From positions 1 to 64,000 of the forward strand of contig QPGO01000143.1 in NCBI GenBank assembly GCA_008632985.1: DNA of 64,000 bases. The letters are read 5' to 3'. The notes under the pieces are model-generated. The model saw nothing but the letters and a program-made list of their open reading frames with translations. It was not told the DNA's origin and did no database searches. Of this stretch, positions 1 to 64,000 are shown one piece after another; position 1 is the first letter of the stretch; each line of letters begins with the position of its first letter. Source of the stretch: Psammoneis japonica (lineage: Eukaryota). The position numbers were made by a program, and so were the translations under genes.

Positions 1-1290
1 ATTCTGCCGTGCATTCTGCCGGGAGGAATGAACAGTGGACACACAGTGTGGAATTTTTTAGAAAGTGCCAACAGGAATCTTTTGAAAATGGCCCGTGATT
101 TAAAATGCACAAATTGCTCAAGGACATCTGTAGAATCCACACATTTTTGCACAAAAACTGTTGTCTTCTAAAAACTTGTGCAAAAAAGGACTTGACTGCC
201 AACTGATCAGGCGCGTTTCTGCAAACATGTTGTTCCAAAATGTGCCTGATCAGTTTGCAGTCAAGTTGATTTTTTGGTCTGCACAATTTCTGCGTGTGCC
301 ATTGACAATGATTCTGCAGCACGAAAGATTGCCATTGATGCGGCGTTGACATTTCCACATGCAAGAACTCCAATTTTCAGCAGCAAAATGCTGCTTGGGC
401 AGAATTTTGGCTGCAACGGCACAGCGCATGCTTGGGAATCCCAGGAAACTGCAAAGATGCAGAAAGATGTCACAATCCTGTTGTGATGCAGCATGATTCA
501 CTTCATTTGGGAGCTCTCACAACATTTTTGTTTAGTCACAGAAGCTTCTGAAGACCTTCGAAGATGCTTCAAAGGCAATTTCAAGAATTTCAGTCAAAAA
601 CAAAGATGGTGTCATTTGGCTCAACATTGAAGATGCTTCAAAGTTTCTCCGAAGCTTCTTTGAAGGTCACTTTGCAGCATGCCACAAGCAGCACAATGTC
701 ACATGTTGTCATGTCTTTCTGAAGCACCTCACCCACCCGCCATTTCTTTGCCACAACCTCAGGACCGACTGACGACACAAAGTCACAGGCAAAAGCAATG
801 GATTTGTTGCAACATTGCTTGTCCCGGACAAGATTGCACAGCGGTGATTGAACCCTTTGACAAGTCTGTGGCTGTGCTTTGTGCATGCAGTGGATGTGCT
901 GTGCTGCCACGATGCCTGATGACCTGGCCATGACACGCTCGTTTTCGAAACTCGGCAAAATTCTGTTTTCACCATTTGAAATGAAGGCTTTCAGGGACAG
1001 ACAATGTTGAGTTGTTGCATTGTGCAACACAACAGATGTCTTTGCCTTCAAAGTTTCTGCAAAGAATGGACAATTTTGCCAAAGATTGCATTTCTTTTCA
1101 CCCACAGAAGTCATGAAACGTTTCTTGGAAGTCTTCGAAGCAGATAGAACATGCAGCTTTGTCAAAGATTGAATTTTTTCAATGCACATTTGTATGTCAC
1201 AAAAGATTCTTCGAAGTCATTTTGAAAAATGTCATTTTGAAAACTGTTGTTAATTAAAATTTTCGAAGGAGCAAGGACAGATCCATCCCG
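1..1290. repeat. TpA-depleted degenerate sequence, probably a transposon remnant of unknown class
   Basis: Very few TA dinucleotides; recurring short motifs (gaagatgcttcaaag at ~561 and ~629; cttcgaag); abrupt switch to TA-rich sequence near 1310. Confidence 0.4.
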
Positions 1291-1713
1291 CCCCATGTTG
1301 TGTCGTGCGTAGGGCCTACGTACGTACTTTACGTGGAGCTGTCCCCACAATTTAAAAACGAATAAACGTCCTCAGGTGCAGACATGAAGTAATTTTTCAA
1401 GAACTTGCATGCAATGCATTTTATTAATGCCGGAATTTGAAAATAAAATTTTAATTAGGGAGAAAAAGTGTCCTCACGACTGCATAATAATAATTGCAAT
1501 GGACAGAGCTGACCAAAAGCCGTTGAAAAAATTTCGGGTGTGACACGCTCACAAAAGGCTGCCAACAACGGCATTATTTGATGCCATTGCATATACCGGT
1601 AGGGGTAACTGTCTCAAGCAACAACGAGCAAGATACTGCAGCTACGGTAGAGAACGACGCGACGGCATTAGGCACTGCTATCAAACATAAAGCAACATTT
1701 TTTGCGATTCACC

Positions 1714-3477
1714 ATGCGAGGCTACTTTGCAGCCTCCATAAGCTTTGGTGTTCTCGTTTTTGTCAGCTCTGATCAAGAACCACAAGAAAAAACACCGAGA
1801 GTTCGTCGACGTGATGGCATCATAGAGAAAGCAGTGGATGAATACGCTGAGCGAGACCTTGACACACTGGGTGTAGTAGATCCCGTGGCAAACAACGGGG
1901 TCAAAACTTACAACACTCCAGACTCTGGCTCTTGGCCCTCCTTCAGCGATTGGAATGCGTTAGAGTCTGCCCTTTCAGCAGGTGCTTCACTCGACGGTCC
2001 CTTTATTCGTGGCCAGGGTTGGAAATACTTTTGGGATTGCTCGACGCTTGGTATCAATTCATACTCCATTGCGGCAGGAGGCGATGGCGTTTGCATGCAA
2101 GGTCCGACCTGTGCCCGTGATTTCTGTGATCCCGACGCTGATTATGACCTTCCGGCCTACGTTGCTGACGTGAGGACTCCTCAAGATATAGCCAAGGCTT
2201 TGGAGTTTGCCAACAAACACAACATTGCCGTGTCCGTCAAGACCACGGGTCATTCCCTCACGGGAGCCTCGACAGCTAGAAATTCCTTGTTGATTTGGAT
2301 GCACAACTATCCAAAGAATGGCACCATTGTCAGGGACTACAAGGATTCGTGCGATGATAGCAATACTCACGATGCGGTAGTGGCCATTAATGGAGGTGAG
2401 ACATGGAATGATGTTTTGGAGGCTGTCAAGGGCGAGTATCACATGGTTACTGGTGGTTGTCGCACTGTCTCAGCCGCTGGGGGGTGGCTTCAGGGATGTG
2501 GTCTGTCCCAGTCGAGCCGTACCTATGGCATTGGAATTGACCAAGTGATTGATTTTGACTGTGTGTTGGCAAATGGTACCTTTGTAGAAAAGGTGGATCC
2601 CTGCAATGAGCCCGATCTCTTTTGGGCACTGCGAGGAGGTGGAGGAGGGACCTTTGGAGTCGTGACAAGGATACACTACAAGCTCCACTCCGTGACACCG
2701 GTAACGACACTCAAATGGAGCATGCGTGGATTGCCATGCACGGAACAGGCGGACAGATTCAAACATCGATGGATGGATTACTGGCTTGACATCAGCCCAG
2801 ACCTTGACAATCGGTGGAGTGGCTCATTTGATCCTCAACGCTGTGATCTCACCTTCATGGGAGATCAGGACCAAGCCCGTGAGAGCTTTGTGAATGCTTT
2901 TGATGCGTGGCACGGTGAATCAACTGATACAAGTTTCTTTTCTCCGTTACCAAGCTCAACAATGGAAACATTTGACAACTGGTATGAGTTCATGGGAGGT
3001 GCTGGGGCCTACAACCAGCCGACGATTGCGGAGCTCACGGGGCTTATTTTCTCAGGAGCTCATGAAATGCGTGCTCGACTGGTGCCCCGTGAGGTTGTGA
3101 TTGAACGCAAGGAAGAACTTCTCAACATAATGAAACAGTGGTCAAAGGGTAATTCACATTATGTCAACTACTTTCTTGGTGGAAAGACAAATGAAGTTGC
3201 TGACAATGCAACGGCTGTCAATCCGGCCATGAGAAATGCTGTGTTTCACCTAACGGCTTTTGATCAAGAGACTGGTGACTTGATTCGCAATTTTCTCCCC
3301 AACAACATCACTGGCGTGTCGTTCAATCACCACTACGTCTTGGAACCCAATTGGCGTCGTGCTTTGTGGGGATCAAACTATGACCGCTTGGCGCAGCTCA
3401 AGAAGAAGTACGACCCGAACCATGTCTTTAACTGCTGGCATTGTGTTGGCTACCAAGGAGAAGAGCTGGTGCAGTAA
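1714..3477 (+). CDS. FAD-linked oxidoreductase, berberine-bridge-enzyme/VAO family, with N-terminal hydrophobic segment
   Basis: Uninterrupted ORF (first ATG 1714). FAD-binding motifs VSVKTTGHS, GGWLQGCG and DLFWALRGGGGGTFGVV; C-terminal BBE motif LWGSNYDRLAQLKKKYDPNHVF. Confidence 0.92.
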   Translation: MRGYFAASISFGVLVFVSSDQEPQEKTPRVRRRDGIIEKAVDEYAERDLDTLGVVDPVANNGVKTYNTPDSGSWPSFSDWNALESALSAGASLDGPFIRGQGWKYFWDCSTLGINSYSIAAGGDGVCMQGPTCARDFCDPDADYDLPAYVADVRTPQDIAKALEFANKHNIAVSVKTTGHSLTGASTARNSLLIWMHNYPKNGTIVRDYKDSCDDSNTHDAVVAINGGETWNDVLEAVKGEYHMVTGGCRTVSAAGGWLQGCGLSQSSRTYGIGIDQVIDFDCVLANGTFVEKVDPCNEPDLFWALRGGGGGTFGVVTRIHYKLHSVTPVTTLKWSMRGLPCTEQADRFKHRWMDYWLDISPDLDNRWSGSFDPQRCDLTFMGDQDQARESFVNAFDAWHGESTDTSFFSPLPSSTMETFDNWYEFMGGAGAYNQPTIAELTGLIFSGAHEMRARLVPREVVIERKEELLNIMKQWSKGNSHYVNYFLGGKTNEVADNATAVNPAMRNAVFHLTAFDQETGDLIRNFLPNNITGVSFNHHYVLEPNWRRALWGSNYDRLAQLKKKYDPNHVFNCWHCVGYQGEELVQ

Positions 3478-4271
3478 AGCTACTTGAAGTGCGCTTGTCT
3501 TTGCAACAGACAGTAGAACGACGGAAACGCTACTCTCCATCTTCATTCTGGGGTTGTTGCTTGGGCTTTTTGTGTTCTGTAGTAGTGAAATGGTTAAGCA
3601 AATGATGAAGCTAAAGGAACAAGCAAGAATGCTGCTAGTGCTACAATGATCAAGCATCGCTCCTCGTCGTTTCAAATAAAAGTCCCATGACGGCGTTGTT
3701 TCGGTAGTATGGTCAAAAGAGAGACACACCAGGTCTCCCATCAGCAGACAGCACGAAAACCTTCATAACTACATCGTCCTTTGATGCCATTCTAAAGGTG
3801 TTCTCTTGGTCTCATGTCCCACACATTTTGCTGTACGTTACCTTACCTCCCGGCATGTCTGAGTGGCACAGTTAAGCGGAGCTTTTTCTGCTGCTCAGGT
3901 CTTGTTGGAATTTGTCTTCGGTGATCCCAATGCACCAATTCACGCATGTGAATCCAAAACACTGGGAGCACCCTAGAGTCACAGATGAGGATGCAAAGTC
4001 AAGAACTTGGCATTGCAACAACACAATGTGACAACATGGCTAGAGGGGGGTTGAAGAATGAGTGAGTTCATGGCAAGAGAAGGGAAATTAACCCTGGATT
4101 CAAATGGAGGAGAGTTGCTTCCACAAGCTGAAATCTGGCATTTAACTGGACCAGTTCTTGGAGACAACAAGAGGGGTGACGGATCTTTTTATAAAAAGAA
4201 CAGACACACACAGTTGTGCACTCTCTGCAGACACTAAAACACATTCTTTACATTTTGCATGGCTTGGACAG

Positions 4272-6430
4272 CAATGGCAAGTTGGTCCCTTGATTGATTT
4301 CTCCAAGGGTCTGGACGAGATTCTCAATGATGGCAGCATCATCCTCATTGGTGATGATCACAATGATGGGGCCACCTTCAACCTTGCTGCAATCCTCACT
4401 GTGAATGCTGAAGGCAATGAGCACAAACATCTGCTTCTGGGATTGTCTGGAGCTCACACTTCAACCACTGGCAACACGTTCACAACAGAATTGAATGAGT
4501 GGAAAACATCTCATGCTGGTGGACTCAATTGCGAAAGGTTTGAAGCCATGCCAACAAAGCATGCTAAGAGCAGCCAATGGTCCATCCATGGGATTGACGT
4601 CAAAGACCCCAGTGCAGTCCAAGAAATCCAAAACAAGCATCATGAAACAATCGCCTTTAATCTCTGTCAGTGTTGTCACTCATCTGAGGGCACCATCATG
4701 CCCTGCGGTTCCAGCCATCTCAATGGCGTGAGAGCTTTTAATTGCTCCGGGCTTCATTCCCACTTGGTTTCCCAAGAAAACAGGGAAGCTGTGCTCCACT
4801 GTGATGCTGGCCTGAGGGCCATCAACAAAAATTGCACCAGACATGTCCGCATTGTTGCCATTCTGAAATCATGCATGAGTGCATGCACGTGCGGCATGAA
4901 TCACAATGACCTTGACAAAAAATGATTGAAATGACATGCAAACAAGAGAAAAGCGCAACACAAGAGCTTCATTTTTTAATGATTTGGCTTGTTCATTGAG
5001 AGAGCTCACAAGCCTCAACACATGATTCCCTTGTGTCGATTCTGCCTGTGCCAGAGCAGTGATCACAGGCCTGTTCCTTGCAAGCAACACGGCAATGGCT
5101 CAAATCCACAAATCAACAAGTGCTCTGCTCTGCAATTGTTGTTTCTTGTTTTCATGTTTGATCATCATCAGGTGAAACTTGTGCTCTCCTTGTGCCTTGA
5201 GACTTTTTCGGTCGTGATCTGAAAGTTTGACAAACAGTCGCACTCATGATGAGAAAACCATTCACATGGACATCTCTCACATTCACCCTCCTGCACTCCA
5301 TTTTTCTTCTTCTCCTTCTTCATCTTCTGCAATTGTTCTTTTGTCCCATTTCCCATCAGCTCCTCCATTGTGCCCAACTTGATGCTCATTGTCAGCATTG
5401 TCAAATCATCAATTCCAAGATGCTCTCAGACTCAAGTGAGACTTGTTCTGTGGGACTGCTCCCCCCAGACCAAGCAGGTGCATGACTGCTGGGTCAGAAC
5501 ATGCAGTGAAAAGTGAGGTTTTTTCACAGTTTCCATCCAGCACCCAGTTGCAGAAGTTGCAGCTCTGTCGCTGCACAGATTGCTCAGCGCTGCTCCAGTG
5601 GCACTGGAGCCAAGCCCACTTTTGCACAGCCATGGGTGGGGGCACAGCCTTTGGTGGCCACAAAAAACACAGAAACAACCTCTCCACCACATGGACCACA
5701 AAATGAGAGTTGCCTTGGTTGACTGTGCAGCAACTCATTTGCAGGTTTCAAAGGCCAGGGCACTTTTTTCACAATGCCAAAAGGGCCTGAGGTCAAAAGA
5801 GCACAAAGGCTCCTGAACCCCCAATTGTGCGGGTGCACCTGTGAGTTGCTCCGCTCCCAGCATTTGTGGCTGGAGCACAAAACAGCAGGTTTCCAGTGTG
5901 CTGCACAAACATTTTCATTTTCCTGCTGCTGCTGTCATCCAGTGCACATGCCTCCTGATGCCAGGGTGGAGCTGCAAGAGGATCTTCAACAGCGGCATGT
6001 GCTTTCTCTCAGAGGGAGGGCACCCTCTGGGACCAAACCTTCTTGGATGATTGCTGGGCCAGGCTTGCATTCTAGAACACAAGACTGAGAGCCAACAACA
6101 AGGTGGGTTGGATGGGGCTGCCATTGGACAGAGAAAACAGCTGTTTTCAACACTGCAAAAATGTTTTTCAGTCTGTTCATCTTTCTGCATGTGGGGATTG
6201 CAACTTGTTGGAATGAAGACAGCTGACATGCCTCCAGCAACTGCAACAATGATGTGACCCATTGTTGTTGAGAGAGGGTGATTTCAGATTGCAGATTGCA
6301 TTTGAAGGTGTTGGCTATAATCACCTCCTCCTTGTGTGACACTGTGTGCATTTCTACAAGATGATGGCTTTTGTCAACAAGTGACACACCTTTTGCTGTG
6401 ACCGGAGCAACATTTTTGAAAGATTTTGAA
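4272..6430 (+). repeat. Copy A of a ~2.2 kb direct repeat (partner 15212-17450), heavily TpA/CpG-mutated
   Basis: Colinear from 'caagttggtccct' to 'accggagc.acatttttgaaagattt.gaa'; differences are dominated by TA>TG/CA and CG>TG/CA. Confidence 0.93.
4290..4925 (+). pseudogene. Hypermutated copy of the 15199-15852 ORF
   Basis: All 10 Tyr of the partner ORF are Cys (8) or His (2) here, e.g. NLYQYYRL -> NLCQCCHS. Confidence 0.88.
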
Positions 6431-9400
6431 CATGAAGTTAGCACTGCAATTGGAGTGAGATGTCCACTGATGAGTGCTGTGTCATCAAGTTTTGAGCACC
6501 ATCAATGACATCACTCAGAAACAGACCCCCAATGGGCAGAAGAATCCATCTCTCTGGGGAGAGCTCTCCCAACTGATTCCATCACCATGGAGCTTCCTGA
6601 ACCACCAAATTTCCCTGACAATGCCTGTGTTCATGGCAGTGCTCCAGCCTTGCAGTCTCAAGCCAAGCAAACATGGCAGCATCATTTGAAACCACCAAAG
6701 CTCCCAACTTACCTTGACGGTGACAGCCCAGCCAAGCAGCCAGGAAACCCAAGATCCAACTTCTGACTCTGGCCAATGCTTGATGCACCTGATCCCCCAT
6801 GGTGGACAGACCAATTTCCATGAGGGATGCTTGTGTTGCTGGAGCCCCAATCACAAATTCAGAACCTGCCCACATTGCACCAGTCCAAAAGCAGTTGACA
6901 TCTTTCAAGAAAACCCCAGTCTTGTGTGATGCAAGACTGGTGACCACAACAAGAGCTTGGAACATTGCCCCCACCTCCTCCTGTGATGCCTGCCCCAAGC
7001 CTGATGCAGCAAGCACTTGCCACCACCTTGGTGGATGCACCAAGGGCTTTTTCTCCTTTGAGTGAAATGATTTTGCATGATGGACAACTGCATCATTTGT
7101 GCAATGCTTGCAACATTTTGGCATTGTGGTCTCTTTGTCATGACACATGCAGGTGGCATTGTGATTGTGTCATTGATGCAGGCAATGTCAGCATTTGGTG
7201 TTGGAGCAGCTGGTCATTCAGTCGGTGGCAATGTGTTGGTGTGAGTGGAGTTGCAGTTGGAGCAGGCTGCACTGGGCGGGTGTCTGTGCAGGACTTGGGG
7301 TGGCATCACAGGTGGTGCCATTGATGGCCTCATGGACACAGGCAGTGCCACAGTCTTTGGCATTGGAGTGGCTGGCAATTCAGTCTGTGGAGTTGGAGTT
7401 GGCCAGGTGGCATTTGCGTTGGCGCAAGTGGCATCGCAGTTAGAGCAGGCAGTGCCGGGTGGGTGTCTGTGTGAGATGCGCATGGAATGGCTTGGCAGCC
7501 CTGCAGCAGCCTGTGGTTGCATTTGGAGCTTGGAGCTGCCAACTGACACTTTGACTGACCCACATTGTGAACACCTGGCTTTCATCACTCATTTTGGAAT
7601 TTTGGCCAAGGTTGAGAAGATTGTGCTGTTCAAAAATCTGTGACATCAACCCTTTGAATGGAAGAGCCAGGTGGAAAAGCTCTGCCAAGGGGCCAGAGCC
7701 ATGCACACCAACCCATTTAAAGTGAGCACATGCGCCCAGTCAAATCCAAGAAGAGGGGACGCATTGGCTGCACTCCTGACACATGCACCAAAGATGTGAT
7801 CCACAATTTAGTTGTCCATGCACAAGCACAAGAACAGTGCAACTGATGTGACAAAAGAAGAGCAAGGCACTCAACTGTGCAGCTGCATGGCAATGGGATC
7901 AAAGCAATGGCAATGGCCATGGCAATTCAAAAACAATGCAAAGTCACAGACACAGCATCAGGAAGAGGTCACAACAAACATGGTGGCTAGAAGCTGTGGT
8001 GTCTGAAGCTGGGTGAGCTCTCAAGATGGCTCAGATCCATCACAGCATGTTTTTGACAAGAGTTCTTTCCACATCTGTGTGGCAAGTCCAGTGCAGAGTT
8101 TGATTTGGCAGACCAGTGCATCATGACAGTTCTGAGGGTGCAGATTGCTTCTTTTGGCTGCAAAGTGGTTCACAACCTGGAAATCAATGACTCACTTGCC
8201 TCACTGTCAGCCAGCACCGCAAATTTAGAGAGTGAAAGTTGGGGAAGATGGATCATTTTGTCAAGTCTCAAAAGTGGCTCAAGAGTGTGAGCCAACAAGA
8301 AGAGTTGGCTGCACAATTCATCATGAAAGTGCAGAGTTCATTGTGTTGGAGCATGGTGTCTCCATTGTCATTCTAGAGCAAACAGCAGATGGCATTGATT
8401 TGGCTGTTCAGCAAACTTGTGTGTGCCTTGACAACTGGTTGCACCACATTCGGAGATTGTGCTGGAATGATGAAAAAGTCAACTTGTGCTTGCATTGTTC
8501 AATCATGGGAAAAAAGCCATTGGCTTTCCTTGGCCCTTTTGGAGCAATTGGGCAGCATGTGAAAGAGGAGCTGCAGAAAGACATGGACAGTGCCATTTTG
8601 ATGCATTGTCATCATGAGTTGTGAGCCATGAGCCATGCATGATGGAGTGCCATGCTTTTAAAATGCAGAGTTCAAGAGCCTGTGCAGAGTGGAAGGGAAC
8701 AGCCAAAGGAGGCACAGAAGTGGCTGCAGTGACAGCAGAGCCGAGTGGGCACAAAACGCAGGATGCAGGGTGTTCGGCAGGGGGATGAGGGGGCAGGGAG
8801 AGAGAAAGTGATTTGGAGAGTGTGCATGGAGAGGTGAAGAACAATGTTGCAGCTAAGAGAGCTTGGATGGCCCATTGAGAAGGAAAGGCAGTGTGACATG
8901 TGCTGCCAAAGCAATCAGTGGACAGGCGGTGCCATGCAAAGTCAGCAGATGGGAGGAGGGCAGATGGAGATGACAGGGCACAGAGAAAGGTGGAGTGGGA
9001 GGCATCGGAGTGGCAAAGGTTGGATGAGGAGGACCAGGGAGGTTTGGGTTGAGAGCAGATGGAGGAAAATGTAGAGCCAAAGAGAAAGCAGTGAGCAAAA
9101 AATCTGAGGCCAAGATGATCAATGGCAAAAGGGAGAAGGAAGATGCCGTCATTGTTGAGTGAAGCAACAACTGGGGATCCATCAGCAGAGGAAGCAGAGG
9201 GGCTAAGAAACCAACTTCAATCTCACACTCAAATGGTGCACCTCAGCAAACCACATGGTGGGGGGCAGAACAGAGCTCCTTGTGAGCAGAGAAGGAGAGT
9301 TCATGGTGGCAAGAGGCTCAAAAAGGTGGAGGGGTGGACACAAGGGAGTGAAGCCATTGAGAAGAAGAGCACCAATCACCAACATCATGAAGGGAACAGA

Positions 9401-12400
9401 GAACAATGTCAATGTTGAGGGCAGAACGGGGAGCAAAGTGCCTGTTTTGCAAATGATTGAGAAGATGCACAGAAGAGAGATGGGCACATTGGCTGTGACA
9501 GCAATGTCTGCAGACATGCAAACCAGCGGCATCAAAGAATGCAGCAGGTGCTTGAGAAAAAGAGAAACGAGGGTGCTCCTGGCAAAGGTGGCTGTGTGCA
9601 GCAGCAGGAAGAGAGGAAGCATTTGCAGATGGAGGAGACCAGGAGCAAAAGGGACAGGCCAGCAGGGCACAGGTTTCAGTGGGTTCCACAATGTGATGGT
9701 GTTGGGGGGTGAGTCAAAGTCAGGGGCTGCAGTCCAGACAGCAGCTTTGCACAGGGGGCATCCAGTCAGAGAGGTGAGCTGGGCACCAACAAGTGCCAAC
9801 AAAGGCATTGAGGGCATCCAGGAGTTCCATCTTGTGCTGGGACTGCTGAGGAGTGACAGAGTTGTCAGACTCAGTCTGAGAGATTCATCAGGAATGTCAG
9901 CTGGCTGTGCGGGAGCGTCAGGAGAGGGATGGGGGCACTTGAAGAGAGGGGGCTCAGCAGTCAGAGAGCGGGTGTGCAGGCAAAGGCTCGGAGGAGGCCC
10001 ATTGGCAGGAAGTGGGTCTTGGGGTTCACGAAGCTGCCAGTCCTGAGCAAGCAGCTCAAGAGCATGGACAGCAGGAAAAGAAGTTGCATGAAGGGGCAGG
10101 CAGCTGAAGAGTGGCAGAGGCATGGGACCAGGAAACTGCATCATCATTGAGGGAAGCATCCAATGCAGAAGAGAGGAGATTGGAGGGAAAGCCAGGACAG
10201 TTGTGCAAGTTGGCATCCAAAAGGGCAATTGCACACAGAGATGGGAAGAAAAGAAGCTTGTGCTTGATTGGAAGGGCATTGCAAGCAGAGAAGATGGGAA
10301 TTAGAGACCAAAGGTTTGAAGCAGAGAGAAGGTGGTTGATGCCAGGCTGGGTCAGGGGAAGCTTGAGATGGTCAGAGACAACCACAACCATGTTGTTTTG
10401 ATGGGAGACAAGTTTGGAGAGAGAGCATTGCAGGTCGCAGAGAAGTTGGTGGGAGCTGGGAAGGGGATGACAGTGGTGGAAGTGCACAAAATAGAAAATG
10501 GAGCAGGCGGAGCATTGGGCGGGTTGGCAACATGAAGAGGGGGCACTCCAGATGGCATTGAAGGCTGCAGAGACATGGAAAACCTGGAGAGCATGGTGAC
10601 ATGTCTCTCAGCAGAGTTGGCAGGACACTGAGATGGCCAAATGCCAATGACATTGAGAAAGGAAGAGCAGTTTTGGAAGGACTGATGGATGGGGTTGGTG
10701 GTGGCACTGGAGATTCTGCCAACAAGAAAAGAGTGAAGGTGAGACAAGAGAAACTCACAGGTGCAGCAAGAAGTGCCACAAAGGGCAGGGGTTGGGCCAG
10801 CAAGAATGCCACGAGCCTTGTCAAAGGAGCCACAGGCAGGGATCATAAAGGTGCAGTGTTGAGCCCAAGGATTGTCCACAATGGGGGTCGGCAAAAAGTC
10901 AGGATGAAGGAAGTTGGAGAAGGAGCTGGTGGAGCAAAATGCAGCAAAGTGGGATGTGGGATGAAGGTGCCACTTTTGAAGGAGAAAGGAAAGCACTTGG
11001 CTGCAGAAGGAGAGAAAATCAAAAGTGGAACCTTCAGGCGTCACTGGATGGAAGGTGGCATGGAAGCAGGAGGCCCACTGGCTTTGATGAGGACAAGAGC
11101 ATTTCTTGGTCTGAGAGAGCATCACAGAGCCAAGCGCAAAGAGAAGTGGAGAGACACACTTGTCATGATGTTGCAGCATCTTGAGGACAATGTCACGAAT
11201 GACATCAGAAGCAAGAGCTGTGGCAGGCACATCAGGAGGATCAGTGGGACAAAGGACCTGAGCCAGAAGCTTGACGTTGGCCAAAGGGGAGGAAGCAGAA
11301 GCAGTCATGGCAGAAAGCAAAAGAGAAAAAGATGACAACTTGCAGAGAGTTGTTGTTGTGAGCGAATTGCCAAAAACAGCAAGGGGCCCACAGGAATCAA
11401 GTGGGGACACAACATGAAGGGTGGCAGGAAGGAAGCAAATGTGCAAAGCAATTCATGAAGCGGCATGGGAAGACAGGAAGAAAGCAGGTGGAGGCGTGAC
11501 ACAGGCAGCTGCATTTGGAGACACATGGGAAGGTGCACAGAAATGTGGGAAAGTGACCACAATGGAAGAAGGTGCAAAGGGAGTCATGGATGGAAAAGGG
11601 CAGGCAGCAGAAAGGGTGGGAGGAGAAACTGACACAAGCAAATGATTGGTTGAGGAAAGCCGTCAGGATGGGAGACAGGAAGAGCTGCAGAAAGGCAGAG
11701 AAGCAATCATGTCCAAAGACACGAAAGAAGTTGGGGATGGGAAAAGGGCAGTGGGAAGGACAGAAGGGGAGGCTGGCAAGAGCAACTGATTGGTTGAGGA
11801 AAGTGGATGGGGCAGAATGGATGGAAAGATTGCAATTGTGGAAACCGGGGGTCAGCGGCCAGCACAAAGGGCAGATGTGTTCCAGTCCCAGGTGATGCAC
11901 AAAACAACAATCAATTTTGAATGTAAATCATGTGTCTCTTGTGCATGGAGCATTTGCATGTAAAATGCTTGAGCAGATGTGCTTTTGCAGGTGTCTGGAG
12001 CATGCACATTTAATTGGTTTTTTTGTTGGCATGCAAGTTCTCATGGGATGTGTGACACAAACTCCCTCAGCAGACTCAGTGCTGATTGTGTGTCAGCACA
12101 TTGCACACAGAGATTTGTCTGCAGGTGGAAACAATGCCAGACAGCATTGCAGAAAAAGTGCTCATGTTGACATCAAAATGACAGCAACAATTTTGCCGAA
12201 AATCATCCGTTGTGTGGCAACTCATTTGTTGCAACAAAAAACATGGATTGCACGAAAACAATGGCATTGCAACACTGACACGAGTCTTGTCAGTGTTGCA
12301 AAACATTCAAATTTGAATGGGTCTGTGCTTTTGGTGGAGAAAGCTTGATCGCAAGTCAGAGACCACGCAAAAATTGTGCAAATGTTATTCTTGTGCATGA

Positions 12401-14410
12401 TTTGGTTCACATGCGGCTGGAACACATCGGCACAGAAGTGTGCAGACAGAAGGAATGAAGGAAGCGAGCAAAAGGAGATGAAAAGGGGCAATGGCAATGG
12501 CAACAGCAACAAGAAAAAGGAGCTGCAAAAAGAAAGATGGCCATGACGGAGGGTCAGGAGGCCACTTTGGGAGGTGCAGCAAAGAGCTGCCACATCCAAA
12601 AAGGAGTGCCATTGCTGCACACATCACAATCATCATTGGTTTCATTTGTTGCAGCGGCTGCTGTTTTTGCACTCATGGCTGTCTGTGTGTGCCACACAGG
12701 AATGAGAAATGTGCGTGCTTGGCTGTCGTGCACATCTGTCACATGTCACATCTATGCCAAATCTTGGTGACAACGCCATTTGGCATTTGGCTCATTGAAC
12801 AAAAACCACCACAGCCACGCACTTTTCCCATGCTTCCTTTCTCTCCAAGCGACACTTTTTTGACACTTGAAGCTGGTCGCCGCAAGAATCTTGGGGACAA
12901 ACACTGCCAATCCCCACTCACATGCTTCTTGCAAGTCACCAACTCTTTTCTTGGCAAGTGCCTCTTCTACATTTGCTGTGCTTTCCCACCAAATCTTGTC
13001 AGCAGCCACTGCATCACTCCGTTTCCTTTTCTTTCCTTTCCCTTTGCCACGGCTTTCTTTTTTGATCCTTTTTTGTTCAACAATCTTCTTCTTTTCAATT
13101 TCTTTTGCATCATCCTCTGGCAGCCATGTGTCATCATCTTCTCCTTCGTTGTCATCAACAAAATCAAATGTGCCCACTTTCCTTCTTGCTGCTGCCTTGC
13201 GTTCCACCTTTGCACCATCACACACCCAACACAATTTCACTCTGTCCACACCACATGGCTGCTGTGCAAAACACTTCCTGCATTTCCAAGTTTTTCCTTC
13301 ACCTTTTTCAGCACTGTTCACTGTCACATTCTTCACATCAACTCCTTTCTTGAGTGCACTTTCCATTCTCTTTATTTGCATTTTGGTTCTCAACTTCTTC
13401 CTCTTTGAAGCCACCTCTTGCCAATGTTGACGCATCTTGAATTTTGCTCTGACATGTTTTGACATTTGCTTCAAATCAAACACAGGCAAAACTGATGGCA
13501 CTCCAAACACAATGGGCTTGTTCCATCCTTCTGCAAATGTTTGAACTCTGTCATGCAATGACGCCGCATCACTCTAAACAGGATGCAAAAAATGGGCACC
13601 ACCGGAGTCAGAGCTGATCGGACCACCTTCCTTTCTTCCCGCTCTCTCTCTCTCTCTTTTGCTCCTTTTTCAATCTCTCAATTTCTTCACAATTCTTTCT
13701 TTCCTCCCTTCCTCTCTTCTTGTCCTTCTCTCCCTCGTTTCGTCCATCTCTGTTGTTTTCCATCACATCGTCATCAGAAACACTGCTCCTGGTTTGTTTT
13801 GGAAACACTCCAGTGCTTTGCTTTTGAAACACTCCAAAACTTCCTGCCATCATTTTTGCGATCACTTGCATGTGCACATCATTCATTGTGATGCCCCTGC
13901 CCTTGAGTGCTTTTGCAACAGTGCTCTTCCACTGTGAAAATGAACATGTCTGCGACACTCCCAATGTCTTTTCTGCATGGCTCCCATTTGAACATCCCCT
14001 TTCCCAATGTTTTTTCTCCCCTTTGTTTCTTTTTTTTTGCCAGCTGCGCCACTTTGACGTGCAGCACATTTTCTTTGTTCTCCCCCCTTTCATTGCTTTG
14101 ACTGATGCATCTCCATTGCCCCATGACCATCACCTGTGACACCGCCAACCAACAATCATCTCGCCCATGTTTCTGGACATCTCTTCTCACCGATCATGCA
14201 TCTTGCCCCCTGCAACACTGCCGCCCAATCCCCAATTTTCCTCCTCCCGCATCCATGGCCGTCGAAGAAGTCTGCCATCCTGCACATCTAATCTGTCACA
14301 TCTTCTGTGCTGTGCACTGCCTTCTGTACCTGCCCACCTGCAGCACCCATGTCCTGTGCACTCACGTAGAATCAGCACTGGAGCCCACTGAGCATGCTGC
14401 AGATCGAAGC
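6431..14410. mobile_element. Long TpA/CpG-depleted tract of degenerate repeat/TE and gene remnants, unclassifiable
   Basis: Near absence of TA. Internal duplications (7200-7290 vs 7362-7475; gattggttgaggaaag at ~11644 and ~11788). A Lys/Asp/Glu-rich remnant ORF at 12752-13558 (-). No convincing domain recognised. Confidence 0.45.
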
Positions 14411-15198
14411 ACACGTCACGCGTAGTCGTAGATAGTCGTACATACAGTACCAGTAGTCGTGGCATTGATCGTAGACTGAATGACCTGGTAGTCTATCTAC
14501 TGTACGTACAGTACAGTACCTTCCGCTCTCAGAGGCCCATCTATCCTTTGCTTTCCTCTCTCACATCACAATTCACAGCACAGGCGCTACAGACGCCATA
14601 TGGGGCTACGACTAGCATAAAATGCAATATGATATAATCATTGACATATAAAAAACATTAATATGATTTATTAATGACGTATATACAAGAATGTTGAATG
14701 ACTGCATATGACTTTTTGTGTAAGATTTGTACTGTTCTACGCACTTAACGAACAAAATGCTGAGGCAATACATAGAATGACTCTTCTTAAGTACGAATTC
14801 AAATGAAGGTCATGCCCTCGCCCGCCACGCCATTTAATCAAACATACGAGCATATATGAAGTATTATTCAAAGACGGAGTTGACAAACGGATATCGACGG
14901 TTGAATGTGTAACAACTACAAAAACATCTAAATATAGTTGAAAAGTATGGACTTTTGTGAGACATTTGTATATCTAACACATGTAAAACCTGCTATTTGT
15001 TTTGGCAAGAACCGTTATCGTTAAATAAAGGGATACATAAAATCCAATACAAAATGTCTGACCGGTATAACAGGTACGTTTATGCTAGTCGTAGCCTCAT
15101 ACGTACGAGTAAGTAGGGAAAAGTATCTTGTGCCCGGTGCCCGGGATCTCCTTTTTATTTTTGATCGAGCATAAATTTGCTTCAAAGAAGAACACAAA

Positions 15199-15852
15199 AT
15201 GCCCGAGATTCAAATGACAAGTTGGTCCCTTGATTTCTCCAAGGGTCTGGACGAGATTCTCAACGACGGCGGCATCGTCCTCATTGGCGATGATCATAAC
15301 GATGGGGCCGCCTTCGATCTCGCTACGAACCTCATTGTGAACGCTGAAGGCAATGAGCATAAATATCTGCTAGTAGAATTGTCTGGAGCTCGCGCTTCGA
15401 CCACTGATAACGCATTCACAGAATTGAATGAGTGGAAAACATCTCACGCTGGCGGATTCAATTACGAAAGGTTCGAAGCTATGTTGAAGCGCGCTAAGAG
15501 TAGCCAATGGTCCATCCGCGGGATCGACATCAAAGACCCCAGTACAGTCCAAGGAATCCAAAAAAAGCGTCAAGAAACAATCGCCTTCAATCTCTATCAG
15601 TACTATCGCTTATCCCAGGGCGCCATTGTGCCCTACGGTTCCGGTCATCTCAAAGGCGTGAGAGCTTCTAATTACTCCGGGCTTCATTCCTACTTGGTTT
15701 CCCACGACAACAGGGAAGCTGTACTCCAATACGATGCCGACCTGAGTGCCATCAACGAAAATTATACCAGGCGTGTCCGCGTTGTCGCCATTCCGAAATC
15801 GTGCATGAATGCACGCACGTGCGGGGTGAATCACGACGACCTCAATAAATAA
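15199..15852 (+). CDS. Hypothetical 217-aa protein, possibly TIKI/TraB/EreA/ChaN-superfamily-like, inside the 2.2 kb repeat
   Basis: Normal-composition ORF; IVLIGDDH and PYGSGHL resemble the superfamily's GExH and VGxxH motifs (family call tentative). Confidence 0.5.
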   Translation: MPEIQMTSWSLDFSKGLDEILNDGGIVLIGDDHNDGAAFDLATNLIVNAEGNEHKYLLVELSGARASTTDNAFTELNEWKTSHAGGFNYERFEAMLKRAKSSQWSIRGIDIKDPSTVQGIQKKRQETIAFNLYQYYRLSQGAIVPYGSGHLKGVRASNYSGLHSYLVSHDNREAVLQYDADLSAINENYTRRVRVVAIPKSCMNARTCGVNHDDLNK

Positions 15853-17450
15853 TAGTTATATGACATGCACCCAAGAGAATGAAAAGCGTAACATGAGAGT
15901 ATCATTTTTTAACCATTTATCGGCTTGTTCATCCAGGGAGCTCGTAAGCCTGAACGCATGATTCCCTTACATCGACTCTACTAGAGCAGTGATTAAAGGC
16001 CTGTTCCTTGCAAGCAAAACTGCAATTTCTCGAATCCAATTGTTAGCCACGAATCAACGAGCGCTCCTCAATCGTTGTTTCTTGTTTTCGTATTTGATCG
16101 TCATCAGGTGAAACTTGCGCTCTCCTTACACTTGTAGACTTTTTCGTGCTCTGAAAGTTCAATGAACAGTCGCATTCATGATGAGAAATCCATTCACACG
16201 GACATCTCTCGCATTTACCCTCCCGCACTCCGTTTTTCTTCTTCTTCTTCTTCTTCTTCTTCTTCTGTAATTGTCCTTTCGTTCCATTCCCCGTCAGCAC
16301 CCCTGTTGCCCTGCTTGATGCACGTCAGCATTGTCAAACCAGCAATTCCAAGATGCTCTCATCAGACTCGCACAAGACTTGTTCTGGGACTGCTCCCTGG
16401 ACCAAAAAGATGCATGACTGGAACACAGAACATGCAGTGAAAAGTGAGGGTTTTGTCATAATTTCTGTCTGGCACCCAGTTGCAGAAGTTGCAACTGTTG
16501 CTGTGTAGATTGCTTGGTGCTGCTCCAGCAGTGCCAGCCAGCTCTAGCCAGAGCCCACTTTTGCACAGTCACGCGGGGGGGGGCACAGCTGCTGCTCCTG
16601 TCTGCAAAAACAAATCACAAAAAAAACCTCTCCACCGCCACATGGGCCACAAAATGGGAGTTGTCTCAGTCAACTGTGCAGGAACTCATTTGCAGTTTTC
16701 AAATGTTGGGCCACTTTTTTCACAATGCCAAAAAAGCTTGATGTCAAAATGGCGGAGGCTCCTCAGCCCTGAGCCCCCCAAATGGCATGCACTGCCTGCG
16801 AGTTGCTCCGCCATCAGCATTTGTGGGTGGCCGGGGCACAAAACAGCAGGTTTCCAATGTGCTGCATGAAGATTGTCATTTGATGTTGTCATCCAACACA
16901 CACCTCCTGACACAGTGGAGAGCTGCAAGGACCCTCAGCAGGGAGGCGTGCTCGCTCTTTCTCATCTCAGACGGTGGGCACCTTCTGCTGGGACTGGGAC
17001 CCAACCTTCTTGGATGATTGCTGGGTCAGGCCTGCATTCTAGAATGTAAGACTGAGAGCCAATGAGGTGGATTGGATGGGGCTGCCGTTGGACAGAACAA
17101 CAGCCACTTCCAAGTTGCACGCAGCCACGAGGAGTGTGCTTTGAAAACAAGCAGGGGCATGTCTGGCTCCCCAAGCTGCTGCAAAAATGTTTTTTCAGTC
17201 TGTTCATCCTTCTGCATGTGGATTGTAACTTTATAGAATGAAGAAGCTGACATGCCATCAGCAACTGCATCAGTGATGTGACCCATTGTCATTGCAAAAA
17301 GAGGGCGCGCGAGGGCATTCGATGGTGCTGGCGCTAATCTGAAATCACCTCCTCCTCGTATGACATTGTGTACATTTCTACATAATGGTGTCCTTTGTCA
17401 CTAAGTAAAATTTTGCTATGACCGGAGCGACATTTTTGAAAGATTTCGAA
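15212..17450 (+). repeat. Copy B of the ~2.2 kb direct repeat; ends unmutated, centre (~16300-17290) TpA-depleted
   Basis: Alignment with 4272-6430. Confidence 0.93.
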
Positions 17451-17601
17451 GCACTCGGGTGACGGCATCACGGCAACACTGAACACAATACGCACTCCAT
17501 AGCCCTACCTACCTCTAGAGAGCCTTACTCCATTCGAAAGGATCTCTCATGGAGCGGAACACCTATCTGCAAGCCCAAAACTCAGGCAAAAACAATCGAC
17601 A

Positions 17602-18867
17602 ATGACAACGCCATTCAGTGAAGGACAACAGGCAGCCCTGGCGATCGTTCCTGTATTTACAGGCCTTTTATCCGCCACTGGTTCCGCGAGCATCATTTAC
17701 ATTATTCTCGTCGACAGAAAAGAGAAGCTCCAGCGGACATACCACAGATTGCTGTTCGGTATGAGTATATCCGACGTTCTCAACAGTGTACGAGCCTCTT
17801 TAAGTGGCTTTCTCATGCCATCGGACACACCCGGTGTCTGGAGTGGAGCCGTTGGAAACCAAGCAACTTGTGAAGCTTTGGGCTTTTTCTCCCAACTGGG
17901 ATTTGCTACAACCGTATACTCGGGGAGTCTCGCCGTCTACTTTTTGCTGCAAATCACGGATAAAAGAGTGACGAAACTCAAGGCATGGATTGAACCGCTC
18001 ATGCATGGTCTACCCTCTGTCTTTGCGTTGTCTACATCATTTCTTGGTCTCGCCTTCAACCTCTACAATCCAGTCCCTTTGGGTATGGGTTGTTGGGTCA
18101 GCGCTTATCCAACAGGTTGTGCCGACGCTGGTTCTACCGTTGAGTGCACTCGAGGAGAGAATGCTGACTTTCTTGTATGGGTGTTTGGTGGGATCGTCAT
18201 TGTAATTGTCTTGATTCTGGTGGTCTTTTGCATGGCATACATTTACGTGACTGTCCGGAAACAGACGAAACTAGTTGAGAGACGATACTCTATGGTGAGG
18301 AGCCAGAACTCGAGGTGTTCAGCTACCATTCGACTAAAGCAGATGTCCCAACAAGCTTGGCTTTATATTGGTGCATTTTTGATGACCTACGTTTGGCCAT
18401 GTACTCTTCGGTTGATGGAGAACGATGGGAAAAGCCGGAGCTTTTTTGTGGTTTCGCTGTTTTCTGCAATATTTTATCCTCTTCAGGGTTTCATGAACTT
18501 TTTCATTTACGTCCGACCACGGTATCGGGAACTTCGTCCTCGATATCCCACTGAATCAGGCTTTCGAGTCCTTCTCCATATTTTCGCTCGCCCCGATACG
18601 TCGCGAGGGAATTCCGGCGATGGTGCCTCCACTAGTCTTCGTCGGCCAAAAGCTTCTTCTAGCCGCACAACGTCGACTGCCATCCACACAGGCTCGTTGG
18701 TGCCCAAAGCAAGTCCTAACATGGATTCGGAGTGGCACTTGTCAGTTTCTACCACGAGCGAAACACCACCGGAGCAAGCTTCCGCAAAATCGGACGAAAG
18801 ATCTGATTTTGACATTGTTGGTTCTCCTGCTGGTTCTGCAAACTCGTCTCAAGAAGATGAAAACTAG
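17602..18867 (+). CDS. 7-transmembrane GPCR-like protein (cAMP-receptor/Git3-like class)
   Basis: Seven hydrophobic segments; YHRLLFGMSISD, TCEALGF, GCWV, FYPLQGFMNFFIYVRP; Ser-rich tail. Confidence 0.9.
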   Translation: MTTPFSEGQQAALAIVPVFTGLLSATGSASIIYIILVDRKEKLQRTYHRLLFGMSISDVLNSVRASLSGFLMPSDTPGVWSGAVGNQATCEALGFFSQLGFATTVYSGSLAVYFLLQITDKRVTKLKAWIEPLMHGLPSVFALSTSFLGLAFNLYNPVPLGMGCWVSAYPTGCADAGSTVECTRGENADFLVWVFGGIVIVIVLILVVFCMAYIYVTVRKQTKLVERRYSMVRSQNSRCSATIRLKQMSQQAWLYIGAFLMTYVWPCTLRLMENDGKSRSFFVVSLFSAIFYPLQGFMNFFIYVRPRYRELRPRYPTESGFRVLLHIFARPDTSRGNSGDGASTSLRRPKASSSRTTSTAIHTGSLVPKASPNMDSEWHLSVSTTSETPPEQASAKSDERSDFDIVGSPAGSANSSQEDEN

Positions 18868-19138
18868 ACTATCTATATTGATTCAGAGAGCTGTACGGCG
18901 CATGTGAATCTATCGCAAAGCCACTTTCTCGCAACAACGTGCACTGCTGTGATTGCTAATAGGTGGAGTAGGAAACGACCGGCAAAGAGTAGCAGCATCC
19001 CAAGCCAAAAAAATTGCGACATCAACCGATAACAAATTAATCTGTAATCCTCGTGGAAGCAAGCACGAAAACTATCCTTTTGGCTTCGACTGCCTCTTGA
19101 ATGTGTTCTGGACACTGATTAACATGTCAATTTGCTCT

Positions 19139-20020
19139 TTACCATCCTTTCCTTTCAATCGACTTCTCTATCGTCTTGAACCCATCGGGATCAATCGTAG
19201 TAACGGCAACCTCCACGGTCCCATCCTCCTTTATTGCCTTTTCTGTGGTCTTTTCCGTCATCTTCTTGGATCCAACTTTTTCGGAACTGTTAAGGGCATC
19301 ACTGGACAGCTGTTCCAGTTTCCGGCGCAGCGCCTTTACAGAAGCAGTGTCCCTGGGCTTGACCTCTAGACAGCTCCTGTGATTGTGTTCTTGGGGGTTG
19401 CCTCGCTTTTGCGGATTCCAAAACAATTGCCATTCTCCACCTGTCTTCTGGCCATGACAGCACCCTCCAGAGCAGTGCCTCCAAACAAGTCCTTGGCAAC
19501 GGCACAGCTGAGGTCTCTGCCGACTCCACGGTTGCCATTGCACACAGCAAGATCCAGTTCTCCTGTCTGATGGGACCTGCTGCGGCCAACACACTGCACC
19601 TCCCAACTTGATGACCTGCCATTCCTGCAAACGTCTCCAAGGTGGAATTGTCCATGAGGAGAATGAGAATGTTGGCCAGTTGAGTGCCTGCAACAAATCC
19701 TCCTCTCACCCCACCCATTCCCACATGGCAGAGGGATCAGACCCACTTGCATTGTCATTGCACTTCATGAGGACCCCTGTGGTCCCCATGTTGCCTGTGA
19801 AGATGAAACCCTCCCACCTTGACATTCTGGATGAGGACAATGCAACATCAGCTTTGGACATTTGCAAGAAGTGCAGAAGGAGAGAAATCAGCAATTTTGG
19901 TTGTGAGAAGCAAGCAAACTCATGGGTCACCAAGAGTTGCTGGGGGTCAAGCACCTGCATCAACACATGGTTGGTGTTGTCAATCATTCCTTGCATGTTG
20001 GCACCCGTTGCTCTTGTCAC
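19139..20020 (-). pseudogene. Inverted, degraded paralog of the Ysc84/SYLF gene at 36805-37725
   Basis: MQGMIDNTNHVL, MGMGGVRGGFVAGTQLANILILLMD and KTIEKSIERKG match the + copy. The intron is retained, there are frameshifts, and homology extends into the 3' flank (18920 ~ 37950). Confidence 0.88.
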
Positions 20021-21446
20021 TTGCTTGTGTCTTAAAATTGCAATGCCATCGCATCTTGCAGATGGAACTCTGAGGCAAGTTGCACTGTGAATGGTGTGAA
20101 AAGTGAAAACCAAGTCAGAACATGGGTGAGAGAGCTCCCAACATGGGAGGTCCTGCATCCTGCTGCACAAGAGCAAAGACAGTGTGTTTTGTTTGGATTT
20201 GAGGTTTGAGGACAAGCAGGAGGTTGCACCAGTGCCACAGTTGTTCTGGCCAAGGGTTTCAAATTGGGGGGGGGGGGCACTTGCCAAGCATCTTGTCAAT
20301 GACTTCTTCATGCTGTTGAATCAGCCAGGTCTCTGCACTGTCCAAACCATCTTGGTGCATGGCATCTGGTGAGGATGGAGATGTTTGGGGTTCAACTGAG
20401 TCCACACACATGGTTTTTTTTCATGCGGGGCACCCCTTCATGCAATTGATTGTCCCAGACTTTTGCTTCTTGTGAGGAAGAGCTGCACAGGTTGCAACAA
20501 GCTTGCACAATGCATTTGTGCAACATCATGTTTTCATGCAGCCCATTTGTCATTGCAGTTGCTGCCACTGCCAAAAACAAAGCAATTTTGTGATGGGTGG
20601 GGACAAGGGCATGCCAAATCATGAAGTCACTCAGTGTTGCAGTCATTTAAAAGCAGAAAAAGTTGACCAGATGTCAAGGAGTGCAAAAAACAATTTTTCT
20701 AAAGTCTGCAATGACCAAATTACAAAAACACTGGGGTGAGTGGGAGGTCAAAGATTCCAGTGCAGTGGCAACAAAGCTGAGAGCCTTGGCAAAGAAGTGT
20801 CATCACAAAAAATGCAAGGTTCCTAAATTTTTCACTGAACGTCCTGCTTCTTGTTGACAAGTGGTGTTTGACAAGTGGCTGGACATTGTCAAGAAAATTT
20901 TGGCACCTGAGACTCAACATTGCTGGCAAAAAGTTGCTGCAGCTGTGCAGCCAACTGGCACATGCAGTGCTGTTGGTGGAGAAAATGAAAGACATGCTTG
21001 CAGAGTGATGTTGAAAGAGAAGGATGAATGCTGGCAGTGAGTGGTTTCTGTGGAAGGCAGGGTTCTGCAGAGTGAGTGCTGCCAGCTGCTGCAGCAACAC
21101 TTCTTGAAGATGAAGCCAACAACAAAATGCCAGCCTTGCAGCTTTAGAATTGCCAGGGAAGTTGAACAGCATGGCAAGATGCTGTTGAGCTCACAGCAAA
21201 CTTCTCAAGAGTGCTCTTTTCAACAAAAGATTTTTGCCTTGCATTTGACCCCCAACATTGCCAGAAGAGCTGACACACAGGGTTGGTGCAAAGTTGGTTG
21301 CTGAGAGCAGGAAAAAGAGCCTTGTTTGTGTCCATTGTTCTGCAAAACTCTTTGCACACAAGAAAGAGGCCACAGAGCCAGAGTGAAAGAAGAGGAGCAG
21401 AGGTTCACTGTGCAGAAATCACAACTCAAAATGTGCCTTGGAGCCT

Positions 21447-21750
21447 TGTCGCGGAACATGACTCAGGCGGGACTCAGATGATTGGGTCCCGTTCACGAAT
21501 GAAGAGTCACGTGGTTTCTGGTCACAAGAATCACGGCGAACCGGGATGTTTGCGATCCAGGGACGATGGTCCCCCGTGATGTTTGACGTGACGTTTGGAC
21601 GTGTTACTTTGAGTTTGACAGGACTGTAATTCAGAAGAAGTAGAAAAGTAGATTATAATTTAGCGAGAGTGAGAAAAGTGAAGACTATTAATTTTAGTTT
21701 TGTGTGCTACTGACAAGGTGTTAGTAGTATCGGCATCTGGTTGTCCAACA
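21447..21750 (+). repeat. Copia 5' LTR
   Basis: tgtcgcggaac...ttgtccaaca, matches 26921-27224. Confidence 0.97.
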
Positions 21751-21809
21751 CGATATATATCGACAGTTTGTGGCAACACTACATTCGAGAGTAGTAAGTG
21801 AGAGAAGCG

Positions 21810-24800
21810 ATGAGCAAGGAAGAACAGACCTACGAGACTTCTTTGTCGTGGAGCGGCAAGAGAGAAGACTTCGAGAATTTTTTGGTGAAATTCGAGGCAT
21901 TCGAGAGCGACCACGGTTGTGACGAAGCAACCGATGTGGATCTAGGAGATAAGCTTCTCACCAAGGCGGAATACGTGAATGGAAAGAAGAAAGTAACGCA
22001 AGCTAATGGTGCAGAGACCGAAGAAGACCTCACAAAGGAGGATAAGAGGTTGTACAAGCTGAACGCGAAATCATTTTCGAAGATCATCCGTGCGTTGCCT
22101 GAAAACTTGATCAAGGCCTGCAAGAACCAAGGTGGACCCAAGAAGTCCGTTTATTTGATCAAGGAGTACCTCAAGAAACACTACTCGGAGCAGAATGTGG
22201 TAGATGATTACCAAAACCTCTACAAGAAGAGGTTGGAGCTAGAACCTGGAGAGTTCGAGATAGCGCTGTTCTATTTCAACGAGTTGGAGGATATTAACTC
22301 CAAGTTGGGAAAGATTGATGAAAAGTATCGCTTAGATGAGCTTCAGTTGAAGACTGATATCTATTCAAAAGTCCCGGATCAAGGTAACTGGTCCTCTTTC
22401 AAGTCCGAGTATCGCAAGGACGGCGCGATGGAGAACATTGCCTACAGTGCGTTCAAGCAGCACTATGAACGGGAGTGGAAAGCTCATGGTCCACCAGGAG
22501 GATCTACTACATCTATAGATCGATCTTCTGGAGAGGATAAGACCCTAACTATGAAGGTACAGGGTAGCAAGTTTTTCCCGGGTAATTGTGGGAAGTGTGG
22601 CAAGAAAGGTCACAAGTCAAAATTTTGTCCTGACAAGAAGAACGCCAAGACGAAGAAATTCGATGGCGATTGCTTTTATTGCGGCAAGCATGGACATAGA
22701 GCGAGCGACTGCTTCAAGAAGAAGAAGGATGAAAAGGAGAAAGACGAAGAAACGAACGAGGTTACACTCGGAGTGTTCGATTCCGTCGACTTGGTTGAGG
22801 AGGGTAAGGACCCTATTCCAGACTCCTTCTTCGATACCTTCGATACTAAGCCTGCAGTTCGAGACGATGAGTTCGAGAGAGAGCTTAAGAGGTGGGATAC
22901 TCGGTCTGGACTGGGTTACGGCTACGATAGTAGCGGCGAACGCGCGCTGTCATGGTACGAATGGAGCGAGATGGCGGACGATGAGGACGAAGAAGACGAT
23001 GACGGCATGAGCATGCCGGAGCTAGAAGGTCCTTTTGTTTCTGATAAGGTCGAGGATGAAAGTATCCCGCCCTTGGAACCGCGGTATGATTCCGACAGCG
23101 ATTCGGATGATGACGAGTCATTAGAGCTGATCGGCTCTCAACGCAAGTGCTCCAACTGTGACGGGCCTGGACATGTCTATCGAGGCTATCGCACAACGAA
23201 GAAAGTTCAAGACGAGGACAAGGGAGACGAGGAAGACAGTATCCCGCCCTTAGTATCTCGTGGCGGTTATGATAGCGACTCGAGCGATGACGAGTCGGTT
23301 GAATTCGAGGTTGTTTGCTCGTATTGCGGACAGCCTGGACACGAATTCTGCACTCCTTTCCAAGAGTTTTGGAATAACCCGGATGAAGAGAGCGATGATG
23401 ACAGTATTCCGACTCTAGAGAGTGGTATGGACTCGGATAGTGATTCAGAGTCCGAGTTTGATTACGATTCGGACGACGACTATGACGAAACACTGATGTC
23501 CGGTGCGCAGTATGAACCAGAACGTGGCGGTGTAAGGCTACTATTGGACTCTGGCTCGACAGCACATACAAAGAGGTCTGCTGAAGGGATGCGGAACCTC
23601 AGGGAAGTGAACAAAGTCATGAAGGACGCACACGACGGGAGTTCGGTAGCGAAGCTCCAAGGAGATTTTCCATTTACGCGTCAGAATGGGGACGGTACAG
23701 TAGTTATTACTGAGATGTACGTCCAGCCAAATTTTTCACATAACATTGTGAGTCTGACGAAGCTATTTGAGAAAAATTGCAAGCTGAGTCCGACGACTGA
23801 TCCCAAACGAGCCATTGTTCTCGAGTGCCCTGATGGCACGGAATTAATTTTCGAAAAATCAGCGAAAGATGGGCTGTTTTATATGGAAGTTGACTCGCTG
23901 ACGGATGTGTCCGAAATGACCGCAGACGTTTCCGATGGACAGAAATCTGGACAAAAAGAGTCGGACAAGAAAGTCCATGTTAACCGCGCACACATTTTGC
24001 TGAACCACATGGGGGAACGCGCGATGAAAATGGCGGCAGCAGATCTCGGTTGGAAATTGACCGGTGTGCCGAAGACTTGCGAGTTCTGTGTCAAGGCAAA
24101 GGCTACAGCAAAGCCAACCGTGAAGGCTAGCGATAAGAAAGCGACCAAGCCTGGTCAGCGGCTCTACCTAGACACGTCAGGACCATGCAAAGCGACGCGC
24201 GGCAAGAATCGACATCATGTGATGATGGTCGATCAACTTACAGATCGACTTTGGTCGATGTTCCAAGCGAAGAAAAATGGTTTTACGGACGATGTCAAAG
24301 CTTTATTGACTAAGCTGAAGGGTCAGGGGCACCCAGTCGAGTTCTTACGGATCGACAACGCTCCGGAATGGGGTGCACTCAAGCCAATTTGTGATGAGCA
24401 TGGGATCACGATCGAGCACACCTCCCCTGATGCTCCGCAGTTCAACGCGGCAGTCAAGAGAGCGTTCCCAACAGTGCGTAATGTGGCACACGCGGTGCTG
24501 AAAGCATCCGATTTCGACGACGCAGAGCAAAGTCGGCAATGGGCGAATGCGCTGCAGGACTGCACCATCGTTCGTAACTTGGTCCCACGTGGGGACTGGA
24601 GCAATGCTTGTGAACCATTTGGAGAAAAGCCACCCGTAAAAGCCGAAGACCTGGTAGAGTTTGGCGCAAAGGGGTGGATGGCCAAGAGAAACAAGATCAT
24701 GGCCAAGTTTCAAGATCGTGCCGAGGAGGTTCGTCGCGCAGGATACGCTGAGAATCACTCGAGCGATGCGTACATTGTTCAAAAGTTGTCAAATCGTCGT

Positions 24801-27053
24801 TGTGTGTTGACACGCGACGTGGCATGGGAGTCTAAAAGACGATGTGATCACCCAGACCCCGAGACATTGGTCGAAAAGCAAACTCCGCGAGCAACTTGGG
24901 CGGACGACGCAAGACCGTCAACAGTGGTTGAAGAGATGTCACGCCCCTCTCAGTCATCCGCAGACGACCCCGACTTTCATGATTCTCATTCACAAATTGA
25001 GGAGGGAGAAGAGAGTGCAACAGACGGCGAGGAATCAACGGATGGCGAAGAAAGTGACTCCGAGATGGGTGCGCCACCTGACGGACCAGGACAGACGGAC
25101 AAAGAATCAGCTGTGAACAGTCGATTGGAACGCGAGTTGAGCAAGCTGAGGACTTCTTATGACCCAGCTGGTCTCCCAAGCAACGACGAGGACGAGGTAG
25201 AAGCGGTGAATGTGGTCGCAGGACATGTTGATCCGAAGAATGATCACGAAGCGATGACAGGCGACGAAGCTGACGAGTGGTGGAAGGGTCTGGTCACAGA
25301 ATGCGATGGATTTTTCGACTTGAGAACTTGGATGCTGGTCAAGGAAGCCGAATTGAAAGGTAAAAAGACATCCAAGCCGCTGTCAACGAAGAACGTCTAC
25401 AAAAAGAAATTACACGCGACAACAAAAGAGGTGCGGCATCGCGTGCGCAACTGCACTCGGGGGTTCGACATGACACCCGGAGTTCATTTCGATGAATCTT
25501 TTGCACCTGCTCCGACGGATCATACTGTGAGACTCACATTGGCGACATCATCATGGATGCTGGAACAGTTGGAAGTCGATGATGTCGACGAAGCCGAGAA
25601 GGAGTGGATTGTCGGGCATTTGTTCGATGTTGTGCAGGCATTTCTGAACTCAGAGATGACTGGACCACCTGCACATGTGCATCTTCCCCCTATGTGGAAG
25701 GAGTGTTGCGAATATAAAGGTTGGGAATACAACGAGAACGATCTTATTTTGCTCGGAAAGGCGCAACATGGGCAAGTCGATGCCGCGAAGCGCTGGATTG
25801 ATGTGTTTGTCGGAATCATGACTGAAAAGGGTGGCGTCGAGCTTAAACGAAGCAAGACTGACCCTTGTGTGTTGTACCGTCATGATGACAAGGGGCAATT
25901 GGAGATTATCATTTTGATTTATGTGGACGATGGTTTCATATGTGGGAGGCCGGAAGTCGTTAAGGAAGCCAAGGACTATTTGGCGAAGAGAGTTAAGATA
26001 CTGGACATTGGACGAATCGACACTCATTTAGGAATTGATTATGAGTTGAAGAAAGACGAACACGGTTGGTACTTCGAGTGCAGTATGCGCAAGTACGTGG
26101 AAAAGATGGTTGCGGAGTACGAACAACGCTTCAACAAGACACTTAAGGATTACGAGACACCTGGGGAGCCAGGGAAGATATTGATGAAGGCGGACGAAGA
26201 CCATGAGCCGGTCGAGCAAAACGGATATCGAGCCTTCGTCGGAAAGATCCTATATGCGATGTTGAAGGTCTTACCTGATTGCGCGAATGCGATTAGAGCG
26301 CTGACAATGCATTTGACGAATCCAACTAAGGATCACTGGCACGCGCTGGACAGACTTATGGGACATCTGAAATTTCACTATCAGCCGTTGAAGTTGAGGT
26401 CACCTTTGGAATTAAGGAGCATAGGGATATTCGACGCTGAGTGGGGGACGGACAAGAATGACAGAAAGAGCATTTCGAGTGACATTTCCACACTGGGCGG
26501 TACGTCGTTAACTAATTGGCAATCGAAGAAGCAGACCTCTGTGGCGCTGAGCAGTTGTGAAAGTGAGACCATAGCGGGCACGGCGTGCGCGCAGAGCATA
26601 CAATTCCAGAATCATTTATTGGAAGAGCTGGTAGGTACGGACATGTTGAAGATGCCGAGTTATGCGTACGGAGACAACGCCGCATCACTGTTTCTGGCTG
26701 TTAACAACCAAGTGGGACAGCGGACGAAACACATTCACATTCGTGATAGACATTTGGGCGAGTTGGTTCAACGTGGAGAAATTGAACCACGCCATGTCAG
26801 TGCGGAGAAGAACCCGGCAGATGTCAACACCAAGAACGCGAAGATCGAAACGCACAAGAGACTAGCTCAGAACCTGCATGACGGATTCGTGATGGTTGAA
26901 CCGGAACCAATCAAGGAGGGTGTCGCGGAACATGACTCAGGCGGGACTCAGATGATTGGGCCCCGTTCACGAATGAAGAGTCGCGTGGTTTCTGGTCACA
27001 AGAATCACGGCGAACCGGGATGTTTGCGATCCAGGGACGATGGTCCCCCGTGA
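21810..27053 (+). CDS. Copia Gag-Pol polyprotein (zinc knuckles, protease, integrase, RT, RNase H)
   Basis: Two CCHC knuckles (CGKCGKKGHKSKFC, CFYCGKHGHRASDC); LLDSGSTAH; H..LNH...CEFC, LYLDTSGP, LRIDNAPE; IYVDDG; WQSKKQTSVALSSCESE, RTKHI. Order PR-INT-RT-RH. Confidence 0.95.
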   Translation: MSKEEQTYETSLSWSGKREDFENFLVKFEAFESDHGCDEATDVDLGDKLLTKAEYVNGKKKVTQANGAETEEDLTKEDKRLYKLNAKSFSKIIRALPENLIKACKNQGGPKKSVYLIKEYLKKHYSEQNVVDDYQNLYKKRLELEPGEFEIALFYFNELEDINSKLGKIDEKYRLDELQLKTDIYSKVPDQGNWSSFKSEYRKDGAMENIAYSAFKQHYEREWKAHGPPGGSTTSIDRSSGEDKTLTMKVQGSKFFPGNCGKCGKKGHKSKFCPDKKNAKTKKFDGDCFYCGKHGHRASDCFKKKKDEKEKDEETNEVTLGVFDSVDLVEEGKDPIPDSFFDTFDTKPAVRDDEFERELKRWDTRSGLGYGYDSSGERALSWYEWSEMADDEDEEDDDGMSMPELEGPFVSDKVEDESIPPLEPRYDSDSDSDDDESLELIGSQRKCSNCDGPGHVYRGYRTTKKVQDEDKGDEEDSIPPLVSRGGYDSDSSDDESVEFEVVCSYCGQPGHEFCTPFQEFWNNPDEESDDDSIPTLESGMDSDSDSESEFDYDSDDDYDETLMSGAQYEPERGGVRLLLDSGSTAHTKRSAEGMRNLREVNKVMKDAHDGSSVAKLQGDFPFTRQNGDGTVVITEMYVQPNFSHNIVSLTKLFEKNCKLSPTTDPKRAIVLECPDGTELIFEKSAKDGLFYMEVDSLTDVSEMTADVSDGQKSGQKESDKKVHVNRAHILLNHMGERAMKMAAADLGWKLTGVPKTCEFCVKAKATAKPTVKASDKKATKPGQRLYLDTSGPCKATRGKNRHHVMMVDQLTDRLWSMFQAKKNGFTDDVKALLTKLKGQGHPVEFLRIDNAPEWGALKPICDEHGITIEHTSPDAPQFNAAVKRAFPTVRNVAHAVLKASDFDDAEQSRQWANALQDCTIVRNLVPRGDWSNACEPFGEKPPVKAEDLVEFGAKGWMAKRNKIMAKFQDRAEEVRRAGYAENHSSDAYIVQKLSNRRCVLTRDVAWESKRRCDHPDPETLVEKQTPRATWADDARPSTVVEEMSRPSQSSADDPDFHDSHSQIEEGEESATDGEESTDGEESDSEMGAPPDGPGQTDKESAVNSRLERELSKLRTSYDPAGLPSNDEDEVEAVNVVAGHVDPKNDHEAMTGDEADEWWKGLVTECDGFFDLRTWMLVKEAELKGKKTSKPLSTKNVYKKKLHATTKEVRHRVRNCTRGFDMTPGVHFDESFAPAPTDHTVRLTLATSSWMLEQLEVDDVDEAEKEWIVGHLFDVVQAFLNSEMTGPPAHVHLPPMWKECCEYKGWEYNENDLILLGKAQHGQVDAAKRWIDVFVGIMTEKGGVELKRSKTDPCVLYRHDDKGQLEIIILIYVDDGFICGRPEVVKEAKDYLAKRVKILDIGRIDTHLGIDYELKKDEHGWYFECSMRKYVEKMVAEYEQRFNKTLKDYETPGEPGKILMKADEDHEPVEQNGYRAFVGKILYAMLKVLPDCANAIRALTMHLTNPTKDHWHALDRLMGHLKFHYQPLKLRSPLELRSIGIFDAEWGTDKNDRKSISSDISTLGGTSLTNWQSKKQTSVALSSCESETIAGTACAQSIQFQNHLLEELVGTDMLKMPSYAYGDNAASLFLAVNNQVGQRTKHIHIRDRHLGELVQRGEIEPRHVSAEKNPADVNTKNAKIETHKRLAQNLHDGFVMVEPEPIKEGVAEHDSGGTQMIGPRSRMKSRVVSGHKNHGEPGCLRSRDDGPP

Positions 27054-27224
27054 TGTTTGACGTGACGTTTGGACGTGTTGCTTTGAGTTTGACAGGACTG
27101 CAATTCAGAAGAAGTGGAAAAGCAGATTGTGATTTAGCGAGAGTGAGAAAAGTGAAGACTGTCAATTTTAGTTTTGTGTGCCACTGACAAGGTGTCAGCA
27201 GTGTCGGCATCTGGTTGTCCAACA
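26921..27224 (+). repeat. Copia 3' LTR (TpA-mutated)
   Basis: 14 differences from the 5' LTR by manual alignment, 12 of them TA>TG/CA. Confidence 0.97.
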
Positions 27225-27787
27225 GAGCCTGTTGAAATGACAGCCACTGACAATGAAGTGAAGGTGTTGCAAGTGTTGGCAGCAGGAACGTGCAAACTGT
27301 GGCTCAAGAGCTCCTTTCTACGAGACGAGGGTGCAGCAACACAAACAGATCCAGAAGCTGAAAGGCGGGTGGTGAAGAAAAAGACAGGCAACTCCAAAAG
27401 AAAGCAAAATGCCTTGCAGTTGGTTGCAGCATGCAACTGTGCCAAAGAGAGAGCTCATGGAGCCAGGGTGCAGGTCCCACCACCCGCTGCTCTTCAAGAT
27501 CCTCAAGAGACCCCTGCCTCTCCTCGGAAACAAGGTGCTCTGGCTGCTGCACAAAAAGCAGATGTTCGTTGGCTGTCATCGTCACGGGCAAATTTGGAAA
27601 GGCAGTCCACATCATGTTTCTGCGCAGACCTGCCGGCAATTTCTCGCGAACACCGGTGCCAAATTTCATGCACATGAATTTGCTGGTGTCTGAGCATTTT
27701 CTTCATTGTTGCGAACGCTGGGGAGTGATGCGTTGCCCAACTCCAAATTGCGCCATGATTGACACGGCCAAAAAGTGAATCTCCACC

Positions 27788-29836
<2,049 letters not shown>

Positions 29837-30223
29837 AGGATTCGTCGAGCACTAAATAGTCTATCGACTTGGCATCGGCCAGATGATCCCTATCGTCTAT
29901 CTACTCAAGATACTGGGGGATGAGTTCTGAGTCGTGTTAAAAGTCCGTTGCTAACTCTCTACTCTAGCGAGAGTGATCTTTATAAATGGAATTGAATTTG
30001 TGGGCGCGGCACTGTCTCCTCCGGTCGACGATCCATCCATGGCTCCGTCTGCAGCCAGTGAGGTACATACCTGATTTTAGTACTCACTAGAGAGGGAACC
30101 TAACGCATGTACGGATAACACTTTTAAGGAGGACTAACTAATTCTTCTACAACTGTAAAGCTATGTATACTAAATTATCCAACGAAATCAACAGGCTGGA
30201 AGTAAGGCCGGATCGAACCCTCT

Positions 30224-31365
30224 CTAGGGTTGGGCATCAGAAAACCACTTATTTCGATCGGGAGCCAAGTTGCGACGATACCAGTCGCCAATGGCACGAC
30301 CAACTGCATAGGGCTGGTCCTCCTGGATAAAGTGAAGCGCCACTCCAACAAAGGCCGCCTCGTGATTCTTGATGCGTTCGGCACGCCACTTGATATCGTA
30401 CTCCTCGCTGACTTCACCGGGCATGCCATAAATATCGAGAATAGGAATGTCCGTTTCCAGGAGGAACTTGTTGAACATCTGCATGGCATTGTCCGCAAGG
30501 GGACGATCCATCTCCAGACCCACCTCACGAGCCCATATGAAAAGGGGCTTACGCCATTCTTCCTTTCGAAACGGATCACGGTAGGCGTCCAACTCGCGCT
30601 GCGTGTACTTGCGATGAGTGTGCAGCATCAAGACCTGTTCTACAAACATGTTCTGCTTGACGGCAAGGTCCCAAGCTTCCTCCTCGCGGTATAGCTGGTA
30701 GTGGCGGATCACGCCTGCCTTACCCTTGCGCTTCAGCGCCTCGGGGATGCTAGTGATGGGATAGAAGGGCGCGCAGAGGGCCTCCATCATGGCGATGCCA
30801 CGGACCTTGTCGGGAAAGCGTGCCGCATAGTAAAGTCCCAAAACAGAACCCCAGTCGTGAATAACAAAGGTAATGTTGGTGAGGTTGAGTGCCTCGATGA
30901 ATCCTGTTTTGTTATAGAATGGAGGCAGAAAAGAATGATGTTCAGGTATAAGATCATTCAAAGTAGAAATGCATAATGGATTCAACGTAGGCAATACTTA
31001 CCATCAAGATACTTGACGTAGTCCGCAAACTCGTAATTGACGTCAGGTTTGTCACTCATTCCGTGCCCGATGTGGTCAGGCGCAATAACGCGACCGTAGG
31101 GTTGAACAAATGGCATAACGTTGCGCCAAATGTAGGCCGATTCGGGTGCACCATGGACAAACACAATGGGATCACCCGCACCTTCGTCAACGTAGGCCAT
31201 TTTGACACCGTGAACCTCGATAAATTTGCGTTTGTAGGGCATGTCCGACGAAGGACGCTTGTACTGCAGGTAGTAGCAGATATCGCCGGGCTCCGGAGGC
31301 TGCGCGCGAGGGGCTCCTGAATAGTCTTGAGAGGGTCCGGCATTGTTATACACCACCAAACTCAA
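30224..31365 (-). CDS. Haloalkane dehalogenase-family alpha/beta hydrolase; intron 30904-31001; start uncertain
   Basis: MAYVDEGAGDPIVFVHGAP, APDHIGHGMSDKP, nucleophile elbow IHDWGS, catalytic His LHFIQED; GT-AG intron joins YLDG/FIEAL in frame. Confidence 0.9.
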
Positions 31366-31923
31366 ACCTTCACCGTTTGTTAATTTATGTCAAGTCGACT
31401 GTTTTATGAGAGAAGCTGGTGACAATATCTGAAAGCTACACAAAGATATGGGTTCGCAAATCCAAAGCACTGGTCCCGATTTCATTGAAGCTGATGGTCG
31501 GTTGGAACTTTGGGTAGTTTCAGCTTATTTAGGAGTCCTCCTTCGACACATAAACATCGTCGCGACTTGTGATTACAACACAGACGACTTCAAGAAAATC
31601 AAGATCGCCATCAACCCATGTCGACTGGTTTGCGAAGGTAGGCGCTGGTATCTTCTGAACAAACCTCCAAAAAGTTGGTCCCAATTTCATTGAAGTAGTG
31701 ATAGATGGGTTCGGCGTATTCTTGGCAGCTGCAGTTCATTAGAGCGCGCCATTGACACACTTAACACGATGACATTGACACGTCACGAAATGCCATTGAC
31801 CGAGGACGTGTAACATTTTCCCGCATCGTGGGGTTCTCATCATAGGCATCTTGCTAGCCGCCGTGTTATTCCCAGCAGAGCAAACATTTCGCAAAAGAAG
31901 TACCAAATACAGAAAGCACCAAG

Positions 31924-32877
31924 ATGAGCCAAGAAGCTGAACTCTCGAACATTAGCAGAATGAGCGAAGAAGAAAAAGAAGAAGCATCGTCATCAGGTCA
32001 GGACCTGGAAACAGGCACAGAGAACCGCCAACGTGCCGGTGCAAATGTTCCACCTGCTGTGTTGCAGGCCATATATGGTCTTGGAGAGCACAAGGGCGAA
32101 GAGCCGTGGTGGGTTCTCAGTTTACAAGCGTTCCAGGCTGGCTGCTACAAGAACATTGCCTGTCAGCTATACTTGACAGTAGGGGGCGGTATTTTGGGAG
32201 CCGTACTATTCCCCGTTGGATTGATTGGCATCCTCTTGACGGGAGCCGAGCTCTTTACCAGTGACTCCTTGTTCATGGTTGCGGCATATCTGGGAGGAAA
32301 GATTCACTACGGCAAGGTTGCTCGCAACATGACTCTTTCTTGGATGTTCAACTTTCTTGGTTGTCTTTTCTGGGGCGGCTTTCTGGCGCATTTATCGGGT
32401 CAGCTAGAAGATGCTGGTGCCACGGATTTTGCAGTTGAGACTGCTGAAAAGAAGGCACTTCAACCCTGGGGCCACATTTTCCTCAAAGGCATCGGTGCTA
32501 ACTTTCTAATTGCTCTTGCTGTCTGGCAATGCACTGCATCCGGAGATGTGGCTGGAAAGATATTGGGAATTTGGTTCCCCGTAACGGCTTTTGTCGAGCT
32601 TGGATTTGATCACAGCGTTGCAAACATGTTCTTCATTCCTGTGGGAATGTGGTACGGAGCGAATATCGATGCTGTTCAATTGCTTTTTAAGGCTTTGCTG
32701 CCAGCAACTCTTGGAAACATATACTGGTTTCTCTATGATTCAGTGGCAAGCCGCCAGCAGTTCAGACGTAAGATTTACGGGGCGTTACAATATCATGCTC
32801 CGCCCATATTTCATCAAAAGAATGAGGCTGATGAGTATGGCGACCCGAGCATCTCCTATGGTAGTCATAGCGACTAG
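31924..32877 (+). CDS. Formate/nitrite transporter (FNT, NAR1-like)
   Basis: LFPVGLI, GAELFTS, KGIGANFLIALA, GFDHSVANMFFIP, ATLGNI. Confidence 0.9.
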   Translation: MSQEAELSNISRMSEEEKEEASSSGQDLETGTENRQRAGANVPPAVLQAIYGLGEHKGEEPWWVLSLQAFQAGCYKNIACQLYLTVGGGILGAVLFPVGLIGILLTGAELFTSDSLFMVAAYLGGKIHYGKVARNMTLSWMFNFLGCLFWGGFLAHLSGQLEDAGATDFAVETAEKKALQPWGHIFLKGIGANFLIALAVWQCTASGDVAGKILGIWFPVTAFVELGFDHSVANMFFIPVGMWYGANIDAVQLLFKALLPATLGNIYWFLYDSVASRQQFRRKIYGALQYHAPPIFHQKNEADEYGDPSISYGSHSD

Positions 32878-33199
32878 GCTTCTGCAGTAGTTGCTGCCAT
32901 ATAAGTCGTTCCTGTAACTTATATTAGCACCGTCTCAGGGACACTTCGATGTGTATGATGTTGAAAACCCACGCAAACGGGTCATCGTCAATGCAACCGC
33001 AACAATAAGACTCATGTTGGAATAACAGCAACTGCAAGCACTGAGCACTGGGGTCTTGTGTCTTGTAATCGAGTGAATCAATCTGTACGAGTGTGACACC
33101 GCATGCAATCTTGCAACGCGTACATACCCCGTACGGTAGCTTGTTCTGTCGGGATACAATACACAGAAATAAGGCTTCGGTTGGAATTGTTGAATTGCG

Positions 33200-34731
33200 A
33201 TGGCAACGTATTGGTATCTTCCTCGCTTGTTGGACAATAACGATGGTGAAAATGAAGACATAGCCCCCTATTGGGTACCACTAGTAGTTCTGGGCGTTTG
33301 TTTGGTTATCATGTGCATCTGGTGTTGTTATTGCTTGCCAAAGTACGCGGCACCCACCATCATTCCTTCTCAACAAGAAGGAGCAGCGGGAGGAATAATG
33401 GCCCAAGGCGAAAGTCTTTCCTCATTACCGCCACCAAGGAGGACGAGTGAGCAGATAATGTTGGAGTCTGCGACAGCCGTTGGAAATATTTGGAGGCCAG
33501 TGACATCGAAGTTCACTCTTTTTTTCGGAGTCAATGTATTGATGCTCACTGGAATGCAGTTGAACTTTGAGGCTACCGCTATTGTACTGTTGATTTTCGT
33601 ATCTTCTTGCTTCTTATATGGAAGATTCACTGACTTGATCTTGATGATTCCTTTGAAAAAAGAAAACATAGCCAAAGCAGAGGGTACCGATCATCACGTC
33701 AGGGCAGATACGCAACCACCAAATCCCTTTCGACTTTCTACGGACCAAATATTTGGTCCGCAGTACGTAACTATAGGGGGTGCTCCGCCTACTCTTCAAA
33801 CTGATAACATCTTCAATGATTTTGGATCAGATCTTTCGACTTCACTGCTCCTTGCGGCGACGCAAATAACGCTTCTTGTCATATATGTTTGGGGTGTGTA
33901 CGACCAGGGTAGGCCTGACTTCAGTGATAAACAGGTGTATGCCTTCTATTGGCTGGGAATCTTCGTCCAGATATCGTATGTTATTGGCAACGATCTCACG
34001 GCAAAGATAGTCGACAACAGGGCATTCTGGATTAATGTTCTTGCAGTATCACAGTCACGAGGACATAGCACCTACACATACACATGTGAGAGAGAGAGGT
34101 CTCTTGGAAGGAGAAGTTTCTTTCATCGTTTAGAGACGGTTCGGCAGTGACGGCACTATTATATCCCAGTGCTGAACCGCAGTCGGAGGTTGAACTCAAA
34201 CAGATCAGGTCGCAGCTGCGCCTTCGATATCTTCTGGATCGGCTAGTCAACGAAGTTGGGCTCTTTATTCTAATGCTCAGCTTGCCTGTTCAGCTGTCGG
34301 CAAGTGATGGACCTGTTGATTTTGTCCTCAACGCGGTTGCTGCTTTCTTCGTGATTGAGCTGGACGATAGAGATTCTGTGGAATACAATCTTAAGGTTCC
34401 CCAGAAAGATGAACGCAAAGAAGAAAGAAGCATTGTTCTTCCTGCAATCAAGGACAGGAGCAGAGACCCACCAGGTGAATGTGCTTCGGCTTTTTACGTT
34501 GTCAAGATTGACAAGGACGACGTTCCCGTTGAGCACAAATGTCAAGATGATAATTCTGCACCTCCCGTGATCGACAAACCATCCGAAGCAAATGAAGAAG
34601 AGTTTGCAGAAGCAGAGAAGTCAGAAGAAGAGAAACGTGAAGAGGAGAATGAAGAAGAGGAGAACGCAGAACAGTGGCAATCTTGCAGCAGTGACATGTC
34701 TTTCATGCGGGGCGCCCCTTCATGCAATTGA
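33200..34731 (+). CDS. Multi-pass membrane protein of unknown function, in two frames (intron or frameshift near 34100-34150)
   Basis: Consecutive ORFs 33200-34150 and 34147-34731 with TM segments, DFVLNAVAAFFVIELDD and an acidic tail. Confidence 0.6.
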
Positions 34732-36320
34732 TTGTCCCAGACTTTGCTTCTTGTGAGGAAGAGCTACACAGGTTGCAACAACCTTGTAAAATGCATTTTT
34801 AACATCACGTTTTCGTGTAGCCTATTTATCGTTGCAGTCGCTGCCACTGCAGAGGACGAAGCAATTTTGTGACTGGCGGGGACAAGGGCACGTCGAATGA
34901 TGAAATCACTCAGCGTTGCGGTCGTTGAAGCAGAAATAAAAGCTGACCAGATGCCGAGGAGTGCAAAAGACAAATTTTCTGCATGACCAAACAACAGAAA
35001 CACCTGGGTCTCTTAGAACTGGGATTTTCACCCCCCCCCCNCCCCCCCCCCCAAAGAAATGATGTCTGATCTGAGTGCTCATTGCAGCCTCCTGAGTTTC
35101 TCACATTTTGCTCATTGGCATCATCTTTGTCATCCAAGGCATCAGGTGAAAGCAATTTTGAGGTCCATGTTGATGGTGCCTGATGGGTCTTGTTGGCTGC
35201 TGGATGTGTGTCATGGACTGGCTTGCTTTTTGGCAGCAGAGTGTGTGGAACATTTTGTTTGGTGGAAGAACAACACATGATTGTCAATGCCATCTTTCCA
35301 GACATGCACAACATCTCAAATTCCGAGCGACTGCTTGCAAAAAGTTGCCAAAGCCACACAGTTGACTGGCAGCATGTGCGGCGCTGTTGTTGGCAATGAA
35401 AGACATGCTTGCAGCAATGTAAAAAAGAAGGATGAAGACATGTGGGCAGAGGCTGGTGTCAGTGGAAGGCAGGTTTCTGCACTCCAGAGTGAGTGCCCAC
35501 CAGCTGTGCGTGGCCAGAGACTTGGCTGGAGACAGAGCCAGTGGTGCCAACCTTGCTTTTTTGGGGGGTGCCAGGGCTCTTGAGCAGTGTCACAAGGTGC
35601 TGCTGTTGAGCTCACAGCAAACTTTCCAAGAGCAGTCCTTCAAAAAAGAAAGACCCTTGCTTGCCATCATCAACACGAACGAGCCTGTCGATGAAGTGGC
35701 AGCATGGTCACCCAAAAAGGAGCTCCAACATGTGGCCCAATGATGTTGCCAGAAGAGCTGGCATGCATGGCTGATGCAAAGTTGGTTGCCATGAACAAAG
35801 GCAAAAGATCCTTGTTTGTGTCCACCATTCCACAAGAAGACTCTTTGCACAAAGAGCGCTCCTGGCTCCACCGCCAAGAGCCACAGAGTGAAAGTGGAGA
35901 GAGGAGCAGAAGTGCGCCACACACAAATCAAAGCTCAAATGTGCCTTGGAGCCTGCTGTGAGGTGGAAGCCACTGATGATGAAACAAAGGTGTCACAAAT
36001 GTTGGAAGTGGGTGCATGCACGCTGCGGCTCAAGAGAGCTGCTCTGCGAAAAGAGGGCACAGCACAACAAAGAGAGAGACCCAGAAGTTGAAAGAGGCGG
36101 CCCCGGGTGGGTGCAGAAAAAGACGAGCAATTCCAAGAAAGTGAAATGCTTTGCAGTTGGTTGCAGCACACACCTGTGCCAAAGAGACCTCATGGAGCCA
36201 GGGCGCAGGCGCCCCACCTCAAGATCCTTTGGACGACCTCCTCAGAAACAAGAAGGTGCTGTTGTTGCTCTGGCTGCACTGGCTCAGAAGCCAACAAGAA
36301 GGTGCTCTGGCTGCTGGAAA
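34704..36320 (+). repeat. Uninterrupted partner of the duplicated segment at 20420-21446 plus 27231-27560, TpA-depleted
   Basis: Patchy colinear similarity; includes a fragment of the SNF2 gene 3' end at ~34941-35160. Confidence 0.8.
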
Positions 36321-36804
36321 AAAGATTTGTTGGCTCATTTTTGGCAAATTTGGCAAGAAGTTTGGTTCAATGAACTCCATTTGTTGTCATTGTGTAGTTT
36401 GTTGCGTGCGGCGAGTGCTGTGTGTTGGTTGACATCCGCCGTGCACAAACTGCGGCAGAGGGGCGTACAGTACGTTGTGACGGGCTTTTCGCTTTCGCGC
36501 GCTCGCTCGCTATGCACATTGAAGTGTGGCGTAAGCGAAGGAAAACCGTTGACAATGTTGATTTTAAAGAATCTTCGAGGATAAAGAGTCGTGCAAATGA
36601 TCGTGTAGAGGCCGGCTTCCAGGTTCAACTTCGGCCTCATTCTTTTGTGCAATATCTCAAATCGGCGAGTGAAGAGTGAAGTTGTTTCGTTCCTTGCAGT
36701 TTTCATGCCATTCACCAACATTCACAGAGCATATTTTGCCAGAGAGTTCATCTGCCAGATACGCAGCATTTTGGTTTTAAAACAAACAAACGACTACTGC
36801 AACA

Positions 36805-37725
36805 ATGGTTAAGGTTACCGACCTACAAGGAATGATCAACAACGCCAACCATGTGTTGACACAGGCGCTTGACCCAACAACTGCCGGCGTCCCGTGAGTT
36901 TTATGCGTATCTTTTGTTCGTTTTTTTTTCTGAAACTTGCGGCAGCTGATTCTCATATATCCAAAATAATAATTGCTGAAATTTCTCTCCTTCTGCTCGT
37001 GACTTGCAAATGTTCGCGCATAGCCGAGGTCTCTTTAAAGCATGCAAAGGCATTGTCCTTATTCAGAACGTCAAGGCGGGTTTCCTCGTCACAGGTAACG
37101 TCGGCACGGGTGTCCTCATGAAACGCAACGATGACGGAACGTGGTCGAATCCCTCCGCTATGGGCATGGGTGGGATGGGAGGAGGATTCGTCGCGGGTGC
37201 TCAAGTGGCTGATATTCTCATTCTCCTCATGGACGATTCCACCTTGGATACGTTTTCGGGAACGGCAGAGATCAAGTTTGGAGGCGCCGTGTCGGCCACG
37301 GCGGGTCCCGTCGGTCGGGAACTGGATCTGGCGGTACACGGCGGTGACGGTGGAGTCGGCGGAGCCCTCAGTTACACCTTTTCCAAGGGCTTGTTTGGAG
37401 GCGCGGCTCTGGAGGGTGCCGTCATGGCGGTAGACCGGCGGAGAATGGCGATTATTATGGACTCCGCAAGAGCGAGGCAACTCCCAAGAACATAATCACA
37501 GGAGCGGTCGAGGTCAAGCCCAGGGACCCGGCTTCTATAAAGTCGCTGCACCAGAAACTGGAGCAGCTATCCAATAATGCTGTCGCCAATTCAAAAGTTG
37601 GATCCGTGACGGAAAAGACCACAGAAAAGGTAACAAAGGATGATGGGACCGTGGAGGTTACCGTTACTACGATTCTTCCCGATGGGTCCAAGACGATAGA
37701 GAAGTCGATTGAAAGGAAAGGGTAG
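36805..37725 (+). CDS. Ysc84/SYLF lipid/actin-binding domain protein; intron 36894-37023; apparent 1-nt frameshift near 37429
   Basis: KGIVLIQNVKAGFLVTGNVGTGV, WSNPSA, AGPVGR, YTFSKGLFGGAALEG; the paralog shows the frame continuing to ...IERKG*. Confidence 0.85.
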
Positions 37726-38365
37726 TAAAGAGCAACGTGAAATGGTAATCTGTGTTCAGAACCCAATCAAGTGGCAGTCGAAGTCGAAAGGATAGTTTTC
37801 GTGCACGAGGATTACAGAGCAATTCATTATTTGCGAGTAAGATAGGTTGATGTCGTTTTTTGTTTGGGCTACTGCTACTTTTTCCCGGCGGTTTCCTATT
37901 CTACCTATTACATATCATAGCAGTGCTGGTTATTTCGAGAAAGTGGCTTTGCGGTAGATGCATGTTTACCGTAGGATACCGACAAAGAAATAGTGGAAGT
38001 AGAGAAAGTTGACCAGATGCCAAGACGTACAGCAGATAGATTTTCTGAAATCCGTTCGGTAATGATAAATCAAGAAGAACAATTGAGTCCCTATGAAGTT
38101 TGTTCCCCTGTTTGATTTTCAATCACAAAAAGAAACCATGTCTGATGCAAATGCTCATTGTAGTCGCCTGATCGCACATAAGATGCGGATCCAGCTCAGA
38201 AGACTCTGTGGCTGCTGCCTTGGCATTTTCGTCTCCAGCTGCGGTGTTTCACAGTAACACCCCCTTATTGAAAATGTGGTTGTTGAAGCTTCTATCCTTA
38301 CCCCAGTCCCCCGTCGTAGTGTTTGAGGCTCTACAACTACACTGCTGCAAATATAATCAACCACA

Positions 38366-39487
38366 TTAGCATTCTTCGGTGTCACTACTGGAGATACCTC
38401 CTATGTTGTTCCGAATGTCAAGACCCTCATCTTGTGCCAGCATGCGCTCCGCCCATTCTGGAATTGGCAGGTCAAGCATTATGTAATCGATCGATAGATA
38501 TTCCAAAGCTCGTCTCAGAGTCGCAGGAGTGTAGTATTCCTGGACATGTTTCGCAGCGGCGGTTTCGGTACCACAGTTTGTCTCACTTCTCTTTCGTTTC
38601 AAAGAAAAGACTTGTTCCAGTGCCATCTTCATGTCGTCACCGAATTGATCACCTAATCGCGACAAGTCTTTGTAAAAGTTTGTATCCATGTGCCCAACAA
38701 AGTCATACTCTTGTATTCTACGGTGCAAGCCATCACAGTAAAAGCTCATTGGGACAAAGTGAACGTCCCATTTCAGTGGCAGGGCATCCACATGGGCATG
38801 AAACAAGAGCTTCTTATCATGAGCAATATTTTCGAGATGCTCGCTGTGACTTGCATTGTGAAAGATTGATACCGGCTTGCAATAATATGTTGTCGGATTC
38901 CTGTAGCACTTGTCGATATGAGCCGATAGCAATCGCTCGAGTGGATCACGCAAGAATACAAAACGTGGCTTGGTTGTTTTGTACATGTCATTTGCGGAGT
39001 GCTCTGGAGGATAACAGGAACGCGGCAAATAAGTTTCATTGTTGAGTGCACAAAAGATCCTTCGCCATTGTGTCGTTGCGATCTTTTCAATGCTGCACAT
39101 GCGAATGTCTGGTGACGCCTGATAATGCCAGGCTCCTTCCAACCCAATTCCGTCTATACTATCTCGAAGGAGCGTATTTGTCCACCAAGGCAGTGATGAC
39201 AAGCTAGTCGCGTTTTCATCCAGAATGCGCATGAAACAAGTCTCTTGCTTTTCCTCCTCTCGACAGGTCCCCATGGAAAACAATTTTTTGTACGTCTTGT
39301 CATAGCTTTGACGAATCCAGTCGGAAGCCAACGGGGTTGCGGAAACGTTTTCCACAACATGCTCTAAATGCCGATGATGTCGATTTGGCACTTGGATCAT
39401 GACATAAAAGTTAAAAAAGACGCAGCACACAGTTGCAACCGCAATGACAAGCAAGAGGGGAGGAAAGGTGATAGCTACCTTGGGCAT
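38366..39487 (-). CDS. Carbohydrate sulfotransferase (Sulfotransfer_2 family), type II membrane protein
   Basis: N-terminal TM anchor after MPKVAITF; CSIEKIATTQW (5'-PSB), FVFLRDPLERLLSA (3'-PB), HFVPM, YDFVG, DY..LDLPIP. Confidence 0.88.
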   Translation of the reverse strand: MPKVAITFPPLLLVIAVATVCCVFFNFYVMIQVPNRHHRHLEHVVENVSATPLASDWIRQSYDKTYKKLFSMGTCREEEKQETCFMRILDENATSLSSLPWWTNTLLRDSIDGIGLEGAWHYQASPDIRMCSIEKIATTQWRRIFCALNNETYLPRSCYPPEHSANDMYKTTKPRFVFLRDPLERLLSAHIDKCYRNPTTYYCKPVSIFHNASHSEHLENIAHDKKLLFHAHVDALPLKWDVHFVPMSFYCDGLHRRIQEYDFVGHMDTNFYKDLSRLGDQFGDDMKMALEQVFSLKRKRSETNCGTETAAAKHVQEYYTPATLRRALEYLSIDYIMLDLPIPEWAERMLAQDEGLDIRNNIGGISSSDTEEC

Positions 39488-39661
39488 TTTTGTCTCAGAC
39501 AATTCTTGAGCGAACGAAAAACTGACGAAATAGTCTATATCGATAAACCTTTTGTTTGTCTCTTGGGTCCTTGGGGGTAGTTGCCAGTTGCCAGTTGCTC
39601 TGTGCAAATAAACCGATTTGTTGTGGTGGGATGGCAGATGGCAACCAAGGATGGCAACTCT

Positions 39662-39867
39662 GGGGGAAGTCTCCAGCCAGCTGCTGGCTGAAGAATCTTG
39701 TGTAGAATTTGTACTGATAAAGTCTGTCAATCTGTGCGTTAGGGGGTTTTGGCGAGCGCTGGACAGACTCGACATCTTTTGCGTACATAAAAATTGTACT
39801 GGCAAAACCCCCAAACGCACTGACGAGCAGACTTTTTTCAGCCAGCAGCTGGCTGGAGTCTTCCCCC
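39662..39867. mobile_element. MITE-like element, ~206 bp, 31-bp TIRs, TSD AACTCT
   Basis: gggggaagtctccagccagctgctggctgaa ... ttcagccagcagctggctggagtcttccccc (1 mismatch); AACTCT at 39656-39661 and 39868-39873. Confidence 0.85.
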
Positions 39868-42800
39868 AACTCTGTGAACCGAGAAACCAAGACGTGTCCG
39901 TTGAGCGTTGATGGGCGTCCGTTAGAAAAGTATGTTACTATTCATATCTTCAGATTGAAATTGAGCGTCAGATCTCTGGTGCACTCACAAACGAACCATG
40001 TCTGCAACACCTCATCCAGGAGTCGTCTTTCGCATCATGTCATGGAATGTGGCAAAGGTGAGTCTTGTGAGTGTCCTTGTTGGAAAGGTCGCTCAACGGG
40101 GGGGGGGGGGCAAAAGCGCTCTCCCAGGTGCGGCAAAGAGCAGGTGCCCAACGCCCCTGACCCAATGGCAACCCAACGCACAGCCCAACAGAACAGACAG
40201 TGGTGTTGTGAGTGCAGCATCACTCAAATGATGGAGAAGACCAAGAGACCCTGCCAGCAGCAAAGCTTTTTGAGCTTTTTGAATGAAGAAGACTGCCCTG
40301 CACAAACCATTTTGAAGTCAACTCTCTGGCTCCAGAGGGAACTGCACCAAGCACTTGGTCTGCTGCGTTGACCAAGCTTGTCCATGTTGCACTTGCCATT
40401 TGATGTTGGAACTGGGCACAGCTGTCCAGCTGCATTGTGCAAATTTGTGACAATGTTGCATGACGCCGCAGCTTGTTTGAGGTTGGCTCATTTTGGTGTG
40501 CCAGGCTCTGTGTGGAGAGGCCTGTCTCTGCTTGAGGAAAATGCAATTGAAAGCAGCAGCTGGTGCAGCCATCCCAGCCTCACATGCCCCCTTTCCCTTG
40601 CCTCTGTCAGAGTTGACATGACAACATCCTTGCACAACAAACTGCACATTGTTTCCCAGCATGTGCAAAAAACAGGATGTGAGTGCCTCTTGGGTGCCAC
40701 CCCACTTGTTGGCAATGGCTTCCACCAAAACCTTGAGCAACTCTCCAGAAAACTTGCTGATGCATTGACACAGGAATTGCTGGCACTCTGCTCAGGAGCT
40801 TGCAGCAGATGCATTCCAGCCCCAGGTGGGGCTCTGTGCGACATTGGGCCCACACAATTTTGTGCACAAGCTCTGCACTGTCATCTTAAGACAACAAACA
40901 AGGCAGTGATTGTCAACAGAAAAAGAGACAACTTTGTGAACATAAAAATTCCCGTGCAATTCTGGTGCATTTTGATTCTTTTTGCCCAGGTGCACTCTCC
41001 AGGCATTGAAGAGCACACCCCAACCATTTTTTGTTCTCAGAACTGGCCACCACAATCAAAGGCCCTCAGCAAAGAGGGAGCATGAGACAATTTTTGCAAA
41101 AGATTGCACTCAAAAATGTGCGCGCATGTGTGTGCGACATGTGGTGCATGCTGATCAAAGTGAGCTCATGTCACACCAGTCCAGCAGTGTCATGCAAGGT
41201 CCCACCAGGAGCAGCTGGGGCACATCAGCACAAATTGTCCACAGCCACTCCCCTTGGGTTGTGATGCAGTCAGGACTTGGTCTGGCCCCCCACCCCCTCC
41301 ACGGTTTCTCAGTTCATCTCAGGTGGGCAATCAAAGTCGGTGCAAAGTCTTGCTTTTTCCCCACAATTTCAGCAACGGCTCTTTGGCATTGTCATCAGGA
41401 CTGACAATTTTGTGTGATGGTCCTCACACCAACCAAGCTGCACAGCAGCACAAGAGAGCAAGTGCATGTTTTGTTGGCAAAATCATGCAACAAGAGCGGC
41501 AGGTCAGTTGAGTGAACAGTGCATTTGAGCAGCACATGGCTGCACAAAGCATGTGTTTGCCAGCAAATCTGAAGAAGATGGCTGCCCTGATGTCCCCAGC
41601 CAGTTGCAGGCTTGTCAAGTGTGATGAGTGATGAGATGGCCTGCAGTTGGCTGTTTTCATGCCTGCCAGCATGTTGGCACACCACTTTGTTGTTGTTCAT
41701 TGCACCACGAGCAAAATTTTGTGCTTGGGGCTTGAGCTCTGCAGCAAAAGTGTCAGAGGGTGATGAGTGCATTGACTGCCACCCCAGCCCATGTGTGACT
41801 TGCAGCACATGGTGATCACAGAACATTGATGTTGCAGTGTGCAGCAGTGCAAGGCCCCACCTGGAGCTGAAGCACTGTGCCAGTCTTTTTGAAGATTTTG
41901 CGTGCTGCACAGAGTGCTTTGATGGGGGAACATTTTGTTGGGTTGTGGTTGGCATCAAAACCCACATTGTGCCACCTTGCTCATGGAAAAATCCACCATG
42001 ACATGTGAGTGTGATGTGTGGTGGGTGGGTGAAAGTTTCAGCAGGAATCACTTGAATGTCTCTCAACAGCTCTCTGCTGATTTTTGCATGTGTGGCAGGG
42101 AAAACAACAAAACCATGCAGAGGTGCACACAAGATCACAGGAGGCGAGTGGTTGAACTGATGATTTTGTGGGAAATCAACTAAAATGTTGTCTGATCAAA
42201 GGCACTTTACTTTGCATGATAAAGAACAGTGCCTTTCTTGACCAGACACCACTTCAATTGATTTCAAAAGAAGTTGACATTCAAATGTGGCTGGGCAGGC
42301 AGATGGACAGACAGACAGACAATTGGTGCTCTTCTGGCACTTCTTGGTGTCTGCACAGTTTCTGAGCCACGACTCACAAGACCGGGTGACATCCATTGCC
42401 TCTTGCCTCAATTGTTTCAAGCCCAGACAGATTCCATCAGACATGGCACACTTTGCTCAACAAGACAGCAGCAGCGAAGCTCCTGATGAGAGAGCTCCCT
42501 CCTCAATGACATGACTCTGCTGATTTTGTGACACACAGCATTGCCATGCAGAACTTTGCAGAGGCCATGGAGCTGCTCTCCCTTTTTGTTTTAAACATGT
42601 CCACAGAATGAGTGAGCTCTGCATGTGGGTGTCACAGCTGGAGTCTAGAGCTTGTCATTGACCCACAGATGGGCTGCCTTCAAAAAAGTTTTGGGTGGGC
42701 TGCCTTCAAAAAAGTTTTGGGTGGTGAGGTGCAATTTCATGGAGAAATGTTGCAGCACTGTGAGACATTCCATGTGATTGTCAATGCAACACATGATCTC

Positions 42801-44635
42801 TGCTCACAAAACCAACAAACAGCCAGCAATGACCCACATCATGGGGCCACAAGCCATGCGCCTTTCTGTCCCTGTCAAAGCACTGCAGGTGATGTCAAGC
42901 AAAAAATGAGTTGCAGTTGTGTTGTTGTTGCTGTGGCTGTTGCCATTGTTTTTTTTGTGCAACAGGCTCTCTCTGCTTGCATTCTTCTTTTTGCTGCAGC
43001 ATGCTGCCATTGCTTGCAAGAGCCAATTTGGAGCTTGTTTGGGTCAAGCCAACCAAATTGGAGGATGAAGTGCAAGACAAGTGTGAGGAGGCATGGAACA
43101 AGGCCGCAAGAGGGCCAACAATGCAGGTGTGTGAGTGTCTGCTGCTGCATCAAGAACCTGCTGCACTTGCAGCTGTTGTGTTTGGAGAACAAAGCTTGCA
43201 CACATGGTTTTGTTCTCATTTGCAAAAGTTGCACCACCCAATGGTTCTTGGGAAAAGTCTTGGTGGCCAGTTGTTGTTGTCTCCATGCCAAGCCCTTTTT
43301 GGGCATTTTTTGTCTTTTGGCTCTCAGCTCAAGCAGCTGTTGTTGTGGGTTTGTTTTGAATCAGTCACAAGCTAACTCAGCAGAATTTGACAAAACTGCA
43401 CTGCATCCCATGGTGGCAAACATGCTGGAAATTCCCACCATGGAGTTGGGCAGCACCACGCAGTTGGGATTGCACAAGACCCCTCTCAAGAAAAAATTGC
43501 AAAAGGCCTCAACTGCACTCTGGTTGCAAGGAAACAGATGCCACCATCATTGTTGCAAAGTCAGCTTTGCACACATCAATCAGGTTCATGCAGCAAGCAG
43601 AGCTCTTGTTTTGTGGACAAGACAAAGCTGGAGAGCACATGCAGGTGGTGGTTGGACCACCCATGCCATGTGGGAGCTGGCACACCATCCCAAGTTTCAG
43701 CCCTGCCCCTTGTTGCCAAGCACAGCCCAGCTCCAGTGGTGCCACTCATTGCAAGCAATGAAGACAGAGTGAGGCACTCCAGAATGGGGCCAACAACAAT
43801 GCAGAGGGGGGGCTTTTGTGGTGCTCCAGTTGAGCGCCACACCTGTGCATCATGCAGGCCCACCCATGCCAATGTTTGATTGAGCCAACACAGGAATCAT
43901 TCTAAAATGTTGCAACAGTTGGGCTCACAACTGACACTCTGCACAATGAAAACTGCAAAAGTGTGCATGATGTCATGCCAGAGGGTGGTTGGAGGCTGGG
44001 GCTTTGCTTTGCATGGTGAAGAGCAGAGTCATCAGTCAGACAGCACTTCAATTGATTTCCTAAGAAGTTGATGTCCAAACAATGCAGCCAGCCAGTCAGA
44101 TGGAGGATTGATCTTTTTGGTGCAGGCCCACACAGTTTTTCTGTGCAATGACTCCAAAGCATCATGCAATGACTCCTTGAGTTTTTTCATGAAGAGAAAC
44201 GGGCACGATGCAGTTGGTCATGCAGCCATGTGAACAATGGCACACAAGTGTGCCAACTTGCATGTGTGTCAGGGTTTGGCTCATCTCTGGGGAGGGTGCT
44301 GCGTGCAGTGTCTTGGCATGTTGAGTTCACAACCAATCTCCACAGGCAGAGTCTGGGCCAAGAAGTGGCGTCATTTGGTGCTTGTGTGGAGACCACTGGG
44401 GATGCCTGGAACTGATGTGAAAAGATGGGACAAAAGTCCCTCTCAGGCAACGATGGGTTGCCCTTGCTGTTGCAAAGCTCATTCTTGCATTGACGCAGCA
44501 CCTTTCTTCCCAACGCATCATGGTTTTTTTGCCACTCATCAGCTGGCTGCACAGCAATCATGTGCAGCACTGCTTTGGCTTCCTTGCCAAGCAGCCCCCA
44601 TTGTGTGATGTCATGAAAGAAGTGAAATGACGGTG

Positions 44636-44899
44636 NNNNNNNNNNNNNNNNNNNNNNNNNNNNNNNNNNNNNNNNNNNNNNNNNNNNNNNNNNNNNNNNN
44701 NNNNNNNNNNNNNNNNNNNNNNNNNNNNNNNNNNNNNNNNNNNNNNNNNNNNNNNNNNNNNNNNNNNNNNNNNNNNNNNNNNNNNNNNNNNNNNNNNNNN
44801 NNNNNNNNNNNNNNNNNNNNNNNNNNNNNNNNNNNNNNNNNNNNNNNNNNNNNNNNNNNNNNNNNNNNNNNNNNNNNNNNNNNNNNNNNNNNNNNNNNN
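44636..44899. other. Assembly gap (N run)
   Basis: Run of n. Confidence 0.99.
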
Positions 44900-45656
44900 G
44901 CAGGCTGCTTCATTGCATCATGAGATGACTGGGTCATCCTTCTTGTGTTGAAGGGCATGGCTGATGGAGAATTTTTGTGCAATGCCAAGGCAGGTCAGGA
45001 GGAGCATTGCCATGGTGCAGACAAAGCGTGCCCCAGAACTCTTGGCAAAAAAAGAATTCAGCACCATTGAGTGTCAGTGGCTGGGTGTGCTGATGGCCAT
45101 GCTCAAGTCTTGAGGGTTGTCTCAAGGGTCTCCTCATGCATTTTTGCTTCCCTAACAGCTGTTTCTCACCTCACTTCATGTGTTGTGTCCTTGTGAGCTG
45201 CTGAAGTGAAGACACAGCTTGGCCACCATGTGAGTCCATCATGTGGGAGTGCACAAGATTGCTCACTTTGCAGCTTTGCTTTGCAGACTCCATTTTGGAT
45301 GAGGAGTTGGAAGTCCTGCAAATTTGATTGGGAGGGTGGGTGAGGCTGGTCTCAGGTCTTCATTGGCCAAAGTCTTGCCAGTTCATGCTGGAAGAAACTG
45401 GTGCATGATCATGCTCTTTCTTCTGCTTTGGCAAATGACTTGACACAATCTCCAGTTGTGCACTGAATGTGCTGCCACCAGCACTGCAGGGACTTCTTCT
45501 GAAGACCAGTGCAGGCAGTCCGAGGATGATGAATCACAACTTTGGTGAGGCCTTGGAAGACGAAGGTTCACGAAGGCTTTTTCCGCCACACAAATTTGTG
45601 TTGTGTGAACACCCCTGTCTGCATCTCTCACAAAGGCACAAATTTGGAGCTGCCAG

Positions 45657-45659
<3 letters not shown>

Positions 45660-45700
<41 letters not shown>

Positions 45701-45746
45701 GTCTCTCTCTGTCTCTCTCTCTCTGTCTCTCTCTCTCTCTCTCTCT
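45660..45746. repeat. (CT)n microsatellite with occasional GT interruptions
   Basis: Directly visible. Confidence 0.95.
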
Positions 45747-45940
45747 GTTGGCAGCTGCTCTCCACTCTAGCGGAAGACACTGCAGATGGAGCAAGCACTG
45801 GCCACCACTTGAGCCAGTGGTCTGCCAGCAGTGGCTCCACTGTGCTGCTCTGCCAGCATGCAGCTCTTGGCTCAATGACTTGAACGTCATTTTAATCACC
45901 ATCAAGTGATTTTGCTCAATGAAAGTGCTTGCCTTGAACA

Positions 45941-48900
45941 TGAAATAAACTTCTGTGTCACAATTGCATCATCAGCTGCAAGATTCGGGAGATTCGAATG
46001 ACCGGGATTGTTGACACCTCAAAGAAATTCTGTGACAGAAGCCCAAACACTGTGGCTGCAGTCAATCGCAGCTTTTCCCACAATTTTTAGAAAGCAATCG
46101 TGGACAACTTGTCAAGACAGTTCACTGTGATCACACTGTGTCTTGTTCTTTCCTTCTCTTTTCTTTGCTGTGCATCCCTTGCCTCAAACGCAATGTCAGC
46201 ATTTGGTGAGAGCCTTGTTGAGAGCACCATGCTTTGTGTGATGCAAACCAACCTTCAAGCATGGAGATTTGGACAAAGTGAAACTTGTGCAGAGCTGTGA
46301 TGATGGTGCTAAGAAACAGAAAATGTGCCCTCAGTTCACTGGCAAGCACGGCATCGAGTGCTTGCTCTGCACTGCAGAGCACTTTGAAAACTGCGCCAAG
46401 CATTTGGGTTGTGATGAAGGACCTGAAAAATTTGCCCATTTTGAAGAAGTGTTAGAAGACAATGCTCAAGACGTGTGGAGCAATTTGGTTTCAGGTGTCA
46501 CGGAAGCAGATCGGACGATGGTCAGGTTTGACGTGAAATCACACGCTTTCATCAGCAACACTGCAATCATCAAGCACGTGATGCAATGTTTGAATTTTTG
46601 AAAAACTTTTCTAAACCCTTTGGTGATTCTCCTTGCGAGCATGCCAACAGGATGATTCAAATGTCACACCATGCCAATGAGCTGCCAGGAACTGAACCTT
46701 TGCTCAATGAGCAACAGATCAAGAATGACACATTCACGGGCATGCCGATGACGTGGAAACAGAATTGCATGCATGCTGGAAAGGACATCAGCACTGATTC
46801 TTTGGAGGACATCATTCAACATGTGTCCAACAAGAAAGGATTTGCTGATCAGAAGAATTCTGGCAAGCCTGATGATGATTCCAAGAAGCGCAAGGCTGGA
46901 GATGTGGATTCCACCGGGAACAAGAAGAAATTTGGTCCCGACTCTTGCTGCCGATTGCACAAAGATTCTGCAGCACCTCATTTGTGGCAAAATTGCAGGG
47001 AGAATCTCAAGAGTCCCAACTGCAATCCAAATCCTCATTTTCAGAGAGGTGGCTGAGGTTTGCCAAGTGCAGGCCAAGATGCAGGTTGTGGACGAGGTCG
47101 TAATCTGCATCCAGGCCAAGGAAATCATGGAGGCCGATTTTGTGGTCCTCAGAACACCAACTGTGCTGGACGTGGATGTGGTGATGGTGGATGTGCCCCA
47201 ACTGATGGTTTTGGGCGTGGTCAAGGTGGACATGACCGTGGTTACAACCAAAACAGTGTGGGCCGAGGATGCGGTCCACAGAATTTGCCTCAGAATTTTT
47301 GTGCGAATCAAAATCAGGTGCAGAGCGGTTCAGAAGAACCAAATGCTCATCTGGCTTGATGAGCTCCTCTGACTGATGCTCAGTCACAAGAATGGGGTGC
47401 AGATGTGCGCCATTTTGACACAGCAGGCTGTGGTCCGCCAGGAGGTCCTGACGAGATGTCAGGAGGAGCGGATGTCGGACAAGGTCCACATCCAGGAGAG
47501 GACCTGGATTGTGGTCCAGTTTGGAGTGCTGCTCCAGTCCTGGTGTCAGCTTTGAAGTTAACAATGCCATTGCCATTGACACAAATGCACCAATTGAATG
47601 CGAACCTTCACATGACACACATTCATTGCATGGAATTGAAATCGATGGCGCGAAAAATCAAGAAGAGCTGACAGGATTGAATTGTGCTGGCATGCCAGCA
47701 CCCAAAGCAAAAAGCATGAATCCCAACATGGCACCCACATCAGTCCTTGCATGTGAACAAATGAATGGAGCTCACTTTTCTCATTTGTTGAGAGCATTGT
47801 TTGATTCAGGCAGTGCGACTGCTCTCATTCACGAGCGATGTTTGGCACGTGGATCCACTCCAAGCCTGCTCAAGAAGACAGTGGCATGTGACACAGCTGC
47901 AGGACCAATGAAGAGCAACAGAACACTTGGTTTAGAGATGACAGTGTCACCTGAATTTGACAGGTCAAGGAGCATTGATTTTCAGAGAGCTCTGGCATTT
48001 CAAACGCCGTGTTGTTACGACGTGATTCTTGGATCGGATTTTTTGACCAAGCGGGAATTGATGTGAATTTTTCTTCATGGACAGTCAAATGGTTAGACAA
48101 GTCTACACCTGTGAAAGAACTCACCTTTTGGGACAATGCAGAGAATGCTTGTTTGCTCTTGCAGGTCCAGAAGTCAAAGAAGAAGAAATCGATGAGATCG
48201 AGTTCCACGCATTTGCTGCGCAAATTCTGGACGCCAAGCATGTGAATCGGTGTCTCTGGAAGAAGTGGCTAAGAGGCAAACACACCTGTCAAGAGAACAA
48301 CAGTTGGAGTTGCAGCAAGTGCTGGCCAAGTTCCCAAAAGCATTTGATGGAAAGCTGGGTCGACATCCACACAAATTGGTTCATCTGGAAATCGATCCCA
48401 ACGCGATTCCGGTTCATGCTCGACCGCACTCGGTTCCGAAGGTTCATGAAGAAGTTTTAAAAAAGGAGCTTCGGCATCTGGTCCAAATGGGAGTGTTGAG
48501 GCCTTGTGGTCCCACTCATTGGGCATCTCCTTCGTTTGTCATTCCCCAAAAGTGTCAACGAGTGCGATGGGCATCCGATTTTTGCACGCTCAACAAGGCG
48601 CTGAAGAGGTCAATCTATCCTCTGCCAAGAATTCAAGACATTGTTAAAAAGAGAAAGGGATGCAAGCATTTCGCCAAGCTGGATCTGTCCATGTTCCATT
48701 GTGCTTTAGAGCTGGATGAAGAGCCCAAGGAGCTGTGCACTGTTGTCACTCCTTGTGGCAAGTTTCAATGTTGTCGACTCGCGATGGGTTTGAAGCTGGC
48801 GGCAGACATTGCTCAAGCGGTTGTTGAAGAAGTGATGAGTGAGATTGACATGGATTGCTTTGTTGATGATGTTGGTCTCTTCTCAATGGTTTGGTCAGAA

Positions 48901-51249
48901 CATCTAGCCATGTTGAGTGCCACATTGCAACGTCTGGAACAAAACGGTTTGAAGGTGAATCGCTTGAGTGCAAATGGGCCATTCAGGAGACCAATTTCTT
49001 GGGATGTTGGATGACTCCAGAAGGTGTTAAACCTTGGAAGAAAAAGGTACAAGCAGTGCTCAAGCTTGCTCCTCCTAAGAACCACACACAACTCAGATCC
49101 TTTGTTGGAGCCGTCACTTGCTGTCATGACATGTGGCCTCGGCGATCTCACGTTTTGGCACCATTGATGGATTTAACCGGAAAACAACACTTTGAGTGGA
49201 CTCCAGCTTGTCAGAAGGCCTTTGAAGAGATCAAGGCCATTGTGGTGGGCAACGCATTGCTCGCTTGTCCTGATCACAACCTTCCTTTTCAGATTTGCAC
49301 AGATGCAAGCGACTGTCAGCTTGGTGCCGTTGTCACACAGAACGGCAAGCTGATCGCTTGTTGGTCCTGAAAACTGAACGCAGCTCAGAAGAATCACTCC
49401 ACCATGGAAAAAGAAATGCTTGCTGCGGTTCTTTGTTTCAAGGAGTTCCAATCTATGTTGTTGGAGCTGAAACAACAGCTCACACGGATCATAAGAACTT
49501 GACCTTCAAGACGCTTAACACGCAACGAGTGCTCGCTGGCACCTTTTCCTGAAGAATTTGCACCCAAGTTTGGACATGTCAAAGGCAAAGAGAACATCCC
49601 AGCTGATTTCTTTTCACAATTTCCTCATGTGGAGAAAACTGTGGAAGGGAAGAGATCTTCTAAAGTGGAGTCGAAAGGTGCTGTTGTGGATTTTTCAGTT
49701 CTTCTGACTGCCATGGCTCCAGAAGATGAGTCGCTCGAAGAAAATTTGTGCCCTGAATTGAACACTCCATTCTGCACTGTTCAAGATCAAGAATTGGTGG
49801 ATTGCTTTTTGAGTTGTCTGAGTCTAGAAGAGATGCAACACCCTCTGAATTACCCTGACATGCAAAGGTTTCAATTCAAAGATTATGAGCTAAATCAGGA
49901 GCGGCAGAAGAATCCATTTCGTTTTCCGACTTGACACATTGGCGGGGCTCCTTTAATTTGTTGGAGGCCTGAAGTCAATGCACAAGAGAACGATTGGAAA
50001 ATTGCTTTACCAACTGCCTTGTTGGCATCTGTTGTCAGGTGGCATCATCAAGTTTTGGGGCACTGTGGCACACAAAAGCTCTGTCACACGATTCGCTCAC
50101 ATTGTCACCATCCGTCGTTGCGCCGATTGGTCGAAAATTGTCGCTGTCATGCATGCCGAAGAAACAAGCTCTGGGGAGCTGGATGTGGTTGCTTGCCACC
50201 AAGAGAAGCCCCTTTAGTTCCTTGGGATGAAGTGGCTGTTGATTCAATTGGCCCTTGGAAAACATGAGTGCAAGAACAAGAAGTCAAATTTAATGCGTTG
50301 ACTGCGATTGACACTGTTTCCAACCTTGTTGAATTGGCTCGCATTGACAACAAGACTTCAGATCATGTGCAGATGAAGTTTGCCAATTGTTGGTCAGCCA
50401 GATGTCCAAAACCAAACCGTTGCATCCATGACAAGGGCAGCAAATTCATTGGTGAGCCATTTCAGATTCTCTTGGCGAAGGCTGGAATCAAGGATGTGTG
50501 GAAACAACTGCCAGAAATCCTCAAGCTGATGCCATTTCTTGCAAAAGAATGCATCAAACAGCTGGCAACATCATTGAACTACAGTCAGAGGACATCCTCC
50601 TTATAATGTGATGGAAGCTCAGCAGATTGTTGACAACACATTGGCCACAACCATGCACGGTCTACGATGCGCCACTTCAAGAGTCTTGGGAATTTTGCCA
50701 GGAGCTCTCATCTGCCAAAGAGTCATGTTTCTTGATTTGCCTCTCATTGTAGATTCAATCGCCATTCGAGTTTGTTGGCAAGTGTTGATTGATGACAACT
50801 TACGTCGGCAAAATCTCAAAAGACGCTTTTTCGACTGTCGTGTCGGGCAGCAAATTTTGGTTGGGACAGATGATCCCACTGAGTTGGAAGAAAGATCTTT
50901 TGGCCCTTTTCCCATCACACAGATTCATGTGAATGGAAACGTCACCATACAAAGAGCACCTCATGTGTTTGAAAGAATCAACATTCAGCGCATTCTGCCG
51001 TATCGACTTCGACATGGATTGCGATTCTTCAAAGCATTCGCATGAATCGCGGAAGGGAAGAGTGAAGTAAACTTCTACGTCATAATTACGTCATCAGCTG
51101 CAAGATTCGGGAGATTCGAATGACCGGGATTGTGTTGACACCTCGAAGAAATTCTGCGACAGAAGCCCGAACACTGTGGCTGTAGTCAATCGTAGCTTTT
51201 CCCATAATTTTTTAGAAAGTAATCGTGGACAACTTATCAAGACCGTTCA
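45941..51249 (+). mobile_element. Ty3/Gypsy LTR retrotransposon, degenerate (frameshifts, stops, Tyr>Cys/His)
   Basis: LTRs 45941-46124 and 51063-51249 (TG...CA); PPT ggaagggaagag; protease LFDSGS; RT WASP, DF..LN, YPLPRI, CFVDDV; RNase H CTDASDCQLGAV, HTDHKNL; integrase LGHCG, VAVDSIGP. Order PR-RT-RH-INT. TSD imperfect (GAACA/GAACT). Confidence 0.95.
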
Positions 51250-51717
51250 GAACTAACATGACGACACGTAGGGCCATACTACCGTACTGTACCTACCTAC
51301 TGATGCTACTGCAAGAGGACAACGTAATATTGTGTAATTCGTATTCCGGTACGAATACGAATACTGGCAGGGGAAGTTCCTCCTTTAATTGTTTCCAGCT
51401 TAGATCCCGTCAGTCGTGACACGCTTCACTTAACAATGACGACACGCTTGTTAAGCACAAAAAGGACCATCAGTTTTGCGAATCCCTACAAAATTCCCTC
51501 AGCAAGAAGGGAAGCGCCGTGAGACGGTTCCCGTTTTCGATCACACAAAAAAATACTACGAGTATCATACTAAAAACAACAACGCGCTTCACTGCTTAAG
51601 AGATCCTTAATGAAAGTATCGCTATACGTGCTTCGTTGATTTGACTTCGATTGCAAGGAGCGTCCTTTTGTGCCATCAAACACAGACATTGTTTCTTGAA
51701 GCATCATTTGATCTAGC

Positions 51718-54700
51718 ATGTTTCAGGCACCACATTTTGACCACGACCACGGGGAGGAGAGGCCACAAGTTCCACCGCATCCTTCTCGTATCTCCACCAA
51801 GGATGGAAGCAAGGAGTGTGCTTCTCTCACCGTCGTGGCTTCTGCAGCCATTTCAACAGGTCTCGCGACTCCCGATGAGAAGGGAATGAAGAAGCACGAC
51901 AAAGATGCCTGTGCTTCTCGCATCCCGCCTGCGATCGGTGCCGTGGCCGTCCGAGGAATGAATTGTTCCACAAGCCTTCCTTCTCTTGGGGATTCCTATG
52001 ATGTCGAAAGCGGCTTTGCAGCTGCTTCACAAGGGACCGGACAAGAGCCTGATCGCTCAAATCAGGAACAGCCACTCAAGCTTTCCGCTCAGTTGGTCGA
52101 TGCGGATAGAGAGGCGAAGATTGTGGAAGAGCAAGTCGATCGGCGTCTAGAAGAAGAGCGCAAGAAAGCGATCATCATTCAGGCTGTACCAGAACGGTTT
52201 TGGAACAGACGACTTGCTTTGGCCTTGTTGGTGGGACTCCTTGCCATCATTGCAGCAATCGTGTTGGGAGTTACACTCTCTCAGAACAAATCGTCAGGCC
52301 CTCCACCGGCGCCTGTGCCCCCAGAAGAGGAAATCAAGGCTGTTCTTTCCGATGTTTCTTTCGATGGAGGAGAGAACATGGCTACGGTCGGCACGGCACA
52401 GAACCTGGCATTCAATTGGCTTGCCAATGATACCTTTCAAGGCTATCACACCGATGAGAAGTTGATCCAAAGATACTCTCTTGCAACTCTCTACTACAGT
52501 ACCAACGGCCAAAGCTGGACAAATAACAGCGGGTGGCTAGATGGCGATGATGAGTGTGACAGATGGTTTCAATCCGTTGGTGGAATCAATTGTGACAAAA
52601 ACGGTTCTATTTTGGGCCTTGACCTAGGAAGCAACAACCTTCACGGTACGATCCCTCCCGAGATCGGGTTGTTGAGTACATTAGGTATGCATGAAGTTGA
52701 CTATATGTGCCGTGAATACTTCGACCCAAGCTCACCCATTTCTTCTACCGGCATGATACCAAAGAGGTATTGGGCATGTCACAGTCGGCTTTAAACGGGT
52801 CGTTTCCCACAGCGGTTGTATTTCTGTCATCTTTGGGTAAGCAGGTTGCGTAGGCACGCCTCTTTTTGTTTCCTTCATGACTCTCACTTTTTGTCCCGTC
52901 AGAGCTACTAAATTTGCACGCCACTGGACTTACCGGAACAATTCCAGAAAGCTTGGCCAACGTTACAAGTTTGAGTGAGTCGTCTTATACTTTGTACCCA
53001 TCGTGGTCAACATTGCATCGTTTCTTATCTCACAGACTTTCATTTTCTTCAAAGAATCGTTGAATTTAGCCGAGAATGAGCTGGAGGGTACATTTGTGGA
53101 GAAAATTGGTGTACTGACGAGCTTGAGTGAGTTTTACGCGCGTGTGACTTTTGTTGGTCGCCCTTTCTAATGGTATTGACCTGTCCTTGCCGATTGCATC
53201 AAGATGACCTATACATCCACAATAACATGCTTAGCGGAACAATTCCAGATGGTATCTCTGACCTTACGCATATGAGTAAGTTGTGCCGGCCATTCACGAT
53301 TTTGCGCCACTTTTGTTACTTTTCTAAATGCTTTTTTTTTTTGTAATAGAGCACATCAATGCGCGTGACAACAAGTTGGAAGGTTCCATTCCAACGGAAA
53401 TCGGCCAAATGACACTAATGGGTAAGTTTACAGAATCATTACACAAGATTGTGATTTACAATGGGTCTATTTTCTCATCATGCCTGTTGTACAGTCGAAC
53501 TCCAGCTCTCCAGAAACGAATTGGAAGGAACCATCCCGCGCGAGATTGTCAAGCTTACGTTACTAAGTCGTTTCATCCTTTCAAACAACAAGATAAGGGG
53601 CGCTATCCCGTCTGGAATCGGAAGCATGAGCCTATTGAGTACGTACCAGTGCGGACTTCTCTGATGTTTAATTATGAAAGCATATACAGCCTCATTCGAA
53701 TGTTTTAATGGCGGACAGAATCCATGCGTTTTTATGATAACGAGCTAACTGGACCAATACCGAATGAAATGAGAAGTTGTCACACCTTGGTACGTCTTAT
53801 ACGTGTAGTAGCATTCAGATGATGGTAGAGTTAATTCGTGAATTTCACACGTTGCGCATTTGCTCTGTCAGAGAACATGCAGCTCGGAAGTAATCGGCTG
53901 AATGGGACTCTCCCGAGCGGAATCACCACTCTGAAGAGACTAGGTATGCCATTTGTTGCACTTTGCTATCCTTCCTGTGGCAAAACACTAATCCCTTTCT
54001 CGATTCTTTTTTATAGAGGAACTCGCTCTTTACCAAAACCAGTTCACAGGCACGATCCCTCCAAAGATTAGCCAACTTACGCTTTTAAGTAAGTGTTTCG
54101 TGTCTTTTGATTGCCCAACACGCTTCCGCCCCCCTAGAGACTGACTCTTGAGCGTCTTTTTCTACCCGTACTGAATACCGGTAGAACATCTTGATTTACG
54201 GCAAAATTATCTCTCTGGTAGTATCCCACCCGACATTGGAAATCTGCTCAATCTGGGTAAGTACATAGGTTGTAGCCTGCGCCCGACATCTTGAAACTTG
54301 AACCATAACATTTTTTTGTGAATGTATCAGAGGCCCTGCATCTTCGGCAGAATCTACTGACTAGCTCCATTCCGAGCACGATATCTAAGCTCACGCTTTT
54401 ACGAGGTATGAATTGGTACAGCAACTCGCTCACAGGAAGCCTACCTTCTGAGATGGGTCGCCTGACGCTGTTGGAGGAAATTGAGGTTAGAGAGAATCGC
54501 TTGAATTCAACCATTCCTACCGAAATTTTCAAGCTGACAAACTTGAAATATCTGAGTTTACGCATGAACAAATTCAGCGGCACTATTCCGACGAGTGTTG
54601 GTCTCTTAACCAATTTGCAAATGCTGCAGTTGACGAGGACTGCAATCAACGGCACCATCCCGGCTGAGATTTCAATGCTGACGAAGCTTACCGATCTCAA

Positions 54701-55394
54701 CGTTATGAACTGCAAAATGACTGGCACAATTCCAAGTGGAGTCTACGAATTATCGAGACTTAAAGCTTTTGCCTTAGGTAACGATGGCTTTATAGGCAAC
54801 AGGTTGCAGGGCAGTATTGCCTCTTCCTTGGGCGGCTTGACCGATTTGAGTAAGTTGGATGCAGGTACGTTGACTACCGTATCCAGAGCGTTGCTCTCAC
54901 TCTTTATGTTTTTCTGGTCGTGCCACAGTCTATCTGCAACTTCAAAACACAGGGCTCACTGGAACGATCCCAACGGAGATTGGAAACTTAGAAAAAGTGG
55001 GTAAGTTTTAGTTGTAGGACTGTGATGCACTGTGCCTCATTTTCAGATGCTCATCTAACACATGACGAACTATGCTGAAGAACTCATTTGGCTTGAGAAA
55101 AACATGCTGAATGGCACAATCCCGTCGGCCATCAACAACTTGGAGACCTTAGGTAAGTTATCTTTTTTAAGTTCATAGTTGACTTTCTGCCTTGCCGCAT
55201 TTCTCACCTTCTATCATTTTGTAGATGAGTTGCGCCTGTATGACAATCTCTTTGAAGGCAGCTTTTCGTGCTCGCCCCGAATTGAGGTGTGCTTCATATC
55301 GTGCGATGATGGACTCGATCCTTCTTGTAGCTCTCTCGAAGGCAATCCAGATCCAATCGGAAATGTTACACGACGCAAAAAGCAACGAGCATAA
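51718..55394 (+). CDS. Membrane-anchored leucine-rich-repeat protein, multi-exon
   Basis: TM segment LALALLVGLLAIIAAIVLGV; LIQRYSLATLYYSTNGQSW...GWL...ECDRW cap; many LxLxxNxLxGTIPxEIG repeats separated by ~80-100 nt GT-AG introns. Confidence 0.9.
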
Positions 55395-55569
55395 GACCAG
55401 GACAAATGCCCCGAGTTCTCGTCGCTCTCGATGAGAGAGGCGAGCCTTTTGCATGACTTAGAAACCGGGGTTACACACATGCATGTGCATAGTTTCTTCA
55501 TTAACAGTGTGTCTTTAATTAAGCAGATTACTTTTCTACATGTGTGTTAAGGTGTTGCATGGTTAAAGG

Positions 55570-57410
55570 CAAGAGAAGCCAGATAAAGTGGACAACATCT
55601 GCAGCTCTGCCTCAGTGGGCACACACTGGCTAGAGAGCAGTGGACATTGTGTTGGCTGCTCTCTGGAGGGAGGACCGCAACCGCACCAGCATGGGAAAAA
55701 ATGCAATTGGTCCAAGCAAGAATTAAGGAGAAACACAATGCATTCAACATCAAGCTGCAGCCATTGGTGGTCATCGGGAGGTGCAACTGGGTCATCATGC
55801 AATGCCACCCATTTCCCCCGGCAAGAAAAAGAAGATAGATGCAGTGCTTGCAGAAAGCCCAAAGCATGCTGCCCACAACTGTTCAAGCCTCTGCAAGAGT
55901 GAGAGAGCCACCTTGTCTTGGGTTGTTCAAAGCACAAGTGAGTGCTGCTGATGCTGTTGCTGCTGTGCAAGCAGCCCATGACATGCTGCCGTGGGCTGCC
56001 AACACACCAACTTGAAGACTTGCACAGCAACTCTCCAGGCCACAAGGTCACCTTGTTGGGCTTGGGCAAAGAGACTTCAGGGCAACCTTGGGAACAAGAC
56101 CATGAGGTGATGTTTTCCACTGCTGGCAAGATTGGCCATGCCAAGTGGCAAAAGATTGCTTGGGCATTGGATGTTCAGATGACTCATTTTTGTGCTCAGC
56201 AGCCCCAACTTGCAGTGGGTGGTGATGGAAATGAAGGCTGGGTGCATTGTGGCAAGTTCTGAGTGTCATTTTCCAAGCATGAGTGCAGCAAGCAAAAGGA
56301 GGCAGAGTCCAAGAAGTGAGAGGCTGGCATTGCTGCGGGTGCATTGTGGGGTGCTTTGAACAAAAGAAGCCAAAGGCAGGGCTGCCAAAAGAGTTGTCTG
56401 TTCTGTTTGGGTGAACACTGGCAGAGAGACTCTGTCATTGAATGAGGCAAACGAGGCTCATGTGCCATGCAATGGTGTGCTGGCAACTTTTTTCATGCAT
56501 TGGGTGCCTTGCAATGGTGGAGTGTGATGTTTTTGGACCTGTGGGATTCTCACAACAATGACATCCTTGGCCATGACTCTGATGCTGGGAAATTTTCTCA
56601 ATGGCATGATCATGCTGAGGTGGAGCTCAAGGCCAGTCATTTCTAAGACAACAGCCACAGTTGCCAAATTCTGCTAAGAAGCATCTTGTTCATTCCACCC
56701 ATCATCTGTGCAATTGGTTGGCTGTGATCAAGCCCACACTTGGGTCCATGATCCATGACACTCAATGTTTTGCTGCCAGAGGCACACAAGCCATTGCCAC
56801 TGATTGTCTCAGCATGGCATCACCAGATGGCAGTGCCAATTCTGGCCAATTGTCATGTGCTCCTGCCACACAAGCTGTGTGCTGGGGGTGTGAGCCAGCT
56901 TGTTGCCAGGATCACACAGGGTGGAAGTGCAGCAGCTACATTGATCCCAGATTTTGGGTTTTGCTTTTGGTGTCTGCAACCTCTGCAATTGCCTCTGCAC
57001 TGATGCCATGATTTTTGTTGGCTGTCAACACTTTTTGTCACCAATGGCTGCAGCCTGCCACTGTGAGTGGAACAAAGCAAGCGCCAGAGTGACCATTGGT
57101 GAAGAGGCTTTGTTGCTCTGCAAGCTGTCTTTTTTGCAATGACCCCAGTGGAGTTCTGTGCTGCTTGCCAGAATTTTCAATAAATTGGTGACAACTGTTG
57201 ACTTTTTGCTCTGAACAATGCCACAAAGAATGAGCTCAAGCCCCCCACAGAAGAGCTGTCAAGCCATTTTCATGCAGCTGCATCAACAAGATGCTTGCAG
57301 ATCACATCAGCTTGACAGTTGTTTGTGGTTGACAATTGCCAAAGTTAAAACTCTTCCATGTGTTGCAGAATGAGTTGCACATGCAACACACAATGGCATG
57401 GTAGCCTGGG
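55570..57410. mobile_element. TpA/CpG-depleted degenerate insert between convergent genes
   Basis: Sharp compositional boundaries; no recognisable domain. Confidence 0.45.
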
Positions 57411-57529
57411 GCCTCAATGACAAATGGCGAAGGGATGATTGAGGCAATGACCACAACCAAAAGTCAGAAATCTACGCCACCAGTGCGTCGGCCAAACGGC
57501 AATCATGTCGCGCTCCGAATCCCTTGCGA

Positions 57530-57880
57530 TGAAAGTTGACCAGATGCCAAGGAGTACAGAGCATAATTTTCTAACATCCGTTACGCCAAAAACAACAGGA
57601 ACAACCGGATCTCTATGAAGCTGGGTCCCCGGTTTGATTTCAATCCCCAAAAGAAGCGACGTGGGATCCGAATGCTCATTGGAGTCGTAGTCACAGACAA
57701 AGAACGAGTTGAAGCAGAGTAAGTTGACCAGATGCCAAGGAGTAAAGAAGATAAATTTTCAGAAGTCCGTAATGACTAAATGACAGAAGCAACTGGGTCT
57801 CTATGAAGTTTGTTCCCCGGTCTGATTTTCAAACCCCAAAAGAAACGACATCTGATCCGAAAGTTCATTGTAGTCGCCTG
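57530..57880. repeat. Diverged tandem duplication (~190 bp period) of the SNF2 gene 3' end
   Basis: agttgaccagatgccaaggagta...ctctatgaag...gattttcaa.ccccaaaagaa.cgac occurs twice. Confidence 0.8.
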
Positions 57881-60800
57881 AGCTTCTCCTATTTTCCTCT
57901 TCGGCTTCACCTTCGTCATCCGAGGCATCTAACGAAAGCGATTTGTATATGAGATGCGGATCCAGCTCAGAAGTCTTTGTGGCTGCTGCACTACCATTTT
58001 CGTCTCCAACTGCGGCCTTTCGTCGCCATTCAAGCAGTCTTGACTCCACCGACACAGGAGTAAAGTAGCATTTGCAATGTACCGCTTTCGTCTGTCCATA
58101 CCGATGGCATCGAGCATATGCCTGTTGCTCCTCCTCGTATCTCTCAAAGGGTTCCATCAAGAACATTTTACAAGCTGCTGTCAGTGTCAATCCACTGGCG
58201 GCTGCTCCTGATTGAACAAGAAGAACAGGAAAAGGTATCAATTCATTGCCGGCCGAGCTTGAGTGCCAGGCAGATAAAGCATTTTCCGATTCTGTCGTTC
58301 GCTGACCGGTGAATAGTGCACGGCATCCAATACCCTCGTTGTAAAGTACACACTGAAGGTGCTTGATCGTCGCCTTTTGACTTGAAAACACAACGCTACG
58401 TTCGTCTCTGGGAAGATCTTTCAGCAATGCCTTGATTTTTGACGACAAATGCTGATCAGAACCCAGTGTTGGAGAATCCTTTGGCCCACAATGCACAGGC
58501 ATCCCGGTAGCAGATCGAAAGTGAGCGAGCACATCTCTTGGAATGGATGTCACTCTTGAATCGAGAGACGCGTCAACCCCATCCGGGACATCTATCGACA
58601 GAAAGAGCTGCTCCCACATGCGTTCATCCAGTTGTCCAGCGGATGTCTTCAGCATTCGTGATGCCTCTTCGACAAGGCGCTTTGCGTTCTGGCGGCGCTC
58701 AAGGACAGCCTCCGGGCTTTCTCTTAACGAAGGGTCGACATGAACGACATCCCTTGCGTACTCAAAGCGACCACGGCACGTTGGGCATTGTGGACTCGAA
58801 TGAAAATATCGAGAACCAGAGTCCCGCACGTGCAAGCAAAGGCACTGCTTGCAGAATAGGTGACCGCATTTTATCATACTCACCGAGGATGAATCGCCGT
58901 CATCAGCGTCGCTACTAGTTGATTCCCCTAAGCACCCCAGGCAAATGGGACAGTGCGTCTTCGTCGTGTTTCCAGTTTGCAGTGCCTGCAATGAGTCAAA
59001 GGCTGACATGGCTTGGACGTCGGGCGAAACGCCATTCTCTTTTGCACGAGACAAGCGATTGATTCTCTCTTCACTCCGAGCAGCCTCGGTGACATTTCTG
59101 TAGATGGCAGCGCCGCACTTATCAATCATGAAAGTTGTAGAGCTCAGTAAAGATTGACGAGAGGCGGGAGCAAGCGATCTGACAGATTTGATAGCAGGCG
59201 AAACAATTACACCCCCATCCGCATATTTGTGGCTGGCGTGGACAATCCGCAAGCCTGCTTGCGCCCTTTCAAGATTCTTTCTCGCTTTTGATACTTTGGA
59301 TCGATTGAAGTCAGTGGGTTGGACCTGTCAAGAATGAAGATTAAAAAGTTGAGCTCCTTTTAAAGAAAAAGTAAGCCATAGTATATCCGAGAAACTTACA
59401 GCATATGCCGCAGTGGCATCTTCGTATGCCTGTTGCTTGACGTCGATGGCATCGTCATGCTGAGGAACGTCACTATAATGAGGAAGAGCAACGCCTTGAG
59501 CTGAAGAAGCTTTTCGAAGGACGCAGTCGGAGGCTTTCTCATCAGAGAACACTAGCGTTGCTTCCCATGTCGTTGACTCCTGAGTCATCGAGGTTGCAGC
59601 GTAAACTTTGACGCGGGGAGCACTGCCGAATGCTTCAGATATGCCGCTGTCACAATTGATGTTGACATTATCCGACAATGCACGAGAAACCGCGGACAAG
59701 ACCTCGGATAAGCAAACTTCCTTTGGTATATGCTGAATCTTCAGCGGGGAATACGGATGCGCCCAAGCAAAGTCCGGGTGCTTCTGCACAAGTTCCTCTG
59801 TTACAAATGCCTGCGATGGCCGCCATCCTCGTAGTAGAAGAGAGGGAAGAGAAGGGGCCGTTTGGGTATTTGTGATCAATTCTGCCACCAAAGAACGCCA
59901 CTTCCAAAGAGTCTGAAACTTCCGCTGGACTTTACCATCTATAAATTGTCCGGTTGTTACTTTTTCAAGAGCGCTATGCCAACGCGCCTTGGCTCTTTTC
60001 TGTCTAAGAATGGTGTTTTCCGAGTCGGCCTTGGCCACGACACTCTGTGCATCTTCCAACTGTTGTTCAAATGAATCTTCTGCTCTACTCCTGCGTGCCA
60101 AGCCTTGGCCAAAACCAAGTCGTAGAAGCGCTACCTGGTCTGTTCCTGTTCGAACATTTTCTTGCAGTTGCGATAAATACCGTATTGCGTCATCGCAAGA
60201 CATGACCCTCAACTGGCGCCCACTGGATTCGTCTTGTTCCGCAGCCTCGGCTTGACGTCTAGCAAATGTAATCAGCATATGGTTCAACTTTTTCAGCTGC
60301 GATTGAACACCAATACCACCATTGACAAGGACCTGTCGAGGACGCAAAATCCAATCGTGAGCGCCTGGGCGTCGCCAAATATGATATCAAAGAGGTGACT
60401 TACTGCCGATGTACACATGTCTCCCAGCAAGCGTAAACATAGTCGACGTGAGACTTGCTCCCTTTTCGTAATACTAGTTGTGTTTCGATTGACACGTTTG
60501 AGCTCACGAGCGACGATATACTCCAAGAAGCAGTACAGTGCACGTTCCGAATCCGATTGAACAATGGGGACAAACTCGACTGTGAGTGGCTTTAAACCGA
60601 GAAGCGGCGCGCCCGTTGCACGGATTGTCATGGACTTGGATCTTCGGAGCATAAACATGTGTCCCAAAACACGCAGTGTATCAATGGCGTGAGTACTGTG
60701 TTGTAGCCAATGGTTTGTGATTGAAAATTGAAAGAAACCGTCTTCCAAGGCTGCGGAGTACGGTTCGACCTGAAGAAAGTTGAGCTCGCCTCTCAAGTCA

Positions 60801-62950
60801 TCGATGGAATCAAACAAGGGTGTTCCACTAAGCATCCACCTACGACAGGCCTGTAATTTCGCACAAGCCTTTGAAATCTTCGTGGTCGAAGAACGAATCT
60901 GCAAGCGAGGGGGGGGGCTGAAGTTAGCAAAATGGACCAAAGGAGGTCGGCTTCTTGTAAAAACGCCCGCTTTTTTGCTTACCTCTTGCATCTCATCAAG
61001 AACGATTCTACCCCAATGATGAGACGACAATTCCTGAAACGAGAAAGGTTTATCCAAGGCAGAGTACGTCGTGACAACAACATCACACTGTTTCGGTTGC
61101 ACGATCGTGTGGTCTCTGGCTTCGTAGTATCCCGTCTTGAAGTCAAAGAAACCAACAACCAATGAATCATTTTCGACTGTCTTTTCAATCTCGTCGAGCC
61201 ACTGACTTGCAAGCGCAGGAGGGACCACAATCAGTGTCGCATGCAACCCTTTGCGATTCTTTTTGACTGTTTCCAACGTAGCAAGGATGAGCCCCAGTAC
61301 TTCAATGGACTTACCAAGTCCCATTTCATCACAAAGGAGGCCACCGTGACTTGTGGGAGGTTTGGTCAATCTCAATTGTCCCAAAGCGGGAGAGTAGTAA
61401 TACTTGCCGCCATCAAGAAATTCTCGCTCCTGCCACAAAATGCTATTGATACCCATCCCACCCAAACCTTCCATTTGAACCATCCAACAAATGGCATGCT
61501 GTTGATGAAGCATGAGATTGAGTTTCAATTGTGGCACAATCACGGGAGCAATGTCCGTAGCCCAATTGGATACGTCACAACCTCGATTTTCAAACAGCTT
61601 GAGCAGTCCTGCAAACGAAAAGCCGACACTTGTTGTGAATCCCGTGTCGATTCCACCAAGGCAACGTCTTCGCTCTTTTTCTCTTCCTCCTCCTCATCAT
61701 CGCTGCCGACAGTATCTTCTTTTTCCATTACAACTCGTGGAAACGGGCTGCTGTCAAACACGGGTTCCTTGGGTATTGGTGGAAACTGCAAAGGCTGCAC
61801 AAGTCGAAACGAGTTGGGTCCAAGGCTGCCATGACGTCTCGAAGATGCTCACACGTCATGATTTCGGGAAGCAAACGATTGCAATACACACCAATCTCAA
61901 TCTTCCAACTCGTAGTTGCAGCAGTAGTATCGGAACGAGGAGAAGGCGACGATTTGCTTCTTGCCGGACGCTTTTTCGGAGGTTCTTCTGCATTAGTGTC
62001 CTCATCAACAATCCTTGTGACAATGGGATAGGCAATCAAGATGGGTTGATCATACAGACTGTCTTCGGGATTGCAAAGGTGACAGAGAGACTCTACAATA
62101 TGCTTGGTCCCAATAGGGATTCGACACAAGTCTTCACCATAGACGCAAGTTTCTGTTGGAGCATCCGGTTCTTGCAATTCTTTTTGATTTTTGATCCATT
62201 TCAACAAGACACGAATTGGAACATAAGCATCATCATTGACAGCCTGACGTGTGAGACTGCCCGTGTGGGGATCCCAATACTTGTCAACTTTACGACTTGT
62301 CTTTTTGGACCACGAGTCCATAATGGCCTGGGCTCGAATGTCAATCGTAGCTTGCGCAACAATCGTCGTCGACTGCGGACCCTTGCGTTCGAACTCTGCG
62401 AGGGCTTCCTTTTTCGCAGCAGGACGAGAAATGTTTAAGATTTTGCGTTTCATTCTACTACTTGTACTACCACCTTTTCGGCCAAACTTTTTCTTTTGTT
62501 TTGCAATTGGAGATAACAACGCAAACGGACCATTCGTTTGATCTTCTACAAGTAGTAGTGTTCGTGTAATTGTACCCAAACGTCGAAAAACATTCATGGG
62601 AAAGTAGGACTGTGCCGCACTTTTGGCGGCGTACTTGTGAAACCACAATTCCGAGTCTTGCGGATCGAGTGTGGCAAGCTCATCATTCTTCTTGTTGGAT
62701 GAATGCGGCGCAGCAACGTAGTAATCATGATGATTCTGGCTTGCTTGAACGAGGCCGCTTTCGTCGTCGTTGTTGCTGCTTGTGATGCCGACTCGTACTC
62801 CACGATTATAAACAACGTCGCTATAAATTGTGGGAGGAAAACAAGTCCAGTGCTTGGTGATTCAGGAGCCGTAGGAAACGGAACTGCGTCTTGCGTTTCG
62901 TTCTTGCGTTTTTGAGTCGTTCTAGTTTTCGTTTCGTACGTTTAGTCCTC
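57801..62950 (-). CDS. SNF2-family ATPase with RING finger (Rad5/Rad16/SHPRH-like), multi-exon; 5' end uncertain; apparent 1-nt frameshifts near 61620 and 61800
   Basis: GGLLCDEMGLGKS, ATLIVVPP, WGRIVLDEMQE, RWMLSGTP, MLRRSK; RING CPIC...CGHLFCKQC...CPTCR; SSKIKALL, GLTLTAA, QAYARCHRYGQ. Confidence 0.88.
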
Positions 62951-63794
62951 ATGATTTTGATTTACCAACAGAACGACTGATGCAAGAAGAAACAAGGTTC
63001 TAATAACCAACGAGCAATTGGTTTATCGGGCTCAGCTGCAATTCCTTACCGCTGCCCTTGGTTTGTCTCTCTGCCCAACGCCATTGGCAGCAGTGCTGGG
63101 CTGTGGTTTTCGCGCGTACTGTACTTACTAACGCGAAATTCCAAAATTTTTCGATGGACTTGCGAGTACCGGTATGGACATGCCTCCACATGCGTGACTG
63201 AAATCGAGTGAGTCACGATCACAACGCCTTCCTGCCGACGCCCGCGGCAGTGCCGGCAGTATAATTGGAAATAAGGCTACTGCCAATGTGAAATCCACCC
63301 ATCACATTAGCAGTAAAGTGTTGACTGCCAAATCCACCCATCAGTACGCAATGCATATTTATTTATTTCTGTTTGTGGAACCACCACATTGGTGCAAGAG
63401 TTCTTCGTGGCTCGCCATCACCACGGGTGCAAGTGCAAGGAGATGACAAACTCGCACATGTCTTGTGCAGAAGGGTTTAATTTGATTTCCGTGGGATTTG
63501 TAAAGTGTAGTTTGCTCCCTGTCGAATGAAATGGTGGCTCAATGGCACTGCTGTGTAATGAAGCAGTTGCGAATATAAACGCACACAATGCAAGCCTTCA
63601 AATGGCGCAAAAACAAAATGACACCGACACAGAGTGTTTTGACTATATGCAAAAACGAATCACTAAGTTATCGGTGTGGTGTGTGTGAGGGGGGTGTAAC
63701 AAAAGAGTGCAACGGTCTCAATACAACATTTCTCCTGTCGTTTCATCATTCTTCAGCAAGACTATCAAAGCACGTGGAATACTTGGCGCTTGGT

Positions 63795-64000
63795 TTATTT
63801 GAATTTGTGCTTGGATTCGCTCGGGTGAGAAGGCATCGGCATGCTAGGATGGACAGGGGCAGGGGGGGCTGGAGGAGCAGGAGGAGTAGGTTTCGAAGGC
63901 TCCGGCGCAGCGGGTGGCCCAGGAGGTCCAGGTTGACCCGGAGGTCCAGGAGGTCCAGGAGCGGCGGGAACCGCAGGGACGGCGGGAACGGCAGGGACGG
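63795..64000 (-). CDS. 3' end of a proline-rich protein with short collagen-like (GPP) repeats; truncated by the window
   Basis: Own translation: VPAVPAVPAVPAAPGPPGPPGQPGPPGPPAAPEPSKPTPPAPPAPPAP...KHKFK*, with synonymous codon variation between repeats. Confidence 0.65.
   Translation of the reverse strand, partial: VPAVPAVPAVPAAPGPPGPPGQPGPPGPPAAPEPSKPTPPAPPAPPAPVHPSMPMPSHPSESKHKFK

Follow-up and report, generated by a model that had tools for sequence, protein, structure and literature searches.

Why should about half of a stretch of diatom DNA be nearly devoid of the dinucleotide TA when the genes embedded in it display TA at normal levels? The question was raised by a preliminary description of contig QPGO01000143.1 from Psammoneis japonica (assembly GCA_008632985.1), positions 1-64,000 of which form the 64,000-bp window analysed here. 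Segmentation relied on 500-bp sliding windows and on a two-state HMM of how often A follows T. Ten TA-depleted blocks were obtained, covering together 33,581 bp (33.6 kb, about half of the window); the positions initially listed for them were reproduced within about 100-700 bp, and one additional, weakly depleted block was found at 51629-52379 (Table 1). The pooled blocks contained 140 TA for 2170 expected (observed/expected, o/e, 0.065) and 640 CG for 1974 expected (0.32), whereas the normal remainder of 30,309 bp, genes included, displayed 1284 TA for 2112 (0.61) and 1582 CG for 1673 (0.95).

The TA signature was sharply delimited. TA o/e ranged from 0.04 to 0.16 in individual blocks against 0.48 to 0.85 in gene islands, and its distribution over 500-bp windows was bimodal, with 93 windows at 0-0.1 and a second mode at 0.5-0.7. 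Depletion was located in discrete regions of Copia, Gypsy and repeat content, gene islands being normal. Between normal and depleted DNA, the frequency lost by TA and CG (0.0712) approximately equalled that gained by TG and CA (0.0688), while AA was the same in both compartments (0.0798 vs 0.0812) and TC passed from 0.0644 in normal to 0.0570 in depleted DNA. The window also encoded a sulfotransferase, whose family was given by a protein-atlas look-up. Gaps of a single N and of 264 N were present, which suggests an assembly of the scaffolded short-read type.

Most of the long open reading frames (99 out of 153 of at least 110 aa) fell mainly inside depleted DNA; long false ORFs arise in the blocks because TAA and TAG stops have been erased. 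Pfam was run on 93 of these 99, the six lying over a GT run being omitted; only the Gypsy remnant and a DUF6824-family ORF passed, five further weak matches being all under the curated cut-offs, and no domain was recognised by Pfam in the long ORFs of block 4253-14287.

Table 1. Features of the 64,000-bp window (composition given as TA and CG o/e)
Feature	Position	Strand	Composition or remarks	Basis
TA-depleted block	2..1250		TA 0.07, CG 0.46	HMM
TA-depleted block, 10 kb	4253..14287		TA 31/651 = 0.05, CG 0.18	HMM
Degraded copy of repeat 15213-17450	4273-6430		within block 4253-14287	copy alignment
Repeat copy, half normal and half depleted	15213..17450	+		copy alignment, HMM
TA-depleted block	19234..21604		TA 0.06, CG 0.22	HMM
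Degraded Ysc84-domain gene-piece duplicate	19302-19736	-	in block 19234-21604	Pfam E 0.0044
Copia-type LTR retrotransposon	21447..27224	+		LTRs, ORF, target-site duplication
TA-depleted block inside Copia	24775-25685		CG 1.10	HMM
TA-depleted block, CpG nearly normal	26753..29607		TA 0.05, CG 0.70	HMM
TA-depleted block	34829..36451		TA 0.04, CG 0.34	HMM
Intact Ysc84-domain ORF	36980..37495	+	TA-normal DNA	Pfam E 8e-19
TA-depleted block, 11 kb	39947..50942		TA 53/719 = 0.07, CG 0.29	HMM
Ty3/Gypsy remnant	48196-50603	+	in block 39947-50942	RVT_1, RT_RNaseH_2, Integrase_H2C2, rve
Weakly depleted block	51629..52379		TA 0.16, CG 0.81; overlaps ORF 51712-52794	HMM
TA-depleted block	55641..57345		TA 0.06, CG 0.08	HMM

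Several blocks were composite. Block 19234-21604 contained, besides the gene-piece duplicate, the old repeat that served as insertion site of the Copia element. Block 26753-29607 harbored the 3' LTR of that element, the remainder of the old repeat, the DUF6824-family ORF (27779-28858) and a (GT)241 run. The number of relatives of this ORF depended on the search, a word-index search returning one match and an exhaustive one 980, and a phenylalanine (TTT), which carries no information on polarity, was found at the one well-conserved tyrosine column (207 of 243). A paralogue of the old repeat around Copia constituted block 34829-36451 and displayed the uninterrupted target site at 35930-35990. 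Reading frames of the Gypsy remnant contained 0-1.4 % tyrosine, 3.5-8.2 % cysteine and 1.8-8.2 % histidine; the YxDD box of its reverse transcriptase reads F-V-D-D and is uninformative.

The polarity of the change could be read from the Copia element, which displayed LTRs at 21447-21750 and 26921-27224, an intact ORF of 1751 aa (21798-27053), a polypurine tract ahead of the 3' LTR, a target-site duplication GAGCC(T) and a paralogue with an empty site. A read contig of the empty-site form, joining the flanks across the Copia element, reached only 24 letters on one side, for a threshold of 31, and was weakly supported. The two LTRs of one element are identical at insertion. Here they differed at 14 sites, all 14 being A>G or T>C; 12 of the 14 TA of the 5' LTR were changed in the 3' LTR (P=2.8e-11), yielding six TG and six CA, whereas 17 out of 17 CpG were retained. 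The resulting divergence of 4.6 % was concentrated almost entirely at TA. The 5' LTR and the 5' half of the element retained TA, while 24775-25685 and the 3' LTR were depleted with CpG untouched.

Relatives of the element pointed in the same direction. Read contigs at a depth of 168-330, representing the majority of the Copia family, displayed TA where the window copy displayed TG or CA in 17 of the 23 differences listed between 22.0 and 26.1 kb. In a small set of 15 columns mostly occupied by tyrosine in 14 Copia relatives, the window copy displayed tyrosine in nine and histidine (CAT) in four, only two of the columns lying in the HMM-depleted stretch; two of the histidine sites (24213 and 25767) read TA in the family contigs. 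A first metagenome scan with the Copia protein recovered no relative. An alignment-based scan gathered 78 metagenomic Copia-like loci with a median whole-locus TA o/e of 0.665, and none of the 78 included any 500-bp window with a TA o/e below 0.15; these loci serve as a control and have no bearing on how widespread the process is.

Directional TA>TG and TA>CA changes had been claimed for four internal copy pairs, and all four displayed them. Besides the LTRs, CA or TG aligned to 37 of the 46 TA of the TA-normal copy in pair 4273-6141/15213-17104 (17 TG and 20 CA), to 18 of 36 in 18905-19843 against the reverse complement of 37050-37962, and to eight of ten in 45941-46124/51063-51249. The second of these pairs included the Ysc84 gene piece, intact in the TA-normal copy and degraded in the depleted one; ORF 36980-37495 pairs with the depleted duplicate at 19234-19843 as its unmutated counterpart. 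In repeats with both copies depleted, CA<->TG double differences greatly outnumbered all other double changes (21, 16 and 7 across three alignments, with 2 and 0 in a further two that were shorter), from which it follows that such copies were converted independently after duplication. Judged from LTRs, family contigs, Tyr>His columns and pooled pairs together, TA is the older state and conversion came after arrival of the DNA in the islands; in the oldest blocks, polarity is deduced from composition and from TA-normal paralogues that stand in for true outgroups.

Context specificity was pronounced. In the four pairs pooled, A>G affected 65 out of 157 adenines in TA (41 %) but only 7 of 278 in AA, 17 of 245 in CA and 13 of 297 in GA (2.5-7 %), so the suspected enrichment at TpA was confirmed (65/157 against 37/820 for all other adenines, Fisher P=6e-32). 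The base 3' of the adenine also mattered, 47 of 79 sites followed by a pyrimidine being mutated against 16 of 77 followed by a purine (P=8e-7), and a 3' pyrimidine was encountered in 24 of 28 read-based events. A pyrimidine at this position went with an approximately fourfold higher rate (TAY>TGY). The T-A-Y context is similar to the U-A-C of the tRNA-Arg anticodon loop edited by TadA. Surviving TA in the blocks were distributed as 6 out of 410 for RTAY, 59 out of 790 for mixed contexts and 75 out of 223 for YTAR; an additive per-strand model predicted 2.66 for the mixed class, for 2.59 observed. Preference at the -2 base was inconsistent, pyrimidines prevailing in saturated pairs and purines in 23 of 28 read-based events. 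C>T in the pairs reached 80 out of 265 at CG against 0.04-0.056 elsewhere, CA being at background level (14 out of 251).

The preliminary description would have been refuted by raw reads displaying TA at the depleted sites. Contigs rebuilt from a public run (X1) instead displayed no difference to depleted stretches 16460-17058, 19786-20277 and 20434-21181 (depth 29-42), and a consensus artefact is unlikely since independent read contigs reproduce these stretches exactly; the run may be the assembly's own data, and its platform is not on record. Its depth was even, about 27-57 in single-copy parts. Differences between its contigs and the window comprised 244 transitions and 27 transversions, and TA/TG differences were found at 17916-19201, which, with the empty-site contig, give at most an indirect hint of de novo events.

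The domain pattern did not follow repetition. Region 14300-15273 was covered at a depth of 728-955 and yet displayed normal TA (o/e 0.98 in the window 14501-15000). A block border passed through the repeat unit 15213-17450, the half at 15213-16135 being normal (TA 0.85, CG 1.10) and that at 16140-17224 depleted (TA 0.11, CG 0.33). Since block borders cross repeat units and high-copy elements retain TA, targeting looks positional and not RIP-like, governed by position or chromatin domain rather than by copy number.

This last point bears on the RIP-like trigger initially suggested; in a process of that type duplicates would be sensed as such and all copies mutated at a sexual or premeiotic stage. 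Repeats and transposon remnants are indeed among the targets, as is a duplicated piece of a host gene. The proposal is nevertheless improbable and found no support: each of the four pairs has one spared copy, most Copia copies and the high-depth region keep TA, single repeat units are split by block borders, and in Bigelowiella natans the main target is, according to the preprint text, a single-copy viral insert (10.64898/2026.01.13.699255). A spared gene copy alone is weak evidence in this respect, because selection may conceal functional copies that were mutated. Another of the early candidates, pol-eta type mutagenesis (WA>WG) during error-prone repair synthesis in heterochromatin that is methylated or damaged, includes TA in its motif, and CpG decay in the blocks would fit methylated DNA; it became very improbable once ApA was found changed at 7 of 278 sites against 65 of 157 for TpA, with AA frequency unchanged and TA lost where CpG was fully kept (17/17 in the LTRs, CG o/e 1.10 in 24775-25685). 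ADAR-like A-to-I editing of retroelement RNA, fixed by reverse transcription, is contradicted by the LTR asymmetry, since edits made before integration would mark both LTRs of an insertion rather than leave 14 differing sites. TG and CA types are moreover interleaved without strand runs, and a non-retroelement gene duplicate and a flanking old repeat are affected. ADAR favours a 3' G, in contrast to the pyrimidine found here, and is to our knowledge metazoan-specific. Several of the targets are retroelements and A>G after a 5' U/T is an ADAR preference, as the preprint text indicates (10.64898/2026.01.13.699255), but RNA editing of this kind is hardly to be credited.

Two explanations would remove the need for any process in the DNA. 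That these elements never had TA, or that TA was selected against, is a notion for which composition itself and nothing further speaks; LTR asymmetry, family contigs with TA, conserved tyrosine columns that read histidine, TA-normal paralogues and the absence of TA-poor loci among the 78 related Copia loci leave it next to no credibility. Miscalls of 5mC or 6mA by some long-read base-callers could mimic CG>TG/CA together with TA>TG/CA, and the platforms of assembly and confirming run are both not on record. A technical origin, including assembly polishing error, is nonetheless highly improbable, and a platform-specific miscall at modified bases unlikely: the rebuilt contigs were identical to depleted stretches, the changes are embedded in old divergence with indels and transversions (78 % identity), and independent CA<->TG choices in paralogues, like the TA/TG differences between window and reads, behave as real alleles. 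A primary event on the T of TpA is a different matter. A TET/JBP-type dioxygenase would place 5-hydroxymethyluracil (5hmU), or further oxidised forms, on silenced repeats, and mispairing or faulty repair of the modified T would lead to T>C, appearing as TA>CA on one strand and as TA>TG on the other; oxidised thymines miscode as C. TpA being self-complementary, a symmetric mark is possible, both strands were changed about equally, and the flank preference would just as well correspond to R-T-A seen from the thymine strand. Dinoflagellates, which also belong to SAR, make 5hmU, enriched on repeats, by a TET/JBP homologue, as passages of PMC11572971 describe. The modification is however known from dinoflagellates, no evidence for diatoms having been found, and TC went from 0.0644 to 0.0570 without a depletion of the TA type, so that a thymine mark appears unlikely, if worth keeping in mind.

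The preferred reading is that the repeat islands of P. japonica underwent post-integration TpA>TpG/CpA hypermutation of the kind found in B. natans, to which we assign a probability of roughly 0.8 from the sequence evidence above. The comparisons show the signature itself, its polarity, its timing after insertion, its context and its domain pattern. Gene islands alternate with stretches made up of old repeats and transposons, where a DNA-level process has turned almost every TpA into TpG or CpA by A:T>G:C change of the TpA adenine, both strands of resident DNA being affected. TpA is changed some 6-16 times more frequently than other adenines, TAY about fourfold faster, and targeting appears to operate via position or chromatin domain, not copy number. 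Conversion of TpA outpaces CpG decay, leaving young targets TA-poor with CG kept and old targets poor in both. The events are of the same type as de novo hypermutation of integrated viral DNA in B. natans, here at saturation.

We infer that an enzyme carries out this process and that its role is the inactivation of silenced foreign DNA. As to its chemistry, we favour the proposal of the preprint, at somewhat less than even odds, that a TadA/ADAT2-like deaminase is recruited to silent chromatin and there converts adenine in DNA to hypoxanthine. It is decidedly doubtful, though conceivable, that TpA is a second symmetric heritable mark in SAR algae (modified A or T, both strands, silenced chromatin), parallel to 5mCpG, with TA>TG/CA as its decay product; if true, an ancient defence against transposons and integrated viruses, both epigenetic and mutational, would be common to diatoms and chlorarachniophytes and would strongly shape genome composition.

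Should hypermutation extend to the whole genome, mutational genome defence of a chemistry opposite to that of fungal RIP would exist in a second major lineage of algae, one that is ecologically dominant, and the B. natans observation would become a phenomenon common to two SAR lineages. The Copia element and other young, half-converted targets could then serve in the search for the responsible enzyme and for the signal that directs it. Dating by LTR divergence is badly inflated by TA conversion, and old copies are lost to repeat finders. A natural A-to-G activity in a dsDNA context would also be of interest for base-editing research.

Among known systems, fungal RIP produces C:G>T:A changes, mostly at CpA, and creates TpA, as the abstract of PMC2621366 states. 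Both processes wreck repeated or foreign DNA by dense context-specific transitions and leave a dinucleotide signature in blocks. They are opposite in direction, TpA being erased here by A:T>G:C while C>T at CA stays at background, and RIP mutates all copies of a duplication, whereas one copy of each pair escaped here and high-copy elements kept their TA. Decay of 5mC at CpG yields the same products TG and CA from a palindromic dinucleotide, and CG>TG/CA occurred in the same blocks; 5mC deamination cannot, however, remove TA, which disappeared here even without CG loss in young targets. That neither process gives the pattern had been correctly foreseen. Dinoflagellate 5hmU, made by a TET/JBP homologue, is enriched on repeats and silences transposons, and older work cited in PMC11572971 reports that T was replaced preferentially in TA and TC. 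As a SAR modification of T on repeats it could conceivably act as a mark upstream of T>C at TpA; it is a modification and not a mutation, and the relevant passages of PMC11572971 mention no mutational signature.

The initial belief that the pattern was undescribed holds for diatoms, in which literature searches found no report of TpA hypermutation, but not for algae in general. To judge from these searches, TpA-erasing hypermutation has so far been reported in a single unrelated alga, B. natans, in which Mettrop et al. (2026, bioRxiv 10.64898/2026.01.13.699255) followed mutation-accumulation lines and describe TpA>TpG/CpA hypermutation arising de novo in integrated DNA of NCLDV and virophages, with rates of around 1e-7 to 1e-6 per site per generation and bursts in some lines. 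The lineages differ, B. natans being a chlorarachniophyte (rhizarian) and P. japonica a diatom (stramenopile), as does the basis, which is de novo mutation there and comparative only here. Depletion is milder in the NCLDV region of B. natans (Rho 0.45) than in the near-saturated blocks of up to 11 kb found here (TA o/e 0.04-0.13), and the targets here are not viral inserts but a gene duplicate and islands of transposons and repeats. CpG loss in the same blocks and the 3'-pyrimidine preference are features of P. japonica for which the terms 'CpG' and 'trinucleotide' do not occur in the preprint text, whose supplementary tables may hold flanking contexts. As far as the preprint text goes, both systems share changes that are almost exclusively A>G/T>C at TpA, giving TpG or CpA according to strand, discrete regions of foreign origin there and mobile or repeat regions here, and long-term TpA depletion with a gain of CpA and TpG. 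In B. natans, TpA-poor CDS show an enrichment in TE-type Pfam domains, and a copy-number trigger is disfavoured in both, by a single-copy target there and by spared high-copy elements here.

The TA observed/expected ratio (o/e) in 500-bp windows dropped to 0.0-0.1 across long stretches and followed a bimodal distribution, while TG and CA rose to 1.6-2.2. A two-state HMM assigned 33,581 of the 64,000 bp to ten depleted blocks, which agreed closely with the TA-poor stretches of the preliminary description and confirmed the depletion noticed there. The blocks held 140 TA against 2170 expected (o/e 0.065) and 640 CG against 1974 (o/e 0.32), compared with o/e values of 0.61 and 0.95, respectively, in the 30,309 bp of normal DNA. 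Between the two compartments, TA and CG together fell by 0.0712 in frequency, nearly matching the combined rise of TG and CA (0.0688), and the four pyrimidine-purine steps together amounted to 0.241 in normal and 0.239 in depleted DNA. In none of the 78 metagenomic Copia-like loci taken as outside control did TA o/e fall below 0.15 in any 500-bp window. Contigs rebuilt by a separate pipeline from a public sequencing run (X1, possibly the assembly's own data and of unrecorded platform) were identical to the depleted stretches 16460-17058, 19786-20277 and 20434-21181 at depths of 29-42, which excluded consensus or polishing error; a base-calling artefact caused by modified bases is unlikely.

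Genes, repeats and mobile elements of the window
Feature	Positions	Strand	Remarks
Copia element	21447-27224		304-bp LTRs, target-site duplication, polypurine tract; 3' LTR and 24775-25685 converted, 5' LTR not
Ty3/Gypsy remnant	48196-50603		inside depleted block
Repeat	15213-17450		normal through 16135, depleted from 16140
Gene duplicate	18905-19843		state switch at 19234
DUF6824-family ORF (360 aa)	27779-28858	+	listed with gene islands; itself entirely within a TA-depleted, CpG-retaining block
SNF2-RING-helicase gene	57801-62861	-	gene island; SNF2-related, RING finger and Helicase_C domains over consecutive ORFs; adjoins depleted block
BBE/FAD oxidase ORF			gene island
Formate/nitrite transporter ORF			gene island
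Sulfotransferase ORF			gene island
Alpha/beta hydrolase ORF			gene island
LRR protein ORF			gene island
Ysc84-domain ORF			gene island

ORFs of the gene islands were mostly intron-poor. The closest named relatives of the formate/nitrite transporter belonged to the diatoms Nitzschia, Epithemia and Amphora (45-56 % identity); unnamed marine transcripts reached 67-68 % and no identical protein was recorded. Judged by this one protein and DUF6824, the source is probably a diatom rather than Bigelowiella natans. The domain layout of the SNF2-RING-helicase gene is similar to the Rad5/Rad16/HLTF order; its region (57346-63954) displayed a rather low TA o/e of 0.48, and nothing ties the gene to the hypermutation process. 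Apart from the Gypsy remnant, whose frames contained 0-1.4 % Tyr and raised Cys and His, depleted blocks consisted of old repeats and DNA without recognisable identity. They contained most of the length of 99 out of 153 stop-to-stop ORFs with 110 aa or more, and among 93 depleted-block ORFs compared with Pfam only Gypsy pieces and the DUF6824 ORF exceeded curated cut-offs; over-calling by gene finders is to be expected there. The DUF6824 ORF (Tyr 0.6 %, Cys 4.4 %, His 5.0 %) aligned along most of its length with 980 relatives in an exhaustive search, and its open frame is a weak sign of function because TAA and TAG are erased. At 29090-29572, an uninterrupted (GT)241 array spanned 482 bp and terminated at a single N; being variant-free and beside a gap mark, it may be a gap-filling product rather than real sequence.

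Five lines of sequence comparison agreed in indicating that TA is ancestral and TG/CA derived: Copia LTRs, family contigs, conserved tyrosines, a duplicated gene piece and independent conversion. LTRs of one element are copies of a single template upon integration. Those of the Copia element differed at 14 positions, every one A>G or T>C in the 5' to 3' LTR direction; 12 of these hit one of the 14 TA that the 5' LTR contains (2.8e-11 by chance), and 17/17 CpG were retained. The X1 contigs of the Copia interior represented the family majority, since their depth (168-530) was far above that of the flanks (roughly 27-74). Among the contig-window differences listed (40 of 295), those at 22.0-26.1 kb displayed TA in family contigs and TG/CA in the window at 17 of 23, and the opposite at one. 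Fifteen columns mostly occupied by Tyr in 14 Copia relatives carried Tyr at nine and His (CAT) at four positions in the window, two of the latter (24213 and 25767) being TA in family contigs. The Ysc84-domain piece was recognised at E 8e-19 in normal DNA versus E 0.0044 in a depleted block. In repeats with both copies depleted, CA opposite TG was by far the most frequent double difference (three alignments gave 21, 16 and 7 cases, two shorter ones 2 and 0), as expected if an ancestral palindromic step was converted separately in each copy after duplication.

The Copia element resided in an old depleted repeat, of which a paralogue at 35930-35990 displayed the uninterrupted target. One X1 contig (depth 36.8), whose shorter side comprised 24 letters only, bridged flanks 21440/27225 like an empty site; if real, the insertion would be young and heterozygous even though its LTRs diverge by 4.6 %. 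At the block edge 17916-19201, partly within an ORF of 454 aa without Pfam family (17503-18867), eight of 13 listed differences were TA in the window versus TG/CA in the reads. This may reflect ongoing allelic conversion, with a more converted second allele extending into the gene, a reading based on contigs, which cannot prove it.

The sequence context was obtained from four copy pairs, with the TA-normal copy as ancestor proxy and adenines tallied over both strands. A>G changes affected 65/157 TpA versus 7/278 ApA, 17/245 CpA and 13/297 GpA (P=6e-32), which, along with the LTR polarity, supported the core inference of the preliminary description, an A:T>G:C change at TpA in repeat domains. 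C>T changes affected 80/265 CpG cytosines versus 0.04-0.056 in other contexts. Adenines followed by a pyrimidine were mutated more often (47/79) than those followed by a purine (16/77; P=8e-7), and 24 of 28 read-based events had a 3' pyrimidine. The TA left in blocks amounted to 6/410 expected for RTAY, 59/790 for mixed and 75/223 for YTAR; a model of independent strands with a TAY rate about 3.9 times that of TAR predicted 2.66 for the mixed class (2.59 observed). Relative to normal DNA, TAC and TAT were reduced to 0.04-0.05, and TAA and TAG to 0.16-0.19. Signals for the -2 base conflicted between data sets, saturated pairs being confounded by the +1 effect. The forward strand of 8001-12000 was strongly purine-rich (GC skew +0.31 to +0.39, AT skew +0.20 to +0.34) and displayed more CA (o/e 1.85-2.21) than TG (1.42-1.74), the latter excess being expected if mutation favours adenines with a 3' pyrimidine on the strand that it hits.

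Copy number is not the deciding factor for conversion, since a high-copy element was normal, most Copia family copies retained TA in X1 contigs and a single member of each pair was converted. The former element (14300-15273, read-contig depth 728-955 versus about 27-57 in adjacent single-copy parts) adjoined a 10-kb depleted block and displayed normal TA (0.98) and CG (1.02) o/e at 14501-15000; it is either young or untargeted. HMM borders ran inside individual units (see Table). TG and CA products were intermingled, without the strand runs of single-strand processive editing. TA is lost earlier than CpG: the youngest targets displayed TA o/e of 0.05-0.16 and CG o/e of 0.70-1.10, and old blocks were poor in both.

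Sequence comparison showed that the process acts on DNA after integration, on both strands, and is a TpA-specific A:T>G:C change with TAY bias, confined to domains; it is probably enzymatic and would serve as defence. Decay of 5mC accounted for CpG loss only, and mutagenesis of the pol-eta type (WA>WG) was rejected as ApA was untouched. RNA editing fixed via retrotransposition was contradicted by the LTR asymmetry, the conversion of non-retroelement DNA and the 3'-pyrimidine preference. The preferred though tentative reading (probability roughly 0.4-0.45) is deamination of adenine to hypoxanthine by a TadA/ADAT2-like enzyme, which would produce the right transition, has a candidate in Bigelowiella natans and fits the T-A-Y context, similar to the U-A-C edited by TadA in tRNA-Arg. 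A thymine-centred route to TpA loss is a serious rival, if a distinctly less probable one: in dinoflagellates, a TET/JBP homologue is described as making 5hmU that is repeat-enriched and transposon-silencing, and older work cited there places 5hmU preferentially in TA and TC (PMC11572971). TpA being palindromic, a symmetric heritable mark decaying to TG/CA, in parallel to methylated CpG, is also possible.

The analogy to RIP drawn in the preliminary description held for the outcome and failed for the trigger, high-copy DNA being spared and one copy per pair converted. Fungal RIP is duplication-triggered and changes C>T at CpA, creating TpA; the window displayed the opposite base change without duplication trigger, so that both hallmarks fail. 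The close match to the pattern of the window is the TpA hypermutation of B. natans, described in a preprint of 2026. In its mutation-accumulation data, two integrated viral regions accounted for 231 of the 302 nuclear point mutations, in some lines only and at a rate near 6e-7 per site per generation; A>G and T>C made up nearly all changes there and were confined to TpA (Mettrop et al., bioRxiv 10.64898/2026.01.13.699255). The same source describes clusters of the reference genome that are poor in TpA, rich in CpA+TpG and enriched in domains of transposon type, and proposes an ADAT2 homologue as enzyme. With this preprint, the process is no longer undescribed in general. For diatoms, the TpA signature was not found in a full-text literature search with most subscription journals outside its scope; the words diatom, stramenopile, CpG and trinucleotide do not occur in the preprint text. 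TpA hypermutation appears new for diatoms, and the window displays it at saturation, accompanied by CpG decay and by a previously unreported flank preference.

Follow-up and report, generated by a model that had tools for sequence, protein, structure and literature searches.

TpA-directed hypermutation of DNA as the likely source of the changes in a dead gene duplicate and of TpA-purged tracts in a diatom-like genome segment

Within a diatom-like stretch of 64 kb (the window, i.e. the whole of the DNA analysed here), a dead gene duplicate, copy A, is best explained as lying at the edge of a domain subject to region-targeted hypermutation of TpA in the DNA itself, a reading to which we assign a probability of about 0.8. 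The changes run in one direction, are specific at the level of both the dinucleotide and the trinucleotide, fall symmetrically on the two strands, arise after integration of a mobile element, are organised in tracts and follow kinetics separate from those of CpG decay. Copy A (4273-6430) and copy B (15213-17450), both on the forward strand, form a direct duplication that is ~78% identical overall and that self-BLAST resolves into two segments (4273-6141 against 15213-17104, 78.0% over 1951; 6153-6430 against 17179-17450, 77.5% over 289). Copy B is of the parental type, comprising an intact ORF (15199-15852, forward strand, 217 aa) and its 3' flank. The homology of A begins 14 nt past the ATG of B, the 5' end being missing, and a 4-nt insertion shifts its frame, which lies open from stop to stop over 259 codons (4146-4925, forward strand). 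An earlier note on this DNA had spoken of a duplicated gene, quoting strings near 15591 and 4661 that are indeed found there; the duplication stands, and A is a dead, truncated and frameshifted copy rather than a second gene. Neither copy matches a Pfam family at E<=1, a profile of the B family finds no match among PDB sequences at E<=1, the AlphaFold model of B is poor (mean pLDDT 51.5) and the only relative of B that was located lies on a bacterial contig.

Global alignment of the two copies gave 1753 matches, 330 mismatches (231 transitions and 99 transversions) and 232 gap columns. The 56 aligned TpA of B appear in A as TG (21), CA (21), unchanged TpA (5) or other states (9), the last class being at the level of the background divergence, which amounts to ~8% outside the TpA and CpG process; only two sites show the reverse, i.e. 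TpA in A that is changed in B. CpG behaves likewise, with 33 of 84 aligned sites in B read as TG in A, 34 as CA and 15 kept, against four sites in the reverse direction. As a result A holds just 8 TpA in 2159 nt (observed/expected ratio, O/E, 0.05) and 23 CpG (O/E 0.19), compared with 60 TpA (O/E 0.40) and 93 CpG (O/E 0.71) in B, and this depletion of A relative to B is far beyond chance. The earlier note had proposed precisely this comparison (4272-6430 against 15212-17450, with substitutions counted by dinucleotide and strand), and its description of interspersed A>G and T>C changes that affect both strands, together with loss of CpG from A, is borne out; the single-strand bias that it had named as contrary evidence is absent from the 21:21 division of outcomes.

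The coding consequences are equally one-sided. All ten Tyr codons (TAY) of B are altered in A, eight to TGY (Cys) and two to CAY (His), as the earlier note had observed, and Arg positions encoded by CGN in B are read as six His and one Cys; overall A differs at 27 of 86 family-invariant positions, with B intact. For polarisation, three outside homologs (49-65% identical) were available. Tyr is present in all three at six of the ten positions, in two at two and in one at one, the remaining position not being conserved, and at none of the ten do any of the three carry the residue found in A, so that the shared Cys or His which the earlier note had offered as grounds for rejecting its claim was not found (in one homolog the two residues are interchanged relative to A, with Cys against His at position 56 and His against Cys at position 136). 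At six invariant positions the homologs have Arg, as B and not as A. Because outside homologs have Tyr and Arg where A has Cys or His, A is the derived, mutated copy, and these comparisons show that the change ran from TpA to TpG or CpA. The frame of A has stayed open only since the process removes TAA and TAG and since B contains no CGA codon able to become TGA. The ORF of B itself is unedited, as TpA is retained in all codon phases (10/4/11) and CpG likewise (8/5/36).

Timing can be read from a Copia-type LTR retrotransposon (21447-27224, forward strand) with an open frame of 1751 codons and 6-nt matching flanks (GAGCCT), inserted into a repeat that was already purged and for which an empty-site paralog exists (35332-35954 and 35968-36218). 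The 5' LTR (21447-21750, forward strand) is unedited, with 14 TpA and 17 CpG, and in the 3' LTR (26921-27224, forward strand) 12 of the 14 TpA are changed (6 TG, 6 CA), both survivors being TTAG. The two LTRs differ by 14 mismatches, all of them transitions, of which 12 are TpA>TpG/CpA, one is CpG-related and one is of another kind; as an indirect gauge of relative rate, 12/14 TpA have changed as against one other mismatch in the ~240 remaining positions. As the LTRs were identical at integration, the change arose in DNA thereafter, and a change that is both post-integration and on both strands excludes RNA editing fixed by reverse transcription. Moreover, 17 of 18 CpG positions are common to the 3' and 5' LTRs and only one is lost, so TpA erasure is fast and separate from a slower CpG decay, in keeping with the earlier suggestion that CpG loss represents a later stage.

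Comparable asymmetry is found in three further pairs, in which the tract-located copy has lost 22, 5 and 8 TpA, and the TG:CA outcomes in the five pairs are 21:21, 6:6, 9:13, 2:3 and 3:5. In a second duplicate the edited copy (18905-20110, reverse strand) has lost 22 TpA and 37 CpG relative to an intact partner (36699-37962) that holds a Ysc84 ORF (36980-37492), and it displays a gradient at the tract edge, with 11 TpA edited and 13 kept up to 19340 but 11 edited and one kept beyond. In the 87 events that could be polarised, the edited A was followed on its 3' side by C in 40, T in 26, G in 12 and A in 9, and at sites with a 3' pyrimidine on one strand only, that strand was the one edited in 53 cases versus 16 (p = 9e-6). 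The TpA that survive in tracts tell the same story in reverse: among 117 there are 73 YTAR and 2 RTAY, as against 204 and 377 among 1316 TpA in normal DNA (chi-square 160, p = 2e-35), the latter being mostly coding and so an imperfect proxy for the context distribution before editing. The target is therefore 5'-T[A]Y-3' on either strand. Tyr codons (TAY) would then constitute an optimal target on the sense strand, which would account for the alteration of all ten and for the excess of Cys (eight) over His (two).

The effect is tract-wide rather than gene-specific. A hidden Markov model (HMM), with emission rates chosen by hand and not fitted, placed 32.1 of the 64 kb in ten TpA-poor segments (O/E 0.04-0.16), i.e. 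about half of the window; TG and CA are in roughly equal excess (O/E about 1.6-2.0) in eight clear segments and reach about 1.2-1.5 in two doubtful ones. Copy A lies in a 10-kb tract (4301-14300; 32 TpA, O/E 0.05; CpG O/E 0.18) whose left edge falls ~25-50 nt from the start of the copy and in which no protein family was recognisable. Other tracts occupy 1-1100 (TpA O/E 0.06, CpG 0.44), 19401-21600 (which takes in the edited duplicate of the Ysc84 gene and the left-hand flank of the Copia element), 34901-36400 (the paralog of the Copia flanks) and 55601-57400 (both O/E 0.07), these last three being purged of both TpA and CpG. The tract at 26801-29089 is young (TpA O/E 0.05, CpG 0.70; HMM segment 26801-29600) and contains a pseudogene-like DUF6824 frame (27779-28858), for which a third polarisation, with the frame taken from 27788, found no homolog at E<=1e-5 among 2215 candidates. 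In a 10.6-kb purged tract (40001-50600), CpG O/E is 0.05-0.24 over 40-46 kb but 0.38-0.69 over 46-51 kb, and this younger part contains a gypsy-type remnant at 48196-50603 with RVT_1, RNase H and integrase. All CpG-poor segments are also TpA-poor, and the converse does not hold.

Tract edges are sharp and do not follow repeat edges; the tracts cross element boundaries into flanks and non-retroelement DNA, and normal non-coding DNA adjoins them (e.g. 14301-16300, TpA O/E 0.80). The targets that could be identified comprise a Copia LTR, the gypsy remnant and copy A, which duplicates a gene related to one on a bacterial contig; yet gene B, intact and sharing that origin, is spared, and most of the DNA in the tracts has no recognisable identity. 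A scan of 121 ORFs of the window revealed no deaminase domain. Copy B is nevertheless not wholly spared, since its 3' flank contains an edited tract of its own (16301-17200; TpA O/E 0.10, CpG 0.25). Accordingly, 22 sites are discordant between A and B in the sense of TG versus CA, every other doublet type occurring at most five times, and 19 of the 22 lie downstream of the B ORF, indicating that the same ancestral sites were lost independently in A and in B. Contigs derived from reads give further views of these loci. A k-mer contig from run X1, which is independent of the assembly though possibly drawn from reads of the same sample, agrees with copy A along 2208 nt save for 9 differences and 4 gaps, and other tract segments are matched by read-derived contigs with 0 differences. 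A single contig of run X2 spans 15219-15888 with 0 differences to the window; that run yielded no contig over copy A, which we do not count as evidence of silence. The runs that contain this DNA come from a single study, and no RNA run is listed among them. Variation at these dinucleotides also persists within the sample. Comparison of the window with read-derived contigs gave 206 differences, and of the 40 that were listed, 23 set TA or CG against TG or CA; one contig over copy A keeps four CpG and one TpA that the window has lost; such variants represent alleles or possibly near-identical paralogs.

Several alternatives place the cause elsewhere. Error-prone patch repair of T:G mismatches in methylated tracts, with a polymerase-eta-like enzyme putting G opposite T after T, would erode TpA whilst restoring most CpG; it would bring TpA erasure and CpG decay into the same tracts, as is seen, and the requirement for a 5' T fits the WA>WG hotspot of polymerase eta in somatic hypermutation. 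However, somatic hypermutation at A:T yields many transversions, whereas the TpA of B have changed nearly always by transition (42, versus the nine other states expected as background) and the LTR mismatches are transitions in 14 of 14 cases; in addition that polymerase is not known for a dependence on the 3' base as strong as the ~70-fold one seen here, and the young LTR combines 12 TpA changes with almost no CpG loss, leaving this explanation improbable. A genome-wide neutral bias, under which unconstrained DNA drifts to an equilibrium free of TpA and CpG and selection alone keeps TpA in genes, would suit the mostly genic character of normal segments and the predominance of non-coding or degenerate DNA in tracts. 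It is very unlikely given that TpA is abundant in the non-coding stretch upstream of B (14400-15198), that the B ORF keeps 15 TpA and 41 CpG outside codon phase 1-2, in the two phases in which many such changes would be silent, that the 5' and 3' LTRs of a single element are wholly unlike, and that tract edges are sharp.

ADAR-type A-to-I editing of double-stranded RNA, fixed by reverse transcription, shares with the process seen here a 5' U/T preference, described as typical of ADAR in the text of a recent preprint (Mettrop et al., 10.64898/2026.01.13.699255), and several of the targets are retroelements. The earlier note had argued against it from strand symmetry, and it does so with reason: TG and CA outcomes are equal (21:21 in A, 6:6 in the Copia 3' LTR), the editing of a single LTR must postdate integration, and tracts extend past the elements into flanks and non-retroelement DNA. 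ADAR also prefers a 3' G, which is disfavoured here (12/87), and we find this source scarcely credible. The same applies to an assembly or base-calling artefact in which methylated C and A were miscalled in long reads; some assemblies of long reads do contain systematic consensus errors at modified bases, but the X1 contig reproduces copy A and further tract segments recur without difference, and the changes behave as evolutionary events, accompanied by TG-versus-CA discordance between old paralogs, ~8% background divergence, a frameshift and a truncation. Reversed polarity, finally, would have a process like fungal repeat-induced point mutation (RIP) create TpA in copy B and the 5' LTR by C>T at CpA/TpG, the TpA-free state being original; in its favour, RIP classically leaves CpA>TpA, and the DNA concerned is duplicated. 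It has a negligible probability, as the homologs side with B at the Tyr and Arg positions (Tyr in all three at six of ten), as B is intact and A changed at 27/86 invariant positions, and as it is hard to conceive of an original state with as few as 8 TpA in 2159 nt or 32 in 10 kb.

Under region-targeted TpA hypermutation, A would have been a dead-on-arrival duplicate of the intact B at the edge of a 10-kb hypermutated domain, where the adenine of 5'-T-A-Y-3' on either strand would be read as G, converting TpA to TpG or CpA. In the same domains CpG changes to TpG or CpA at a slower pace, most likely because 5-methylcytosine is deaminated in the usual way where DNA is methylated and silenced. 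Transposon remnants and pseudogenes lie in these domains together with their flanks, and expressed-looking genes are spared, so that the net effect would be the permanent inactivation of silenced or foreign DNA. The pattern suggests a DNA adenine deaminase (TadA/ADAT-like) as the agent, although adenine deamination is favoured only on grounds of economy, A>G on one strand being indistinguishable from T>C on its complement; targeting may follow chromatin state, and the process may serve as defence. A broader proposal, to which we would give slightly less than an even chance, is that a chromatin-domain-directed DNA adenine deaminase acts on 5'-T-A-Y-3' on single strands in both diatoms and chlorarachniophytes, as an old and widespread SAR-lineage counterpart of RIP with opposite chemistry that shapes a large share of the genome. 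On that proposal the process would still be active, given the partial editing seen at tract edges and the departures of read-derived contigs from the assembly at precisely such sites.

Outside fungal RIP, programmed mutation of silenced DNA has, to our knowledge, hardly been encountered among eukaryotes. The process described here resembles RIP in being irreversible, confined to transitions and dinucleotide-specific, in wrecking duplicated and mobile DNA and in skewing dinucleotide indices. It differs in acting on A:T>G:C at TpA rather than C:G>T:A at CpA, and in removing TAA and TAG where RIP makes stop codons. RIP mutates both copies throughout the length they share, whereas editing here strikes a single copy of each duplicate and a single LTR of the pair, the B ORF and the 5' LTR remaining untouched, so that duplication is not the evident trigger. 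Deamination of 5-methylcytosine likewise gives symmetric CpG>TpG/CpA in transposon-rich tracts (33:34 in copy A), but it covers the CpG half only, the quicker and earlier TpA>TpG/CpA change being beyond its chemistry. In the diatom Phaeodactylum, LTR elements have been shown to carry CpG methylation (PMC2806351). Animal ADAR hyper-editing and APOBEC share deaminase-type clustered transitions, a neighbour-base preference and mobile elements as targets; they act on RNA or reverse-transcription intermediates with strand bias, in contrast to the both-strand, post-integration changes in the window, which run into flanks and disfavour a 3' G.

We found no report of TpA-directed hypermutation in diatoms, and the only matching report was the 2026 preprint on Bigelowiella natans. 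Its text describes TpA>TpG/CpA hypermutation measured de novo in mutation-accumulation lines and directed at integrated viral DNA, an enrichment of reverse transcriptase and DDE domains in TpA-depleted coding sequences, and a DNA adenine deaminase (ADAT2-like) proposed as agent (10.64898/2026.01.13.699255). As there, the changes here are almost exclusively A>G/T>C, on TpA, TpG or CpA by strand (12/14 LTR mismatches; 42/56 TpA between A and B), and lie in discrete TpA-depleted regions with an excess of CpA and TpG. Differences concern lineage (chlorarachniophyte versus diatom-like), depletion (TpA O/E about 0.05 in the tracts versus 0.45 in the B. natans NCLDV region), density (half of the window versus 124 clusters in about 95 Mb) and targets, which are integrated viral DNA in B. 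natans and in the window LTR elements, pseudogenes and flanks, with no viral genes seen. The diatom-like assignment comes from a single protein of the window, whose best named matches belong to diatoms at 45-56% identity, the database containing no near-identical protein. The coupling of CpG decay to TpA loss and the 3'-pyrimidine rule found here are absent from the running text of the preprint.

The saturated footprint over half of a 64-kb diatom-like window suggests a process that extends over more lineages, and acts on a much greater scale, than the B. natans report implies. LTR pairs, gene/pseudogene pairs and an empty-site paralog provide natural experiments that fix its direction, strand symmetry and timing relative to CpG decay, and the T-A-Y rule is one that any candidate enzyme must reproduce. 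A natural, context-specific DNA adenine deaminase compatible with double-stranded targets would also be of interest for base editing. Since tracts without TAA and TAG stops yield long spurious ORFs in all frames and dead genes that look intact, they will mislead gene prediction and transposon dating. Among the ORFs at 6.4-14.3 kb, none of those scanned belongs to a family, and the translations resemble artefacts of composition. An apparent excess of TG in 26801-29600 (459 versus 208) was rejected as strand-biased editing, being due to a (GT)241 microsatellite at 29090-29571. Low TpA inside the Copia element at 24801-25700 (TpA O/E 0.16, CpG 1.05) raised the possibility of internal editing; the segment encodes an acidic low-complexity linker and has an intact YVDD motif just downstream.

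Comparison of the window with itself identifies a direct duplication in two blocks, 4273-6141 against 15213-17104 (78.0% identity over 1951 nt) and 6153-6430 against 17179-17450 (77.5% over 289 nt), termed here copy A and copy B, respectively. Copy B carries a forward-strand open frame at 15175-15852, with an ATG at 15199 (gene B); a forward-strand open frame (4146-4925) is also called at copy A, in which homology to B starts 14 nt past the B start codon and a 4-nt insertion causes a frameshift. All ten Tyr codons of B are TAY; A has TGY (Cys) at eight of them and CAY (His) at the other two, so that the earlier note's claim that all ten became Cys or His is exact.

The gene B product matched no Pfam family, and has three relatives in a large protein collection (65, 60 and 49% identity). 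Six of the ten Tyr positions are invariant across all three relatives; of the other four, two have Tyr in two of the relatives, another has it in just one, and the last lacks conservation. At none of the ten is the residue of A seen in any of the three, one of which has Cys at position 56 (His in A) and His at position 136 (Cys in A). Six invariant Arg positions are CGN in B; A has His at five of these and still has Arg at the sixth. Over all Arg codons of B, seven of eight CGN are changed (six to His, one to Cys) and four of four AGR still encode Arg. Outside homologs, with Tyr invariant at six positions, hence uphold the direction of change that the note had proposed. Because the relatives keep the residues of B, and A is altered at 27 of 86 family-invariant positions, truncated at its 5' end and frameshifted, the sequence comparison identifies A as the derived copy and a dead duplicate.

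The global alignment of A and B comprises 1753 matches, 330 mismatches (231 transitions, 99 transversions) and 232 gap columns, with near-equal A-to-B transition types (T>C 61, A>G 61, C>T 56, G>A 53). Of 56 aligned TpA in B, 21 are TG, 21 CA, 5 TA and 9 other in A, with only two sites in the opposite direction; among 84 aligned CpG in B, A has TG at 33 and CA at 34 and keeps 15, with four opposite sites. The CpG loss that the note ascribed to A is confirmed. Copy A retains 8 TpA (O/E 0.05) and 23 CpG (O/E 0.19), with TG and CA at ~1.8; copy B has 60 TpA (O/E 0.40) and 93 CpG (O/E 0.71). TG in one copy stands against CA in the other at 22 sites, every other doublet type numbering five or fewer, and 73 mismatches are adjacent, against 50.9 ± 6.0 in 2000 shuffles (maximum 70); this combination marks ancestral TpA or CpG sites that were lost independently in each copy. 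Nineteen of the 22 sites lie downstream of the B ORF, within the depleted part of B (16301-17200). The ORF itself is not depleted (TpA by codon phase 10/4/11, CpG 8/5/36) and, since both doublets are kept also in phases where many changes are silent, is outside the process and not merely shielded by selection. That the frame of A remains open is trivial: TAA and TAG are removed by the process, and no CGA codon exists in B for CpG decay to convert into TGA.

The clearest natural experiment is a Copia-type element at 21447-27224 (open 1751-codon frame, 304-nt LTRs, GAGCCT on both flanks), which had inserted into a repeat purged of TpA and CpG beforehand; the sequences on its left and right have homologs that lie contiguously at 35332-35954 and 35968-36218. 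Its LTRs differ by 14 mismatches, transitions throughout, of which 12 pair a TpA of the 5' LTR with TG (6) or CA (6) of the 3' LTR; the remaining two are one CpG-related mismatch and one of another kind. Two TpA survive in the 3' LTR, both as TTAG, and 17 of 18 CpG positions are common to both LTRs. As the LTRs were identical at integration, the process acts on integrated DNA; it is TpA-specific, since the differences fall mostly at TpA, and the equal TG and CA numbers, as in copy A, substantiate the claim that both strands are affected, and show that they are so equally. That 12 TpA changed whilst nearly all CpG remained shared indicates that TpA erasure is separate from CpG decay and earlier, consistent with the note's placing of CpG loss at a later stage. 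Very roughly, from 12 of 14 TpA against one mismatch in ~240 other LTR positions, TpA erasure outpaces background substitution by at least some two orders of magnitude.

Further edited pairs include a duplicate of the Ysc84 gene region (18905-20110), which has lost 22 TpA and 37 CpG, with 10 discordant sites, its sole Tyr changed to Cys and one CGA to TGA. Across the tract edge the editing forms a gradient: as far as 19340, 11 TpA are edited and 13 remain, and past that point 11 are edited and one remains. Between 20419-20737 and 34701-35009 five TpA and 13 CpG were lost, and between 45941-46124 and 51063-51249 eight and five. Across the polarised events pooled from five pairs (n = 87), the edited A is followed by C in 40, T in 26, G in 12 and A in 9; at sites with a 3' pyrimidine on one strand alone, editing fell on that strand in 53 cases and on the other in 16 (binomial p = 9e-6). 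In an independent test, among TpA surviving in eight tracts (two doubtful tracts and a microsatellite being counted as normal), YTAR, in which neither strand offers a 3' pyrimidine, makes up 73 of 117 and RTAY 2 of 117, against 204 and 377 of 1316 in normal DNA (chi-square 160, p = 2e-35; survival ratios 0.36 and 0.005). The target motif is therefore 5'-T[A]Y-3' on a single strand; it is present on the sense strand in Tyr codons, which explains the change of all ten and the excess of Cys over His. ADAR prefers a 3' G, whereas G is disfavoured here (12/87). Bacterial TadA deaminates adenine in a T-A-C context in the tRNA-Arg anticodon loop, and the shared context may offer a lead.

In 1-kb windows, long stretches have TpA and CpG O/E both at 0.0-0.2. 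A two-state model of TpA counts per 100 nt, with rates chosen by us and not fitted, assigns 32.1 of 64 kb to TpA-poor segments: 1-1100, 4301-14300, 16301-17200 (inside the 3' part of B), 19401-21600, 26801-29600, 34901-36400, 40001-50600, 55601-57400 and, doubtfully, 24801-25700 and 51801-52100. All CpG-poor segments are also TpA-poor, but the converse fails at 26801-29600 (TpA O/E 0.05, CpG O/E 0.70). TG and CA counts are similar inside tracts, the sole exception being due to a perfect (GT)241 microsatellite (29090-29571), located, with one N (29572) directly after it, at the right-hand end of a young tract purged of TpA. Non-coding DNA may be normal, as at 14301-16300, which includes the AT-rich region upstream of B (TpA O/E 0.80).

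A Pfam scan of 121 of 146 stop-to-stop ORFs of at least 110 aa (the other 25 had either been scanned before or overlap such frames, the Copia frame or further long frames) places the recognisable genes in normal DNA: FAD/BBE oxidase, formate/nitrite transporter, Ysc84, sulfotransferase, LRR protein and SNF2/RING helicase. The tracts contain a gypsy-type remnant and a DUF6824 frame, beyond which nothing was recognisable among the scanned ORFs. The DUF6824 match (E 4.7e-13) lies in a Cys- and His-rich open frame of 360 codons (27779-28858), its DNA nearly devoid of TpA with near-normal CpG; it resembles a pseudogene edited not long ago, which gene prediction would report as intact. Many overlapping ORFs of 110-366 codons occupy all six frames of 4301-14300 and 40001-50600, because TGA is the sole stop left, and purged tracts are thus a source of spurious gene calls. 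Within the former, 8001-12000 shows a strong plus-strand purine excess (GC skew 0.31-0.39, AT skew 0.20-0.34) explained by no repeat or protein family.

An artefact of the consensus is an unlikely source of the tract signature, since read-derived contigs from the one sequencing study that contains the stretch, although the reads may be those behind the assembly, reproduce copy A (4298-6505 in a contig of sequencing run X1; 9 differences, 4 gaps) and further tract pieces (0 differences). Window and contigs, the latter alleles or near-identical paralogs where they differ, show 206 differences in all; among 40 listed, 23 set TA or CG against TG/CA. In eight of the 23, which all lie at a tract edge (17916-19201), the window has TA where the contig has TG/CA, and in six the reverse; in six the window has TG/CA and the contig CG (four within copy A), and in three the window has CG and the contig TG/CA. 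The eight TpA, which are TG/CA in X1, lie within and just past a 454-codon frame (17503-18864); a second run, X2, backs the assembly letters at six and has no cover at 19198 and 19201. A second haplotype may carry a purged tract reaching further into a gene. X2 contigs are confined to pieces that bear ORFs (9 of 30 bins, e.g. 15219-15888 and 17540-19113), and the run behaves like a transcriptome; its 670-nt contig at 15219-15888 spans the B ORF end to end with 0 differences. Summed X1 contig depth is ~480-4860 at 7336-8669, 11338-12671 and 14673-15339, which belong to high-copy repeats, and ~50-60 elsewhere; many skipping joints occur at 11909-12399.

The finding of the earlier note is real and its reasoning sound: the putatively silenced tracts carry the saturated footprint of an A:T>G:C hypermutation directed at TpA, together with slower CpG decay. 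Full-text literature searching returned a single relevant work on TpA-directed hypermutation, a preprint on Bigelowiella natans (10.64898/2026.01.13.699255). It reports that 231 of 302 nuclear mutations in mutation-accumulation lines fell in two integrated viral regions, with A>G/T>C making up the 20 virophage-region mutations and 210 of the 211 NCLDV-region ones, all on TpA; it describes 124 TpA-depleted clusters genome-wide and proposes an ADAT2-like candidate enzyme, and its main text makes no mention of CpG or the 3' neighbour. The hypermutation is of the same kind, but the footprint is much denser in the window and the lineage differs, being apparently diatom-like, since the formate/nitrite transporter (best match in the collection 68%) has only diatoms as named eukaryotic matches (Amphora 56%, Epithemia 47%, Nitzschia 45%). 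Passages of one report document CpG methylation in diatom LTR elements (PMC2806351), which supports CpG decay as probable 5mC deamination. The window adds mechanistic constraints, namely post-integration action, symmetry between the strands, a T-A-Y rule, loss of TpA ahead of CpG and graded tract edges; the enzyme, targeting signal and biological role of TpA hypermutation are what we infer.

The sole locatable genomic relative of gene B (15199-15852) is on a bacterial MAG contig (L001:2373-5304), immediately downstream of a gene for Hcp (type VI secretion), with a second Hcp gene and a 208-aa ORF beyond it and HlyD, metal-dependent hydrolase and ThiF genes nearby. Given this location, gene B may have descended by transfer from a bacterial gene of effector or immunity type linked to Hcp.

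Follow-up and report, generated by a model that had tools for sequence, protein, structure and literature searches.

A Ty1/copia-type LTR retrotransposon, flanked by a duplicated GAGCCT hexamer, lies in the window, by which we mean the whole 64,000-bp stretch of DNA that was analyzed. The element and its uninterrupted insertion-site paralogue comprise the following features:

21441..21446, + strand: left copy of the target-site duplication GAGCCT; the hexamer recurs directly 3' of the 3' LTR
21447..21750, + strand: 5' LTR, 304 bp, unconverted state, 14 TpA including a TATAA motif at columns 208-212
21810..27053, + strand: open Copia polyprotein frame of 1,747 aa (zf-CCHC, Pol_BBD, SH3_retrovirus, RVT_2)
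24000..25800, + strand: partly converted internal patch; 20 of the 22 TA>CA/TG sites listed fall within 24066-25767
26913..26920, + strand: AAGGAGGG, read directly, adjoining the 3' LTR upstream; a putative polypurine tract
26921..27224, + strand: 3' LTR, 304 bp, converted state, 2 TpA left, both in TTTAG
27225..27230, + strand: right copy of the target-site duplication GAGCCT
34701..36218, + strand: uninterrupted paralogue of the Copia target, used as the empty-site reference (70-83% identity to the flanks)

As is typical of Ty1/copia elements, it has direct LTRs with TG...CA-type ends (here TGT...ACA), a short target-site duplication, an RVT_2-type reverse transcriptase (residues 1184-1438, E = 6.9e-22) and an integrase upstream of the reverse transcriptase. 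Matches to Pol_BBD (578-657) and SH3_retrovirus (945-1006) precede RVT_2. The polyprotein did not match the rve profile in the profile search; the invariant residues H728, H733, C757, C760, D788 and D849 and the E883 column align with homologs that carry PF00665. A preliminary description of this DNA had called the GAGCCT target-site duplication perfect, and the hexamer is indeed duplicated at both ends and single in the uninterrupted paralogue, at about 35.95 kb. One X1 contig (n=1) links position 21440 to 27225, with 6 letters common to both sides.

Alignment of the two LTRs returned exactly the boundaries that the preliminary description had given and confirmed its central count. The 304-bp LTRs differ at 14 positions, all transitions with no transversions, and at every one of these positions T/A of the 5' LTR faces C/G of the 3' LTR. 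At 12 of them a TA of the 5' LTR stands opposite CA (6) or TG (6), while the remaining two are GGTCC/GGCCC at column 41 and CACG/CGCG at column 63. TpA accordingly numbers 14 in the 5' LTR versus 2 in the 3' LTR, and no TpA corresponds to CG (6 CA, 6 TG, 0 CG, 2 TA). The 5' LTR has 166 A/T bases, 28 of them in TpA, so that the probability of at least 12 of 14 differences falling there by chance is 3.4e-8; the one-sidedness of the changes, 12 to 0, has P = 1.2e-4. That differences cluster in columns 159-283 follows from the location of TpA sites, the first 158 nt of either LTR having none. The proposal that TpA changes faster than background agrees with a change at 12 of 14 TpA sites versus 2 of 138 other A/T bases. 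CpG number 17 in the 5' LTR and 18 in the 3' LTR, and all 17 shared CpGs are intact, so that the reported retention in both LTRs holds. The statement that all differences arose in the 3' LTR may hold for 13 of them and not 14; column 63 is equally explicable as ordinary CpG decay in the 5' LTR. LTR divergence is 4.6% when TpA sites are counted but 0.66% when they are left out, a sevenfold inflation of LTR dating of the kind that had been predicted.

Three indirect observations suggest that the 12 LTR sites themselves changed from TA to CA/TG. Contigs with LTR ends of other copies are placed on the 5' LTR (with loose ends at 21750), summed contig depth is 800 on the 5' LTR versus 213 on the 3' LTR bin, and the TATAA motif occurs in the 5' LTR only. 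Inside the element, polarity was read against a family state taken from contigs of one sample (X1, X2, X3), which may be the window's own assembly source; 0 X3 contigs matched the window. A first scan of metagenome contigs found no same-family copies. Forty of 678 variant rows were listed, 30 of them internal to the element and none of those listed in the LTRs. In 22 of the 30 listed internal rows this copy has CA (11) or TG (11) versus TA in all or nearly all family contigs, and one row has the reverse pattern. Sixteen of these 22 listed changes alter the residue. At seven residues (793, 802, 892, 977, 987, 1248 and 1320) the family state is that of the homologs, and the residue of this copy is found in none of them; Tyr1320, for example, is present in 9/9 homologs and is His in this copy. 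The remaining residue-changing sites comprise three that lean the same way, two that are weakly opposite (841 and 1028) and four that are uninformative. The direction TA>CA/TG assumed earlier is thus supported at internal sites by family contigs and by distant protein outgroups. The polyprotein frame has 0 stops in 1,747 codons yet carries derived missense changes at conserved residues. It can stay open while losing conserved residues because TA>CA/TG does not give rise to stops and eliminates TAG together with every Tyr codon; Tyr content is 1.2% in the 24000-25800 patch versus 2.7% in the whole ORF.

TpA loss extends far beyond this element. TpA observed/expected (O/E) is below 0.2 over 29,250 of the 64,000 bp, with TA-free gaps of up to 1,238 bp. 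Across affected DNA, O/E is 0.05-0.09 for TA, 1.59-1.91 for CA and 1.67-1.75 for TG; in blocks that are also CpG-depleted the values are TA 0.05, CG 0.14, CA 1.91 and TG 1.75. Block boundaries are sharp. Within the window, depleted blocks consist of repeats, retroelement relics and non-coding DNA, and genes lie in TpA-normal blocks. The host genes of the window are long single ORFs and include those for a BBE oxidase, a formate/nitrite transporter, a sulfotransferase and an SNF2-RING protein. TpA is still under-represented in normal blocks (O/E 0.63), where ordinary TpA is also found in less-converted repeat copies (15.2-17.1 kb, 37.0-38.0 kb) and in intergenic spacers. The window contains N gaps. 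Further affected features are:

19501..21250, no strand: left flank, old repeat DNA, TpA and CpG both depleted
27001..29250, no strand: TpA-depleted, CpG-kept domain with the 3' LTR, the right flank and a Tyr-poor DUF6824 ORF (27779-28861)
45941..46124, + strand: left LTR-like repeat of a degraded Ty3/gypsy-type element, in a depleted block, with CA/TG at 8 of the partner repeat's TpA sites and 5 of its CpG sites
48196..49370, + strand: RVT_1 and RT_RNaseH_2 remnants of the Ty3/gypsy-type element, Tyr 0.4% in the RVT_1 ORF
51063..51249, + strand: right LTR-like repeat of the Ty3/gypsy-type element, at the edge of a normal (genic) block, 10 TpA and 11 CpG kept

Compared with its single homolog P0196, the DUF6824 ORF has two Tyr/His columns, one of which runs as expected and the other in reverse. 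Among 500-bp bins, 41 are low in both dinucleotides, 20 are low in TpA only and 0 are low in CpG only; with 0 of 17 shared LTR CpGs lost, this sustains the earlier claim that TpA change is faster than CpG decay. Such depletion is not universal: in 77 Copia-bearing control contigs, TpA O/E does not fall below 0.17 in any 1-kb stretch. These control loci are distant Copia elements from a profile-based scan of metagenome contigs and served for composition only.

The Ty3/gypsy-type LTR-like pair repeats the one-sided pattern of the Copia pair. Across repeat pairs, dinucleotide conservation is 34% for TA and 38% for CG versus 60-77% in the other 8 classes tabulated, and both TA and CG give way to CA/TG. 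From the richer to the poorer repeat copy, T>C is 0.36 at TA versus 0.048-0.075 in other contexts. The sequence around TpA matters as well: conservation in repeat pairs is 18% for RTAY, 29% for mixed sites and 55% for YTAR, and at mixed sites the 5' purine is on the changed strand in 61/79. TpA survivors in depleted blocks are enriched 4.6x for CTAA and 3.4x for TTAA, with ATAT at 0 and ATAC at 0.06. The motif is R-T-A>R-C-A, and YTAR sites survive. Changes are strand-symmetric, splitting 6:6 in the LTRs, 11:11 at the internal rows listed and 53:48 in repeat pairs.

We consider it probable that a repeat-directed host process turns TpA into CpA/TpG in integrated DNA. Such a process would act locally and at a very high rate, producing T:A>C:G transitions on either strand, and would be aimed at repeats and silent DNA while sparing adjacent genes. 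Its preferred target would be T with a 5' purine (R-T-A, equal to T-A-Y on the other strand), with RTAY sites lost first and YTAR sites last. TpA loss would precede the slower loss of methylated CpG and be independent of it. On this proposal the Copia element inserted recently with identical LTRs, and after insertion the 3' LTR (12/14 TpA) and the coding patch would have been changed in place, presumably by an enzyme, with the 5' LTR left untouched. Observations that count against this explanation include the different fates of two identical LTRs separated by 5.4 kb and the unconverted interval at 25.9-26.9 kb, which makes the internal patch discontinuous. The whole case is drawn from one 64-kb window.

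An unconverted interval between converted parts is the kind of patchiness that ectopic gene conversion or recombination could leave, if an already hypermutated family copy had served as template for the 3' LTR and possibly for the patch at 24.0-25.8 kb. The family has multiple copies, as contig depth is about 200-800 over the element versus 37-130 in the flanks, and hypermutated copies keep open frames and so persist as possible donors. The donor would, however, need an otherwise identical LTR because beyond the TpA sites there are 2 differences in 304 bp, none of them in columns 64-304. The GAGCCT duplication is also intact, and the non-Copia flank at 27.2-29.25 kb has likewise lost TpA and kept CpG, which fits a local domain and not an imported tract. 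We regard such copying as quite unlikely.

It is very unlikely that the pattern is an assembly or consensus artefact, either a chimera of reads from different copies or systematic errors of long reads at modified bases that were left unpolished. Polishing is difficult in repeats, the assembly has N gaps here, and listed internal sites lack any contig bearing the letters of this copy (other_depth = all_depth). As the contigs are described as omitting rare variants, the letters of a single copy would be missing from them. The TpA/CpG-free flank, by contrast, is reproduced without any difference by a 748-nt X1 contig of k-mer depth 37. If bases had been miscalled on both strands, CG or unchanged TA would be frequent, unlike the LTR outcomes given above, and the signature is also present in diverged, uniquely assemblable paralogues.

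RIP-like cytosine deamination would reverse the polarity, with the 3' LTR ancestral and C>T changes at CpA having added TpA to the 5' LTR, in the manner of Neurospora RIP. Twelve of 14 differences do fit a CpA<>TpA exchange; as CpA/TpG holds 54 of the 3' LTR's 152 C/G bases, the probability of at least 12 of 14 is 1.7e-4. Many diatoms encode DNMT4, which is related to fungal RID and whose function is given as unknown in the cited text (PMC9998398). This reading is hardly credible, however, since the outgroup-polarized sites of the same copy run TA>CA/TG and old repeats with TpA O/E 0.05 and CA/TG 1.75-1.91 are the reverse of RIP products; three control loci of RIP-like composition show TpA O/E 1.17-1.29 and CA+TG 0.56-0.84. 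The absence of stops from all 1,747 codons and the change of one of two repeats, not both, likewise speak against it.

A uniform, genome-wide neutral TpA bias with selection keeping TpA in genes, and no targeting, would account for the large overlap of TpA-normal blocks with genes and for the O/E of 0.63 even there. It is extremely improbable in view of LTRs that have equal age and sequence and differ 12 to 0 (P = 1.2e-4), of less-converted repeats and gene spacers in normal blocks that have ordinary TpA, and of the sharp block boundaries. ADAR editing converts A>G with a 5' U/T preference, and edited retroelement copies are reportedly known in animals; both points favor ADAR-like A-to-I editing of element transcripts, fixed by reverse transcription. 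Its likelihood is nevertheless close to negligible, as a new insertion has its two LTRs copied from one template, so that RNA editing cannot make them differ. Sense RNA alone is reverse transcribed, yet the changes are strand-symmetric in all three comparisons; a 3' pyrimidine is preferred (TAY) and TAG/TAA contexts survive; and flank DNA outside retroelements is affected too. The ADAR footprint of single-strand A>G with identical LTRs was not seen in the element. Pol-eta-type WA>WG repair was rejected by reasoning (no transversions, no AA>AG excess, implausibility of 86% saturation), and a fungal host with RIP or a dinoflagellate host was dropped on window composition, gene homologs and outgroup polarity.

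Our literature full-text search returned no description of TpA loss in diatom repeats and found the signature described only in a preprint on Bigelowiella natans, where mutation accumulation showed integrated viral DNA to be hypermutated by A>G/T>C at TpA only (bioRxiv 10.64898/2026.01.13.699255). According to the preprint's main text, changes are almost all A>G/T>C on TpA, giving TpG or CpA by strand, are confined to regions of foreign or mobile origin far above background, and leave long-term TpA-depletion clusters with CpA+TpG enrichment; reverse transcriptase and DDE domains are over-represented in its TpA-poor CDS (bioRxiv 10.64898/2026.01.13.699255). We found the same A>G/T>C changes (polarized by outgroups at the internal sites), TpA target, CpA+TpG-enriched clusters and, within the window, regional confinement. 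Both cases are patchy or facultative, as only some lines are affected in B. natans and one LTR plus one patch here. By analogy, the process here looks like the same kind as TpA hypermutation in B. natans. The two cases differ in host, B. natans being a rhizarian chlorarachniophyte and the host here diatom-like (the nearest named homologs of a host gene are from raphid pennate diatoms, 45-56% identity), and in targets, giant-virus/virophage inserts in the preprint versus LTR retrotransposons and old repeats here. Depletion is stronger here, with O/E of about 0.05 over tens of kb versus a reported Rho of 0.45 in the B. natans NCLDV region. The preprint measures mutation rate in real time, whereas ours is a relative figure from sequence only (12/14 vs 2/138). 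The R-T-A/RTAY preference, the TpA-before-CpG order and the LTR-pair effect seen here are absent from the preprint's main text.

RIP of Ascomycota is also dinucleotide-specific, strand-symmetric and transition-only, hits repeats and spares genes, involves the same CpA/TpA pair, blurs repeat families and distorts dating. Its direction is opposite, CpA>TpA there and TpA>CpA here, where TpA is erased and GC rises. RIP creates stop codons and mutates both copies, whereas here stops are destroyed and one of two repeats is changed; affected DNA has no TpA enrichment, and the element has one changed LTR and an open 1,747-codon frame. RIP hosts are fungal, and the host here is not a fungus. The preliminary description had overlooked both RIP in the opposite direction and the region-wide, repeat-directed scale.

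Other marks on TpA or on repeats offer partial parallels. In dinoflagellates, which are another SAR lineage, the cited text reports that a TET/JBP thymidine hydroxylase prefers T in TA and TC and that the resulting 5-hydroxymethyluracil is enriched on repeats and silences transposons (PMC11572971). We likewise see 12 LTR changes at TpA and one at TpC. That account presents an epigenetic mark and reports no mutational outcome, whereas here sequence changes alone were read. CpG methylation has been described for diatom LTR elements (PMC2806351). Methylated-CpG decay is repeat-directed and transition-only, yields CA/TG and affects the same blocks here (CpG O/E 0.14); it cannot explain the LTR pair, because 17/17 shared CpGs are intact, and it acts after TpA loss (20 bins TpA-only, 0 CpG-only).

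As for chemistry, adenine deamination to hypoxanthine at 5'-TA-3' by an ADAT2/TadA-like DNA deaminase would, by analogy, have roughly an even chance; adenine deamination by such an enzyme on DNA is what the preprint proposes for B. natans (bioRxiv 10.64898/2026.01.13.699255). It is unlikely that a TET/JBP-type enzyme oxidizes the thymine of TpA to a base that pairs wrongly with G, and some other chemistry is possible without being favored. Deamination of adenine and oxidation of thymine have identical predicted double-strand signatures.

A wider reading, which we offer tentatively and as a whole, is a dedicated chromatin- or repeat-guided, TpA-erasing DNA defence, a 'RIP in reverse', common to rhizarian and stramenopile algae (SAR). 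Its R-T-A/T-A-Y specificity would suggest an adenine deaminase of the TadA/ADAT type that acts on DNA, or else a thymine oxidase. It may be active within the lifetime of a still-polymorphic insertion, precede and possibly prime CpG methylation decay, and have rewritten close to half of the genome's non-genic DNA. The case supplies a same-age control (two LTRs), a motif (R-T-A, whereas YTAR resists change) and an order in which TpA is lost before CpG, and any candidate enzyme must reproduce motif, order and LTR asymmetry. An open frame is no sign of an active element here, since the process never makes a stop and eliminates TAG along with every Tyr codon. Hypermutated elements with open frames would systematically mislead any annotation that scores elements as 'intact' or estimates their age from LTRs, and here the LTR date is inflated about sevenfold. 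Both RIP indices and methylation proxies based on CpG would misread such genomes, and TpA-free, Tyr-free ORFs would be expected to be over-called as genes. If the wider reading is true, TpA hypermutation would be a major genome-shaping force in a second, ecologically dominant algal lineage, acting on ordinary retrotransposons.

The two LTRs of the Copia element studied here, a Ty1/copia-type copy, differ mostly at TpA dinucleotides. The parts of the element are:

21447-21750, 5' LTR, 304 bp, TGT...ACA ends
21810-27053, open ORF of 1,747 codons with matches to RVT_2 (E = 6.9e-22), Pol_BBD, zf-CCHC and SH3_retrovirus
directly 5' of the 3' LTR, polypurine-like AAGGAGGG
26921-27224, 3' LTR, 304 bp, TGT...ACA ends

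The polyprotein frame extends 133 nt into the 3' LTR (26921-27053) up to a TGA stop. The perfect GAGCCT target site duplication of the preliminary description is present, with one copy at each element end and a single copy in a paralogue of the target without the insertion (34701-36218). In X1, one of three coded sequencing runs of a single sample (X1, X2 and X3), one contig bridges 21440 to 27225 directly with 6 shared letters and comes from either an insertion-free allele or a closely related target paralogue.

Alignment of the LTRs gives 14 differing columns, all transitions, with T or A always in the 5' LTR and C or G always in the 3' LTR. Twelve are TA in the 5' LTR and CA (6) or TG (6) in the 3' LTR; the remaining two are GGTCC/GGCCC (column 41) and CACG/CGCG (column 63). 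Since 28 of 166 A/T bases in the 5' LTR lie within TpA, the probability of at least 12 of 14 differences at TpA is 3.4e-8, and that of the one-sidedness is 1.2e-4. The LTRs carry 14 (5') and 2 (3') TpA, and 17 and 18 CpG, with 17 of 17 shared CpGs retained. These results bear out the one-sided pattern and intact CpGs of the preliminary description, as well as its claim that TpA changes faster than background (12 of 14 TpA changed versus 2 of 138 other A/T bases). The first 158 nt of both LTRs (21447-21604 and 26921-27078) hold no TpA at all, where about 5 would be expected (P ~0.007), and the seeming cluster of differences in columns 159-283 merely follows the distribution of TpA. This TpA-free stretch suggests that the process had already acted on the family's lineage in earlier rounds, before this insertion, and a lineage already partly erased in this way suggests that hypermutated copies were still able to transpose.

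The LTR pattern is the dinucleotide signature of fungal RIP in reverse, so the direction of change is the crux. Contigs of the three runs were aligned to 20400-28300 at 85% likeness. The Copia family is multi-copy, with a summed contig depth of ~200-800 across the element versus 37-130 in the flanks. Of 678 variants, 40 were listed, none of them in an LTR and 30 inside the element. For 22 of these 30 listed internal sites, every or almost every family contig has TA and this copy reads CA (11) or TG (11); 20 of the 22 fall within 24066-25767, where this copy is TpA-sparse, and 16 alter an amino acid. The other listed internal variants are two with CA in this copy and CG in the family contigs, one reversed (TA here, CA in the family contigs), three transversions and two other transitions. 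Letters private to this copy were seen in no contig among the listed variants, as expected because contigs drop rare variants.

The Copia polyprotein was aligned with nine homologues (22-53% identity) and the residue-changing columns were read. At seven of them the outgroups share the family state, and the residue of this copy occurs in none of the nine.

Residue-changing sites at which outgroups share the state of the family contigs
Residue 793: this copy Cys; family contigs Tyr; nine homologues, Tyr x4, Phe x2
Residue 802: this copy His; family contigs Tyr; nine homologues, Tyr x7, Phe x2
Residue 892: this copy Val; family contigs Met; homologues, Met in the three closest
Residue 977: this copy Ala; family contigs Val; nine homologues, Val/Ile/Leu x9
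Residue 987: this copy Ala; family contigs Thr; nine homologues, Thr x5
Residue 1248: this copy Ser; family contigs Leu; nine homologues, Leu x6
Residue 1320: this copy His; family contigs Tyr; nine homologues, Tyr x9

Residues 806, 874 and 1012 lean the same way, 841 and 1028 lean weakly the opposite way, and 4 of the 16 sites are uninformative. One CpG-type change is also derived here, the glutamate at position 883 of all nine homologues being Lys in this copy. The seven sites show that the direction inside this copy is TA>CA/TG, as the preliminary description had proposed. The LTR sites probably changed in the same direction, judging from the internal sites and three hints: contigs that end at the LTR end and run into foreign flanks align to the 5' LTR (loose ends at 21750, X1 and X2), the 5' LTR bin has a contig depth of 800 and the 3' LTR bin one of 213, and of the pair only the 5' LTR has a TATAA motif.

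Per-kb dinucleotide statistics show that the window is a mosaic, with large blocks of TpA O/E (observed/expected ratio) 0.00-0.09, usually with CpG O/E 0.03-0.25 and CA+TG ~1.7-2.1. TpA O/E is below 0.2 over 29,250 of 64,000 bp (750-bp sliding measure), and the longest TA-free gap is 1,238 bp (ln P ~ -55 at the normal-block density of 0.044 TpA per bp).

Dinucleotide O/E in three classes of sequence in the window
TpA and CpG depleted, 19,000 bp: TA 0.05, CG 0.14, CA 1.91, TG 1.75
TpA depleted, CpG kept, 10,250 bp: TA 0.09, CG 0.53, CA 1.59, TG 1.67
Normal, 26,500 bp: TA 0.63, CG 0.95, CA 1.17, TG 1.17

Among 500-bp bins, 41 were low in both, 20 in TpA only and none in CpG only; TpA loss therefore precedes CpG loss, in line with the earlier claim that it outpaces CpG decay. 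Host genes with long single ORFs (BBE/FAD oxidase, formate/nitrite transporter, sulfotransferase, SNF2-RING helicase, alpha/beta hydrolase) lie in normal blocks, and the young Copia is itself a normal block. Its 5' LTR adjoins an old, fully depleted block, and its 3' LTR lies at the edge of a domain at 27.0-29.25 kb with TpA lost and CpG kept. Depleted blocks have no recognisable genes except retroelement relics (RVT_1, RT_RNaseH_2) and a DUF6824 ORF. Tyr is not encodable in a frame that is TpA-free; it makes up 0-0.6% of depleted-block ORFs versus 1.9-3.8% of host genes, and His and Cys are raised in the former.

Several local features accompany this mosaic. The DUF6824 ORF (27779-28861) adjoins the 3' LTR and is TpA-poor (Tyr 0.6%) with CpGs retained. 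Seven CA/TG sites of the window at 28205-28267 read TA (5) or CG (2) in a second contig population (depth 26.6/70.8 in X1 and 10.5/10.5 in X2), which may come from an allele that is less converted or from a paralogue. A perfect (GT)241 microsatellite (29090-29572, 482 bp, 100% matches), ending at a single N (29572), marks the boundary between the domain with TpA lost and CpG kept and a normal genic block. Another single N is at 35041, and the largest depleted block holds a 264-N assembly gap (44636-44899). The TpA/CpG-free stretch at 8-12 kb is strongly purine-rich on the + strand (GC skew +0.28 to +0.41, AT skew up to +0.36), and the skew is opposite at 13-14 kb (GC -0.41, AT -0.30); long spurious ORFs at 8001-14000 gave no Pfam match.

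Depleted DNA does not differ in kind from the rest. Matching sites in its paralogues within the window have kept TA and CG. Across paralogue pairs TA is conserved at 34% and CG at 38%, versus 60-77% for the other eight tabulated dinucleotide classes, with CA/TG almost always in place of a lost TA or CG. A second LTR-like pair (45941-46124 and 51063-51249), around a degraded Ty3/gypsy-type pol, is also one-sided, the copy in the depleted block having CA/TG at 8 of 10 partner TpA and 5 of 11 partner CpG. A complex old segmental paralogy links 18905-21446 and 27242-27484 with 34701-37962 (18905-20110 inverted relative to 36699-37962; 20419-21446 and 27242-27484 direct relative to 34701-36218), and its copies show unequal degrees of TpA/CpG loss.

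Six strongly asymmetric pairs were read from the TpA-richer to the poorer copy. The T>C fraction was 0.36 at TpA (TC 0.051, TG 0.075, TT 0.048) and the C>T fraction 0.31 at CpG (0.047-0.068 elsewhere). TpA outcomes were strand-symmetric (CA 53, TG 48), with one double change to CG. TpA retention in the partner copy was lowest at RTAY (18%, n=22), intermediate in mixed contexts (29%, n=143) and highest at YTAR (55%, n=33), and in mixed contexts the changed strand was the one with a purine 5' of T in 61 of 79 cases. TpAs surviving in depleted blocks are enriched in CTAA/TTAG (4.6x), TTAA (3.4x) and CTAG (2.3x) and scarce in ATAT (0), ATAC/GTAT (0.06) and GTAC (0.11). On these pair and survivor contexts, the specificity unit is R-T-A>R-C-A, equivalently T-A-Y>T-G-Y. 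Both remaining TpAs of the 3' LTR are TTTAG, and in the two non-TpA LTR differences T likewise has a 5' purine (G-T-C; G-T-G on the other strand). Among CpGs surviving in depleted blocks, TCGA is the most depleted (survival ratio 0.19) and CCGC/GCGG the most retained (1.91).

The process is locally targeted, fast relative to all other mutation, and TpA-specific with a tetranucleotide preference. It acts on DNA, because both strands, non-retroelement flanks and only one of the LTRs of one element are hit. We consider TpA-erasing hypermutation the probable explanation, and are somewhat less confident that the changes of the 3' LTR arose in situ. For this LTR the main rival is gene conversion with a previously hypermutated copy as donor; that donor would have to match throughout columns 64-304 except at TpA, and the underlying TpA-erasing process would still be needed. 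A chimeric assembly of the 3' LTR keeps some small probability. Symmetric miscalling would often yield CG or leave TA, and the 3' LTR has 6 CA, 6 TG, 0 CG and 2 TA; long-read miscalling of modified bases is further opposed by a 748-nt X1 contig (k-mer depth 37) matching the TpA/CpG-free flank with 0 differences. Patches of error-prone polymerase synthesis are unlikely given zero transversions and near saturation. ADAR-type RNA editing fixed by retrotransposition is rejected by strand symmetry, LTR asymmetry and the 3' pyrimidine preference, uniform neutral bias by LTRs of the same age that differ 12 to 0, and RIP and APOBEC-type cytosine deamination by their opposite direction.

In 77 Copia-bearing metagenome contigs from other hosts, no 1-kb window had TpA O/E < 0.17. 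Three of these loci (L022, L039, L072), presumably fungal, have a RIP-like composition (TpA O/E 1.17-1.29, CA+TG 0.56-0.84), the mirror image of the window.

On one option for the chemistry, a DNA-acting ADAT2/TadA-like enzyme would deaminate adenine to hypoxanthine at 5'-TA-3'; on another, a TET/JBP enzyme would oxidise thymine. Both predict an identical double-strand signature and are inseparable by sequence alone. The substrate of TadA is a U-A-C anticodon loop, of which the T-A-Y preference is reminiscent. In dinoflagellates, 5hmU is described as preferring TA and TC, marking repeats and silencing transposons (PMC11572971). Diatom DNMT4 is described as related to fungal RID and of unknown function (PMC9998398); its chemistry would run in the wrong direction.

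In full-text literature searches, no paper describing TpA loss from diatom repeats was found. The main text of a 2026 preprint (10.64898/2026.01.13.699255) describes two integrated viral regions in mutation-accumulation lines of Bigelowiella natans whose mutation rate is ~6e-7 per site per generation; nearly all changes are A>G/T>C, every one lies at TpA, and they arise in some lines only. Clusters and CDS poor in TpA and rich in CpA+TpG are enriched there for RT and DDE domains, and the authors propose a DNA adenine deaminase of the ADAT2 type, the first of our two options. Every defining feature given in that text that can be tested in the window was found in it. The present case differs in host (for the transporter gene, the closest relatives with a name are Nitzschia, Epithemia and Amphora, 45-56% identity), in intron-poor, single-ORF host genes, in its targets, which are LTR retrotransposons and old repeats, and in near-saturated depletion. 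The preprint's main text is silent on the R-T-A/RTAY specificity, on TpA loss ahead of CpG decay and on the asymmetry within an LTR pair.

We file the finding under TpA-directed hypermutation, a phenomenon first described only very recently. With this case it takes in ordinary transposons and a second major lineage of algae, and candidate enzymes can be tested against a motif and an order of events. As the preliminary description foresaw, LTR dating is inflated (divergence 4.6% with TpA sites versus 0.66% without them), and in such genomes both LTR dating and 'intact ORF' criteria are undermined.

Follow-up and report, generated by a model that had tools for sequence, protein, structure and literature searches.

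The window analysed here, a 64,000-nt stretch of contig QPGO01000143.1 of the diatom Psammoneis japonica, contains a Ty1/copia LTR retrotransposon from which the dinucleotide TA has been lost in patches, and much of the surrounding DNA presents the same loss. The features of the locus, in coordinates of the window, are the following.

19371 to 21446, no strand: left flank, an older tract largely cleared of TA and CpG into which the element was inserted (segment 19371-21602)
21441 to 21446, plus strand: left copy of the target-site duplication GAGCCT, read directly and repeated at 27225-27230 after the 3' LTR
21447 to 27224, plus strand: Ty1/copia LTR retrotransposon, recognized by its LTRs, target duplication and open ORF
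21447 to 21750, plus strand: 5' LTR, TG...CA, unmutated in the LTR-LTR comparison, with 14 TA
21798 to 27053, plus strand: open gag-pol frame of 1751 codons, first ATG at 21810, ending within the 3' LTR
23768 to 25770, no strand: tract A, TA-poor, covering integrase, linker and RT N-terminus (segmentation 23768-25680; private TA-derived changes 24066-25767)
24456, plus strand: Glu887Lys, the integrase DD35E glutamate, changed by CpG to CpA; family contigs read G
25771 to 26702 (segment about 25691-26702), no strand: TA-rich island that comprises the RT core, with its YVDD intact, and the larger part of RNase H, TA fraction 0.24
26705 to 27224, no strand: part of tract B within the element by segmentation, pol end and 3' LTR, 4 TA remaining
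26921 to 27224, plus strand: 3' LTR, inside tract B, with 2 TA
27225 to 29609, no strand: flank part of tract B by segmentation, TA-free with CpG mostly retained, ending at a (GT)n run
27779 to 28861: host-like DUF6824 ORF in the flank part of tract B (Pfam, E 4.7e-13)
29090 to 29571: (GT)n run of 482 nt at the end of the flank part of tract B

The element is an ordinary member of Ty1/copia in its LTRs, its target duplication and its order of gag, protease, integrase, reverse transcriptase and then RNase H, and it is a young copy. The paired LTRs of 304 nt have TG...CA termini and are 95% identical. Along gag-pol follow a zinc knuckle, the DSG of the protease, the integrase, an RVT_2 reverse transcriptase and RNase H; Pfam placed RVT_2 (7e-22) and zf-CCHC above their cut-offs, and Pol_BBD (26.3 bits) and SH3_retrovirus (19.5 bits) under the cut-off of 27 bits. 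In the alignment to canonical Copia polyproteins, the DSG, the D and D of the integrase (with the Glu now Lys), YVDD and the acidic residues of RNase H could be located. Pfam rve had no match in the integrase; the reading of this as damage was rejected, since the four closest relatives have no match either, which makes it a trait of the lineage. The architecture is of the same class as that of diatom CoDi-type Ty1/copia elements, as far as the accessible text of Maumus et al. 2009 (PMC2806351) describes them.

The loss of TA is not uniform along the element. We counted 95 TA against 245 TG+CA in gag-protease (21747-23900), 28 against 260 in 24100-25800, where the first-pass annotation of this DNA had placed its mutated tract, 37 against 119 in the RT core/RNase H (25801-26650) and 7 against 97 at the 3' end (26651-27220). 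Clustering, which that annotation had proposed to check, is evident when 24100-25800 is compared with both TA-rich parts (odds ratio 0.30, Fisher p = 4.8e-9). Segmentation of the 976 TA, TG and CA sites of the element gave five segments at a penalty of 7, among them 21605-23764, 23768-25680, 25691-26702 and 26705-27216, with TA fractions of 0.30, 0.084, 0.24 and 0.043, respectively. After shuffling the labels, 0 of 100 sets split at this penalty, which bears out the kilobase-scale patches that had been claimed, and 6 of 100 split at a penalty of 5.5. At penalties of 9 and 13.8 only the break at 23764/23768 was retained, so that the TA-rich island 25691-26702 is resolved at lower penalty only. 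Tract A keeps 27 TA against about 90 expected at the share of the neighbouring TA-rich segment, a rough estimate from the counts. GC goes from 0.47-0.48 to 0.50-0.52 in the TA-poor tracts, and CpG o/e stays at 1.05-1.22 across all element segments (1.12 in tract A). Tyr, as the first reading had it, is kept in gag-protease (4.1% of residues) and in the RT core/RNase H (4.4%), against 0.94% (6/639) in tract A and 0/116 in the 3' tract.

The direction of change is from TA to TG or CA. Both LTRs of an insertion derive from a single template and are identical at first. Over 300 aligned nt they now present 14 differences, all 14 being transitions with no transversions, and 13 of them read A:T to G:C in the 3' LTR. 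At 12 of the 14, TA in the 5' LTR stands opposite TG (6) or CA (6) in the 3' LTR, and the TA content is 14 in the former and 2 in the latter; the first 158 nt are devoid of TA in both LTRs. In the 3' LTR 12 of 14 TA sites were changed, against 2 differences over all remaining LTR positions, an excess that we roughly estimate at two to three orders of magnitude. Since the LTRs start identical and the tract crosses the LTR/flank junction, the 3' patch was made after insertion. The target duplication is still intact, in keeping with a mutation in place.

Contigs of the family were also compared with the window. They come from runs X1-X3 of one sample (nothing from X3) and represent the multi-copy family, not this locus. 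Among the 40 best-supported of about 950 places that differ, 31 have TG (16) or CA (15) in the window and TA in the family, and at 32 an A or T of the family corresponds to G or C in the window; 27 of the 31 TA-derived changes among these best 40 fall at 24066-25767. Of these 27 tract changes 21 are missense, and none creates a stop. The letter of the window at the 27 places is absent from all contigs in 13 and a minority of the depth in 14; since rare variants are lost from contigs, the letters of the window are neither confirmed nor refuted by this. There are also reverse cases, at 26084 and 26380, where the family contigs have CA or TG and this copy has TA.

The same comparison bears on the possibility that the mutator is real but that tract A came from template switching during reverse transcription or from gene conversion, with an unmutated copy and an older, hypermutated copy as partners. 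LTR retroelements recombine often, and private changes other than those at TA are denser in tract A (6 in about 2 kb, against 3 in about 3.8 kb elsewhere, among the best 40 of about 950 places); moreover, some contig shares the letter of the window in 14 of the 27 tract-A places. However, 13 of the 27 have no sharing contig and the sharing depth varies from 26 to 161, so that no single donor is visible. Conversion in tract A is graded and dependent on context, as for hits still accumulating, and such an exchange leaves the 3' tract unexplained, where LTRs that start identical differ and the tract enters the flank. We consider a mosaic origin of tract A unlikely.

Proteins of relatives, 41-55% identical, were used to define 26 conserved columns with Tyr in at least three of the four relatives. 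Twelve of them lie inside 24100-25800, where this copy has His or Cys in 7, Tyr in 4 and Phe in 1; the 13 outside both tracts have Tyr in 11, another residue in 2 and His or Cys in none, and the clustering of His/Cys by hand calculation is C(12,7)/C(25,7) = 0.0016. The 11 retained Tyr comprise 10 in the TA-rich island and one at gag codon 695. The 26th column, codon 1694 in the 3' tract, is His. Active family members might have shared the substituted residues, as the first-pass annotation allowed; relatives and family contigs have Tyr instead. Its proposal of a TA to TG/CA change thus agrees with the LTR pair, the family contigs and the Tyr of the relatives. Among the six motifs on which it relied, GPCK, RHHV and KAQHG are Tyr to Cys/His changes by the family contigs, and VRHRVR and AHVHLP have support as such from the more distant relatives only. 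IEHTSP has to be withdrawn as a lost Tyr: the family already has His, which is ancestral, and the change is CAT to CAC, synonymous.

A dinucleotide asymmetry between two sequences alone gives no direction, and one could suppose that the TA-poor state is ancestral and that TA was acquired in gag, the RT core and the 5' LTR through C-to-T change of the RIP kind at CpA/TpG. At the columns in dispute Tyr is present in the relatives and in canonical Copia proteins, TA is what the family contigs have, and RIP-type changes would give stops in gag and RT core, whereas the frame is open. On these comparisons the reverse direction is already contradicted, and we give it practically no weight.

The TG and CA outcomes (13 and 12) follow each other in 15 runs, where 13.5 +/- 2.4 are expected. 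There is no strand coordination, a point that had been left for checking, and the random alternation argues against one single-strand processive pass; of the processive or patch-based mechanism suggested before, the patches are upheld and the processivity is not. These data point to many independent hits on both strands within a targeted patch. ADAR-type A-to-I editing of the transcript before reverse transcription, by which the copy would have integrated already edited, fits with the preference for U before the edited A and with clustering on repeat-derived dsRNA (Mettrop et al., April 2026, bioRxiv 10.64898/2026.01.13.699255, accessible part of the Discussion). It predicts that A to G is confined to the sense strand, whereas we observed 16 TG against 15 CA among the best 40 of about 950 places and 6 against 6 in the LTRs. 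Furthermore, LTRs made from the same template differ at 12 TA sites, and the tract extends into flank DNA outside the element. The asymmetry of the LTRs and the occurrence of changes on either strand already contradict an editing of the transcript, which we regard as extremely improbable.

The sequence context of the sites presents a hierarchy, in which RTAY sites are lost first and YTAR sites resist. Among 31 mutated sites 22 were RTAY, compared with 4 among the 31 TA that survive in the tracts (Fisher p = 6e-6). Over the whole window, depleted bins retain 135 TA, of which 0 are ATAT, 3 ATAC, 39 CTAA/TTAG and 23 TTAA, and the survivor contexts differ from those of the 1046 TA of normal bins (chi-square p = 2e-24). 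When the LTR pair and two paralogue pairs were taken together, lost and kept sites were 10 and 0 for RTAY, 51 and 14 for mixed contexts and 5 and 6 for YTAR, with 9 sites changed otherwise.

The tracts are not specific to the element: the flank and much of the window share the same TA loss. On the left, segment 19371-21602 has 6 TA against 492 TG+CA and a CpG o/e of 0.20, and an empty-site paralogue is found at 34701-36218. On the right, tract B crosses the LTR/flank junction and takes in about 2.4 kb of flank, to about 29609 (segment 26751-29609, 9 TA against 680 TG+CA), with a CpG o/e of 0.75-1.04 over 27447-28846. The 361 residues encoded by the DUF6824 ORF in this flank include 2 Tyr, 18 His and 16 Cys; among 5888 candidates two homologues of the flank gene matched, and three Tyr of P0034 are His/Cys here, too few for a test. 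In the whole window 23 of 64 kilobase bins are cleared of TA (TA o/e 0.00-0.09), and TAA/TAG, counted on both strands, occur 3.3 times per kb where TA is depleted and 18.9 times per kb in normal DNA. The bins that contain genes with a Pfam domain (FNT transporter, SNF2, BBE, sulfotransferase) have 23-44 TA, and these genes have Tyr at 1.9-3.8%. Among the homologues found for the FNT transporter, those with a diatom name are 45-56% identical, and the best hits, which bear no species name, 63-68%. The mutated DNA of the window is repeated, comprising the multi-copy Copia family and paralogous segments, and yet most of the multi-copy element is untouched and the borders of the tracts do not track those of homology.

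The 5' LTR is untouched though it adjoins a fully TA-free flank; simple spreading from neighbouring DNA is therefore insufficient to account for everything.

Both TA and CpG have been lost from older tracts in the vicinity, in which the comparison of paralogues shows CpG loss, transversions and indels. As CpG is normal throughout the element and both dinucleotides are gone from the old tracts, TA loss precedes CpG decay. Records from the environment present the same signature. The environmental relative P0176 has 0 Tyr in 287 aa and His/Cys in 12 of 13 conserved-Tyr columns, including HVDD for YVDD; the metagenome locus L002 has a TA o/e of 0.24, a CpG o/e of 0.65 and an open frame whose 309 aa include 17 His and 12 Cys but no Tyr. 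These records are relevant to a possible artefact, in which modified TpA of silent chromatin is misread as TG/CA and the true DNA is still TA. That the tract-A letters of the window are unseen or a minority in the family contigs would fit such misreading. The signature is nevertheless shared by P0176 and L002, which are unrelated environmental records, the family contigs themselves have CA or TG against TA here at the two reverse sites, and the CpG loss, transversions and indels of the old tracts are real decay. In addition, the same mutations arose de novo in Illumina-sequenced lines of Bigelowiella natans, according to the accessible text (bioRxiv 10.64898/2026.01.13.699255). We regard a misreading as very unlikely.

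With respect to coding, the frame of 1751 codons was expected to stay open, and it does. According to the codon table, a TA to TG/CA change permits no new stop, and TAA and TAG are destroyed by it. Seven Tyr of this copy, each Tyr in the family contigs, became His or Cys, one of them in the 'YG' motif of the RT that is common to all canonical Copia sequences compared. Inactivation by TA-derived missense, as originally suggested, has these seven changes in its favour; however, the clearest single change predicted to inactivate the element is Glu887Lys, a CpG transition and not a TA change. At this column Glu is present in 4 of 4 close relatives and in 2 of 3 canonical Copia integrases, the third aligning one residue off. 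Judging from these residues, the element is probably dead, though its frame is open. This represents a hazard for annotation: with TAA/TAG removed, dead transposons and pseudogenes keep or gain long frames, and gene finders will call them intact.

The signature and its direction, the patchiness, the timing of the 3' patch after insertion, the absence of strand coordination and the context hierarchy are best explained, we think with good probability, by a mutator that acts in place on integrated DNA and changes TpA to TpG/CpA (A:T to G:C) in kilobase-sized patches of chromatin. A young Ty1/copia copy would integrate and then be mutated where it is located, one patch running from the integrase to the RT N-terminus (about 70% converted) and a second covering the 3' end and neighbouring DNA (about 85-98% converted). 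Independent hits on either strand would accumulate over time, reaching TA in alternating purine-pyrimidine context (RTAY) first and YTAR last. The TG/CA product would no longer be a target, and CG would consequently not rise. Codons for Tyr, Ile, Leu, Met, Asn, Thr and Val would be altered without any interruption of the frame. A slower CpG decay, presumably through cytosine methylation, would have made two changes in the patch so far, one of them the catalytic Glu to Lys of the integrase. The chemistry would be adenine deamination, and the targeting may follow silent or repeat chromatin. The half-mutated young element thereby offers a time-resolved snapshot: patches of 2-3 kb, both strands, RTAY before YTAR, saturation at TG/CA, and CpG decay that comes after the loss of TA.

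Among the known systems, RIP changes C:G to T:A, mainly CpA to TpA, raising TpA, lowering GC and creating stops. Paralogous segments in the window differ by a RIP-like pattern of dinucleotide-specific transitions. As in the RIP of Neurospora and other ascomycetes (PMC2621366, PMC7882544, accessible parts), which affects transposons and duplicated DNA, the transitions occur in place and in tracts, with neighbouring genes intact; the direction, however, is the opposite, since here TpA is destroyed, GC goes up and no stop is possible. With ADAR/APOBEC3 our case shares clustered deaminase-type transitions that disable retroelements, and ADAR also prefers a 5' U/T. These enzymes act on one strand of RNA or cDNA before integration, whereas here both strands are changed, the LTRs differ and the flank is included. 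With APOBEC the change is G to A instead of A to G. A natural adenine deaminase with double-stranded DNA as its substrate is not known to us, and our full-text literature search for one found none, only the cytosine deaminase DddA; if real, such an enzyme would interest base-editing work. In the literature searched there was no account of TpA loss or A-to-G hypermutation in diatoms: the accessible part of a 2025 diatom transposon preprint makes no mention of such TpA hypermutation terms, nor that of Maumus et al. 2009 (PMC2806351) of dinucleotide bias, deamination or repeat-induced mutation.

The only published account of TpA-specific DNA hypermutation, and the closest case, is the preprint on the chlorarachniophyte B. 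natans, where it is restricted to TpA in integrated DNA of giant viruses (NCLDV) and virophages (Mettrop et al., April 2026, bioRxiv 10.64898/2026.01.13.699255). According to the accessible text of this preprint, 231 of 302 nuclear mutations in mutation accumulation were TpA to TpG/CpA, arising de novo in two integrated viral regions, with a region mutation rate measured de novo at about 1000-fold over background; TpA-depleted CDS are enriched in reverse-transcriptase and DDE-endonuclease domains, and the authors propose an ADAT2-like deaminase (bioRxiv 10.64898/2026.01.13.699255). Its main text contains neither a preference for RTAY over YTAR nor a test of whether the strands are hit at random. 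As far as that text goes, both cases present near-exclusive A:T to G:C transitions at TpA, giving TpG or CpA by strand, in delimited foreign or mobile DNA with neighbouring genes spared (one tract here also covers the host-like DUF6824 ORF), and both show gradual accumulation rather than one pass. They differ in the host, which is rhizarian there and a diatom (stramenopile) here, and in the target, an integrated virus there and an LTR retrotransposon plus duplicated host-like DNA here. In extent, regions of 25-186 kb compare with patches of 2-3 kb whose borders lie inside one element; in depth, a TA o/e of 0.45 in the NCLDV region compares with 0.00-0.09 in our 23 cleared bins, and here CpG decay follows TA loss. 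We can only tentatively propose that diatoms possess an enzymatic genome defence aimed at chromatin patches, which, acting on TpA in double-stranded DNA and preferentially in the palindromic RTAY context, would deaminate adenine (or otherwise change A:T to G:C) and would disable new retrotransposons soon, before CpG decay and without stops; that it might be the same system as in B. natans, hence ancient in the SAR supergroup; and that its enzyme might be a natural sequence-specific adenine editor of double-stranded DNA. With the diatom host, TpA-specific DNA hypermutation extends to a second lineage far from the first, and two lineages allow a search for the enzyme among genes common to both hosts and absent in relatives without TA-free tracts.

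The element is a complete Ty1/copia retrotransposon, and its parts were placed as follows.

21447-27224 (+), complete Ty1/copia element, with an LTR pair and a target duplication
21447-21750 and 26921-27224 (+), LTRs of 304 nt each, with TG start and CA end, 95% identical
21441-21446 and 27225-27230, perfect 6-bp target-site duplication GAGCCT flanking the element
21798-27053 (+), single open frame of 1751 codons

RVT_2 (7e-22) and a zinc knuckle were above the Pfam cut-off, with the Pol beta-barrel and the retroviral SH3-like domain slightly under it. No Pfam match to rve was found in the element protein, nor in its four closest public relatives (41-55% identity), so this absence is a lineage trait and not damage. 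When the protein is aligned to canonical Copia polyproteins, it retains the DSG of the protease, both integrase Asp, YVDD and the acidic residues of RNase H. The C-terminal half of gag has an unusually high Asp/Ser/Glu content, and gag also carries a 69-nt direct repeat (23051-23119 and 23228-23296, 74% identical) encoding an acidic 'ED(E/D)SIPPL...DSDS' module. Directly 3' of the 5' LTR, positions 21751-21765 read CGATATATATCG..., which we take to be unlike the usual Copia primer-binding site; a purine-rich tract, AAGGAGGG, lies directly 5' of the 3' LTR.

The first-pass annotation had described patchy TA-poor tracts in an otherwise open Copia ORF, and both the TA counts and the segmentation bore this out. 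TA against TG+CA was 95 vs 245 in gag-protease, 28 vs 260 in 24100-25800, 37 vs 119 in the RT core/RNase H and 7 vs 97 in the final 570 nt; TA density along 21447-27224 is therefore uneven (24100-25800 against the TA-rich parts, p = 4.8e-9). Change-point analysis of the element's 976 TA/TG/CA sites, with a penalty of 7, gave five segments with breaks at 21602/21605, 23764/23768, 25680/25691 and 26702/26705, and none of the 100 shuffles used as control was split. Since heavier penalties keep only the break at 23764/23768, the TA-rich island 25691-26702 is less firmly resolved. CpG is normal across these segments (o/e 1.05-1.29). As had been proposed, gag and the RT core/RNase H keep Tyr: its share is 4.1% in gag-protease and 4.4% in the RT core/RNase H, vs 0.94% in tract A (the TA-poor patch at about 23768-25770, covering integrase, linker and RT N-terminus), and it is 0/116 residues in the 3' tract, which starts at 26705.

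As judged from sequence comparisons, three independent lines, namely the LTR pair, the family contigs and the relatives, show that TA changed to TG/CA. Both LTRs of one insertion are copies of a single template at integration. Here they present 14 differences over 300 aligned positions, all 14 transitions; in 12 of them TA in the 5' LTR faces TG (6) or CA (6) in the 3' LTR, and the remaining two are one CpA/CpG and one T/C. The 5' LTR has 14 TA and the 3' LTR 2. For the second line, contigs from three runs of one sample were aligned to the element at a likeness of at least 80%. One of them, of 1582 nt, spans gag with just 3 differences, which indicates that the family is young and multi-copy. 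Among the best-supported 40 of about 950 differing places, 31 have TA in the contigs and TG (16) or CA (15) in the window, and 27 of these 31 fall in 24066-25767. Finally, we considered 26 alignment columns with Tyr in at least three of the four relatives. In the 12 columns inside 24100-25800 the element has 7 His/Cys, 4 Tyr and 1 Phe; in the 13 outside both tracts it has 11 Tyr, no His/Cys and 2 other residues; and the single column in the 3' tract has His. The altered residues are therefore not shared by the relatives, nor by the family contigs, which have TA. The reverse reading, a RIP-like gain of TA elsewhere, is ruled out by the LTR, contig and relative data together with the open frame.

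That frame stays open because, according to the codon table, a TA to TG/CA change abolishes TAA and TAG and can produce neither of them, nor a new TGA. The earlier claim that such changes create no stops was confirmed in tract A, where the 27 TA-derived changes (from the best-supported 40 of about 950 differences) comprise 21 missense, 6 synonymous and 0 stops. Six Tyr to His/Cys replacements lie in tract A (codons 797, 806, 898, 1016, 1303 and 1324) and a seventh, codon 1694, in the 3' tract; codon 1324 is the Tyr of an RT motif whose sequence is YG in every relative as well as in canonical Copia. With respect to the six motifs previously offered as examples, GPCK, RHHV and KAQHG are supported by the family contigs, VRHRVR and AHVHLP are backed by more distant relatives only, and the His of IEHTSP is ancestral. 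Inactivation by TA-type missense holds insofar as conserved Tyr are altered, but the catalytic Glu was lost through a CpG change: at position 24456, CpG to CpA turns the DD35E glutamate of integrase into Lys, which would be the clearest single inactivating change, of the non-TA kind. We infer, on good grounds, that this copy is dead.

A TG outcome means that the A of the plus strand was altered, and a CA outcome that of the minus strand. One processive pass of a single-strand deaminase is expected to leave strand-coordinated runs. Of the processive or patch-based mechanisms put forward before, the processive one was not borne out by strand coordination, since 13 TG and 12 CA are in random order (15 runs vs 13.5 +/- 2.4 expected), and LTR outcomes split equally (6 and 6). 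This pattern fits many independent hits within a targeted patch. Conversion of tract A is partial and graded: 27 TA are left, whereas the TA share of the adjacent segment would predict about 90, and per 200 nt from 23768 the survivors number 3, 5, 6, 1, 4, 2, 1, 2, 3 and 0.

Furthermore, the hits depend on context. RTAY (ATAT, ATAC/GTAT, GTAC) accounts for 22 of 31 mutated sites vs 4 of 31 surviving tract TA (p = 6e-6). The 135 TA that survive in the TA-depleted 500-nt bins of the window include 0 ATAT, 3 ATAC, 39 CTAA/TTAG and 23 TTAA, a flanking context different from that of the 1046 TA in normal bins (p = 2e-24). Across the LTR pair and two pairs of paralogous segments, lost/kept sites were 10/0 for RTAY, 51/14 for mixed contexts and 5/6 for YTAR, and nine more sites changed otherwise. 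That both strands are hit equally and that the preferred context is palindromic suggests recognition of double-stranded DNA.

Beyond the element, the flanks are also affected.

27779-28861, DUF6824 ORF adjoining the 3' LTR (E 4.7e-13)
34701-36218, empty-site paralogue of the insertion site, against 20419-21446 plus 27242-27484, pieces 70-83% identical

A coarser segmentation of 17-31 kb gave one TA-free segment, 26751-29609 (TA 9 vs TG+CA 680), which spans the 3' LTR and the DUF6824 ORF and reaches a (GT)n run of 482 nt. Given that the LTRs were identical at the start and that the tract extends across the junction, the 3' patch arose in the chromosome once the element had inserted. The DUF6824 ORF has nearly no TA, keeps CpG, and encodes 361 residues, of which 2 are Tyr, 18 His and 16 Cys; it seems to be a copy of a host-type gene that fell within the patch at the 3' end of the element. 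CpG o/e in the right flank (27447-28846) is 0.75-1.04, near normal over most of it. The uninterrupted (GT)n microsatellite (29090-29571) sits at the right-hand limit of this TA-free tract. Single N at 29572 and 35041 are both in or beside TA-free tracts, and a gap of 264 N lies at 44636-44899. On the left, segment 19371-21602 has already lost both TA and CpG (CpG o/e 0.20), and the unaltered 5' LTR directly adjoins this depleted flank. The element occupies one copy of a duplicated segment, both copies being TA-poor. Tract A could have been inherited from a mutated donor copy rather than made at the locus, an origin we consider improbable; such a donor is not visible among the family contigs. 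Mutation at the locus is the reading we keep for tract A.

The first-pass annotation, right in its core, needs four corrections; the TA-poor tracts it treated as a feature of the element are present there, but the process acts window-wide, including the flank.

4273-6141 and 15213-17104, paralogous pair, about 78% identical (BLAST)
18905-19843 and 37050-37962, inverted paralogous pair, about 78% identical (BLAST)
9203-10300 (-), 10352-11452 (-) and 42612-43772 (+), example long ORFs in TA-depleted bins

At most 6 TA are found in 23 of the 64 one-kilobase bins, vs 22-63 in bins with recognisable genes, and the Pfam-domain genes retain TA and Tyr. Paralogous segments differ mainly by TA and CG in one copy vs TG/CA in the other: within both pairs one copy is stripped of TA and CG and the other largely retains them. 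The first pair presents 37 TA-type and 59 CG-type dinucleotide differences (TA 5 vs 49, CG 22 vs 82), and 27 further TG vs CA differences, as independent hits predict. Since the older tracts of the window have lost CpG too, the element represents an early stage; a fast TA loss comes first and a slow CpG decay afterwards. In the TA-depleted 500-nt bins, about 30 kb in total, TAA and TAG fall to 1.98 and 1.35 per kb vs 9.73 and 9.13 in normal ones (both strands), and this near-absence results in long ORFs without any Pfam match, in several frames, a trap for gene prediction. The best matches without a species name to the neighbouring formate/nitrite transporter are 63-68% identical, and its named eukaryotic matches are diatoms (Amphora 56%, Epithemia 47%, Nitzschia 45%). 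On this basis the host is taken to be diatom-like and, judging from these matches, different from Bigelowiella natans.

In a library of 1.84 billion proteins, the median Tyr share among the best 150 of 39,329 matches was 3.5%. One environmental protein, P0176 (287 aa, 54% identical, from a 962-nt contig), has no Tyr, and carries His/Cys in 12 of 13 conserved-Tyr columns, including HVDD vs YVDD/YIDD in relatives. Among six related metagenome-contig loci, L002 has TA o/e 0.24 and CpG o/e 0.65, and its positions 12-938 form an open frame of 309 aa containing 17 His and 12 Cys but no Tyr; TA o/e in the remaining five is 0.49-0.66. As P0176 and L002 come from other data sets, they argue against an artefact of this assembly, and their lack of Tyr indicates that the same process acts outside it.

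According to a preprint by Mettrop et al. (bioRxiv 10.64898/2026.01.13.699255), two integrated viral regions received 231 of the 302 nuclear point mutations in mutation-accumulation lines of B. natans. Almost all of the 231 were A to G or T to C, every one of these at TpA, and the rate was about 1000x background; an ADAT2-like deaminase was proposed. Diatoms, LTR elements, CpG and flanking context are unmentioned in the main text of that preprint. A full-text literature search found no published account of TpA loss in diatoms, and the relevant terms were absent from the diatom transposon papers searched. The nearest classical analogue is RIP, whose direction is opposite and which creates stops. 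The element and the window add a new host lineage and a new target class to a kind of hypermutation described once, in 2026, and what makes this locus valuable is that the process is caught there at an intermediate stage.
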